Shown: positions 1 to 64,000, numbered from the stretch's first letter. The stretch is 64,000 nt of DNA from Geosiphon pyriformis uo1 (GCA_016748015.1 JAAOMT010000009.1:2030200-2094199), one strand, 5' to 3'. The notes: generated by a model not told the origin, from the sequence alone. Program-made: numbers and translations.

Positions 1-26
1 AATGTCATCGAAACTTGAATAAAATA

Positions 27-871
27 TTATGACCTATTCCCAAGCGACATAGGTGCAAACGTCTTTAATTGATATTCTTCGAACTGATATGGATTTGATG
101 GCAAACTGCGCGGAAGGGACACTAAAGAAGTGCGTTGGATTATCTCCGATGTCCTGCCGAAAATTCCCACGGGTTGTAAAGGACATTGACCTGGGGTCAG
201 GTTATACTAAAAAAATTTGCTCAATACTTTTGATATTATAAAGCTCACAAATTTTTTTATTTATAATCGCATTAATTGAATTACCACTTACTAAATCTAT
301 TCCGAGAAACTTGATAATAATATCAACATCTCCAAAACTTTGTACCAACTGAATCAAAAAAATTTTAAGCCTTCCCGCTCGTTCTTTTAAAAATGATGGG
401 GAAAATAATCCTAAAAAAAATGAGCGTGAGAAATCCCAAATTCTTTCGGTGTTTCTTTTCAGGAATAAATATGGATAGGATCATCCTCTTTGACTCTCAA
501 TGGTCTCACCAAACATTTTTTTCTTTGGAAAATCTCCACATAGAAATCGAGGAAAGTGAGACCGAAGAAGTTTTCGATAGGCTCTTATTTGACTGTATCG
601 TAAGTATGAAACTGATTCTGCCCAACCGTCTCGATCCGAAATATACTTTTGAAAGAAAGCGAAATTATTAGTGAAAACGAAATAAAATAAAATAATTCTG
701 ATGCAAATCGATTAATAAAATTCGTAAAACAATCAGGTTTATTTGCACCTTTGTAGATATTTCATATTCAGCATACTTCCTCAATCCCAGGAACCCTTCT
801 GCACGTATATGAATTTTTGGAATCTCAATATATACCGTTGCGCTACGTAATCGAGCATAACCTTGTGGCAT
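27..871 (-). CDS. Small stand-alone PX (Phox homology) domain protein, 4 exons, ~185 aa
   Basis: Hand-spliced GT-AG introns give MPQGYARLRSATVYIEIPKIHIRAEGFLGLRKYAEYEISTK|YISDRDGWAESVSYLRYSQIRAYRKLLRSHFPRFLCGDFPKKKMFG|LFSPSFLKERAGRLKIFLIQLVQSFGDVDIIIKFLGIDL|YNLTPG...GNRS*. PX hallmarks: Y-x-I strand, RYS, helix ending HFP, FPKK, F-x-x-ER-x-x-x-L-x-x-FL, terminal FLG. All exon phases join in frame. Confidence 0.8.
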
Positions 872-2173
872 TTTTTAATTCTCGACTTTTTAAAAACAAT
901 TTTCAAGGTCTAGATACTTACTACAGGGATATTATAGCATAAAATTTTTATAGGGAAAAAATATAAGTTTAAAGGACTTCTTTTTAACAAAATTACGTTG
1001 ACTGAGGAATATTATTTTCGGGCCTTAGGAAATGGATCATGTGTGTGGCATTTATATATATAAACATTGTGTAAACAACTCGGTGCGTGATCTTACTTCA
1101 TTATTTAATTGTTTTTTTTGGCAAGGTTAGAAAACGCTTTTTTAAAGGTTTCACAGATCTGCAAGTGAGCTATAGAAAAATCACCCGTACGTGCAAGAAA
1201 AAAAAAATGGTGTCGAAATTATCGTTTCGATACTCAGATTGATGATACATGAAAATAAAAACAGAGATCGTGTTTCCAAAATGCTTGCTTTTTTTCCTGA
1301 CGCAAATTTTCAGAGATCGATCCCAAAGTTCTCACAAGGACATCGAAGCACATTAAGAGGTTAAGGCCTTTTTTTAAAACTTATTTTTAATAACAATTTG
1401 TGTTGAATTTTAAAAATCTGGGATTTAGAGCAAAGATCAAGGAGCTCAAATTTAATAGACATGAGGAATGCATTGAAGATGTTAATGAATTTTACTAATA
1501 TTAGAAATGCATTGTTGAAAAGCATGTTTTTAGTATAAAAATCCCTTCCCAGTTGATCAAATCCTTGTAAATAAAATGAGCTAACGAAGTAAATATAACT
1601 ATGTCATAATCATCGATAAATTCTTCATAATCGACATTTTCTTCTATCCGAGCTTCTTTAACGTTCTAGTCATGGGATTTATGTTCAGAAATTACCCTCC
1701 TGCTCCTCCTCCTCCTCCTCCTTCTTCTCCAATTACAAGAGACAAATATTATTGACGAAAAAAATGTCAAATACATGACTTGCTAGTTACCCAACCCAAA
1801 GTGGATGGTGGAATTTTCCTCAAGAACTCATGGTGCTAAAATTTTTTGTAAGGCAGGGAAAACACAAGTACTTTAATAATTTCATGAATTGTTAATAAAC
1901 TTTGAGTTTTACTTTCATCATTATCGCGACGTAGAAACGACGTAAAAGCAATCTAATTGTGATCATCCCACAAACTTGATGTCATTCTGTCTTCATTTAC
2001 GTTGCCTTTGTCGTCAATTTGCTTTTTAGAAATACTATTTCATCCTATATTAATCTAGAATAAATTTATCTAATCATTCCCTCCTCTTTTGGCCTTGTTC
2101 GTAGTAAAGTTAGATAAAAGCAGCCCCAGATCATAGACCCTCGAAAACATATATATAGTGCTTGCTTCTCAAA

Positions 2174-3153
2174 ATGAATAGGATCCAACCAAGATTCACC
2201 TCTGGTTCACTTCGTAATATTTTTTCACTTAAGCAACAACAACAACAACTTTTTTCTCGAACACTAAGACCCCCTCACTTTAAAATTACTTCAATCAACC
2301 GCACTCTTGGAGTTGAAGCAACTTCAAAATTAGCCTCAACATCTGCTAAAACTTCCCCGCCATTCATAGCAATGTCTCAAGACGTCTTCAGTCAACTCAA
2401 AGAGGATCACCAGATTGTTAGGGACCTTTATCAACGTTACCTCAAGGAGAGTAGTGATGAAGAGAGACAGAAGATTGCAAACACAATCATTCGTGAAGGT
2501 GAGTATTCATATTAAAATTGACTGAAACGCAAAATATTAGTGATTGGTCCTCACACTTATTTATTATTCTGTTTTAGTCTCGGTCCACTCAACAACTGAG
2601 GAAATTGTCTTATACCCTGCGTTTGAAGAGGCCTTACCAGACGGCAAGCAATTTGCAGATCATTCTCGTAAAGAGCATCTTGACATCAAGAAAAATTTGT
2701 ACGATTTAGACGGTATGAAGGTGACCGATTCGGGTTACAAGGAAAAGTTAGGAGCTACCATGGAAGAATTTGATAAACACGCTAAAGAAGAAGAAGAAGA
2801 GAAATTCCCACAGTTTAGAAAGGCCGTAAGCGAAGAAAAATTACAAGAACTCGGTAAAAAATGGATTAACACTAGGCCTCTCGTTCCAACTCGCCCTCAT
2901 CCCAGTGCTCCTGATAAGGTAACCTTTTTTTATTGAAATTTGTTGATATTGGAAATCTTATCTCTGTAGCTAACTTGACACATTTATTTTTTAGCCACCG
3001 GCAGAAACTATTGGTAATTTTACTTGATTAAATATCTTTTCTCGCTATTACTAATTATTTTTCTATAAATTGATAGCTGGAGCTACTCAAGCACCTATCG
3101 ATAGGCTTCGTGACGCTCCAAGGGAATTTGTTGAGGTGTCCCGCAGTGTCTAA
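2174..3153 (+). CDS. Hemerythrin / HHE cation-binding domain protein, 4 exons; alternative start at ATG 2372
   Basis: Motifs LKEDH, HSTTEEIVLYP, EH, HAKEEE and the C-terminal PTRPHPSAPDKPP typical of fungal HHE proteins. Introns after ...IIRE, ...PDK and a 19-nt micro-exon (PPAETI); stop TAA at 3151-3153. Confidence 0.9.
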
Positions 3154-5826
3154 GATTAATATTGCAGGGCAGCCAGCTATATATTTTAATGCTTTTTGTT
3201 GATCTCTTTATTTGCCAAGTAATTTGATTTTATTATCAAGTTTGAGATGCTCGAGTTAGAACTAGCTAAAATATTCCAGAATTTCTGTAACTTCTTGAAT
3301 GACAACATTTTTTTCTTGTAGTTTGCAATTGCTGTAATACCATTTTGATTTGGACTACGTTATAAGTCCATTGAAAAATGCAAACTTTTTTTTTTTACAA
3401 ATTTGGTAATGAATTGTGCTTTGACGAAATCCAAAATTTGCATGTGAATCTCTGCTACCTTTTTATATAAACTTTAATCATTATTCAAACGAATTATCCA
3501 TTCAGATACGTGATAAATTGAATTCACTTTGAGGTGGTTAAGCATAGAAGATGGCAGATGAGGTTCAACACGTGTATTTATTAAACCAAATTTTTTTTTA
3601 TAAGATCAGTCAATAATTAGCAATTAAATTAAATTAATATATAATATAATTATTTTTATTTTAAATAAAAGGCGTTTTTTTCAATAATGTAAAAAAATCA
3701 GGATTTTATTTGGGTAAGACGTTTAACACTGGGGGTGGAGAATTAGTTAAATTCTCACCAGATTTAGTTTGAAACAATCAATTTTTTTCTATATAATTTA
3801 ATTTTTTTGGTTTTATATTGATCCCTTTTAACTATAAAAGCATGAGTTGTTTATTATTTGCTTAAAACTCATCATAGTGCTGCTATTCTTTGGAGGGTTA
3901 ACAATAAGATTTTTTTCTGATATACGATTTACAATCATATTAACTGAAATAATTTCCCACACACCAATTTTATTTACTAGAGACAATTAAATATATTTAA
4001 AGATTTTAAAAGTCAAAATCTTAATAAAAAAGTTACATTTTAGAATAAAAAACTTTTTTTTAACATATATAAATGTATAAAAATAAAATGAGATGAAAAA
4101 AAAGAAATTGACTATTCTTTAATAAAATAGGTCAAGTTTTCTAAACAAATACTCTGTCAAATTTTTATAATTTTATGGGATTCATTTGATAACAACTAAG
4201 GAATCAATGAGAATAAGAAATGAGTCAGGTAAATATAATAGAAACGATTTGAACCTAAACTTAAAAAATGTGAAAATTTTTTTTTTGTACTTGGTTCGGC
4301 AAAAATTGTTTAAATTTTGCATTGGGATGGGGGTATTAAAGTATTCTTATCCTAAGGATTAAAAAATTTAGGAGGAATTGTTTAAAAAAATTCAAAATTT
4401 TCCAGTATTTTTTAATATTACCTTTTTTTTGTTTTAAAAAAAAGTATGCCCTCTAGAAAAAGATATTAGTGGGTAATGGATGTATATTAAAATTTTGCTT
4501 TAAAAACCTTTTTGAAAAAACTTTTTTATGAAAATGATTAGATTTAAAAGAATAATTTTTTTCAAAGACATTTCATTTAAATTAATATTTATATTCTCAT
4601 TTCGATTAAAAATTCCAAGTTATGTGCATTCATTCATTCATTCATTCATTAATTCATTGATTGTTCTTATCACAATAAGAAGATCTTTGAATTGCAAAAA
4701 AAAAATAATAATTGAAATACTTTATACAAGAAAAACTAGTTTAATGTATTGACATATAAAAAAAAAGGATATATATTTTAAAAATAAGCCTTTTTTTACT
4801 TTATAAGTATTCTTCAAATTTTAATCATATGTTACAAACCTAAATTTACAATAGAAATTTGTACTTGAGCTTATAAATTCAAAATTTTTAATGTTTTAAG
4901 TAGAAAGATTGATAATAATTAACATAAAAATAATTCTTTTAAATGCGAATTATATTTTTATATTGCTAATAAATAAATAAATAAATAATTAATTAATTAT
5001 TAAATATTATAATGTTAAAAATTTTATTACAAAAAACCTAAATTATATCAAAGACCTTTTTTTATGAGATATGTTTAATTTTATTGTATTTTTTAATTAT
5101 TTTATTTTCAAAAGTTATTATTATTATTATTATTATTATTAAGGTAAAATATATAAATAAATGTGTAATCTTAGTATTAATAATATATGCCAAATTTTTG
5201 TTTTAGTTTAATTTATTTTCACAGAAAAAAATCATATTATATATATATATATATATATATCATAAATCTTAATTTATATATAATAAAAATAAAAAATAAA
5301 AAATAAAAAATAAAAATAGAGAAAACTGGTGACATGCTTTTACAGCTGCCTCAATCAAGTTAATCATTTAGCTCATAAAGAAATACTTTTTTAGCACTTG
5401 AACGGAAGTTTGTAAATTACCTAAAAGAATTTTAATATGGTACTTTATTTATAGTGGCAATTACAGTCTGATAATCTGTTACACAAATTCTTTCATTCCC
5501 AATTTTTAATCCTTATTGAAATAATATACGGGTATAAATTAAAAATTTGGAGTTTTTGCTTTACAAAAAATCTTACCTAAAATGAGTTGAATGAATTCAT
5601 TAATTTTTTATTTTCCTAATTAGTAAAATTGAATTGTGTTCAAGTTCTTTGACCTCCGAATTGTTATTATAGGGCAAAGGGCGTAGCAATAATAAAAAAA
5701 TATAACTGAACTGAACTGAAGTGAAGTGAAATCTTTCAGACCTATTTTCCCACTGTTCAAAAAAAAGGTCTTGCATAAATTATAAATTTTCAACTTTATT
5801 ATTTGAAAAAATACCCCATTCCGAAA

Positions 5827-6477
5827 ATGGATAAACCTTCCAATAGTCAAGAATTGCTTATCAATCCCTCTTCCTCTTATTCCTCCTCCTCCTGCTCTTG
5901 CTCTTGCTCTTGCTCTTGCTCTTGCTCTTGCTCTTGCTCCTCAACCCAACCATTTATATTCATAAATAATTCAAATCAATCTCTATCATCTTGTATTGAA
6001 ACAAACTTTTTTTTTAATCCTCCTTTCCCGCCAAAATTTAGTTCAGAAGAATTCGATTCATCAAAAAAGCAATTTTTACCAACAAAAACTCCAAATTCTT
6101 TTATCTTGTATCGAAATAATTTTCTTAAAGCTGTAAAGGCAGAAGGCTACAGAATTCCAATGACTGTTATTTCGACTATGGCATCTCGAGCATGGAAAAT
6201 TGAACCTGTACAAGTGAAAACAGAGTATAAAAGAATTGCCAGTGAATTGAAAAAGAAAATTGATCAGAGTGTATCCTCAAAAACAATCAAAAGAAGAAAA
6301 AAGTCAAACGAATTATTAAAGAAACCTAGTGAAATTTTATCATCATCATCATCATCATCATCATTATCATCATTACCATCTGAAAATAGTGATGCGCATA
6401 TTTCCGAAACAGAATTTTTACACACTTATTCGAGTCAGTCGATTAATCAATTTTTTTCAATTTATTTTACCATTTAA
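5827..6477 (+). CDS. MATA-type HMG-box transcription factor
   Basis: PPFPP motif followed by PTKTPNSFILYRNNF...MTVISTMASRAWKIEPVQVKTEYKRIA, the HMG-box signature of the expanded AM-fungal MATA_HMG family. First ATG at 5827. Confidence 0.85.
   Translation: MDKPSNSQELLINPSSSYSSSSCSCSCSCSCSCSCSCSSTQPFIFINNSNQSLSSCIETNFFFNPPFPPKFSSEEFDSSKKQFLPTKTPNSFILYRNNFLKAVKAEGYRIPMTVISTMASRAWKIEPVQVKTEYKRIASELKKKIDQSVSSKTIKRRKKSNELLKKPSEILSSSSSSSSLSSLPSENSDAHISETEFLHTYSSQSINQFFSIYFTI
5893..5940 (+). repeat. (TGCTCT)8 coding microsatellite giving a Cys-Ser run
   Basis: Directly visible, in frame within the HMG ORF. Confidence 0.95.
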
Positions 6478-7239
6478 TAATTTAACCATTTATGAACTTT
6501 AACCGATGAAAAATTGGAATATCCATGTTTTTTAGAATGCTTCAGTCGATTTACTTCTAAACCAAATTCATCCTTTAATGTGTAACCTAGTTTCTTCAAC
6601 TTATAAAATTCATTTATTACTCAAATCTTTTACTTTTACATATAAAAACAAAATAAATAACCAAATATGAAAAATAATGAGTATTAAGAGTTTTTGAAAT
6701 ACTATTTATGTTTTTTTATAAAGAATTGAATTTTACAGTAACCAGTCCTTATCAATTAGAGGATCTTCCTCCTGACTCATAATTAAATTTACTACTTCTC
6801 AATGTAAAGAATCCTAATGATAAAGGAAAAGATAAAGATAAAGATAATGATAATGATAAATATTAAAAAATTAATTTGAGACTAAATTGGAGGAAATAAT
6901 TTCAATTACTTTTTATTTTTTGAGAAAAAGTGATAAAAAATTATCTCCTTCTTTCATTCAAACCATATAAATGACACTTTTTAATTAAAGTAGTTCATAA
7001 TTTCCAATGCCTTTGGGTAGAAACTAGAATATTTTCATGATACTTGGTTATTTAGGATATTGTTAGTCTCATATTAATGCAATAAAAAATAATAAGGCAC
7101 TTGTCATTTCCTGAGCAGGCAATCTGGGTTAAAAAAACTTCAAATTTATGAAGGAACGTTTAGATCTCGATCCTTAAAAATGTCAAAAGTATTAATAAGT
7201 TTGTGATCGGCGTGGTGATTACTCATTTATAGTGGAAAA

Positions 7240-7600
7240 AAGCCTTAATTGGAGATTGTAACCGGAAAAGATTTTTCAACCCATTTTTAGGCATAAAAAG
7301 AATTTTATTGCTTAAACAGTACTAATTTAAATAAATACAACATATTTATGTTCTATATTAAACGCAGCTCATGCTTTTTCTACACATGATCAGCCACCTG
7401 AGCCAATCAACCATCTAATATTAGAAAAATTCCTGGTTCATTATTCAATGAGCTCCCCAGATACATACTTATTAACTGCCATATCCTAACACCACATTTC
7501 GCCAGCATATCCAAAACATCTCAATTAACACAATGTATTCGTCTGCAATGAGGCCGGCCTTTTTCATATTCGAACTAAACTCCATAAAAGACTTTCAAAT
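7240..7600 (-). pseudogene. Heavily decayed Tc1/mariner-like transposase remnant
   Basis: Scattered minus-strand fragments in the expected order (FESLLWS, VRI*KRP, MFWIC, LQSP) resemble Tc1 motifs W..VLWSDE, VWR.P, MFWGC and WP.QSP; broken by stops and frameshifts. Confidence 0.35.
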
Positions 7601-7704
7601 TCTATTTAATATTTGTATTATTATACTTGACAAAAAAAAAATTATTCAAAAATGTTTTTCGTTACCAAAGAGGCAGCTCATACTTTTCATTAATTCATTA
7701 ATTC

Positions 7705-7706
<2 letters not shown>

Positions 7707-7752
<46 letters not shown>

Positions 7753-7754
7753 TT

Positions 7755-7794
<40 letters not shown>

Positions 7795-7795
7795 T
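7707..7795. repeat. Compound (TTTA)n/(TTTC)n microsatellite
   Basis: Directly visible. Confidence 0.9.
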
Positions 7796-8149
7796 TTTTG
7801 TTTTCTTTTTTCAATAAGAAAGCTTCAGGTTTTCAATTCATCAACCAACCAACGTTTAAAAATGTCATCAATCACAAGACAGTATTTTTGTTCTATTTGT
7901 AGACATTTTCTAATTGATTCCTAATTTGGTAATTTCTTTTTCCAATTTTAATCGATAAAACTTGAAACTATGAAGAAAAATGTGTATAATTTACAGTATA
8001 TCCCCCAAAAAGTAACGCTCAATTCAAAATTGGACGCAAAATTTTGTCTTAATCTTATTTTAAAAATTTTCTTACCAAATAAAGAATTATATCTAATTAA
8101 TAACTTTTCACTCATGCATTTCCTTCAATTCTCCTTTGCATTGAACCGA

Positions 8150-8870
8150 TAACCTCTTCGAGAACAAAGTCATCAAAAATTTCCCATTCCTCCTTTAAGT
8201 TCGACCATAGATGTCGGAAAGACTTCATTTTTAGATGTATTCCTTCAACAGCTTCCAAATAATATTCTCAATTGGATTCAAATTTAACGAAATTCGCTGG
8301 TCGTAATTTTATTTTTCGTTAACCATTTTTCGATTTTTCCCCATAGTATGAATCAGCCTAATTTTAACCCGAAATAGGTTTTGAAGATTTCAAGCAAAGC
8401 ATTTAACCACCATTTTTTTCTATTAATCATATATTAATAATGGTTCTTTTAACTCAACTCCTCCAGCAAAACATCCATCTTTGGAAGTAAGCGCCAAATA
8501 ATTAGTATTAAATCCCTCTTCAGTGTGCCCCTAAACTCTTGGTTTTCGTAGTCGTTTCCCAATTTTCATACTCGTCTCATCAGAGAAGATAGCTTTTGCC
8601 CAATTGTAAGCGTTTTTATTTTTATATTCTTCCCAGCACCCAACACCGATATGAGCATGTGTTTCTTAGATCCAGGGTTTCTTTACTGTGATGCGTGAAA
8701 GAATGAATTCAGGAGTTGTACAGTACGTTTTTAGCAGTTGAAAGACTACATTGTATTATTGCCAATTTCGTCCAGCGGATCATGCCCCGTTTATATATGA
8801 GTAAATCATTTTCGTGTTGCTTAAACATTTTTGCGATTTGAGCGGCACATATATGTCAGAATCTTTTTTT
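8150..8870 (-). pseudogene. Degenerate Tc1/mariner (DDE) transposase remnant between the two HMG genes
   Basis: Minus-strand motifs NWAKAIFSDETS (~8570-8605), GCFAGG (~8460-8480) and PAN...LNPIENI (~8260-8305) in the correct order; many frameshifts; no TIRs recognised. Confidence 0.7.
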
Positions 8871-9073
8871 CAATTTTGTTTAGTTACGTACGAGTTGTTT
8901 AAATAAAAATATTATTATAATTTTGTCAAGTTATAAAAATTAAATAAAAACGTAAAGTTTATTTTTCAAAAAAAATCTTGAAAAAACGGTTACAAATCCA
9001 AATTGTGCGTTACGACCTTTGTTAGAATTTCCCGATACGTTTAAATAAAGATTTTATGTTAGGCTTTATCTAG

Positions 9074-9114
<41 letters not shown>

Positions 9115-9257
9115 TCAATCAATGAGTTGCCGGGTCAAAGTTTCGATTTCTAATATATATATATATATATATTTATTTATTTATTTATTTATTTGATATT
9201 AAAAAATTACTGCCCATCAGTTCATACTATAATAAAAGGCTCAAGTGTTTAATAACG

Positions 9258-9367
<110 letters not shown>

Positions 9368-9584
9368 AAATCATCTAATGTGCAAGTATCTTCAAAAATA
9401 ACCTCTTTTAATTAATTAAAATACAAATATTTCTAAAAATTATTAATGGCATGCATATGATTATACTTAAATTCCTAGAGTATACTTCAGATATATTCTT
9501 TATTAGATTATGATAGATAATAGGGTATTTTACCTAAAAAGAACCCTTTTTAGAAGAAAAAAAGAAAAAAAAAACTTGATTAAT

Positions 9585-10448
9585 CTAAGAATAAACATTT
9601 GAAAATTTAACCCCGGAATGAAAAAAACCCTTATCAGAGATTGAAATTGATTCTAAATAGTCAAAATTCAAGTCATTTGAATTAATATGTTGATTATAGA
9701 AAAAATTGATACTTGAACTTATCCCCATTATTTCATCCTGAACTTGAGAGTTCAAAGTTTTTTTTTGATTCTCAATTGATTTAATATTATTAAATAAATT
9801 TAAAAATTGAAATGAATTTGGATATATGATTTCTAAATTTTCGTTTAAAGGATTACTTTCAAAGGATGGAATTAATTGATGAAAATTAACTTCACAAGAT
9901 TTGATTGATTGTGTGAATTCCTCGTTTGAATTTATGAATAATTCATTTTTTTCTGAAATTAGCTCTTTATAATTTTTTGATATTTCTTTATTCTGAAATT
10001 CTTTTTCCAATCTTGGTTTTATCATTTTTTTATAATTATTTCTCAACTCTTTAGAAATTTTTTTATACTCTGCTTTCACGTTTTCACTTTCAAGTTTCCA
10101 TGATTGAGATGCCAAACTTGAAATAATTGTCATAGGAATTTTATAACCTTTTAATTTTGCAATTTGACCAAAAGCTCTTCTATATAAAAGAAAAGCGTTC
10201 GGGGTTTTCGTTGGTAATTTAGAGGTTGTTTTTGTTATTGTTTTTGCTGTTGTTTTTGCTGTTGTCGTTGTTGTTTTTGTTGTTGTTAACCATTTTTTTG
10301 ACTTTAAACTTAATTCTTCTGTACAAATATTTGGCGGGAATGGTAGATCAAAAAAAGGTTTTCTTAAAGAAGGTAATAATAATTTTCTCAAATTTTCGGT
10401 CTTTGAATTTGTTATGAACATATAAGATTGTGGTGACGAATCCATCAT
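9585..10448 (-). CDS. MATA-type HMG-box transcription factor, paralog of 5827..6477, convergent orientation
   Basis: LPFPP...PTKTPNAFLLYRRAF...GYKIPMTIISSLASQSWKLESENVKAEYKKIS aligns residue for residue with the first HMG box. Thr-rich run just before the box. Confidence 0.85.
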   Translation of the reverse strand: MMDSSPQSYMFITNSKTENLRKLLLPSLRKPFFDLPFPPNICTEELSLKSKKWLTTTKTTTTTAKTTAKTITKTTSKLPTKTPNAFLLYRRAFGQIAKLKGYKIPMTIISSLASQSWKLESENVKAEYKKISKELRNNYKKMIKPRLEKEFQNKEISKNYKELISEKNELFINSNEEFTQSIKSCEVNFHQLIPSFESNPLNENLEIIYPNSFQFLNLFNNIKSIENQKKTLNSQVQDEIMGISSSINFFYNQHINSNDLNFDYLESISISDKGFFHSGVKFSNVYS

Positions 10449-10808
10449 ACGCAATTCTTTGATTATTGAATAACCTAAAATATTTGAGAACTAACAATTT
10501 TTGAGGTTTCAATTTTTTATGGTGATTTTTCATTTCTTTCATAATCTGTATATATATATACCACTCCCGGACTTTTGATTCAATATTCCTTTTGTTATAA
10601 CGTAAAAAAAAAAATTAATTATAAACAAATCTAACCACTTTGCATTTATAAATTTTTTTTTTTTAAATACTAAAACATCATTCCCTGCTTTTAAACGAGT
10701 ACCAATTCAATTTCCTCTATTCTTGGGAGAACCAATAACTGAATAACGTAATTTTATAAAAAAGTTTATTCCTTCTTAGAAAATTTCGTCTTTGATAAAA
10801 ATAATAAA

Positions 10809-10809
<1 letters not shown>

Positions 10810-10874
<65 letters not shown>
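10810..10874. repeat. (AAT)n microsatellite
   Basis: Directly visible. Confidence 0.95.
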
Positions 10875-11588
10875 TTAACCATTTTTTTTTTATAACTCCA
10901 AAAAAAGTTATTTCAATTCATTATTTGAATTTCTGTACACACACACGAAAATTTGCCCAACCTAATGGAGTTTTCACTCTTGGATTTCTTAAAAAATGCC
11001 CCAAAAAACTCACAGTTTTAAAAGTATAAAATTTATCTATTCAAAATAGATAAAACAATAACCTTTTCTCCTATTCAATCTGCAAAAACATTCTACAAAA
11101 AGAATCTATGATGAAATCATATGATAAAGTCTATTTTAAAAATGAACACATAAAATATTATAATATATCTCCTAACTTTAAGAGCAAAAATGGCCACTCG
11201 GAACATTTTTAAATAAGTTATTTGGGCATCTTTTATGTTAAAAAACACTTTTTCAATATTATTTACCTATCTTAAATGGATATTTTTCTTAAATGATAAT
11301 AGTTTATTTTAAGAAAATAATTCTCTCACCCTTTATAAGGAAAAACTTATAGGGGTATTCTGTATAAAAAATGTCTTACATATCTTGTCTTGAATTATTT
11401 AAAAGCTTTTGAAATTTGCCGAACTTGAGTAATACCAATTTTTATTTACCCAATATGTGGATTAAACAATTGAATAATTTGAATATATGTTCATTTATTT
11501 ATTAAATTTTTTAGTAAAACAAAGGTTGTTTAAAATTATTTAAGCAATTGATGAACTATTTATCACAGAAAAACATACTTGATAATAA

Positions 11589-11591
<3 letters not shown>

Positions 11592-11657
<66 letters not shown>

Positions 11658-11689
11658 CATTATTATTATTATTTTTTTTATTATTATTA
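11592..11689. repeat. (TTA)n microsatellite abutting the kinase pseudogene
   Basis: Directly visible; it produces the poly-Leu/poly-Ile artefact ORFs. Confidence 0.95.
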
Positions 11690-12451
11690 GAGTATGGAAT
11701 TGTGATGGAGTTTGCTGAACATGGAGATATGCGAAAATATTTATCAACAAATTTTTATTCTACAAGTTGGCAAACGAAATTATTTATAGCAAATGATATA
11801 GCTTCTGGACTTTCACAAATTCATTCTTCTAGTATGGTTCATCGTGACCTACACTCGGGCAACATCCTACAGTTTTTGTAACTACTAGAATTTGTGACCT
11901 CGGATTATGTCAACCTACAAACAATGAAGTAACAACAGTGGCATCAGTAAAAAAGATATATGAAGTGATTCCATACATTCCACCAGAAGTTTTAAGAGGA
12001 GAAAAGTTTACAACAGCTGGTGATATTTATAGTTATGAAATGTTATTATTATGGGAATTAGCAACAGGAAAACCTCCTTTTCATGATCGTTCTCATGATA
12101 ATATTCTTATAATTGATATTCTTTATAATGGTATTAGACCTAAGATTACCTCCCCACTTATTCCACCTTCAATTGCTAAAATTGTGGTAAAGTGTTGGTA
12201 TGTTAATCCTGAAAATCGTCCTACTGCCAGAGAAGTTAAGGATCAGTTTCAGGAACTTAAGAACATGTATTGAAGGTTTATGTATGGGCCCCTTATCAAA
12301 GAGTCTAAAATTCAAATTGCAGAGTTTTTAGAATAAAGAAAATACTTAATAGAAATAGTAAAGAACGAATCGATAAGGTCAACACCCATTCATCCAGGAG
12401 CAGTTTATACTAGTCGTCTTTTAACTGTACAGATGGTTGATTTTTCTAAAG
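11689..12451 (+). pseudogene. TKL-type protein kinase pseudogene (C-lobe fragment)
   Basis: YGIVMEFA...HRDLHSGNIL, then a frameshift at ~11880, then ICDLGLC...IPYIPPEVL...DIYS...WELATGKPPF...KCW..NPENRPTA. In-frame stops at 12271 and ~12334; ends HPGAVYTSRLL. No N-lobe (GxGxxG, VALK) found upstream. Confidence 0.85.
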
Positions 12452-12520
12452 GTTAGTTTATTTAATTTAAACTAATTAATTCATTAATTTATTTTACTAT
12501 ACATTATATATATCAAAAAT

Positions 12521-12640
12521 ATTTACTTTACTTTACTTTATTTTACTTTACTTTACTTTACTTTACTTTACTTTACTTTACTTTACTTTACTTTACTTTA
12601 CTTTACTTTACTTTACTTTACTTTACTTTACTTTACTTTA
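12521..12640. repeat. (TTTAC)n pentanucleotide microsatellite
   Basis: Directly visible, more than 20 units. Confidence 0.95.
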
Positions 12641-14824
12641 TATAAGAATTAATGTATTTGCCTGAAAGTAAGAAATTACATCTATCATTAATCATTAATG
12701 AAATTTATCCTCTTGTTTAACTCTTATTTATTTATTTTATTATAAATTATATTTACATAACTCTTAATGGATTTAGAAAGTAATTTCTCAAAGGCAGAGT
12801 AAGATTTAAGTGGGTTTTTTTTCAAGTTAATTTAAACCTGAATAAAATAAAATATCAATAAATTAACAGTTATGTTATTAAAATTGATAACAAGAATAGA
12901 CCAAGTGATATTTTTTTTGGATCACATAAAGTTTTTTTTTTATAAACAATCAAATATAAAAATTATTATATACAATATTAAAAACATAAAACAAAACAGT
13001 TTATTATTATTATTAAATAACACACATATAGAGTATTTGTATTTACAATAAAATGTCAAACTATTGTTTAAAAATGAAATTAATTTGGAAAATAATTAAA
13101 ATAAAATTATTTATTGCAATTATAAAATTTAATTTGTTCAATCATCTTTCAAACAGTTTAAAAATAAAACTTGACAAATTACCATGGGATAAATGATAGG
13201 AGCATTTTCAAATAAGAATCACAAAAGTCGAGCGACCAAACTACAAATATCAATCACGTCAATTGGATTATTTTTATGTTTTTAAAGGTGTCAAGTATTT
13301 TAGTTCAATTAGTAAATATAATCTTTTGGAATTTTGTCAAACACTGATTTCAAGGTTTGTTGCATTTTCTCTTTCTTTTAATAACTATTTATTCTATAGA
13401 TAGTAATGAATTAGAAAGTTTGAGTTTGACTCCTCGAGTTTTTGAAAAAAGTTGGCGAGGAAATTTTTCAGCATCAGTAGAGAATATATATTAAGATTTG
13501 TTGGGGCATATGTATAAGATGTTGGGTTTATTAAAATCTATATTAAGTTTTTTGTACTATTCAAAATTACAATAAATAAGTTTACTATTTTAATTTCTTA
13601 TATTAAAGCTATTGCTTTTTTAATTTTTTAATTTGTAATAATTTTAAATATTACAATTAAAACAAAAATAACTTTTTTGAAATTTTATTTATACAAATTG
13701 TTTCAATTAATTAAGTCTGTGATTTATTTCATTAACTTTTTAATAAACCAGATTTTACAATAAACAAAAATATCTTTGGTTAATCAATAATCTTGTAAAA
13801 ACTTCCAAAAATTTAAAGATTAAAAACAGTAAAAAAAATTTAAATTATAATTAAATGATTTTATTAAAAATGTTAATTATTTAAATTGTAATTAAATAAT
13901 TTTATTAAAAATTTTAATTATTTAAATTATTGTATTGGTAAGATAAAAGCACAAAATTTGTTTTTTTATTCAATTTAAAATAGTTTCAATTAGTTTAAAT
14001 GGTTAATTATATGCTGTTAATATAATTTACATATAATATATGATAATTACTGTTGTATAATAATAATATTTAATAGTTAAATTACACTTATAAACAGAAA
14101 ATAACTTTTTGAGTTGTTTGATGCTGAATGTAAAAAAAAAAATTAAAATTAATTAATAGTTTAAAATTTATTTTGTCACATTATAAACTAATAACATTAA
14201 AAATTAATTAGTTATTAATTCAATTAACTTTAAAAATAAACTAATAATAAATTTATAATAAATTACAATTATTAAATTTTAATTTTAAACTAAACATAAT
14301 ATTTTTTATAATTGGATATTATTCAAAAGATAATAAATTTGCAAATTCAAACAATAAATTTTAAAAACTTGTAACATATAATTATCACAAAAAAAATTCT
14401 AAACAAAAATTTGATGCTTTTTATTAACAGTATTTAAACAGAAATTAATTATTTCTATTGACAAAATTATTTATTTTTATTAATTAAAATAATTAAGTCT
14501 AAATTTTTATGTTTTATTCAAATCTTAATTAATAAATTTTATATTATTTTTAATGTTTTTAAATCACTTTTTTTTTATTAGATTAAATTATTTTTAAAAT
14601 GCTCAAAATTTTCTTATATATTAGTTTTAAAATGTTATTTTTTAAACAAAAACAAATATTATAATACATGATTAATAAATTTAGAAATATACATTAATTT
14701 TTAAATTTTAAAACTTTTATCTTTCTTTTTTAACGCTATAAATTAAAGAAATATTTATTACATTTATCGTAAAAAAAAAATTTAATATAAAAAATAATTA
14801 TATACTGATTTTATTATATACATA

Positions 14825-16010
14825 CAGGGGGGTATAAAAAGTATTGGACACTTAATATAATATATAAAAAAGGCAATATATAGTAATACCATTACCAATT
14901 TAAGCCATAATTTTTTTTATAATTACTTATAGTTATAATCTACAAATCAATATAAATCGTGTCCTTGTAAAACACAACAGTGGATCATACGCGTATATAT
15001 AAAATATCAAACATTCTTGTCGTGAAAAAATTTACCGCATCAAATGTGTCTTGGAAAAGAACTTTCTGAATACCAAAAAGGAGGGATTATTTCAGCAATA
15101 AAGTTAGGACATACAAACAGTGAGATTTCCACGACTATTGGATGTTCACGTTCTTCTGTAATACGTGTANNNNNNNNNNNNNNNNNNNNNNNNNNNNNNN
15201 NNNNNNNNNNNNNNNNNNNNNNNNNNNNNNNNNNNNNNNNNNNNNNNNNNNNNNNNNNNNNNNAGAAAAACATTTACAATGGGCTTGTACTTATGAAAAT
15301 TGGACAGTAGAAAATTTTAAACAAGTTGTTTGGTCAGATGAATCTACATATACACAATTTAGGACTACAGGATTTGGACGTGTATGGCGTAAACCTTCCA
15401 AAGAGTTTCATAAGAATTGTATTGCAGCCACAGTTAGAAAAAGCTTTGGTCGCATGTTTGGGGGATGTTTTTCATGGGTTGGTTTGGGTCCTTTAGTTCC
15501 TTTGATTGGTCATATTACTGGAGTTATACACCGCAAAACCTTGGCTAATTATGCAATTCCTACGGTAAAACTTCATGCAAAAAAAACTAAAAAAAAGTTT
15601 TTTTTTCAGGAAGACAATGCACCAATCCATACATCAAAAGTCGCGCGTTCTTTTCTTACCTCTTTAAATGTTGAATTACTTCCTTGGCCAACACAAAGTC
15701 CTGATATTACTCCAATAGAAAATCTTTGGTCATATATTGAAGTTAAAATTTGTCAACGTAATTCACAACCCTCAAATATTGTACAATTGGAACGGTAGGT
15801 TAAGGAAGAATGGGATGCGATACTTGTAAATTACTATTGTAATTTAATCAAGTCTATGCCACGTCGAGTTCAAGCTATTCTTGAAGCAAATGGGGGTCAA
15901 ACAAAATACTAACATGTATTTTAATATAATAATAAAAAATTAACGATTCATAAGTTAGTTCTTTTATATAACATATTATAAAAGTGTCCAATACTTTTTA
16001 TACCCCCCTG
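14825..16010 (+). mobile_element. Tc1/mariner (DD34E) transposon with TIRs; transposase 15044..15912 carries a premature stop
   Basis: Perfect 29-bp TIR CAGGGGGGTATAAAAAGTATTGGACACTT at both ends, flanked by TA duplications (14823-24, 16011-12). HTH N-terminus, WSDES, QEDNAPIH...WPTQSPDITPIENLW with 34 residues between D and E; TAG at 15796 is followed by VKEEW...SMPRRVQAILEANGGQTKY*. Confidence 0.95.
15170..15263. other. Assembly gap (N run) inside the Tc1 element
   Basis: Run of N characters. Confidence 1.
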
Positions 16011-17180
16011 TATGTAATTTTGTATTTGATATATTTGTGTATTTTATTTTTCTATAAAATTTAAACTTTTATACTTTGTATTATCTCATATTTTTTATTA
16101 TGCTTTAACAAAATGTCGTCTTTTTACTATTTATACTAATAGCAAAATCTATTCTAATATGAATTTAATAAGTTTTTTAATTAATTTTCTATTCAATATT
16201 ATAAATTATATTAATTAAATTTAAATATTACTATTTTGGCATTTTAACTATTTGGTTAACCATTTTATTTTCAAAACAATTTAAATAAGTCTTAATTTTG
16301 ATTTGATTGAAATTTGATTTTTTTTTTGTTAATAAAGTCTATAACGGTATTTTTTACTTATTTGTTAACAAATGTGTCTATAGTTTGCTTTGTTGTCTGT
16401 TTGATTATCTTATTAATTAATATGTTCAAAAATTTGGGTATCAAAATATTAAATCTCCTATCCCAAATTTGGTTTGCTATTATACTATTTAAAAGTTATG
16501 GGTTACTTCTTTAATTTGACAAAGTTTAATTATTGTGTTTCCATTTTTGAGTCTATGAGGAATTTATAATATGTTTCTTTTAATATTTGAGATATTATGC
16601 ATATTTAAGTCAAAAAATTGATTCTCCGCCAAATAAGTAAAATTTTTTCGTTAATCCTATCTTCGGATTAACAAGAATGACCATGTAAAAATATGAATTA
16701 TCAATCCTGGGTTTTATCAAAGTCTTGGTCTATCTTTCCTGTTTCAAAGTAAATTTCAAACCCAAATTTTAATTTAATCTTCTAATGCTTTAAAGTTTAA
16801 AAAACGCATAAAGCAATTTTTTTACCCACAAAAAGTTGGTTTAAGTTTAAGAATGCATTCTTTAATAAGTAAAAACTCAATAAATCATACCATCTTTATT
16901 TTTGAAATAACACACACTAAAAAATTTTATTAGTTGATAAAAAATCATTCGAATGAATATTATTTTACTAAATTAACTTCTCAAACTAAATTAACTTTTT
17001 TCTTTGATTACAATGTTTGGATATAATATTATATTTCATATTTACAATATTTTTAATCGGTTTAAGATTCAACCATTTTCATTTTTATCAACTCCTTTTT
17101 CCTCTAAAAATAAAGATTTTGAATAATTGGGTTCTTGAAACTCGAAAATATCAAATTTAATCAACCTAGGGGGGAAATAA

Positions 17181-19447
17181 TTAGTTAAGATTATTCGAAT
17201 GAAATTTGCAATCAACTGTGTGCTGATCATTTCCAAGCCGACGGATGGTATTATAATCAGCTAAACATCTAAGATGAAAAGATACTTATTATGAAGCGCG
17301 AAAAAGAAAGACAAGAGTCGATGTAAGAAAAAACTTACTGCCAACAAAATTCATATCCACATCCCGGCGCACGGCATGTCATATGTTCACAGCCGCCATC
17401 CTTTTCGATCTTACTTTTACATTTGGGACACGTTTTTGTATTCAATTGAATCAATTCATTACTAGCTTGTTCACCTCGCCTTTCTTCCTCGGCACGTTCA
17501 CGTTCTTGACGAGCACGTTCTTGTGCTTCAGCTTCTTCTTTTTCGTGCCGTAAAATTTCTTGTCTTGCTGCTTCACGTTCACGGGCTTCAGTAGCTTGCC
17601 TTTCTTTTTCTTCAGCTTCCTCACGTTGTAAGAATCTCTGGTTGGCAAGTTCATTAGCTTCCTGTTCAGCTAAGTATGCCTCTCGAATTTTTTTACACTC
17701 TGTGCACCCAAGGTTTTGGCTTATTGGCAGATCATGCTGAGCGCAAGATTTTTGGCCGCATGCTTTGCATACCATGATTGGCGCGTCATCTATAATTGTG
17801 AATAAGTAAATTTGACAAAATGACAAAAAATTGAACGTCTCCTTTTACCTCCTTCAAAATGTATCTGTCCAGCTTTACAATTCGGATTCTTGCACCACCG
17901 AAAATCTTCCATCTGAGAAAGTACTGAATTTACAGATAGTTGATGGAACCTGCCATGCACAATCAATTTGGTATTTTTAAGTTAAAAATAATAAACTTTT
18001 AAAAAGAATTAGCACCACTTCTTAATGCACATAATTTACCTGTCCAATGTCCCACTATCAACAAATCGTCGCACGTCAAAATCTTGCATGATAATTTTAC
18101 AGTTCTCACCAGGACAAACGATCCGAAAATTGCCTTTATCTGAAAGTTCGTGCTGAATATGGGTCCTCACGCACTCGCGACACACATTATCCTCATGGGT
18201 ACATTCAATGGTGACTGGTAAGAATTGATTGGTTGGGAATTCATCAGTACAAATGATGCATTCATGGAGTTTCGAGAGGACGATAGATTCGTAGTTAGCA
18301 GGCTTTACAACAGGGTTTGCTTTGATTGGTTGAACTTTTACTATAGGCTCATTCGATTGTTGAAATTGTATTTCTATTGGGATTTCTTGACCTTTCCCCT
18401 TATTCGATTTTGGAATTTTGCTATCATCATCACTTGTGGATTCATATTGGCTTTCTTCCTCCTCTCTTAGTCTTTCTACAAGATCTTTATCACAACCAAG
18501 ACAAGGTAAGCTACTCTCAATAATCTGATTATGCAAGATGCATGAGATTTGACCGCATTTTTCGCATGTTAGGAAAGGTGATTCTAAATCTACTATAAAA
18601 TTGAAACTTTCATTATATATATGAAGAACCAAGAAACAAGCCAAATTGAACACAAGTAACCTACTACTGGGATCATAAAACTGTTCAGTGTGACAATTAA
18701 CATTTGGGCACATCAACAATAGAAGTTCGGAATTTCCAAAAAGTTTTCTGAAGTGGTAATCGTCCTCTTCGTCATTTTCCGAGGTTTCATCGTCTTCGTA
18801 TAAATATGAAATTCTTTTTGAAGATGAACCTGATAATCTTTCTTGAAAACTACTTGAAGCCATTGGCATTACATTAAAATGAGGAATTTTGATTGGGAAC
18901 ATTGTAATTTGATTAGGCATCTGATTTTCCTCCATTGACTTGGTTGAATTTGAAAAGCATTTATCGCAAGGATAACCGCTCTCAATTTTTTGATCATGAA
19001 TTATGCACGATTTTTGGCCACATGAAACACATGTCATGAGTGGGGATGCTTCTTCAAATCGAAAAGGAGACCAAATATTTTTTCAATTTAGTACTTGATC
19101 TTGTTTGGTGTAAAAGCAATCAAATTTTTTTTAAAGTGTTACCTCCATCTTCGTGAATTTGGCCAGATTTGCATGCTAAATTTGGGCACCATTTGAATCC
19201 TGGTATCTGCGAAAAAACGTCTTGTTCCTCATCAGTAATATCTTCATCGTTTGTAGATTTCTCCTTCGCCTGATCTTGAGAAATTAACAAACGTTGAAAG
19301 CTAAAAATCAAATCAAGGAATATTTTCAAATTTAAAATCAGGACCTGATTTATGATATATATCAATTAAATTTTAGAAAATTGCTTTGAACCTCTCGAAA
19401 AAAGAATCATATGAAGTTTTTTTAATTTCCAGTGGAGAGCGATTCAT
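17181..19447 (-). CDS. RBR E3 ubiquitin ligase copy A: IBR-IBR-RING1-IBR-charged helix-RING2 (first RING absent)
   Basis: Spliced model: [19 protein letters not shown]|[22 protein letters not shown]|[19 protein letters not shown]...CPNVNC..|..CEKC..CILH..CLGC...[23 protein letters not shown]|[13 protein letters not shown]..|..CKAC..CAQH..CTEC, E/R-rich helix, [31 protein letters not shown]|CLADY..H..C. The RING2 catalytic GGC-x-H motif is intact. Exon 1 is inferred (donor AG|GTTCAA is weak). Confidence 0.85.
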
Positions 19448-20409
19448 ATTAGAACGTTTTTTAAGAAATATGTGAGTTTAAAAGTGGGTTTGGCAGGAAT
19501 AAAATTTCTTCCGAAGGATTACAAGCCTCTATGATGTTTGATACGATTTTCGAGGAAGACTAAAATTTCCCAGTTTGTTTATTTTAGCAAAATGAGAATA
19601 TTATTCAAAAAAAAAACTTTAAGAATATTTTTGCAAAAGATTTTATACCACAAGTCTTCAAAGAAACTGTTGTAGACAAACCTGTGTAAATGCTAATTTA
19701 CACCCACACATAATAATGATCTGCGTTGCAACAAAGAACAAATATAATACTATTTAACAATGTGCATAGAAGTGCATCGCTCTAAACGAAACTGGTTTTG
19801 GATGGTTTTAAAACAAGATTTTGACCTGTGCCTCACTTTCTATGTCATTCCATGTGATTTTGCTGATATGTAAATCTATCTAGACATATATGAAATAAAA
19901 ACATATGATTATTTTCTTGAATATTTTACTATGTGGCAAAAATGTTGTTTTGATATAAATCTTGAATTAAATTAATGTAATCTTATATTTAACTTTTTAT
20001 TTTTATTTGAATATTATTAATAATTAATAATATTGATATAAAATATGTTATTAATTTAATATTTTTTAATATTTAAATTTTTAATGTGAATTGTATTTAC
20101 AATAATAATAAGTGTGTTATATATTACAATTGTTAAAATATAAAATTATCTTAAAATAATTGTTTTTACTAAATTTACATTTAATAGATTTTTTTAAGAT
20201 TAAAAACAATACTTTAATAGTTTGTAATTAATAAGTTGTATATGATCTGCAATCAAACTACTATTTATAAAAATTTGATATTATTTCTTAAAAATATTTA
20301 GCTAAATAAAAATTTAATTAATAATTCAATATTGTTTAATTATGAACTTTATTAATTTTATTAATAAAAAAAATTTTTGTTAAAATTATTAATTGAAACA
20401 ATTCAAAAA

Positions 20410-20815
20410 TATTTCGTTCTGAATGATAACACGAATCAGCCTTATTGATTAGGCATTGTTAAAGGGAAAAATGCATCCAATAAAGCATTTTTTTAAGTTG
20501 TTCGTGTAATCTTTCTTGTTTTGCGATTCACCATGTCCAAAAATAGCATTGGATTCACGGATAAAAAATCCAAATGAATTAATAATGCAGACGTATAACT
20601 TTTGTCGTATCCAAAAAATCGCCTAATAGAGTTGTCAAGTTATATTATTCTTATGTTTTAAGGAGAATGCTAATAACTTGTTATTTTTGCAGATGGAATT
20701 ATCCAAGTACTTGTAAATGCGAACTACACGTTCAATAAAATGGTTGTCAATCTTGCCAAAAACTTTTGTGTGTAAAAGGTTTACGAACGCTAGAATCAAT
20801 AGAGACTGCATGAAT
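20410..20815 (-). pseudogene. Fanzor/TnpB-like (IS607-associated) RuvC nuclease remnant
   Basis: Minus strand, in order: AVSIDSSVRKPFT (RuvC-I, family consensus xxxDPGVRxxxT), GKIDNHFIERVVRIYKYLDNSI, DMVNRKTRKITRTT-KKMLYWMHFSL*QCLINKA and RVIIQNE. This matches Fanzor2/TnpB as recalled from family knowledge. Frameshifts and stops throughout; N-terminal region missing. Confidence 0.75.
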
Positions 20816-20874
20816 AGAGCCATTCGCTTGGGTTTCGTCAAACTGTTTTTGTCCAGACAAACTTCTAATCATTA

Positions 20875-21160
20875 ACTTTCTTTCCCTGCATGCGACAGAT
20901 AAAAGCTCTGTTAATGGTAAGATGTCTTGTAAAAGTTCATGCTTGTCAAAGAGAACCATGAGTTTTGGAGGAAAAGACCATTTCGCCGCTTGTTAGTTCA
21001 AATAGGGTCTTAAGTTCTGATCGTTTGAAATTGATACTTTAACCGAGATCGCTGAGTTCATAGGTTGAAAATCGAAAAAGAGATTACTTTTGTCGCTTGA
21101 GATCCTCTTTTTGCTTTGCACTAGAGACACGGGCGTAAAAGTAATTTTTATTGGTAATAG
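20875..21160 (-). pseudogene. tnpA: IS607-family serine recombinase (TnpA) remnant
   Basis: FYARVSSAKQKEDLKRQ (21140-21090, catalytic Ser motif), then ELSDLG*SINFKRSELKTLF (cf. SDIGSGLNFKRxGLxxLL), then ELLQDIL and, after a frameshift, FICRMQGK (cf. ELxEDLxxIxxxFxxRxxGxR). No N-terminal HTH seen. Confidence 0.85.
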
Positions 21161-22050
21161 AGGTGGTAGAGGCTGCGGTGACAATGATATCAGCGTTCCG
21201 AGAAGTTAACTCAGGGAAGAGAGAGATAAAAAGAGAAAAAGGTGGGGTATTGATTTTCGTAATTTTGAAAGAGAATATATATAACATACAAAGATATAGT
21301 TTAAAGTCAGAAAAATCATAAATTTACTTGTAAAAATTACTTCAATATTTATTATTACTATCGAATGTCTATTTTTTCAGTTTTTGAAATTTTGCTAATT
21401 CCAAAGTTTAAATATAAAATGCACATAATCAAAAATCTTAAGTCAGTCTTTTCGAGATTTTTCAAGATGAAAATTTTATTGCTGGAATTAAAAATTTTGG
21501 AATAATGTTATTTTTGGGTATATATACACAATTAAGTAAAATTTTAATAAAAAAAAATTAATATTTATTCTGACCAATAATCATGGTTTTTGCTATATAT
21601 CAATCTTTTGTTTAATTTAAGCAACACTTAAACTGAAATCTTTTAGATGTAATTAAATTAAACTTAAAATGTAAATTAAAGAGAATTTTAAATTTGTTTG
21701 TTTTGTTATGAATTTACTACAATTTTATATTTAAAAATTTTTATTTGTTCAAAAAAACATTTCAATATATAATAAATTTTTTTTATCCCAAAAAGCTAAA
21801 AAGTTAAATTGTAAAAAATCCTTACCAAATTCTAAATTGTGTAAACATATGCTATTAATTAAAAATGAATATCTCTAAATAAACTTGGGAAGATTACATT
21901 TAGTTACCGATTGTAGTACAAAATATTACCTCAAAACGGTAAACTGATCTGTGCCACTTTTGAGTCAATATAAATCCATGTTATGTCTTTGATCAAGTTT
22001 TTACGCATATATCAAAGAAAAATAAGAAAATCTTTAATTTGCATAACATC

Positions 22051-22698
22051 ATGAACACTAAAGTGGTTGCCCAGCAAAAAAGCTTCCTTATTTCTTCCTT
22101 TTACACCTTTTTCATCTCACAAACAAAGCTTAATTGGGATAACATAGTTCTCCCTTCTCTCATAGAATGGTTAAAAACTCATTCAATGACATTCAAAGAA
22201 ATATTTGATTCATTGCAACCAATTTCATGTTCAGCCGAAGAAGCATGTATTTTGGGTTTTTTTTATCAGTTTGGACTTGGTACGACACGAAGCTATGAAG
22301 CTTCTTTTAATTGGTACCAAGTGGCAGTCGAAAAAGGCGAACCTTTTGCTTTAATTCAACTCGGTGAATGTTATGAGAGGTCTCGAGGTTGTCAAGAAGA
22401 TAAATCGAAAACTGTCAAGTATTATCAAAAATCTGCAGAACTTGGTCATCCACAAGCTTTTTATAAGTTAGTTGAATATCAAAAAAAGCGGCAACATCAA
22501 CTTATCTGGTTACAAAAGTCGACTGTAAATGGATTTAAGCCTGCAATTGCCACAATGGCCGCGTTATTACTTTGTGGAAATGGAGTTCTTAAGGATAAAC
22601 ATGAAGCGATCAAAATAGTGTTTAAGTATGCTCCTGGAGAAGACAAAGTTGATTTTCGAAGAAAGGTTTTGGAATATTGTTTTAATTCATTTCCATAG
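22051..22698 (+). CDS. Sel1-like repeat (SLR/HCP-like) protein, intronless
   Basis: LGFFYQFGLGTTRSYEASFNWYQVAVEKG; ALIQLGECYERSRGCQEDKSKTVKYYQKSAELGHPQA; CGNGVLKDKHEA. Confidence 0.88.
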   Translation: MNTKVVAQQKSFLISSFYTFFISQTKLNWDNIVLPSLIEWLKTHSMTFKEIFDSLQPISCSAEEACILGFFYQFGLGTTRSYEASFNWYQVAVEKGEPFALIQLGECYERSRGCQEDKSKTVKYYQKSAELGHPQAFYKLVEYQKKRQHQLIWLQKSTVNGFKPAIATMAALLLCGNGVLKDKHEAIKIVFKYAPGEDKVDFRRKVLEYCFNSFP

Positions 22699-23268
22699 TT
22701 TCAGGAAGGGAAAATTAGGCCAAGAAAATATCGTTGATTTGGGAAATAACTATTAAATGCTTGAAACAATTCTTGATCATGAAACCGAAAATTTCAGGAT
22801 GTATTGGTATGAAAGGGATGAAGTTGCCAGGATATTTTTATTATTAATACCCAGACTTCACACTCACTATCATATATAAATTATTGAATCTTATATATTA
22901 AGCAAAAATTTTGAAAAGAATATATTCGGCAAGTTAATTCAGAATCTAAAATTCGGACTGACTAACAACTAGTTATCTTAGAGATTAGAAAAAAATTGGG
23001 TAGAAGATTTCAATCATCTATAACAAGTTGCCCAGTTTGGGTATTACCAATTATACTTCTGTCATTTATTTGAAGTATAAAATTATCTACAAGTATTCAA
23101 GAGGAAATTTTCTTAAAAAAAGAATTTATGTTAAATGATCAATTATTTTTTGGTTGAGAATATCTATTAAAAGGAATTGAATGAGAAAAAATTAATGTAA
23201 CTGAAAAGAGACCCAAAGGAATTATTCTAGTTGAAATATGAATTCAGCGAGTTACAGGGGAACCACGT

Positions 23269-24942
23269 TTACGCGTAACTGAGATAGCAATCATAAATTT
23301 CAGATTCGGTATCATTATCTCGCTCAACTGACTTAAATTGAAATTTGCCAGTTGTAGGCCAATCTCGTGGTCTTAATGCTGGAAAGTTGAAAAAGAAAAA
23401 ATTATAAGTAATTAAAGATCGCAGATATTTCTCAATAACAAAACATGAATCATATAATAATCTTCAATATACATACGTAAAGAAATTTTTGCATCACCAA
23501 CATTGACGCTTGGAATAAGTCGGCTTGTATAAATCGCTAATGGATCTGGTCGAGGCAAAGATCCCGAGATAACAACTTCTAACGCGTGTCTTTTTTTCTC
23601 GGCAAGAAAAAATTGCTTTTGAATTTTTCCGTTACTATTACACCAATTATGTAAGGTCTTTGCAAGCTTTTTAGTGCTTGGTCGTTTCTTTGGGTCAGGG
23701 TGCCAACAGCGTTGCATTAGCTTCACGATACATTTCGGGGTAGTCGTTGTCACAATTTCTGGTCGTAAACCTTGACATATTTGTAATGCTAGATGAGGAT
23801 CATGTGGCTCATTCATAAATGGTGGCTCACCAGTAGTAATTTCCCACATTAATATTCCGAAACTATAAACATCAGCAGCTTTGGTATAATATGTGTTGTG
23901 ACTTAAAACCTCTGGAGCAATATAAGGCATCACCCCATAAACTTCCTTAGGATCTTTACGTCGACGATAGTGATTATAACGATTTTGGGAAGTTCTAGAT
24001 GTTGTTACTAATTGTTGCATTCCATTTAAAGCTACCGGATATTCTGGAGCACAAAGAACCGGATCGGATACAAATGCATGACCACCATCGTATAAAACGT
24101 TTCCACGATGTAAATTTTTGTGCAAGAGTCCAACTTGATGCATTACCGAAAGAGTACGGGCAATCTCGTAGAGGATTTTTCGAATTTTAAACCAGCTTAA
24201 ATCTCCAAAACTTTGAGCCGTATAATCACCAATATTTCCTTTACTCGCGTACTCTGTCACTAAATAATAAGTTTGTGAATATGGTCGACGAGTAATCCCA
24301 AACCAACGTAGCATATATGTATCTTTTGTGATGCTACATTGATACGCTGCTCGAAGCTATTGTCAGAATAAGGGTAAAACATGAAATTATTTTTCAGATT
24401 AAGAATTTGGATCATATCATTCAACTCAAATATTAATGATTGAAAGGGTCGGTTCAGCTCACCCTACGTAGAAATGATACTGAGATTCTGGTTCGATTTC
24501 TTAACGGCTTCAACGCAACAATCCAACCACCCCCTCGCCTCCATTGATTTGAAACCTCATCAAAGGCTACAATCGGCCCATCCTTCCATAACGCTTGTTC
24601 TACCGTACCATAGCCTCCAACACCAATCTCTCGAATATTGGTTAGCCGATCAAATGGTATCCACTCCAAAATGTGTTCATATTTCTGTGCATTTAATTGT
24701 CTATACCTGATAAATTCATCAAATCCGCCATGACTAGAATGCAATTCTGGAAAGTCAGCCTCAAAACGAAGTGGATTACAACCCCAACACACTTGAATGC
24801 CATGCTTAGGCCGTTTCCGATTACATCTTTGACATCGAAGTGTCGTGAAAATTGATGGTTTTTTCTTTTTTACGAAAGCCGTTTTGCTATTCCGCTTTGC
24901 AGCTGTTGTGAGTTTGGTTATATATGGAATTGGTTTTGGCAT
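23269..24942 (-). CDS. TKL-family pseudokinase, 3 exons
   Basis: N-terminal CxxC...CxxC, EWIPF, GVGGYGTV, VALK; intron 24462-24357; catalytic loop HKNLHRGN (Asp replaced by Asn); DFG replaced by DPV; GVMPYIAPE, ADVYSFG, CWHPDPKKRP, YTSR; last exon ends ...CYLSYA* at 23269. Confidence 0.88.
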
Positions 24943-27900
24943 GGTTGGATAAAAAAATTTTTAAGAAAATGTTTTATTCCGAATTTGCAAAAAAGCAAAT
25001 CAGTTAGATATGGAATCGGGGGAGGGGGGGGGCAGAAAAGCTTGACTATAAATTTTGAAGTGATCCGATAAATGAAGGGTAACTTATAGATCACGATTAC
25101 TATATCACCGATCGGGATGCGGTTAGCGGGCTGGTTCCTAGCTCGCAGGTAATTGGAGCTTATAGGGCTATTTTGGTTAAGATATTAATTAATTTGTGGC
25201 GAAGTTTCAAGTAAAACCAGCAGCGAACAAACCTTTTTTGGGGACAAAGTTAACAAACACATACAATTTATACTTGACGACTAGATAAAAAATACTAATG
25301 ATTTCATAAACGTATATAAATGATATTAAATATTGATTCAATATTTTTATTTGAAACAATGCGTGCGAATATAATCGTTCTTTAAATGTTATCGCTTACT
25401 TGAGCCGAGGTTGAGTGAGTAATTTCGATAATTCTTTAAATTTAGGAATTAAAGTTTGAGTTAATTTGACCCGAAAGTAATTTTTTTGAGTTTCAAAGTT
25501 TGGAAATCGGATGATAGATTTTTGCTAAATATGGAAAAATGAGTCTAGTTTCCGAAGAAAAAAGATGATAACTCTTATCTCAAATTTCGCAAAATATTTT
25601 GATCCAAACAAATAATTTTGAAGATCATGGTGATGATGACGATTATGATGATTGTGATGATGATAATGATTATGATGATTATTTAATGACGTTTACCATT
25701 AGATATAAACGGAGAAATTCATCAAAATTAATAAAAAGTGTATGAAAAACAAATTTATATAACAATTCTAAACTAATAAATATCTTTACTTTGGGTGACG
25801 GAAAAACATTGATATTATATTGCTAAAATCAATACTTATTATTATGATTATCAATCACTAAAAAGACAAGAGAATTTTAGAGGAACAAAGTTTCACCCAG
25901 GAATTTATAGATACGATAGATGTTCGATTGATCACGAATAGGAAAATTTTCATTTGAAAAGGATGCGAGAATTTAGAGATTGGCAAGATATCGAGTCCGA
26001 ATTGCTCAACTATATTAATAACTAGTCTTCACTCTTGTTATTCCCCCCAGCTGTTGACCAAGAGGTTTGAAACTATAAAATAAAAAAGTAATGATTGGTT
26101 TAATAAAAATAGACCGGGGAAATTTATAAAATTTTCAAAAAATTGGTGTATGACTGATAATGTTTAACTAGGATAATATTTATTTTTTAATCTATGAACT
26201 CTTGCTTAAAATTACCAAACCCCTCGAATTGATAAAAAAATTGCAAATAAAACAAATTTTATGATTTTGATTCATAAAACCTTTCTTAAGAGAAAGTAGC
26301 GAAAAATTTTCAATTATTAAAAGTTTTTATTAGTCAAGATTTTGAATGTTCATTTATTATTAATAAATTTTATAAAGAAAAAAAAACGTGTTATTTTTTA
26401 AAATTACTAAAGATAAGTTTGTTGAAATTAAAGAAAGGTTAATATTTGACTAAAAAATTTTTAATTAAAAATAATAATAATTAAACATTAATGAAAGAAA
26501 TTTTGCTAAAAATGAAAACAAAACAGTTTTATCTTTTTTCATAAATAGTATTTTTTTGATATAATATTAAAAACAAAAGATAAACTGATTTAAGATAAAA
26601 AACAAATTTAAAACTTACCAAATATGTCAACAAATATAAAAAATGTCATCTACTTTGACGGTGTTTTTAAATAAAAAGTATAATGTAATAATTTTCATAT
26701 TTGTAAAATAAATATTTCATGACTTGGTTCATTTATTAAATTAACTTTTTATGTTTAAAAATTAATTTTTTATTATATTTATTACTATTCTTTAAAATTG
26801 ATTTCTTAATTTTAAAATATTTTTCATAATTAAAAAAATAAGAATATTTAAATGTATAAATCTTGTGAATAAGACTTTTTTTTATAATTAAGATTGATTT
26901 ATAAAAATTAATATTAAATATAATTTTGAAAATTTTATTTTATTTTATTTAGAATATTTAACTTTCAACAAATATTGTTTTTATATATAAACTATTAATG
27001 ATTAGGTTAAATTGAAAAATTAATAAAAGTTTAAACAAATTAATAAATAAATAAATAAATTTTAAAAAAAGTTTCAAGTAATCAAATCATTATAAACACA
27101 AAATATTTAATTCAAATTAAATTGTTAAAGTAAATTTTTTTATTCAATTTTTGATGTTTTACAACTTATTATTTTTTATATCAGTTTTAAATATTGAAAT
27201 TAATGATGTAGTTTAAATTATTTAAATGTTTAATGATTTATATTTTAATGATTATTTTAAATGAAGAAATTTTGATTTAAATTACCAGATTATTAAAAGT
27301 GAATACAAAATTTTAGTCGAAATTTTCAAATATAATATTAATATAATATATAATACAATCTAATTTCATTATATTTAATATTATGAATTTCATTTATTTA
27401 TGACATTATTTTGAAAATCACAAATTTTTCTACTATGGTAAGTTGATGTTAAATAATATTAAAATTCAAGTTAAAAATGACAGAAAATTTTGTTTAACTC
27501 ATTATAACATTTATTATTATATACAAATATTACACATAATCTTTAATGAAAAATTTTACTATTAAACTACAAATTGCTAGACAAGGTATAATTTTAATAT
27601 ATATAAAAAATTTCGAGTTGCTGTCAATCAAAATACTTTTTTCACTTTAATGCTTTATTTCATTTTTATTAAGAATATTAAATTTTGGTATTTTTTCAAA
27701 TATTTAGACTTCTAAATCCTAGAAATTCGTGTCTTTTTAAAATTTCCTTTTCTATTTAAAAATAAATGTTGTATTTTAACACCTTTTTGATTTATTTTTA
27801 GATATTAAGATGATGAAGAGTAAGTGAAAATTTTCTATTATCTATTTTCGGAGATTTTATTGTGTAAGGTAAAAAAAAAAAAAAAAAGAAAAGAAAATAC

Positions 27901-28518
27901 TTTCTAAAGTAATACAATATCGTTATCCTTGTGTTAGAACGCTCCTGCGATATTTACAATAACTTTATTTAAAACTGGTCATCTCAATTGCTTAAAAAGA
28001 ACTCTCTACAAGGCAAAATTTTAATCTCTGAATATCTACACCAAAAACTAAAAGAAGTTCTCCCGGAAAGCGAACCAGTTCCGATTCCCTATATTTAGAT
28101 CCGAACCGAAACTAACCAAACAGCAGTATATTGGTAGCCTCTGAAAAGAAAATGAACCTTTAGCAGGTAACATTTTCCGAATTCACAAGGCGCTAATTTT
28201 TAATTCATGTCGACCGAATAGTAGTACCTACCATTAAAAAGATGTGGAGTAAAAAGGTTTCGATAAAAAAAGTAATTAAAAGGAACATTTTATCTTAATA
28301 AATGAAAATTTGTAGTTCGAACCTTTCTTTATCAGATATATGACTTGGTTAAAAGAGATTCTTGAAAAAATTCTCAATTACAAGATCAAAAAATTGAGCG
28401 ACATATTTTCTATATAAAACGATAAATATTTTCATGAATAAAAACCACCTTTCATTTAATTTACGAGCTTTGAAAGAAAAGACTTTATCAATTTCTAAAA
28501 TTTATCCAAAACCTTTCA

Positions 28519-28802
28519 ATGGGCAATAATTCAAGCAAAATTCAACTTACAAAGATTTTATAACCATAACTTCCCAACCTTTAAATCGATTGAATTTTAA
28601 CCATGAAAACCTTAGATTTGACAATATGAAACTATTACTAGCATATGAAGTCAACCAAAGAATTACTCATAATCACAACGTAGAAAGTTTCCCTTTTCCC
28701 TACTATTATACTGCATATGAAAACAAAATAAATCATGTAGTTTCTTCTCAAGCAATGATTACTCATTTGCCAGCCTATCTTGACCAAGAAATTCTTGAAT
28801 GA
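28519..28802 (+). pseudogene. Possible frameshifted small gene starting MGNNSSK
   Basis: TATA-like TATATAAAA at ~28411 and ATG 28519 encoding MGNNSSKIQLTKIL*. A different frame is open from 28530 to 28802 (...NFNHENLRF...LPAYLDQEILE). No GT-AG intron explains the shift. Confidence 0.3.
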
Positions 28803-30035
28803 AACTGCAACATCAAAGATATATGAAACTGTATCAAAATAATCCCTATTTGAAAATTCCAAAAATTTACTTCTCGCTGAAAGTATGTTAATAAACTATT
28901 CTGTAAATGTCATTTTGAATATATTGGATATGAAATCAACGAGAGAATAAATTTAAATATAAAATGTTTGTATAGAAATGGGTGTTTGAATGTGCTGGAA
29001 GAGGTTGATTTGAAAATATTTGCCTCTGTTCAAGATTTTGAGAGGTGAACAGCAAAATCATTAATTGGATTTTTTTTTGAATCTATTTTCAAGATTAATC
29101 ATCTTATTATGACCCATTTAATTACAATTCTGTCACAAAGAATTAATTTTTAAATGGTGTTCAAATTTACCATGTAATTCTTTATAATTTTATATCCAAG
29201 GAGTTAATTCGAGTATTTCCAATTAAAATTTAACTTGGTTCAATACTTCAGGATTATTAAATTCTTTGGACTTTTTTATTTTTCCCAATTTAGCACTGAA
29301 CATAATATGCATTGAATGCAGCAAAAACAACTTGATTTTCCAATCGATAAACACTGATTGATTCAAGTTAATATATATCCCAAGATCCAGAGATAACAGA
29401 GTAATATTTGGATTGTGAAGCTCTACAATATTCATAACCAGGACAGAAGGATCTTTCACTTGAAAGTGGAAAAAGGCTTCTTGAAATAGCTCAATTATTA
29501 TATGGAATTGATATTTATTTCCATGTAAATTACCTAACAACAATTTTCCTGAAGACCGAGTGAATCTAGACAGGAAATAATTTGTATTTTTTAACATTTT
29601 CTTGACAAATTCGTTATAATTAATGAAAAAAATGTATAAAAATAATTTTTAAGAAAATGGTAGCATATTTCAAATTTTTATACTAATGTTTTGAATTCAA
29701 TTTCTATTTTCACTTTTAATGGTAACAACATCCTTAACGATATTAACAAGAATTGCGGATACTTTATTTTGAAAACCATCAGTTATCTTAAAAAGTTTTC
29801 TCTTTGTAAATTTCGAATATTTGAATATTAAAAATCGGTTAAATTTCAGAAAAAATAGAATTATTAATTATTTTTTTAATTTAAATATATTCACTAGATC
29901 TCAATTTAAAATTTTGTTGATATTAATACAATATAAGATACAAATATGACTGATAAACAAATACCTTTTTGGCCATTAATTAGTTCCTTTTTAAAGAAAT
30001 AAAAGTTTGTGCAATTACTTTAGGTAAATGATCAA

Positions 30036-33000
30036 TTACTCAAGATTAAGAGCGTGGAATTTACAATCACTTTTGTGGCGTTCATTTCCAAACTGACGGA
30101 TAGCATCAAAATCGGCAAGACATCTAGAAAAATATGAATGGTGCTAAGCTTGAATTCACCAAGAGTACATGAAAAACAATGGTTTGAAGTGAAAAAGTAC
30201 TTACAACCAACAGAACTCATATCCACATCCTGGAGCACGACATGTCATATGTTCACAGCCGCCATTCTTTTCAATTTTGGTGGCACACTTTGGACACCCT
30301 TTGGTCTGTTCATTTATTAGAACATTCGTAGCTTCCTCGGCCTGTCGCTCTTTTTCAGCCTCTTGAAGAGCCCTTTCTTCAGCTTCAGCTTGTTCCTTTT
30401 CTCGTTGTTGTTTCGCAAGTTCATCACCCAGCCGTTGGGTTATTCGTAGAGTTTCGTCGACTTCTTCTGTCTGAAGAAATTTGAGGGTGGCAAGTTCGTT
30501 TTCTTCTTCTTGGGCCCATCGTAATGAATGTCGTTTCTCACATTCAGTACACATTAAATTGGTGTGAATAGGGAGATCGTGTAACACACAAGTTTTTTGG
30601 CCACATTCTTTGCAAGTCATTATCGGTGCATCAACTAATGAAAATCAATGATAATCTTAACATTTGTAAGACAAATTGAGGGATTGATTTTGTGTAATTA
30701 GAAAGAAAATACCTCCTTGGTAATGGATTTGGCCAGCACCACAACTCGGATTTGAGCACCATCGGAAATCGGGCATTCTGGATAGTACCGAGTTTAGGGA
30801 AAGTTTTTGGAATCTGAAATTTTCTACATTTTTAAGTTTCATTGAATTGATCATGGCATTACATGGATAGAGCTTTAATAGCATACCTCGAGAAAACTTG
30901 ACCATTTGTAAATCTTTTCACATCTTCCTCTTGTAATATAACTTTACAACCATGACCACCAGGACAGGCTATGGTAATGTTTCCCTTATCCGATAATTCA
31001 TGGCTAATATGTGTTTTAACACATTTTTTGCAAACATCATCCGGATGAGTACATTGAATGGTTGTTGGGAGGAAGTGCTCAAATGGACGTTCCATTGTAC
31101 AAATTATACACTCTTTTGTTCTGCCTGATATTGTCATCTTGCTCTCGACTGATAATTGCCGCTTCATTGAAGTTTCTCCAAGAAGCTTAGATTTTAGGTG
31201 GTGATCAGTTTCGAATTCCTTCAAGACGAATAATTGATCCGTCATTTGATCCGTGAAAATTGCTCGTTCTTTACCTTTGCTGCTTGGATGCGGCTGATCT
31301 GGGGATTGCTCAAGCGATGCCAACGTGTATGCTGTATTTTCGTCGCATTCCATGCATGAAAGACCATTATAAATTAATCGGTCATGAATGTGACATGATA
31401 ATAGACCACATTTTTTACACTTCAAAAATCCATCTATTGAAGATATGAAGAGAAGAAATAATTTTTTAGCTCCAAGCTAGCTGAAAATCTCCAAATTTAT
31501 TAGGTACCGTATAACTTACCACCCTTAGCATAAAATTGACGAAGATTGCATTGTGGGTTCGCGCAATAATACCATTGTTTACCGACTGATTCTGCACTCG
31601 AGACTGAAGATCCCTTGATTTTTCTTTCTACAATACGTTGATGTGACTCATGTAGTTCAGGGAAGTTTTCTTTGCTTTTGGTCTTTTTGAATGTCTTTAA
31701 CCGATCAATAGTGTTTGGTGAAATATTTGTTTCCATATTAGGGAAACTAAGAGCACAGTCAGGGCATGATACACCAGTTTTAATATTTTCTTGAGTCGAT
31801 ATGGAATTCAATTTATCTAGTTATAGGTATCAAATCATTCGTACTGGAACGATTTTTTAAGGTCAAATCAAACGAATTTTTTTTTTTGAATTATTACCTC
31901 CATTTCCTTGACTCTCCCGGTTGCTACAGACTGGATTTGTGCACCAGTTAAAGTGTGGAATTGTGAACCTCGCCGAAAGTTCTTGGAACCTATAATATTA
32001 TAAAGAGTGTTATTATATACAAAAACAATCAATTGTGCTAAATTTAATTATAAATTACAAGCAAACCTTGCATAAACTTTGAAATCAGCAAGCAGCTTAA
32101 TGTCACGTTCTTCCATAATACGATCACAACCCTTGGCAGCTGGACAAGAAATTTGTGTATTTTTTTTTAACATGACCTCACGCTTTATATGTGTGCTGAT
32201 ACACATTCTACATACATCGTATTGATGTTGGCAAGATAATGTTGCCGGGCTATATTGGAACAAAGGAAGTTGCTGGTGGCAATTTTGACATTCTTGTGTT
32301 AAGGAAATTCTGCTTGTAGATTGTGACCAAAAGTCTCCTTGAGTCTCTATGAACGGTATTTTACGATTTTCTATAATTGAATTAAGATGGTTTGCTGATT
32401 TTTCAATCGGTTTTGGTCTTTGCACCGGCTGTGGCATTAACATTTGCATGATATCCTGGTTTTGAAATGAAATGTTTTCGATGGATCTTTGTGGCTTATA
32501 ATCTGTGTGAATTAATGATTGCATTTGCTCAATATAATTTTGTGGTTGATAGGCTTCTGGTTTGGGCGGCACAGGGGGTGGGGTATGTCTGTGGACTATA
32601 TTGATCAACGGCTCGTTGTCTGAACGATTATCTTCTGAGTGCAAATCCACAGACAATTCATGATCAGAATCATCAATATCTTGATCACTTCCCTCATTAT
32701 CTGTTTCAGATCCTAAATGTGATGGTGATGGTGATGGTGAACCATCAATAACCCCAACTAGATCTTGAATATTTTCAGATGTAGAGGAAGTTGATGACTG
32801 TACATAAGAAATAGTGTCGTCATGTAAATCGATTAGTGATTCCTCATGTCTTGGCTTCGAGTGGAACGCCCTAACCGTGTTTTCGGATTCTGCGAAAGAA
32901 GTTTGAGAGGTAGTTACTCCGGCTTGAAAATTTCCTTCTGTTATATTAGCATAAAAATTTCTTTCGTTAATCACCGACGACTGGTTTTCGTAGTCACTAC

Positions 33001-33409
33001 CATAATAAACTTCGGGTTCTTTTGTCCAAGCTTTCTCAGTAAAGTCATTAACAAGCTGCCTCAATTTACTAGTTCCTTTTGATTTCCCTTTCTTGAATTG
33101 TTTAAAAGCACCCCTCTTTTTCCCGCCTCTTCCTAAATTCACTGTTTCATCCGATGATATATATCGAGATGGGCCTCTTTGGGGTTGAATTCCGCCATCA
33201 TTGACAAGATTAGCTCGCCGATTTCGAACAAAGCGAACGTTAGGGTTTTCTTCTATAGGAATATCCTCAAGGACTGCTGACAAGTTTCTCGTAATATGGT
33301 GGTTATTGTGGGCTTCATTTGATGTTTGATTCCGTTCCGCGTGAAATCTTGGCCAATCTATTTCAATATGATTGATAGTTTCCATAAATCTACTCGTTTC
33401 ATTACCCAT
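30036..33409 (-). CDS. RBR E3 ubiquitin ligase copy B: long N-terminal extension, RING1-degenerate IBR-IBR-RING1-IBR-charged helix-RING2, 7 exons
   Basis: MGNETS..., acidic region, [33 protein letters not shown]|FQEL..WCTNPVC..|..CPDC...CANPQC..|..CKKC..CHIH..CMEC...[24 protein letters not shown]|[13 protein letters not shown]..|..CKEC..CVLH..CTEC...[31 protein letters not shown]|[28 protein letters not shown]. All junctions are GT-AG and in phase. Confidence 0.9.
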
Positions 33410-36400
33410 ATTTTCAAAAAAATACTTTCACTTGCGAACTGGATATCAGTTGTGTTAATGTACTTGTTCAAAGGTTAAAGCAGTCAATAGCGTGTGAAAA
33501 GTGGGAAATTCTTACGATTGTCTTTTTTCGAATGTTGTCGTAAAACCATTTCGATCAACACATCGTAAGTGACTTATTTTTAGATGAAATTTTCTGTTTT
33601 TTTTATCATTTATGGGTTAAATCGGCCTTGTCTCAAGTTAATTATTTCCAAAAGGGTTTCGCATTCCCCAAACAATTTCCCAGTTTGGTAAATTTATTAG
33701 AAATGAACTCAAAATATTTTGACGGGATAAATTTATGCTCTTTTGATCCACAAAGTTCTTTAAGATTATCAACAGATTCTTTGGGCTAGATCAAGCATTC
33801 ATATGCATACAGTTTATATATCATATCCTAATGTGGTAAAAACCGATCTATTGTTTTGTATATTATCCCATTATCGTAACTTCCACACGACAAGTAATTT
33901 GTCAAATTGATCGTCTAAACAGGATCTTCTTTCCTAAAATGGCTCAAACTTTCTTCCGTCAATATCTGGCGGTTGTCTATCTTGGGCTTAGATTAAATGG
34001 CAAATTGTTTGTCAATATTTTGCCAGATAACAATTTTCATTGACGATTATTCATTTATTGATTTGTTTTTTTGCCTTTGTTTATTCTAAGAAGCATTACA
34101 AAATAGCCAAGGCATCCATTTTACTATATTGTAGCATGTAAAAATGTTAAAGAAAACCTCTAGTTATGGATAACCAATCGACTTTGAATAGATAAAATGA
34201 TAAAAAGCTCATTAATAATGAGGTTAGAACAAACTCTCTAGCTTTAAATGGAAACCCCAGAATTTAGAATTAAGAGATCAAGTGCAGATTTGTTTGGAAA
34301 TTTTCATAAAATTTAATTATTTTTTCTCTATTATCTCTTTGTGCATAGGCTGTTTTCCATATTAGGGAAAATGTTTACAAGAAAGAGATTAAAGACAATA
34401 TTTTATGACCAAAGAAAGCATTTTTGTCATTGGAATTTCAGCTGAAACATCCTAGGCAAAGTTTTTTTGAAATATATTATTATGAACGAGTTAATTTATA
34501 TTTTTTAGAAAATGACTTCATATACCATTTTTCAATTTTTGCCGCTTCAATTTTCCGCTGGTCAGGGTCTAATAGCTTGATTATTTCATTCTCGAGATAA
34601 AAAATATTAGGCTATATTAATTAAAACAGTATCTTATTAAAAACTTCTTGTTTCAAGTGATTTTTAATATATATCTATCAAAGCTTATGGGATATTTGGA
34701 AAAAACCCCCAAAAACCAAAAAGTGATGTAGCATTCGGAACTGCAAATTAAAGATAAAACTGTATGAACTACAGTAAATTACAATTACCTGAATTCCCAA
34801 ATTATAATCCCGGGCTTGAGTGGATTATTTTTTAAAATTTGAAGTTTATAAACAGGGAGGTTGGGACTTTGCTTGGTAAAAAAATATAGCAAAAAAAGTG
34901 AAAACCGTGCTAGCTTTGGAGTTAAGAATTTTCGAGAATTCGAGTAAAAATGAATCTAATAATTCATTCTCACAATTGATTGACACATTCATAATTTTTC
35001 TTATGAAATAACATATTTTAACATCTGTTATTCTTCAAAATATTTAATTTGTAATTATGCATGTTTTCTAGTGATATAAAATTTATGCCTTAAAATGCAA
35101 GAACTTGAGAGAAAATTAAAGAATTATTATATTTTATATTGATACTTTTAAAGTATCTCATTAAAACTCTTCTGTAAACACTAAAAATTTGATTAAATTG
35201 TTATTTTAATTATTTTAACCAATTTAAATAATAGTTTGAATTAACAAGAAAATATTATACAACTTTTAGTAAATATATATCAAAGTACAAATATAAAAAT
35301 AAAACAATATAAATAAAGTATTTATTAATAAAAGTAAATATCTGTTTATAAAATAATCAAAAAAAGATATCAATATTTTTTGTTGTATCTGTAATAAAGA
35401 TTCAAATTGAATAATTTTAAAACTAGTAAAAAGAAAAAAAGTAATAAAACTAAAAAGTACCAAAATTGTATACATAAATTGTTGCATCTTTTTTAATTAT
35501 ACAAAAAATTCAAATGTCAATACTTTTTTACTCAAACTTCTTAAATTATTTGTATTAAATAATTTTAAATTTTAATATAATTTGAAATATATAAAATTAA
35601 TGCAAATTGTTAAAAAAACTCCAAAAGAATTTTAATATTATTAATTGTACTAAAAGTTTTTAATTATAAAGTAAAATTAAATAATATATAAATAAAATAC
35701 ATGTAAAATTTTACTTGAATAAAAAAACTCATTTTTTAATATTGTTTTCAAATAGTTTTCATATGTTTAATAAAAAATATTATAGTTAATTTTTTAATAA
35801 TTTAAACTTTTTTACTTAATTCAATTATTTAAACAAATATAATATAATTTAAAATATGTAAAATTTGTTACATTAAAATCCAAACAAATTTGTACAATTT
35901 TATTAATCATTTTATTATATTTCAAGTTATGCAAATCATGTTACAATAAATTTACTTTTAAATACCAAAAAATAAAGTTATTGTATAGTATTTGTTTGGT
36001 TAATAAATAATGCTCAAATTATTAAAATTTTTACAATTTATTAATATATGATTTATTTTTAATTTAAATTTTTAATAATTTAATGTAAATAACAAATTAT
36101 AAAGAATCAAGTATTTGTTTTTTAATAAAATAATTTTTTATATTACTTGTTTATTTTTTATATGTTTTTCTTATATTATCAATATACTCAAATTTATATA
36201 TTAGTTAATATTACTAAATATTTTTTACAAGTAATATATTAATTGAAAAATTATGTGCATTTTTTGTCAAAAAGTAATATATATTTTTATGAAATTTAAT
36301 CTTTATTTATTGGTTTACAATGTGTTTTGATTGTTTTTCTTTTTTACTTTTGTTTTTTTGTTAAATTGAAGATTTTATACAATATTTGATAATTCAAATA

Positions 36401-37013
36401 TAATTTAATTAAAATTGAATGGTTATTAAAATAAGCAAAGATTTTAGCATATATTAGTTTAAAACACTTAATTGATTGATTGGTTCAAATATGTTTTTTT
36501 TCAAAAATTTTAAGATATAATCCAAAAATTAAAAATTCCGGAAATGCCGTTTTGTTATTTTGCTCTTTAATAGTAATTATGTAAAAGTTATTTTTTAAAT
36601 AATACTTAGTTGAATATATAAATTTGAATGAATTGGTTTTTTTTTCATTTGTATTTTTATTTATTTATTTATTTTACAGGTTTTAAAGTTACCTGGAAAA
36701 TGAGTAGTTTTGATTAAGTTTCTTCATGAATGATTGTATAAATAAAAAAATTTTTATTTGTTTTATGTAATAAGAGGATTTTGTGAATAATTGAGAATCT
36801 ACCAAGATAGAAATAAAAAATACCTTTTAGCTGAAGTTGTCAATTTCTTTGAGAATATATCATTATAGTGAAAAAAAATTTTGACTACACTTTTTTTCTT
36901 TTAACTAAATGGTAAATTTGTTTATAAAACTCGAGTTTTAATAAAATGATAATAAATTCCAAGTTGAAACCAAAGAAATATATATTAAGAATAAGGATTA
37001 CAAGTGAATATTT

Positions 37014-37045
37014 ATGCTAAATGAAACAGCCGTTTCATTTAGCAT
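37014..37045. repeat. Perfect 14-bp inverted repeat (hairpin)
   Basis: ATGCTAAATGAAAC-AGCC-GTTTCATTTAGCAT. Confidence 0.9.
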
Positions 37046-38590
37046 TCAGAATTTTGCATATTTTTATTGAATTTAAAAATTGTTGGAAAATAAATATTTT
37101 AATTGAAAACTAAAAATACAGTTTAAAATATTTGATTTCCTAAATTTAAGGAAAATTAGTAAATTAAAAACTTTTTTTTATTTTTAAACATCTTTATAAT
37201 AATTCGTTTTGACAAAAAAAATTTAACTTTATATTGTTAATCTCATCTAAGAAAAAAGAGCGAAAAGAACGTAAATAATCATATGCAAAGATTCAAAAAT
37301 CATTATTGACTAATCAATAAATATATAATGTTAAAAATTAATGGATAAAGAATTGGTACCAAAATTGGTCATCAACTTGTTTATATTTTTTCTTTCCAAA
37401 TATTATTTAAATTAATCATAAAAAAAATATATTTCCTGTTTAGGGAAAAAAACCAAGAACCCATTCAAGAAATGGCAACAATGATTTCTTGTTCAAGCAG
37501 ATAAAAAAGTTGATTTTTTTTCTTAACTAAAAAAGCTACTCAATGGCAGTTTCTTATTTATGCATTACACAGTTTAATCTACCCTTTTTTAAAATCTCCA
37601 GATCTTTCCTAAAATTTAACTACATGAAGCAAGGGATAGCTTCATCTTTTTCAACTGCCCTTATAGCAAACTTGAAGATTATGTTTTCACCTGATTCAAA
37701 CGATATGCACTATATAGTTTTATGTTACAGTAAATATAACACATTAATACCCGTGTTTCTAACATTTTAAGACTCGCTTTTCAGATGAGGTTTCAGCAAA
37801 AAACATCAAAATTATTAGACATTAATTTCGTATTTATCCGAAATTGATTAATTTTTATTCATCGCTATTCCCTGATGTTATATAATTAGCTTTTTTCTTT
37901 CGAAACAAGTATTTCAAAATTGAGATGTTTTAGACTTAACTTGTTTTAGACTCCCGGACCTAAAAGATTGTTTAGTTGATTTGACGCAGTTCAACGTTCC
38001 ACCAAACACACTTAGTTCAATTGGATGAAACTAACCTCTTCATGTTGTTCAAAAATAATTTTATATTCAAAAAAATCCTTTGTCTAATTTCCAAAAAAAT
38101 ATGCTGTGTATTTAATGTGCCATATCACGAGAAAATGAATAAATTTAATTTCCTGTTTGCAAATAAAACCTTCTTTTAAGGATTTTCGTTGTCTTTCATA
38201 AATTAATTTATCATCGGAAGACAAGTCGAGTTCTCGTATAGACTTTCTTATGAAAGTTCGTCACGAATCCTTGATAGATTGACTTTTTACCAAAAAATTA
38301 ACACCTTTACAAAGTGATATAAAGATAAATTTCTAGTTTGTCAAAATTGTATCAACCCATCGAATTGACAATTTCCTTGTATTATTTGGTAAAATAAGTT
38401 TTATTTTTTTAGACGTAGAATGGTTTGCACAAATAAATTTTAAATACTTGACATTTTTCTCCAACACCGAATTGTGAATATTTGTTTCTTTCCCGAAATT
38501 TAGTATTCTTTTCAAAGAGGATTATTGGCATTCATTCCTGTATTAAATATTTTCTACCACCCACCACACAACCTTCAAAAAGTACTAAAT

Positions 38591-41319
38591 ATGAATCAAA
38601 GTCAAATCAGATATTCAAGCATTCCGTTTCTTCAACCCCAAGATTATGCTTCCGTATCCACAACAGACATTTTTAACAATCAGTTTTTCAATGACTCTAT
38701 GGACTATCCTCCTCCAACTCATGAACTTGCAATCAAAAAATCACCCTTACAAGACGTTCTGGACGATAATTGTTGTGATCAAACAACTACTAGAATTTCC
38801 TCGAATATCCAATGCCACAAATGTCATGAACACATCCCATGGACCAAGTTCATCCCAGCTACCGCGAAATGTACCAATAAATGCAATGTGTGCCCGGCTT
38901 GTATTAAAAAGCATATTGAATATGAGGTGATGGTGAGGAAGACTGGGATAATTTGGTGTCCAGCTGGAAATGAGTGTCGCGGTTTTATGACTGAGCAAGA
39001 TGTGCAATTATTTGCGAGTAACGAAGTCTTTAAAAGGTATTTTTTTGGATGATCGCTGATTTATAGCTGTAAACAGAATTTTTTTTAATCAATCATTCAG
39101 CCTTTTAATTTTCGAAATGAAATGTTTTCTGAATGGATTTATAGGTTCCAGCAATTAGTGATTCCTGAAATTCGGTCAGAGACTAAATCTATAGACGTCA
39201 AAGATGCTGCCAATGTGGAAAAAGAGACTTTTTCTGAAATACCAGGGTTCAAATGGTGTCCAAATCCAGCATGCGAATCTGGACAAATCCACGAAGATGG
39301 AGGTAGCACTTTAAATAAAATTTATTTGATTGTTTTTACACCAAACACAAGATCGAGTAAAAAAAGTGAAAATTTTTGCGGCTACTTTTCGATTTCAAGA
39401 AAAATCCCCGATCATGACATGTTTTTTATGTGGTCAGAGATCATGCATAATTCATGATCAAAGAATCGAGAGCGGTCATCCTTGCGGTAAATGCATTTCG
39501 CATTATAGGACATCGATGGGAGAATATCCGCAACCAATCCAAACTCAAAGTGGGATAGAAAATTCTACCTCGGCAGTTCAAATTTCCACAGTGAGAAACT
39601 CTCCTTTGTATACATCGCCAATGACATCAAAAACCTCTCAAAGACCGTCATCAACAAGCTGGTTTCCATTCGAGATTAGGGAAATCTTTGACAGCATAAA
39701 AAAGGACAAAGGAAAATCGAAACAAACCTTTGAAAACTCTGAACTCATGTTTTGGGTGTGTCCCAATGTTGATTGTGGTATTGAACAGATTCATGAAATA
39801 AATGGTGGCTAATTTGTTTTCAATTTGGCTTATTTCTTCTGTTATTGATAGGTTTTCAAACTTACTCAAAAGTCATTTTTTTAACATAATTTAGAATCAT
39901 CCTTTTCAACATGCAAACAGTGCCGTGAAATTTCCTGTGTCTTACATAATCGGGTTATTGGGAATATCTCAGCTTGTGTTGATTGTGATAGCGATTTTGT
40001 AAAAAGACTAATGGAGGAGCAAGGAAGTCAATACGCATCTCCAAGTGGTGATAATAGCAAAACTACAAAATTGAATAAGGGAAAAGGTCAAGCACTCCCA
40101 ATAGAAATACAATCTCAGAAATCAACCAGCTATTATGAGCAAAAAGGAAATGAACGTCTAGAACAATTTCAACAAATCAAAGCAAGCCCGGTTACACAGT
40201 TTCCTGATTACGACTTAATTGTACTCGCGCAAACCCGTGAATGCGCCATTTGTGCTGATGAATTCCCGATCAATCAATTTTTACCAGTCACTATTGAGTG
40301 CGCCCATGAAGATAATGTGTGTCGTGAGTGTGTGAGCACGCATATTAAGCACGAACTTGCAGACAAAGGCAATTTCCGGATTATTTGTCTTGGTGGTGGG
40401 GGCTGTAAAATCATTTTGCAAGCTTGTGATGTGCAACGATTTGTTGATGGTGAGACTTTGGAAAGGTGAGTTTACTTGCAGATTCATTGTTTTTTAATAT
40501 TTATTTTCAATTTTTGAAGGTTTTGAATATTTTGGATCATGATAGGTTTCATCAACTTTCTGTGAATTCGGTACTTTCCCAGATGGAAGATTTTCGATGG
40601 TGTAAAAATCCGAATTGTAAAGCTGGACAAATACATTTTGAAGCAGGTAAAAGCAATAGTTAATTTTTTCTGTCATTTATTTCGATTTTGGGATTCTGTC
40701 ATTTTTTAATAAGTTGCTCCCTTAGATTATGCACCAATCATGGTTTGTAATGCATGTGGTCAAAAATCCTGCGCTCAGCATGATATGCCAGTAAACCCAG
40801 ATGTTGGCTGCACAGAATGTGAAAAAATTCGAGCAGCATGGTTGGCTGAACAGGAAGCTAATGAACTTGCTACAAAAAGATTCTTGGAACGTGAAGAAGC
40901 TGAGGAAAGAGAACGCCAAGCTACTGAAGCCCGTGAACGTGAAGCAGCGAGACAAGAACTTTTACGACGTCAACAAGAAGAAGCTGAAGCACAGGAACGT
41001 ATTCGTCAAGAACGTGAACGTGCCGAGGAAGCAAGACGAGCTGAACAAGCTACTAATAATTTGATTCAATCGAACACAAAGGCGTGTCCTAGGTGTAAGA
41101 GTAAAATCGAAAAGAATGGCGGCTGTAATCATATGACGTGTAAAGCTCCTGGATGTGGATATGAATTTTGTTGGATGTGAGTTGAAAATTTTTTTATTCG
41201 ATGATTTTGATACTATCTTGTGGGTCGGGACCAAATTGAACGTCTTACAATTATTTTTTTTGCTTTTCAGATGTTTGGCTAGACATGGAGGGCCTCATAA
41301 TTTTCCTTGCCGACGTTAA
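38591..41319 (+). CDS. RBR E3 ubiquitin ligase copy C: RING1-IBR-IBR-RING1-IBR-charged helix-RING2, 7 exons
   Basis: MNQSQ...[25 protein letters not shown]|[13 protein letters not shown]..|..CFLC..CIIH..CGKC...CPNVDC..|..CKQC..CVLH..CVDC...[15 protein letters not shown]..|FHQL..|..CNAC..CTEC...[31 protein letters not shown]|[15 protein letters not shown]. Close paralog of copy A; e.g. [32 protein letters not shown] is identical. Confidence 0.9.
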
Positions 41320-42909
41320 TTTAATGTCTCTATCGCAGTAACTTGCCCATTGTTTAAAAATGAATTTTCGGGTTGCGAGATTCTTTTTGTTACATTTTTT
41401 TTATTTCAATGTTTTTTGCTGCTGTTTAAACTTGATCCTTTTTTTTGATTTCCAGTTGGTATTATTTTAGAGTCAAATTTTTTTTATGCATTTTATAAAG
41501 ACTTGACTTAAGAATGTATATAAAAAGTATGTGCATATATGATTTTTTTACAAATAAGATTTTTTTAACCAATATAAAAATTTTATTAATTGAAATATTA
41601 ATTTTTAATGTGACAATTTTAAAAGATAACTTTGTATTGTCTAATATTTATTTGGTTCGAAAATTAGTTGTAAAATTTTTTTCAATAAAATTAAGAATAA
41701 ATTAGTAATTAAAAAATTAAAAACAATAATTTTTCATTGTGTTTTTTGATATGTGATAAGTAATTTTGATTATTTTATCTAAATTTATGTTAACTAAATT
41801 AAAAGTTTAAATTAAATACACAATTAACTAATACATAACAATTTTTGATTTTTTAGCTAAATATATAATTTAAGATTGAAATAAATACAGTTTATTAAAA
41901 CAATATCTCTTTTATTCAAATTATAATTAACATAGTATTCTTAGAATTTAATTTTTTAGTTTTTAGTTTTTAGTTTTATTAATTATTCAATTATATTTAG
42001 TTATATATATTAGCCATCTTATTTTTTAATTATTGATCTCTTTTAGAAAATACATAAAAAAAACTTTTTATAGTTATAAAAAAGTATTAATTGTTTTGAT
42101 CTTTTATTTGACACACAAATCAATTTCTTGTGACAATTTAAATTTAAGAAGTATATATTAAATAAACATTCAGTAAAAAATACAAACAATATTTGTTATT
42201 AAATTTTAAGAAGTGCCAATTGGAAACATATAATTATAGCAGCTGTATTATTTTTGTTAACCATATAAACTATTTCTTTATTTTCAAATTTTTTTAAAAA
42301 GAATAGCAACTAAAATATTTATAAAACTGTTCTTGCAAATTAAATTTCTACAAATTTAATTTGTTTTTTTAATTGAATTTTTACTTTGATTATTTGTTCT
42401 TTTTTGCTATTTATTAATGTGTTACTCTGATCCATAATAGTATTATTGAAAATTATACTTTAATTACATTAAGAACTAGTTAACTTTAAAATGATTTAAT
42501 AATTGACTTTAAAAACTCCTATTATTAAAATTGGGTGTTTTTAACAAAAATTAATTATTCTTATTGTATTTTTATTTGCCTTTTTGATTTAAATATTGTG
42601 ACCTTTCAGAAAAAAAATTATTTTAATATGGTCTTTGACTAGTTGAAAATCAAAAAAATAATGAATCATACTTAAAATAATAATGAAAAGTAAAACAATC
42701 TTTTTTTCACTCTTTGGTTTGCAACAACTAAAACTTAATTTTTAATACTATCGTATTTATTTTGTTTACAATATCTATAATACATGTATATAGTATAAAT
42801 AAGTAATTTCAAATTAAAATTTTAAAGTATTTCAAAGCACTTTAATGTCTCTTTTCCAATAGCGAATTAGAAGTTTTATAAATGAAACTATCAACTAACT
42901 ATTGTATTA

Positions 42910-44164
42910 CAGTGTGTTGCAAAAAAAATTGGACAGAAAAAAATAACCATTGTGCTTTATCCAATGCACCAAAAGATATAAATTATATACCATTAGAAAG
43001 CTAAAAAGCACATGATTTTATTAAAAAAAATTCAATATGATATTCTTTCCCTCTTATTCGCAATTATCATTTCACAACGGTGTTTCATTGATTCCACTAA
43101 TCCAATTAGGGTAGATTGGAGAATATCTCGCCACTCTTCCTTCATAAACTGTTCTAATTCATCTCGATTTTTAGGCATACGCTTCTTCACATTCCTCACA
43201 ATAGCCCATAAGTTTTCAATGGAATTCAAGTCAGGACTATTAGATGGCCAAGTTATAACTTCAGACATATTCTCTTGAAGAAAGGCTTTGGCTAGACGGC
43301 TTGTGTGCTTTGGGTCATCGTCCTGTTGAAACCGCCACTCATTCCCTAATATTCCTCTTATCTCAGGTAAATGTTTACGAATAATTTCTACATAGAACTT
43401 AACATCCATTATTTGGGTAAAACAAAAAAAAATTACCTTTTTTTCTCATAAAAACCACCCCATACCATAATTTTTGTTCAATCTTTTGGTATAGCACGAA
43501 TTGGTCACTGGCCTTTATATTAACGTTTTACTGTATTTCGGAATATACAAAAAGCTGTTTTATCTGAAAAAACAGTTCTTTTCCAATTATCATTGAGACG
43601 TTCTTGAGCCCACTTTACACAATTTTCCTTCTGGAGATTGGTGAGCATTGGAGTTGCCAAAGGCAAGTCTTTTTTATATCCATGATTAATTAAATGCCTT
43701 TGGATAGTACTAGAAGAAACGTCTACATTCTTTTTTGCTAATTTTATTTTCAAAGTCCTCAAAGATATTAAAGAATCTCGACAGAGGTATTGTCTTAATA
43801 TTCGTGATGCATCTCCTTTAATTTTTCGCGGCCGACCATTTCCACCCGCATGCTCCACCATTCCTATTTTTTCGAGTTTTTTAAGGATATTATAGATAAT
43901 AGAGCATGGTACATTTGTTCGCTGTTTTATTTCAGTTGCGTCTCATATCCCTTCATTCCAAAAATGTAATACGGTTTGGCGCTGTGTTTCTTGCTTGGAA
44001 GGTAGCATTGTGCAAGAAAATTTCTAAAAAAATTATTAGTAAAACGCGCGAAAAAAATTTATCATATTTAGCCTAATTCAACCGCCACAAACTAACTAAA
44101 ATTAGTTAAACTGTATCAAGTTTTGTGATGTGCATTTTTGTCCAATTTTTTTTGCAACACACTG
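42910..44164 (-). mobile_element. Tc1/mariner (DD34E) transposon, inactivated; a different family from 14825..16010
   Basis: Perfect 26-bp TIR CAGTGTGTTGCAAAAAAAATTGGACA with TA target duplications (42908-09, 44165-66). Transposase from ATG 44008 to 43032 with several stops and frameshifts; GRPRK, FSDKT, QQDDDPKH...WPSNSPDLNSIENLW (D-34-E). Confidence 0.95.
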
Positions 44165-44543
44165 TATTTCTTTTACAATGACTTTTTGTTTTAATTTTCC
44201 TCTATTGTCATTCAGGAAGATTCGATTATTCTACAAAGGTTTTCGGGCTTCAAAATTGGTAGTTCTTGAATTGAACCCTATTCATTCCAGAGTTGAGTTC
44301 ATATCGAATCTATGTTACCAAGCTTCAGAGAATTTTCTCATAACAAAATACATGTATCACTTTTCCTGCACCCTGAAGTCACATCCGGGGAAATCCCGAA
44401 TGTGATTAGCCCAATTTTGGGACCTGACTTGAACACTTGTAGCACATAAATGGAAACCATTTATTTTATGATTGCAGCTATTGTTTTTAATTTCCCAATT
44501 AAAAATTAAAAATCGAGCCTTCACCAAATATACCATAATTGCG

Positions 44544-45269
44544 ATGGAAGAAACATCCACTATTGCCTCATCGCCATCTGCACACAATCCAATTCATGAA
44601 CTCACCCCAAAAGATTCTAAACTCATCAACGATGTCTTGGAACTCTACCAACAAAGCACACGAGCTGAATTTGACAGCAACGTATTACGCCGTCTCTTTT
44701 GTTTGATAGCTCAAAAAGATGAAACGCCAACCCGCGTTTTTTCTCTTTTACTCTCCCAATCTGAATTGGCAGAATATGCCAGTCTTCTTGGATTCTTTTC
44801 ACACTTCGGATTTGGTTGCCAAGGAAGTAACGCTGAAGCATTTAAATGGTACTCTTTAGCTGCTGATCATGGGGATTGTTTTGCTTTGTTACAAGTCGGT
44901 GAATGTTACGAGAAAGGATATGGCATCAGCTGTGATTACAAAAAAGCTATTCAGTGTTATAAAGAGACTGCTTTACGTGGACATCCACAAGGTGCATACA
45001 AGTTTGCTGAATCGAGGATTGGGAGGCAAAGAGATTGGTGGGTTACTGAATCAGCTCGTCGCGGTTTCTGGCCCGGTATTTTAAAATTTGTGTATTATTG
45101 TAATCGAGGGATTGGTGGTCAGATGAAAGATAAGCATTTGGCATTGAGATGGGCATTACGGTATAAAAGGGATAGCTTTGGGGGTGAGTTAAGTTATACC
45201 TTGGTTGACACCTTTAGAAATCCTGTTCCCTATCGATGTAGTATGGTGATTCCCAGATCAATAATATAA
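44544..45269 (+). CDS. Sel1-like repeat protein, intronless, paralog of 22051..22698
   Basis: LLGFFSHFGFGCQGSNAEAFKWYSLAADHGDCFALLQVGECYEKGYGISCDYKKAIQCYKETALRGHPQG...KDKHLA is colinear with the first Sel1 gene. Confidence 0.88.
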   Translation: MEETSTIASSPSAHNPIHELTPKDSKLINDVLELYQQSTRAEFDSNVLRRLFCLIAQKDETPTRVFSLLLSQSELAEYASLLGFFSHFGFGCQGSNAEAFKWYSLAADHGDCFALLQVGECYEKGYGISCDYKKAIQCYKETALRGHPQGAYKFAESRIGRQRDWWVTESARRGFWPGILKFVYYCNRGIGGQMKDKHLALRWALRYKRDSFGGELSYTLVDTFRNPVPYRCSMVIPRSII

Positions 45270-47155
45270 AGCTTTTTGTCAAAGGAATTGGTTTCTAATA
45301 TTCAAACCAGGATTTTAAGTATTACATTAAAGATATTTAAGTTTCTTATCGTTGAAGATTTGATATTTGTATATTTCAATTATAAATTCAAAATTTTATT
45401 ACAACCTTGTGAATTTTAATTATTTTTTAATTTTTATTTTCAAGTAATGTATAATTTCCCAATTCTGATTACTTGACTAATCAAAATTAACCGTTTGGAA
45501 TGAGAAAGATTTAGTCTTCAAATTCTAAGGAAAAAATTCCAAAGATTGGGTTTAAAAATGGGGAATCGAGGCTAAAATTTGACTCATGAATAAATTTATT
45601 TGTTATTAAAAACTTTTGAAACCTACCGAAAAAGCTATAATTCATTTAAGATTGATCTGAGGAAGAGCTGGTTAGCCACTACTATGATTGATACTCCTCG
45701 ATTATTTTTGGGATTTATATTTTATGTTTTGGAATACGCCATAAGTATCGAAATCAATGACCGAATAAACGAAAATTCGAATTCTCTTTTAACGAGTAAC
45801 CCATAATGAGATTCACCCAAACCCTAGAAATTAAGGTCATTTTCAAATGTTTCCTTTTCCAAAGATCCCGACAAAATAATACCCACTAATGAGAACTTAA
45901 GATTCTGAAATAAAGCTTCTCTCAAGCTTCGATCTAACAGGTCTAAACGGAATTCATGAATTAATCATCTCCTTATTAAGTTAATAACGTAAATGCAACT
46001 AACTTTCTAACCTTTTCCAATTTTGGGTTCGGGACACCACGCAATGAGGAACGGATTCAAATATTAAACTGACACCGCAGAAAGATTTTACGTTGCTTCA
46101 ATTAGAAAAATGATATGAGGCTTGATCTGAGTATAGAGCAAGTTGTTCATCTGAGTGCCCAGTATTATCAAAAGCTGCTTGAATTGGTCATTTAACCAAA
46201 GTCAAAAGAAGCTAGGTGATTATAGCGAGCGGCATCGATGGGTGAATTGAATGGTTCGAGATTACGAATTTTATCTAATCGAGACCTATTTAATAGAGAA
46301 ACAAAAAATCAGAGCCTGAAATCTTTTTAAATTTTACCACATCTGTAAGATATTTAAATAAAATAAAGGTATATATTTTCATAATACCATATCATCAAAC
46401 TTCGGATACATACCTATAGCTAGAAATCTTAGGCTTTCTAATAAATTAAATTCTCATATGCAGTTCATTCAGTACTAAAATTTTTATGATAAGAAAATTC
46501 TCTTTCGTTAGAATCCAAAAATTACCCTATTAGAATTAGGGATGGAAATTTTCGTGGTATATTTACTGATTCCTAGAGCTGGTTGTCGGAATATTTCCAT
46601 TTTTAACTATGAAGACTAAAAATATGGATGGAAAACTCACATATTATCTTCCGTGGTGGGTAATAACAGATTACCCGTGTTGAATTATTGAGCTTCCATA
46701 TAAAAATCTGCGTTCAAAAATACTAACGTCGGTAAACATTTAAAATATTTAAATAAATTTTTTTGAGTTTTTATTCAAATTATATAACGGAAAGGCCTTT
46801 GCAAAATTTCTTTCCGAAAGTTCAGAAATGAGCTCTCGGCTCGTCTTTTAAAATTGTCCAAGGTTCCAAAAAGGGATATTTTAATCGTAACCCTAGTTTC
46901 AAGGACCCGAAATTTAATGCTACATTAGATGCGAGTATCAAGAAAATGACTGACAGTGATAAATACATTTGAAATTATAAATTTTAGAATAAATATTATC
47001 ATTAGTATAAAGGAGTGGAACGGTAATCAACCCGAATGGCAGAACCATGAACCCGATTGATTGCGCTTATTAAGGAGTAGTAATTAATGAATTTGAAGGA
47101 TTTGTGGATGAGTTGACGAAATTGATGGTAAAGCTTGACAGATCATTCTACATAT

Positions 47156-49388
47156 TTATGGGCAAGACATGCGCCGTTCCAGCGATTCTAATCTCGCCTT
47201 CAAAACACTCAACATGTTAGCGTAGCCTTTATCTTCTTCGCCATTTGAGGAAACAGCGGATAAAGGTGGACTGATGACATTAGCTGGATGTAAATGAGTA
47301 TGAGAAGTATGTGGTGATCCTGCAGTGCTACTTCCATTACTGTAAGTGGTAGACCGGTGCGGGTAACCCACATTACTACTAGCAATGCTGATATCACTGG
47401 ACCGTCTATCTGAATCAAGGGATGAAATACGGCTCATCCCGAAAACAGTCGAATTTCTCATTTCACGCTCAATCTTTGCAATTCTTTTCTCAAGATTCAT
47501 CAAATCCTTAACGACCTCTCGTTGCATTTCTCTGAAATGACCTCGCACCAAACTTTCAATCATAGTACCGGATGTTTGAAGGGTCTGCAATAAAGTGGAA
47601 GTCTTTCTAATTTGACCTTCCAAAGTCGATTTCAAATTTCGACTGTCAACCACGGTGTCATGAAAAGAATCAAATAAATTGATAAAAGTATCTTTGTTTG
47701 CGCAATCAGAATGAGCTATTTCGTGCAATTTCGCCATTGATAATGATGATTGTAACTGTGCGTTATCACAATCCGCAGGACTTGCTGAAACCTTTGATGA
47801 GCGAAATTCGACATTTTGTGGTGAAATAAGACCATGGATGCTAGCACTTGTTGAAGCCGAGTGAGAAATGTCTATTTTTTGTGCTGGGGAGAATGTAGGT
47901 TTGGAGTTTGATGGTGGTTTATCAAACCCATTAAATGCAGAGGTAGACAAACTGGGAGTAATTGGATTTGCAATAGGAGATGGATGATGATTCAAGTTAA
48001 AAGTACTGGGCACAGGACTATAATGAGGAGAGGCAGCTGAAGAAAGTAAATTATTTTGATTATTATAAGGCGGGGTAAATACGCTAAGATTTCTAGAGTT
48101 ACGATTATTTCTAGAGCGGTGATGTGTTAACGCAGGGTTCCTCTTTTGAGGTGAGGTCAAAGGACTACTTTTGGAATTATCAGAAGCACCTTGCAATATC
48201 GTCTTTGAAACAGCAACTGAATGACGCTTATCAGCAGTATTTTGTTGCTGTTGAAGAATTTGTTGTTGCGCTTGATGTTGTCTTGCCTCAATTATCGCCT
48301 TTTGTTGTTCTTTTAATTTTAAAGTATTGTTAACTTTTTCCATCACTTCAGGATTATTAGTGGCCTTAATGTTATTGGAGGTGATAGATGGAATAGCACA
48401 ACGTCTCTTCTTTCTCATTCTTGAATCATCATCGATAAGAACAGATAAATTAGTAGTGATCTCATTTGGCGAGAAATGTGAGTGATGTGATCGATTAGGC
48501 ATATTAATAGAAGCTGGATTAGATTTGTCACTTCCAAAATATGATGGGGATGGTTCTTGTTTGATCAAGAAATTTCCTCTAATAAAGGATAAAATTGAAA
48601 ATTAAAGTTGAACACGATTAAATTTTGAATTTTTTGAATTTTTTATTCCTAAAGATAAAAATTTATTCTACTAACCTATCTGATTCAATTGGGGAAACAG
48701 TGTGTTCGACCGGCGAAGCTACTCTTGACCCATACCTTTCATCATTAGAATTATTATTATCAAGAACTTCCTCTAAAGACATTCTTTTTCTTATGTTAAC
48801 TGGAGCTGGAGGACTGAGGTGACCCGAAGATGATGATGCATAATTCAAACGAGGACTTTTTTGTATTTTATAAGGAGTGAGAGGTGTTGATGTTGGAGAT
48901 GATATTATATTTCTGGGAATATTAGTAGCAAAAAACTCGAATTCTGCCTCTATGCAAGGACATCGAGTAATCGAAACGCGATTCAATAGACAATCCGCCA
49001 TTCCTGAGAGCAGTTCTGATTTACCCAATTTGCAGAATTCGGCCAACAAGTGATTACCAAGACGAGTTGCTGTATTACTTAAGGCACTAGCGGCTAGATA
49101 AATATCTCCTGATCGTTCATGAAAACAATAACCATCTGTGTCTAGAAATACTTGTGGTATTTTTCCAGAATTATACACGAATCCATTCGGCGATCCAAAA
49201 AAGATCACATCAATGTCTCTCAAGCTATAAAACGGTTGTGTTCCTGTTATCGTTTTAGTTATTATTGGTGAGGGGGTTGATAGAGAGGAGTCTTGTTTTG
49301 AGGGGGAGGAGTTTACTAAAGGAAAAAGGTATAGACAAAAAGGTCGCTGGTTGGCGTAAACACCAAGCTGTATTTGAGTAACTTGCAT
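47156..49388 (-). CDS. Hypothetical ~710-aa protein, 2 exons: N-terminal globular segment, Ser/Pro/Gln-rich disorder, coiled coils; possibly a nuclear regulator
   Basis: Two long ORFs joined by an in-phase GT-AG intron (48675-48579). Basic RMRKKRR motif, poly-Q, many SP sites, and a heptad-like C-terminal segment (LEGQIRKTSTLLQTLQ...LEKRIAKIE; LKARLESLERRM). Confidence 0.75.
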
Positions 49389-50446
49389 GATACTTTTTGT
49401 CAAAAAAGGAATGTGAAAAAATAGTTGGAATTTGGCGAAAATTAATGGAAATTTTAAAGGAGGGTAGAAAATGCCGATAAACAGCTATTTGGTGATGAAT
49501 TAAGAGGGTGGTTTTAAAGGAAGGGACGAAATTGAGTAAATTTCGAGGAAAAATATTAAAAAAGGAAGAGAAAAGAATAATAGAGAAATTGGGAGGTAGT
49601 AAATGTAGTTGGTTTAAATACCAAGACTAAAAGACTTTGCATGATCCTCAGAGAGAACTAGGCACAACAGGTTACAATTGGTAAGGCGAACCAATAACAA
49701 GGGCGCAGGTGGCAGCATTCCGAATGATTTTTGAATGATTTCAGGCCGGAAAAATGCCTTTGGATCGACATGTGGGAAATATGAACATCGGTTTGAAAAA
49801 TAAACAGGTTTGCTCTAGGGAGACGTCCGTCCCTTTGGCTCTTTTCTTTAAAAGTAAATTATATTTGTGCAATCATTAGTGGTATCCACGAAACAGATTA
49901 GCTCTGGTAATACTGCATTTAACAACATTTTGCGTATCAGCATTTCAATAAGGTAACATATTTAAAAGTCACCGCATTTAATAGTGTAATCATAAATTTT
50001 ATAATCAAAAAACATGGGATGTCAATTTATGAGAGTAGAATTGTGAAAAGATAAACTTTAGAAAAGGGGTTTCTTCTTTAGTTTAGCAACGTATTTAGGT
50101 TTTTGTAAGCTAAAGGAAAGTCTAATGTATCAAGCCAACAATATGATAAAATGCAAGCTCGTAAAAAATTCAGGTTTAAGGTTTATGTAATCCTTGATTA
50201 ATAATAATAATAATTATTAGAAGATTTTTGAGAAAGATTTATGATATAAGCAAATTTTGCAAATACACAGTTGCATGAAACTTCTTATTAAAATCACTGT
50301 ATTCTTTTCGAATGCAGAAATTAGAATAATTTCTATAATTGATCATTAGGAAATTTAATTGACATAAAAGCAATATTTTTCTCTTAAAAAAACCAACCGC
50401 GAAAAATATGTAAAAAATGAGTGATATAAGTTTAATTATTATATTA

Positions 50447-50531
50447 CATCTATTAATCATATGTTATCTATTAGTCATATATGTATTTATTAATCATATA
50501 TATTATCTATTAGTCATATATGTTATCTGTT
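50447..50531. repeat. Minisatellite, ~4 imperfect copies of an 18-20-bp unit ATCTATTAGTCATATATGTT
   Basis: Directly visible tandem copies. Confidence 0.75.
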
Positions 50532-52747
50532 ATAAGATTATTAACTTTAATTATTAATCTGATTATTCCTTTTTTTTTTGGTTAAATATATCACCAATGC
50601 TTGCTATAGCTCTTAAAAAACATGTTATTAGTCAAATATTAAAACTCAATTAATTTTTTCCACAAAAAAAATCAAAAGAATTGCTTTTGTAATTTACTTG
50701 TAAAAAAAAAAAAATTATTCAAGTTTTGAACAACTATTAATTTTTTTTTAATAATAAAAAAATAAAGGTAAAAGTACAAATTAAAATTTGAAATATTTGA
50801 ATGAGATTATATTTTTTTGGTAGCCTATTTTGAAAATGATTAATTAGATTGTAAATCTTTTTTTAAATCAAATTGATGAAAGGACAAATTAATTTACTAT
50901 CTTAAAATTCTTAATCAAGTAAGATTTATTGATAAGACTAAACAAACCTATTTTTTTTTCTTACTACTGTATAATAAAGTTTTATGTTATTTTTCAAGAT
51001 TGTCTGTTTAAATAAATACTATTAAAAGAAATTCTTGAAATCCCAAAATATTGTAAATAAGTATAAACTATTTTCGAAATATTTTATTTCAAAGTTTTTT
51101 AATTTATTATATAATTCACAATTTTTCAAATGACATTTTAAATTTGTCATATATTTCAATTTTACCGTGATATCAATTCTATCGCCAAAGGAGAAACAAA
51201 GAAAAAAATTTAAAAGCTACAATACTGACTCACAAAGTTAACTTATTTATATCCAACTTAATTAAGATTTGCATTGGGCATTTGAAACCAAGGAAGAGTA
51301 GAATCTTGAATTAATTTCTTTTCGAAAAGGCTCATAAAAAAAGCAGCCAATCAAATTTTTAGGGTTATAAGGTATTGTAGAAATAATTTTGAAAAAATCC
51401 TATTTATAAAATTTTAAAATCTAAAAAGTTCCCATAAATTCTCTATTGAAAAAACTTTTTTTATGATTTTATTTTAATTTATAAAAAGCATTCAGGATTC
51501 TTTAGATTTCAATTATTAGTACAGTATTTTTATTAAATTGATATGAAAATTATGGGGGCCAATCTCTTCAAAAAGTTGAACCCCTAAATTTCATTTATCT
51601 TTGAAAGCAAACCTTTGATAATCAATCAACTTTCGGAAATCTTCAAATCGATTTGCATTAAAACAAATAATCAAAAGATACATATTTGGATGTCAATTAA
51701 ACGTGAATATCTTTAATTTTTTTTTCCTAAACGGGATAGTTTATCTTTCTTTATTATCAAGGAATCGAACCAAAAATCTGTTAAATCAAAAAAGCTGTTA
51801 CCTTGATGGCAGAAGTCGAATTGATTAATAAACAGCCGAAGCAGGATTTTCAATTATCTAACGAAGATCTTACGGAAAAACGAGCCTTTGGAATTGAGAT
51901 TACTTGATTAAAAGCATTTGAACACCTAATTGAATCATAAAAAACTTGGGAACAATTATTTTCTGAAAATATATTCCCTCCGAGGCTATAGCTTTATATA
52001 ATGAAAAAAATCAATCAAGTGTCTAATAAAGGTTAGCAAGTTTCTATCTTTAAAATAATTTCTCAAAATTGTTTCAAGTTTATTATAAATTACTATTTTT
52101 GATGTACTGTATGGTTGGTTACACTTCTATTGAATTTTTTTCAATTTTTCAAAGCGGTTCGGGTTTCCTCCAGAAAATAAAAAAAAACTTTGTATGCAAC
52201 CAACCTCCAAGCGTTTCATCCGAGGACAAGGAAACAATAAATAATTTATATTATAAGGCAGTATTGAAGAAATAGCATTTCAAAATAAATATATTACATT
52301 TATATATTACTTTGTTTATGATTTTCATGCAGATTTCACACGAACAATACCCGGTGGATCCAAAACGATTTTCCTTGTTGACTCAAAAATTTAAGCATTG
52401 ACCATGAACTACTCCTTATTCCTTCTTTTATCCTCTATTTATTCCTAAATTCTTTTAATCTTTTTTTTTGTTGCTTGCCTGTTATTGCCTCATGAGGTTC
52501 CACCATTATATATTCGTTTCTTTTACACCCTATTGTGGTAAAAATTGGTTGGAAAGTTTATACGTTGGATAAGTTGCTGGTCTCTTATTTTCAGACAATA
52601 TATACTTCATTTTCGTTTCTTTGTTCATCAAAATCATATAAATATATTTATATAACGGTAAAATTTATCATGAAACTTATCATCAATTAGCTTTTATCTT
52701 TTGTCATATTAGAAATTTCAATACTTTATTAAGATACAAAACAACGC

Positions 52748-55336
52748 ATGTCCTATATACCACCAGAAAATAAGAGACTAAAATTTGATCTTCGTATATT
52801 AACAACGGCCGAGCCAACTTTTCCCTCCTCATTTAACGCATCTGCCGAACCTTCATCCTTGACCCCTCTGTCCCCAATATTTTCTGATAAAACATTAAGT
52901 GTTCCACCAATTTCTAACGAAAATAAACAATATTTAGATATTAACAATAGCAGCAGAACTCCTCGAATTCCGACAGAGTTAATTCAGCATAATAGAACCA
53001 GCAATACTTTCAACCCCTCCAAAAATAATAGAAAACTTTCAGTTCATTTAAAAGAAGTTGGTCAAATAGTTTTTGAAAGGATAAAGAAATTAAATTCAAT
53101 ATACGAGACTTCAGCTCAATCTGCTGAAATTCAAGAAACTCCAGAATATTTAGTTGAAAATCTCACAGGCTCATCAGCAAGGACAAGTATAATGTCAAAT
53201 AGTGAGCAAATTGCCGTAGATTTCAGTGAAAACGATAGTGACCATAGCGAGACAGTTGAAAGCACTGCTGTAGGAGAAAATAAGTCGATTCCACCTTCAA
53301 GATACACTGCTCATAAAAGGGGAATAAATAAACGAAAACTTTGTTGTTGTATCGCATGTCCACTATGTTGTTGGACAAATCCATGGAATTTGATAACCAA
53401 GAAGAAAAGATCTTTTAATAGTAATGCCGCTCTACAGGGGAACTCTAAGGGAATTTCAATGACTCCCGAAAAAAGGAAGAAAGTGATAAAGAAGAGAAGA
53501 GATTGTTGCTGTATCATCCTTCTCATTATGATTATTATTATATTATTGTCTAATATAATCGCACTAGATGTAAATCACTTTCGTTCTCCTGCTTTAACTG
53601 ATCGTTGGGAGGATACTATAAGTTCCAATACGACAAAAAATCCCTCATCCCCAATAAATATTGCAATTAAGGCAATGGTATGCCTGACAATGTTTGACGG
53701 TTTGATATCCACCCAACCCAAGACGTTCCCTTGCGAATTTTGTGCAGATGATTTGAACCCATTTTATAATATGTCCCAGTTTTGTGTTTTGAAAGGCATT
53801 GTATCCAACGCGGTTAATGGATCAAAGTTGGAAACGGAATTAGGATGGCTGGCGAATGGGAATTTTTGTAGATGGCTTGGGGTAACTTGTGATTCTTCAC
53901 AAAGCATCACAGAATTGTATCCTTTTTTGAAGAAAGTCTTTTTATTTGGGGTACAACATATATATTATTTACATCACTTTGAAAGAATTCATCCTTGATT
54001 AGAAACTTGCTTCCCAATTTTAGAATTTTGGAGTATCCGAATATTCCTGTAACCTTTGGGAATGATCTAGGAAAATTGATTACTCTGCAAAAACTGTGAG
54101 TTCAAAGAATTTCTTTAGCTTCTAATTAATTTTCTTTTCATATATTTTATCAATAAAACTCGTTATTTTACAGCACCGTTATTGGAAATTCTGTCTATCC
54201 AAATGGCGACATCCCAAAAACTATCTTCCAACTTAGAAATTTGACTAGTATGACCTTGCAATCGACGAGTCTGAGGTCTTTACCAGACAACTTTGATAAG
54301 ATTCCCTCGTTGCAAAATTTGTACGTTTCTTGAAATCATTTTTTACAACCATATAAATATATCTTTCTCATATGATATTTCATGCTTCATTAGGGTTCTA
54401 GCAAGAAATGAACGACTCGGTGACTCGATACCAAGTTCAATCGGATCGCTTTCGCTCAAGTCTTTGTAAGTAATCAAATCAAATCAATCTTCAATATTGT
54501 GTGAATACTCACATATTGGTTTCGAAAAGGACAATATCTGCGCAGAATATTTCGGGAAACATCCCAAATATAATAGGGAATAGCAAAACATTGCAAAACA
54601 GTCTCACTTATTTGTATGTAAGCAGATTATTTTTTCCATTGTGTTTAAATTAATTTTAAAGATGCTAACTACGTGTTTCTTCCTTAAAATACAGAGATTT
54701 GGGTTTGAATCAGCTCACTGGAAATTTCCCGATCTCTCTCCTACAGCTAAAATCTTTGACTTCATTGTAAGTAAATTAATCAAAATCATGATTTTTACTC
54801 CCTGATTCTCATCAAATCTTGAATTCGGTTCTTAATTTTCAGGTCCCTTGCGAATAATAATATTTCTGGACCGATACCGGACGGGATCGGGTCATCTGGT
54901 TTTAACGAAACAATGAAAACGTTGGATTTAAGTGGGAATTCGTTTTCAGGAAATATTCCTAATTCCATCAACCAGCTATCAAACCTAAGAATTCTTTTGT
55001 TGCAAAAGAATCGTCTCTCAGGCAATATACCTACCTCGATGAGTCGTTTAGGATCCCTCACTGAACTCAATTTTAATAATAATCAATTGACTGGAAATAT
55101 TGATATGCTGGGTTCGATCAAGTCCCTGAAAAAAATGTAAGTGTTAGAAAACTTCTGAACTCCAATGATTGATTGATTTAATCTTATTTAATTTTGAATT
55201 TTCTAGAAACTTGGCTGGAAATTTATTATCAGGCTCTATACCACGAGAAATCTGTAGTAACACCTATAGCCAATGTGATTTAAAACTCAATGATCTGAAA
55301 CCCTCCACTACACAATGCCAATCATGCCAATTATAA
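52748..55336 (+). CDS. Single-pass membrane protein with C-terminal plant-type leucine-rich repeats (multi-exon)
   Basis: Disordered N-terminus, Cys clusters (CCCIACPLCC; KKRRDCCC), hydrophobic helix IILLIMIIIILLSNIIAL, LRR N-cap GWLANGNFCRWLGVTCD, repeats such as LDLSGNSFSGNIPNSINQLSNL and LLLQKNRLSGNIPTSMSRLGSL, Cys-containing cap; stop at 55334-55336. Confidence 0.88.
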
Positions 55337-56202
55337 ATGCTCCTTTTTTCTCCCCGTTATTATTTCCTTTCACATTTGGATATTAATGAACATTCAAGAT
55401 TTGTATAAAAATTTGTATTAGATTCTAAAACACTGACTCGAAGCAACTGTATTTATTTTAGCATTTTCATCTTAATTAAGACTAGTTTTTTGCATAACTG
55501 TTTCTAGAAATATTTACTTATTCAACTGAAATTTTAATTCAAGTGTAATATGGAGTTCCTGGTTCTCAAACTCGATATTGTATTTGTTTCCTATAAACGT
55601 CACTGAAATTCAATTATCATTGAAGGGGTTTGAAAGTCGGATCCACGTATCACGACGACAAAATTTCTTCTTTTAGCCTCAAAGTTCGAGGATATTGTTT
55701 ACTTTATCCTTCTACGAAGACCGCGTCCAAGTTCCTTTTTTGCACCAAAAAAAAATATGATTTCCTATATCAAATTTTTTGGCAAAAAATTATTTTAAAT
55801 CTTTTCTTAATGAGAATATTTTTGATCACAAAAAACGCAAAAAACTTTTAACGATAACAAGAATAAAATATTGAAAAATAACTTTTTTACAATAGTCTAT
55901 ACATAAATCAAGGGGAAATTCAAGACTAAATTTTATTTTTTATTTTTTTTTGTAAATATCCAATTTTTCAAGTAACTTTATGTGAGGTTTACAATGTATT
56001 TTTCTTAATAGATTTTTTTGGAAAGTTGTCCTACATAATGATCTGATTACTTGTGTAACATCGTGGCAGAATACTAAAACAAAAATATTTGTTATCCATA
56101 TTGATAATTCATGAGTTGATCGTCATCAGTTACCTTTCTACCTTTTTTTAAAAGCAGCCAGCAATTTCATTCAAATTTTTTTTTACTTCCACGATATAAT
56201 AC

Positions 56203-58552
56203 ATGACTTCTACATATAGTGTATGTATAATCTAAAATATATTTTAAAACTTTGAATCGATTTAAATACATCATAGGTCAATAGAAAATGGTTTTGAATT
56301 TGAAATCTCAAGAAATTATACTCTCCCCTTATAATTAAACCAAAAAATTGCAGATAAATTACGCTCTGCGAGCACACAAACGTGATCCTTTTATCGAATG
56401 GATCAAGGTTGGGAATCAAGAGATTTTTCATTTTATTGGTGGTCGATCACCGTACAATATACGCAAAAATATATATTAAACGTTTTTAGGCGATGATGAT
56501 GACCCCTTTTGTATTGCATGCAAAACCTATACCACCAAATGATGACCCAAATGAAAACAATGAAGAACCATACCAGATGGATGCAAACGTTGCACGCTAT
56601 TGTGACATATTGTCGAGCATCGAGGAGTTAATTAATGTGAGGACATATCTAAATAGATTTCTTATAGTTAGAGAATCAATAAATTTCAACGCAGAATTCC
56701 TTGTATTTTAGGAACATATAGGGAAACAAAAGAATGGTAATAAAATCTCCTGAAACGTTTCGAATCAAAAGTTATATATAATATTTATACCTTGAAACTG
56801 ACTTTCTTATCATATTATTAGGGGTTCCTGATCAATCAAGATTGGTCAGACTGGTTCCTTCAATTTCAACATTCCACACAAAATTACCGTTAAAAGACTC
56901 TTTTCTGCTAGCGAATGGAAAGCATTCTATTGCTGCACGTCGGTTTGTGCCACCAAGTTTTAATGATATTCGAAGGTATGTTTAAGTGAGCTTCGCTTTT
57001 TATATGGAATTCATCGAATTTCTTTTTAGAACTTGACATAATCTCAAGCATCTCTTCATTTAGAATCCTGAACACCGCTCAAGTAAGTCATCGAAACTCA
57101 TTTTAAAACATATCATGTAATGACCACAAAATTTATCTTAATCTCGCTAGATTATTGCGATTGCACCGAATTTAAAGTTGATCACATTGTAAGCAAGAAA
57201 ATCTTAGTTTTTATACCTGAATTTTCCACAAATACTAATTATGTCAAACTTTAGCGATGGTGATATGACACTTTATAATGATGGTGATGATTTCGATCAA
57301 GACTCCGCTCTCGTAAACTCACTTGTTCGGCTGCTTGAATTTGATCTGTACGTCTGTGTGGTTACGGCAGCCGGATATCATACTGATGCTCAACGATATG
57401 AACAAAGGCTTTCCGGATTGCTAAAAGGATTCGAAAGAGCTAATTTACCGAAAGAAGTTATAGAAAGGTTTTATTTATTAGGTAAAATTTTATATTCTCG
57501 TGCTAATCAATTTAATTAAAAATCTAACTTTTCACAATGTATTTTTCAGGGGGCGAATGTAATTTTTTGTTTCAATGCAAAGAAAATTATCACCTCGAGT
57601 ATATTCCTGAGGAGTAAGTTTTAGGAACTTTTCTTATTCTGTTGATTTAGTATCAAATACAATCTAAAATGGTCGCAATTAATAGCAAATACCAACCTGA
57701 ATATGTTCAATGGCAACCAGAAAAAATCGCCGCAATATTAGATGTTGCTGAGGAGAATTTACAAAGATGTATTGATGAAATGCGACTACCTTGTACAGTT
57801 CTACGCAAGAGTAAAGCTGTTGGTATGTCAAATATATTTCACAAAATATTTTTAATACCTTCAATTAATCGTTTCTGAAATTCTCGTAAAAGGAATCGTG
57901 CCAAAACCAAAGATCAAGATATTTAGAGAACAGTTGGTAGGCTTTGCATATTTGAATGCCGAGAGTTTATACACAATAATCTCACATTGGTTTATTGCTG
58001 TCAAAGGATGAATGTGCATTATCAACTCAGCATCGACTTGATACATATATACAGTCTGCGAAGGGCAAAGGTTCTGCTTTACCATTTTGTGCGTTTAATG
58101 GAGGCAGTGATGTATGGGTGGATATGTAAGTAATTACAATGATTCATTGATTTTTGTCTTTTGCATAATTTGAATCAAATATTCATATCTACGATCAACA
58201 ACAAATAGTGGCAATAAATTGATAGGTGTACAAATATTGCAAGAATTTCTTGGAGCCACGTCTGAACAGACCTTACATGTTGGAGATCAAGTAAGAAAAT
58301 TTGGCTCTTATTTTTAATAATGATATTCGATATATCACATATTTGATAATGATAAAAAGCCTAAAGTTTTTAACTTTTCCTTATTAGTTTTTGTCAACTG
58401 GAAATGACTTTGCTACTCGAAGCCAATGTTGCACATTATGGATTGTGAATCCGGAAGAAACTCAACAAGTTTTAATCGAATTAGATGGTTTGCTGGAAGC
58501 AAAAAAAGTAGACCGAGCAATTTCCAATACCAAAAATTCAGGGATTAAATAG
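56203..58552 (+). CDS. ISN1: IMP-specific 5'-nucleotidase (HAD superfamily), many short exons
   Basis: MTSTYS|INYALRAHKRDPFIEWIK|AMMMTPFVLH, RRFVPPSFNDIR, LITF|DGDMTLY (HAD motif I), VVTAAGY, GGECN, PFCAFNGGSDVWVDI, TLHVGDQ|FLSTGNDF are all ISN1-family signatures. Confidence 0.93.
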
Positions 58553-59062
58553 GAATTAACCTGATTATAGTTAGAAATTGAAAAAAGATTTTTTTATGAA
58601 TTTTGGTATTATTTCATGAAATATTTTAAGTTATTTCTGAAATAGGTAAACATATTGATAATTTGAGTGATCTGAAGAGATTCGGGAGGCCATGATTAAA
58701 ATATAATCAGGTCTCAAAATTGTCCCGAAATTATTCAAAACTTTGATATAAAAATTTGGTATAATTAATAGTTTGCCTATTGAGACAGCTTACTCGCATC
58801 CAGACGTTGAAACTGTATCAATTTCAAAAAAAATATAAAGCCGACAGTTGCCAACAATCAAAAGACTCCTGAAAATTTGAATTTGATTCAATCGATCTTT
58901 TCTTAACCTTTCCGTTAATTGTCAAAAACTTTAAATTCCTCTCTGCAAAATTATGCATAAAAGATTCCATTCGATGTCACCCGATATTCTTTGAAAGAAT
59001 TCATTTAATTCAAATACCATTTATTTCCAAATTATAGAAAATCCAGGTGTTTGAAAATATTA

Positions 59063-61045
59063 TTATACACTTGAATTTTTCAAAAAGCTCTCAATAATAT
59101 CTTTTTCTACCCTTCTTTTTATAACAACCTTATAATTTTTAGGCGAAAAACTCATGGAATTCCCCTCACCAGAAAGATCAATCTTCTTTCCGAGCCCCGT
59201 CTGTGGATCCTTTTCAGGTTCAAGTGTATACAGAGAAAATATATTTGCAATAACTACGTAAATATTTCGTAAAGCCATATCAGATCCTAGACAATTTCTT
59301 CGGCCTCTACCAAAATTCTGGTTTTTATGGGATAGAGTAATAGGAGTATAGTAAACTTAATCAACTTTAAGAATTTGGTCAAGTTGGAAGTTTCATACAT
59401 ACCCAAGGATCAATAGCATCGTTTGGCTCTCTCAAATGTCCATCTTCAAGATAACGTTGTGGATCAAAATTTCCAGAATTTTCATGCAATTCGGAATTCA
59501 TGTGAAGACCTGCGATATTTAATATCACTAAGCTTCCTCTCGGGATATAATACCCATTGTAAATATCGTCATTTACCGTTTCATGTGGAATTGAAAGGTT
59601 CATCACTGGTCTATTAAATAGTAAAATTACTCGAAAATTTCAAGTTTTTAATGTCTAAATTCACAATGAAAGAAAGAACTAATATTATTAATATTTACCT
59701 ATATCTCAAAGTCTCATATACAACTGCTTTCAAATAATGCAGCTGTGACTCATGTTCCACTTTCCACACCATGCCTTTGCCCATCACTCGATCCAATTCT
59801 TCTTGTAATTTCTTCTGCACATCAGGATAGACAATCAAAAGCGCAACAATCCATGTTATAGTTGTAAAGGTATTATGTGTTCCGGCAAGAATGATGTCAT
59901 TGCAAACGGTATTCAAATCATATCTATCAAAGATCAGTTGTCCATTTTCACCTTTTTCAAACTTGTGCGTTGCAGGATCAGCCATAATCGAATTATCAAC
60001 GGTGATTGAATTTATAAGATGAGTAGCGATACAAGTCTCCTTTTCAGGGTCGTTGATTTCGAGACGTTTTTTCAACGCAAGTAGTAAATCATTACATGCT
60101 TTATCAAGACAATCTCGAACTTCTATTGCCTCTTTTTCGAGGTATCTTTGAAGAAACGGGATGAAACGCAGAAGAGGAAATACATCTAAAAGATACCCTT
60201 TGGGTCCTGTGAATTCAAAAAAATGAACAATGCTTTCTTGATAGAGAGTAAATAATGGATCATTTGTTCCAGGTGCTGCACGTTCACCATATACTATTAT
60301 CATGAAAATATGTGTGATACAAATTTGTATATGTTTTGCAATATCCAGCGTGTTAGTGGTAGAGTTCGAGAGGTTTTCTTCAAGAGACCTAATCATGTTC
60401 TTGACTTGTTGATCTATAACCGTTTGGTAATTGGTGTCAATAACGCTTTGCCGGAACATCTGCATTTCGAGCGATCGCATCGTTTTCCACCAGTTTCCAT
60501 ACTATAAATCCCAGTAATGGAGCCAATTGAAAATTTAAAAAGATATAGGAATGATTTCATATTCGAAATTTTGAAATTTGAGAAAATAAAAACGAATCTA
60601 ACCGGTGCCGAGGCTACACTTTTACCACCTCGAAAGATGACCTGATTTAACAAATGACTATCCTAAATCAAAAACAATCCAAAAATTATTAAGTATCATA
60701 CGTTTTATGAAAATTTATCATGACTTCAGTTGAACCTACCCCTCGCGAAGAATAAATGGTTCCCCTGGACACAAATAACTCTTTCGCCACTTTGTAATCA
60801 TTAATCACGATCCATCTTATGGCTCCAATTTTAACCTGAAAAATCGGTCCATATGTTCTTGCGAGTTTCATAAATCCCACATGGTAAATGGGCCCAATTT
60901 GAAAGAGGTTGCCGAAGACAGGGATCGTAAATGGACCCGGAAGATCGATTGCTTCATTTGGTAAAGTTGGTTTACTTTTGGAAAAGTACCACCAAGTTGC
61001 TAAAACAAAAATGAGTGATAAGAATAGGGTAGATGTATCAAACAT
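59063..61045 (-). CDS. Cytochrome P450, membrane-anchored, multi-exon
   Basis: N-terminal anchor, PGPFTIPVFGNL, I-helix AGTHNT, ETLR (ExxR), DPQRY, heme motif FGRGRRNCLG. Confidence 0.93.
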
Positions 61046-61274
61046 TTTGACGCTAAAATTGAAGTGAAATTCGTAGCAATGATAAAATCATGCACAAACA
61101 AGCAACAATGATGCGAGTTATACGTGTATTAATCGTTTTTAGAAATTCATCATAGTTGCTTAAAAACTGACTTATACATGTGCTAAGATATCAAAATTTG
61201 CCAAGTTTTTGAGATATATCAAAAGCCCTCATAGATAAAATTTATTACCCTATTCTTAAGCTGTGCCCAAAAAA

Positions 61275-62403
61275 CTAGTAAAGGAGCGGAATCACAGCCC
61301 ACCTATCTTTTGGCCACTTTTCTCCAAAACTCTTTTTGGCCCATTTTTCACTTTCCTTTGCTGTCAAGGTTAAATTTAGAACAGTGAACCACCAAACCAG
61401 CCAACAAGTTAAATTAATCCCTCTCGTCAATATTATAAAACTTGTATAAATAAGAATTTCGGAAAAATAATGAGCTGAAGCGATCGAATTAAACCAATCT
61501 CCTGTCGGAATTGAATATTTGGGTGGTTTTTGATGGTTAGTTTCGCTCGTATAGAACAGTTTGGAAGAACGTAAGGATGCCAGAATTCGATGTTGAATAT
61601 TTTGATGGTATGAAGCGTATATGAATAAAGAAACGGATAGGATATGATGAATTGAGATCAGATTTTGTATAAAGATTTTTTTTGAATCTGCAGCTTTAGA
61701 ATTTAATAGAAATAAAGAGATCAGTTCATCAAGAGCATGCAAGAAACCCAACAAGATGAGACCAACCTTCCAGAAATACACCAACATTTCCCATCCCCTC
61801 AATCCAGACCGCAAGCCCAACGCCGAGGTAAAAAGTTATTCCCAGAACATAATGTCCCAAATGCATTTTTGCATCTTCTGAGGGTTTTTCGACATAAAAG
61901 CATTCATACAAACGTCTCAGAACTTGTATTTGAATTAATATTAGCCCCAAAAAACATGACTCGATTGGTTGTTGATAATAAACCGATAAACGGATCAAAC
62001 CACCTTCTTTAACGTAAGGAACAAGAAGAAAGGAGATAAAATTTCCCCAATAATCACCATATTCTATCCATTGAATGATTCGGGAAAGGGAAGAATTTCT
62101 CACAGGCCCAGGATAAAAAAATGTTTGAAAAAATAGAAAACCAACCCAAAAATTTCCGACTATATAAAACTGTCTGAACCAAAATTTTGGAACTGTGAGA
62201 TTTGAGAAATGTACGAGAAGTGTTGCCTTTGGACGGTTGGACGAATTTGTTGAGGGATCTTTCAATTTTCCATATAGTAAAAGTGAATCTCGTAGAATTG
62301 GGATTTGAGAACCAATCAAGACTATTGTGATTATTATTATGAAATAGAAACGAGTAAGAACTAACAAAAGCATCCTTAAGGTAGAAACCGGGAATTTTAA
62401 CAT
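61275..62403 (-). CDS. DFG10: Polyprenol reductase / steroid 5-alpha-reductase family (DFG10/SRD5A3-like), 2 exons
   Basis: YGKL, VPKFWFRQFY, QVLRRLYEC, MHLGHYVLGITFY, HQNIQHRILASLR, YSIPTGDWF..AHYFSEILIY, RWAVIPLLY. A ~70-nt GT-AG intron (~61766-61695) joins the two ORFs. Confidence 0.88.
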
Positions 62404-63489
62404 GTCATTGGTGATAAAAACATGATCATCTCTTTAACCTTTTTTTTACAGAAATAAATTAGGCAGATTGACTATTATCTTTTGCCTCCCAATTTGGATT
62501 TCTCGAGTTACACCTAATTAATTTTCAAAGGAAAATTTCCTTTTATCAAATAATTGATATAAAAATTTTGAATCCTCATGTGAATTCAATGGGTTGAAAT
62601 TCTCAAGAGGATGGAAGGAATTAATGAAATATTCTCACACATATGACGGAAAAAATATATTGACAATCGTCTGTTCATTCTTAATTCTGTTTGTAAATGA
62701 TCTTTTAATTTGAAATATATTTAACACCCAAAACCCTACGAATCAGTTTCTAATTATGAAAGTATAGTGTATGTTTAATAAAGAAGTTTTTAATTTCGAG
62801 TCCAGACTTTGGGGAATTTGGTTGCTGGACACTTTTCGAGATTCGTTTTGCTTATGATGATAAATCACAAAAATAAAATTTCATAAATAATTGATTCTGA
62901 GATTACACTTTTGTTTTGGGGAAATTGGAAGATCTTGGAGTTCATTTTTAAGAATAAAACAAGTGATTATATTTTGAAAATATTTTTTTTATTGCCCATC
63001 CTGTTCCGATTGTTTTATTTCGTAAAATCAACAAAATCAAAAATTTTTGGAAGAAACTTACCACTGTACAAATTAGGTTCAATTATGCTCTATAATATGT
63101 AAAACTGGGGGAAATTTTCTAAAGAGTCTATTTATAAGCGGAAAAATTGATGCCGCGAAAGGATATGTTTTCAGAATGCAAAATGAATGCCCGTACGTTA
63201 GTAACTCGTGTTTTATAAATATTACTTAAGGATAATCTATTATGGAGCTTTACCATTCATCAAAGAAATTTCAGTGTCTTTAGTAAAGTTCAGGGAAATG
63301 ATTAAGGGATAAAGTGAATAAAAATTTGTTGAAAATTGTCCGTTTGGTTTTTGATTGAAAAGATTCATGTTCTGAACTAAGAGAAAAAGTGATCTATGCT
63401 GACCGCATGCAAAAATCAATTAAATGCATGGCCCTTCTAGCCCTGTCCATTTGATCTTCTAGAAGATCATTGAACCATTATCATCAAGC

Positions 63490-64000
63490 TTATACGTGTT
63501 GTATCATCATTGCCATGCGATCCTCTTGTAATTGAGCTTGCCTTTTGGCATTAGTGGTTAGACGAGGGAATATTGTAGGGTTGAAAGGGAAAGATAGGCC
63601 ATCCCCATGAGGTATTCCCAAAGGGACTGCAAGAAATTCAGTTATAAATTTATTGAAAAATTTTCAAGATGTTTTACAAGTTCAAATAAACTCACCAAAC
63701 CATAACCACCATTTATTTCCCATAACGGACTTAAAATTATTTCGCCATCCCAAGTCCCATAAATTTTCGCCAGGTAGAGTGGTCGTTACACCATAACCGA
63801 GTGGATTGTTGGCGTCAAATTGAACACGTACATGATATTGGCGTGACTCATATCCAATACTTTCGATTGTGGTCCGATTCGTAAATAAATATGAAGTGTG
63901 TACCAAGGTGAAACCGGTCAAAAGTAGACCAAAAAGAAAGGCCCTGGAAAAATCAACGTTCGTCAGAAATCGAAGAAAATTATCAGATTCAAAAAATTTC
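63490..64000 (-). CDS. DHHC palmitoyltransferase, 3' portion only (gene continues beyond the window)
   Basis: TM segment, then NRTTIES (TTxE motif), NLWDLGWRNNFKSVMG (PaCCT motif), and WWLWF|VPLGIPHGDGLSFP. The DHHC motif itself lies outside the window. Confidence 0.8.

Follow-up and report, generated by a model that had tools for sequence, protein, structure and literature searches.

Three Geosiphon pyriformis genes encode predicted RBR ubiquitin ligases with an extra RING1/IBR module ahead of a single RING2

In this study, we analysed a window of 64,000 nucleotides from the genome of Geosiphon pyriformis (Glomeromycotina) and found three genes, here called copies A, B and C, whose products belong, judged by their domains, to the well-known RBR family, of which they form a variant not yet described, and are predicted ubiquitin ligases. 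None of the three has the canonical architecture with one RING1-IBR-RING2 triad. Additional RING1 and IBR domains precede the core, and each protein has a single catalytic RING2 (GGCEHMTC in A and B, GGCNHMTC in C). We consider it fairly probable that the core is a working RBR and that the extra module is a regulatory or binding part that originated by exon-block duplication.

The original prediction placed three multi-exon paralogs in this window, and they are indeed present. GenBank entries already exist for all three, labelled as hypothetical proteins, and these proteins map residue for residue onto the coordinates given below. Copies A, B and C are intact genes of seven exons. In the protein-to-DNA mapping, all introns are GT-AG and 59-108 nt long, with the same phases (2-1-1-2-1-2) in the three copies, and these phases recur along with the modules. 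Moreover, our independent exon and splice analysis, made before the GenBank models were known, had yielded identical junctions. The first exon of copy A, of 18 aa, is putative and comes from the annotation only. The gene models, by exact protein-to-DNA mapping, are as follows.

17181-19447, minus strand: copy A, gene G9A89_017289, KAG9307459, 597 aa; exons 19447-19392, 19300-19143, 19051-18665, 18592-18040, 17949-17849, 17789-17339, 17268-17181
30036-33409, minus strand: copy B, gene G9A89_017293, KAG9307463, 965 aa; exons 33409-32067, 31989-31898, 31816-31520, 31433-30887, 30813-30713, 30634-30205, 30123-30036
38591-41319, plus strand: copy C, gene G9A89_017294, KAG9307464, 726 aa; exons 38591-39036, 39145-39302, 39400-39804, 39895-40465, 40546-40646, 40726-41176, 41271-41319

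Copy C reads RING1'-IBR1-IBR2-RING1-IBR3-helix-RING2, where RING1' denotes the extra RING1. Copy B follows the same order after a low-complexity N-terminus of about 370 aa, with a degenerate IBR1, and copy A reads IBR1-IBR2-RING1-IBR3-helix-RING2, without RING1'. Thus, the order RING1-IBR-IBR-RING1-IBR-RING2 with one RING2, proposed earlier for B and C, is confirmed by our HMM searches, except that IBR1 of B is not intact, and the earlier description of A needs correction, as both extra IBRs are present there. DNA homology between A and C starts only at position 19260 of A, equivalent to 39185 of C, and a search of the genome found no relic of a RING1' for copy A elsewhere. The domains are located as follows; bit scores are from family HMMs unless stated.

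38804-39031, plus: C RING1', aa 72-147, a pseudo-RING1 (44 bits; AF2 pLDDT 71-96)
39209-39500, plus: C IBR1, aa 171-235 (70 bits; Pfam IBR 35.5 bits), interrupted by the phase-1 intron 39303-39399
39717-39992, plus: C IBR2, aa 308-369 (21 bits with the IBR HMM), divergent with all 8 ligands, interrupted by the phase-1 intron 39805-39894
40233-40460, plus: C core RING1, aa 450-525, CAIC (86 bits; phmmer alignment to ARIH1), in one exon with the C-terminal half of IBR2
40547-40826, plus: C IBR3, the core IBR, aa 528-594 (96 bits; best Pfam IBR stretch 526-589)
40827-41075, plus: C linker from IBR3 to RING2, predicted by AF2 as a continuous helix of about 88 residues
41076-41316, plus: C RING2, aa 678-726, containing [19 protein letters not shown] (Pfam IBR_1 and IBR_2, E about 1e-12)
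32072-32299, minus: B RING1', aa 371-446, CQNC, all 8 ligands kept (51 bits)
31752-32071, minus: B degenerate IBR1, aa 447-500 (13 bits, not significant; Pfam IBR 15.5 bits)
31339-31619, minus: B IBR2, aa 545-609, all 8 ligands present (28 bits), its C-terminal half in a common exon with the core RING1
30039-31119, minus: B core, with RING1 30892-31119, IBR3 30534-30812, helix 30306-30533 and RING2 30039-30305
18951-19233 and 18486-18752, minus: A extra IBRs, IBR1 (72 bits) and IBR2, respectively
17184-18269, minus: A core, with RING1 18045-18269, IBR3 17689-17948, helix 17440-17688 and RING2 17184-17439

The domain HMMs were built solely from canonical relatives, so that these scores are not circular. 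Core domains score highest (RING1 86-97 bits, IBR3 96-110 bits), Pfam IBR reaches 62-85 bits over the entire protein, and the core zinc ligands are invariant in the alignment. IBR2, a divergent and probable IBR, obtains 21-35 bits with the family IBR HMM in A, B and C, as against 0 or less with the RING2 HMM (-2.7 bits in C), and 16.5-22.3 bits with Pfam IBR, below the gathering score of 24.3. It has 8 Cys/His ligands in all copies, a phase-1 intron as in other IBRs, and an AF2 pLDDT of 75-87. IBR1 of B retains the first four Cys alone (WCTNPVC ... VSCPDC), that is, 4 of 8 ligands, and its second zinc site is gone. In Foldseek searches, the AF2 model of residues 60-380 matched RBR ligases only among PDB structures (HOIP, HOIL-1, RNF216, ARIH1/2 and Parkin), and the matches of the C RING1' model include the RBR RING1 structures 1wim and 7v8f.

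The core carries the hallmarks of an RBR, namely a C3HC4-type RING1 that has 8 zinc ligands and precedes an IBR, and a RING2 that has both the catalytic Cys and the His downstream of it. Its best sequence match is human ARIH1/HHARI (phmmer E = 1e-17, over RING1-IBR and RING2), which is also its top fold match (Foldseek E = 4.5e-9). The two share the C-x-I-C motif of RING1, aligned at Ile188, and the RING2 motif GGCNHM. Across the copies, RING2 (CP[KR]C...GGC[EN]HMTC; Pfam IBR_1/IBR_2 E about 1e-12 to 1e-14) matches ARIH1 GGCNHMVC column for column, and the catalytic Cys of C aligns with the active-site Cys of ARIH1. The short tail of C after RING2 ([15 protein letters not shown]) includes CLARHGGPH, which resembles CLGPWEPH of ARIH1. 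Unlike members of the Ariadne subfamily (ARIH1, ARIH2), the Geosiphon proteins stop 14-28 residues past the RING2 motif, with no Ariadne domain found by Pfam, lack an acidic or UBA-like N-terminus, and have a charged helix of about 88 residues instead of a short IBR-RING2 linker (in C, model residues 146-233, pLDDT 90-97, 48% Glu/Arg/Lys), besides the extra RING1'-IBR-IBR module in front.

Several features indicate that the extra module arose by internal exon-block duplication in the ancestor of A, B and C. RING1'-IBR1 aligns collinearly with the RING1-IBR3 units of 17 relatives, two intron positions and their phases are identical between RING1'-IBR1 and RING1-IBR3, and all three IBRs have a phase-1 intron after 'G'. 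The family, common to Archaeosporales and Gigasporaceae, has six genes in the Geosiphon genome, Ariadne-like and without an Ariadne domain, and the other three paralogs are canonical. Geosiphon KAG9307449 and KAG9307452 and Ambispora gerdemannii CAG8598149 and CAG8566448 are of the same RING1, IBR and RING2 sequence family as A, B and C (35-47% core identity) but consist of one RING1-IBR-RING2 triad, with no pseudo-RBR at the N-terminus.

In agreement with the original prediction, which did not recognise this architecture as described, our literature search found no paper on it or on other multiplied RBR forms. Among 1.84 billion representative proteins searched by profile, only A, B and C match the exon joining IBR2 to RING1 from end to end, but RING1/IBR modules multiplied in other arrangements occur in 14 of the best 150 relatives, some of which, from Gigaspora, Cetraspora and Calocera, are listed in UniProt. 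Proteins of Gigaspora margarita (KAF0427025 and CAG8613032), Cetraspora pellucida (CAG8508928) and Racocetra (partial sequences) likewise have an extra RING1 (and IBR) before a single RING2; some multi-module RBRs of Gigasporaceae also have an N-terminal CBM21 or hydrophobic segments. Their order differs, being R1-I-R1-I-R2 or R1-R1-I-R2 and never R1-I-I-R1-I-R2. The duplication was independent by our tree, in which the RING1s of Gigasporaceae, whether extra or core, group in a single clade (support 99/96), and RING1' of B pairs with that of C (94/92) outside it. The forms R1-I-R1-I-R2 and R1-R1-I-R2 thus have separate origins, in Gigasporaceae and in other groups.

Each locus is, from its exon anatomy, one gene that includes the exons of its extra domains, as originally predicted and as the gene models and splice analysis also indicate. 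We read the loci in this way because domain halves occupy common exons: in A, B and C alike, a single open exon of 183-191 codons encodes the C-terminal half of IBR2 together with RING1, and the C-terminal half of IBR1 and the N-terminal half of IBR2 share another. Queries with fragments across the RING1'-to-IBR1 junction found no transcripts, so that the claim of a single message rests on this exon structure and the gene models in GenBank. It is very improbable that the gene caller fused a small RING/IBR gene with a canonical RBR gene lying head to tail. Such a fusion would fit the lack of a spanning transcript at a junction that requires an intron, and Met codons between IBR2 and RING1 in C and B could begin a short isoform; however, introns cut the IBR domains, whose halves must therefore be joined by splicing, the IBR2/RING1 exon is unbroken in all copies despite strong divergence, with no Met between the two domains in A, and the RING1'-to-IBR1 intron has the position and phase of the undisputed RING1-to-IBR3 intron. 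A different question is whether RING1' serves as a second dock for E2~Ub, as had been proposed, with two E2s feeding one RING2 or different E2s being selected. RING1' has the full fold and spacing of an RBR-type RING1 and retains the Pro that follows the seventh Cys as well as the +3 and +4 residues after the sixth Cys. However, the centre of the E2 contact patch is Ile188 in HHARI, where I188D cuts activity strongly (PMC5548887). The aligned Ile is kept in the core RING1 (CAIC in C, CIIC in A and B) and replaced in RING1' by Lys in C, which has CHKC instead of C-x-[IV]-C, and by Asn in B (CQNC). RING1' of C has also exchanged its His ligand for Asn and gained a Cys two residues further on ([12 protein letters not shown]). 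Across several lineages, the position just ahead of the second Cys holds Ile or Val in 138 of 146 core RING1s and in 1 of 14 extra RING1s (missing in 8 and 13, respectively; Fisher p = 6e-13, from cases that are not independent); the extra RING1s have Lys in eight cases, Gly in two, then Asn, Thr and Arg, and those of Gigasporaceae have Lys, like Geosiphon C. Because this contact is replaced in RING1' as in extra RING1s elsewhere, we regard a second dock as quite unlikely. RING1' is probably without canonical E2 docking, and the loss of one residue does not prove the loss of E2 binding.

The extra module could also be a neutral by-product of exon duplication in a young, fast-turning family, slowly decaying and without a role. 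It looks partly dispensable, given that half of IBR1 is lost in B and RING1' in A; IBR2 is weak against generic models, the three canonical paralogs do without the module, and the transcript search was negative. In addition, the extra domains and linkers outpace the core: between B and C, amino-acid identity is 31-38% in the extra modules and 58-67% in the core. The original description of the family as rapidly evolving holds only in part, as A and C are under purifying selection relative to each other, with a dN/dS of 0.4 overall and, over about 60 codons per domain, 0.30 in IBR1, 0.47 in IBR2, 0.31 in RING1, 0.09 in IBR3 and 0.28 in RING2, against 0.67 in the linkers. By these estimates, far below 1, the extra IBRs evolve under constraint. 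Moreover, B and C are old, their synonymous sites being saturated, yet their frames are open, their GT-AG sites are intact, and they keep 8 of 8 ligands in IBR2 and 7 or 8 in RING1', where the seventh-ligand gap of C has a possible substitute Cys. Similar modules with the same Ile loss also persist independently in Gigasporaceae and others. We therefore think a roleless module unlikely, though less so than a second E2 dock.

We favour a regulatory or binding role for the extra module, because it keeps its zinc ligands, is under purifying selection, has no catalytic Cys and has its E2-contact Ile replaced. In the ancestor of A, B and C, duplicated exon blocks would have put a non-catalytic pseudo-RBR (RING1'-IBR1-IBR2) before the working unit, made up of RING1-IBR3, the charged helix and RING2. 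The core is predicted to act like any RBR. From what is known of the family, its RING1, with the Ile/Val contact kept, would dock E2~Ub, and ubiquitin would go to the RING2 Cys and then to the substrate. The extra module may inhibit the core from within the same chain or act as its decoy; alternatively, it may be a platform that binds ubiquitin or partners, like RING1-IBR units in other RBRs. Non-catalytic domains of the same chain control the access of E2~Ub or of the RING2 Cys in Parkin (RING0, REP and Ubl), HHARI (Ariadne domain) and HOIP (UBA). By analogy, the Geosiphon module may play the same role, but those accessory folds are unrelated, whereas the Geosiphon accessory part is a copy of RING1 and IBR. 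More tentatively, and with the odds against it, a tandem of pseudo-RBR plus RBR, in which a RING1-IBR copy blinded to E2 by replacement of the Ile contact acts as decoy, autoinhibitor or ubiquitin sensor, may be a recurrent, convergent form of RBR regulation. If so, Geosiphon, Gigasporaceae, the basidiomycete Calocera and environmental eukaryotes would each have evolved it independently.

Residue-for-residue mapping of three GenBank proteins on the window gives seven exons each, with GT-AG introns of 59-108 nt. Their ends are identical to the coordinates of the three multi-exon paralogs in the original prediction, hereafter copies A, B and C:

17181-19447, minus strand: copy A, KAG9307459, 597 aa
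30036-33409, minus strand: copy B, KAG9307463, 965 aa
38591-41319, plus strand: copy C, KAG9307464, 726 aa

Splice sites had been derived from the DNA before any gene model was in hand, and stop-to-stop reading found Cys/His-rich pieces in all three stretches, in agreement with the domain order first proposed. In copy C this order is RING1'-IBR1-IBR2-RING1-IBR3-helix-RING2, where RING1'-IBR1-IBR2 forms a head in front of the catalytic core. When 1.84 billion representative proteins were searched with a profile of the exon comprising the C-terminal half of IBR2, the linker and RING1 (alignment A1), only these three proteins matched the whole profile. The genes are already deposited, yet only under the label 'hypothetical protein'. 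The GenBank proteins served as full-length sequences, and codons were compared one exon at a time.

The exon structure favours a single gene at each locus, as adjacent domains share exons, IBRs are split, and introns match in position and phase. An intron lies inside each IBR, and therefore the two IBR halves must be spliced together. One exon holds the C-terminal half of IBR1 and the N-terminal half of IBR2. Although the three copies have diverged strongly, in each of them the C-terminal half of IBR2 and the core RING1 lie in one unbroken exon (183-191 codons), and copy A has no Met between these domains. The sole link resting on a single intron is that from RING1' to IBR1. This intron falls in phase 2 inside the Arg codon after F-x-R, the same place and phase as in the undisputed RING1-to-IBR3 intron. 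Because exons span adjacent domains, an annotation artefact joining two genes is unlikely. A word-based protein search for transcript-derived fragments gave no match to the junction-spanning fragments of C and B, a result weakened by word and length limits.

Exon-by-exon Pfam scans gave only marginal matches for RING1 and the split IBRs, because introns cut the domains. Full-length proteins and family HMMs, trained solely on canonical single-triad relatives, resolved the assignments.

Domain scores with the family HMMs
RING1': C 44 bits; B 51 bits; A absent
IBR1: C 70 bits; B 13 bits; A 72 bits
IBR2: C 21 bits; B 28 bits; A 21 bits
Core RING1: C 86 bits; B 86 bits; A 97 bits
Core IBR3: C 96 bits; B 110 bits; A 104 bits

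Two extra IBRs had been predicted in both B and C. C probably has both; in B, IBR1 is degenerate, with 4/8 ligands left (WCTNPVC...VSCPDC) and the low score listed. IBR2 alone reaches 16.5-22.3 bits with the Pfam IBR model, under the gathering score of 24.3, and all eight ligands are present. We also asked whether IBR2 might be a RING2 in decay, in which case the head would once have been a complete RBR (RING-between-RING) ligase. This reading was rejected, as the IBR model gives IBR2 28-35 bits and the RING2 model 0 or less, and the domain is interrupted by the phase-1 intron of the other IBRs in place of a RING2-type intron. Each protein does contain a single catalytic RING2, as predicted (GGCEHMTC in A and B, GGCNHMTC in C). 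In the AF2 model of C residues 60-380, pLDDT is 71-96 for RING1', 66-83 for IBR1 and 75-87 for IBR2. Foldseek matches to this model with E below 0.001 are exclusively RBR ligases (HOIP, HOIL-1, RNF216, ARIH1/2 and Parkin). Copy A is without RING1', and its DNA homology with C begins inside exon 2 (A 19260 = C 39185). Neither the DNA upstream of copy A nor the rest of the genome yielded a RING1' relic; a genome-wide search with C exon 1 matched the RING1' of B and six core RING1s, and nothing else.

The core probably works as an ordinary RBR, judging from its sequence. ARIH1 (HHARI) is its top match, both by sequence (E = 1e-17) and by fold. The core RING1 carries an Ile equivalent to HHARI Ile188, and the Cys-x-His of RING2 aligns with the ARIH1 active site. 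However, these proteins have no Ariadne domain, so the architecture is not that of the Ariadne subfamily. The linker between IBR3 and RING2 is modelled as a single unbroken helix, about 88 residues long (pLDDT 90-97), predicted at:

40827-41075, plus strand: helix of copy C
30306-30533, minus strand: helix of copy B
17440-17688, minus strand: helix of copy A

Glu, Arg and Lys make up 41-50% of this helix over the three copies, and 48-50% in A and C. As modelled, it resembles either an ER/K-type single alpha-helix or a coiled coil. The linker of the canonical paralog KAG9307449 is similar in length but less charged.

The head is the product of internal duplication of exon blocks. This follows from intron phases, which recur module by module as 2-1-1-2-1-2, and from the collinear alignment of RING1'-IBR1 with the RING1-IBR units of 17 relatives. 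The genome holds six family genes, five of them inside about 85 kb of contig C701, and the three outside the A-C set are canonical RING1-IBR-RING2 genes. The head is common to B and C, whose RING1' domains group as sisters (support 94/92). Synonymous sites between B and C are saturated, which means that the head arose long ago in this lineage. The A/C pair, in opposite orientation, is younger (dS ~0.6).

Several further features of the family were recorded. The sixth member, locus L003 (G000:C604:1000-8200), has RBR exons at 5340-5735 and 5981-6436 and is almost identical to locus L001 on C701. DNA homology between A and C ends with exon 6 (C 41183), and the A-B alignment continues through the last exon. 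In C, the tail encoded by the last exon (41271-41319, plus strand) is shorter (15 protein letters, not shown) and has some likeness to CLGPWEPH of ARIH1. From the sequence, the 3' end of C seems to have been replaced or to have strongly diverged. Copy B starts with MGNETS (33392-33409, minus strand), which matches the N-myristoylation consensus (Gly2, Ser6). Ahead of RING1', B carries a low-complexity stretch, about 370 residues long and rich in Ser, Pro and Asp; C has only about 70 residues in this place.

The window (contig C701, 2,030,200-2,094,199, of a 128-Mb assembly) is AT-rich eukaryotic DNA, with a GC content of ~21-38% in 2-kb windows. The proteins it encodes are deposited in GenBank under Geosiphon pyriformis, a Glomeromycotina fungus of the order Archaeosporales. 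The neighbouring open frames are:

5803-6477, plus strand: HMG-box protein, first of two
9585-10454, minus strand: HMG-box protein, second of two
15142-15798, plus strand: DDE_3 transposase fragment
22039-22698, plus strand: Sel1-repeat protein, first of two
23412-24942, minus strand: tyrosine-kinase-like kinase
44472-45269, plus strand: Sel1-repeat protein, second of two
59695-60480, minus strand: cytochrome P450 exon

Three other open frames had no Pfam match at E <= 0.001: 47156-48568 (minus, 470 aa), 48663-49403 (minus, 246 aa) and 52748-53998 (plus, 416 aa). Families like these neighbours (HMG-box, Sel1, kinase, P450 and transposase) are known to be expanded in Glomeromycotina genomes.

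The RBR family is distributed over Geosiphon, Ambispora, Gigaspora, Cetraspora and Racocetra. Modules are multiplied in 14 of the best 150 hits, with R1-I-R1-I-R2 (RING1, IBR and RING2) in Gigasporaceae, and R1-R1-I-R2 and R1-R1-R1-I-R2 in Calocera cornea and environmental proteins. Among these 150 hits, R1-I-I-R1-I-R2 or its truncated form occurs only in the three window proteins. The RING1 tree groups the extra RING1s of Gigasporaceae with the core RING1s of that family in a single clade (99/96) that excludes the Geosiphon RING1' pair, and the Gigasporaceae duplication is therefore independent; the tree has 75 columns and hence does not resolve deeper forks. A word-based protein search with the N-terminal module returned only itself, a weak result owing to word and length limits. 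Some multi-module relatives bear the generic UniProt name 'RBR-type E3 ubiquitin transferase'. Two multi-module relatives from Gigaspora margarita, P0004 (CAG8613032) and P0151 (KAF0427025), carry at the N-terminus a CBM21 module of the starch/glycogen-binding type (Pfam E = 8e-8 and 3e-5), which brings to mind the reported action of HOIL-1 on glucans. The Cetraspora pellucida protein P0006 (CAG8508928; R1-I-R1-I-R2) has a long hydrophobic, membrane-helix-like N-terminal stretch at residues ~40-105.

In HHARI, the UbcH7 contact centres on Ile188, and activity drops strongly with I188D (PMC5548887). Within our hit set, the equivalent residue is Ile or Val in 138/146 core RING1s vs 1/14 extra RING1s; the remaining extra RING1s have Lys (8), Gly (2), Asn, Thr or Arg. 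Fisher's test gives p = 6e-13 for this contrast, with the Gigasporaceae cases sharing descent and about 5-7 independent events. RING1' has Lys here in C (CHKC) and Asn in B (CQNC). This pattern runs against RING1' as a second E2-docking site, one of the roles originally suggested, which we disfavour. In RING1' of C, moreover, a His ligand has changed to Asn and a new Cys lies two residues further. The extra IBRs are under constraint: dN/dS between A and C is 0.30 for IBR1 and 0.47 for IBR2, compared with 0.31 for RING1, 0.09 for IBR3, 0.28 for RING2 and 0.67 for linkers. From the loss of the E2 contact, the ligand change and the constraint, we infer that the head would be a non-catalytic, E2-blind pseudo-RBR retained for a regulatory or binding role. 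The complex modelled between RING1'-IBR1 and ubiquitin of Geosiphon (score 0.12, mark 0.34) counts neither way.

The main alternative is that the head is a neutral duplication in decay. The loss of IBR1 in B and of RING1' in A, together with the faster change of the extra domains, would fit such decay. However, ligands have been retained across saturated divergence, and extra modules recur independently with the same Ile loss; both weigh against neutral decay.

The original prediction did not recognise this architecture as described, and the literature searched, with incomplete coverage, for tandem or double RBRs, two RING1 domains and RBRs of Glomeromycotina contained no account of RBRs with extra RING1/IBR modules. 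How the control of RBR ligases evolves is still an active question. The RBR ligases studied to date are, to our knowledge, all restrained by accessory domains with unrelated folds. In this cluster, by contrast, the ligase's own RING1 and IBR were copied to give the accessory part, and the main interest lies in the recurrence of an E2-blind RING1 copy, which has repeatedly lost the E2-contact residue and kept its zinc sites. If the head has no role, the cluster represents ordinary lineage-specific expansion of genes and domains in arbuscular-mycorrhiza-type fungi. If it regulates the core, these genes would provide a simple and testable example of how internal duplication creates a pseudo-domain, and a natural scaffold separating E2 docking from other RING1-IBR roles, such as allosteric ubiquitin binding.
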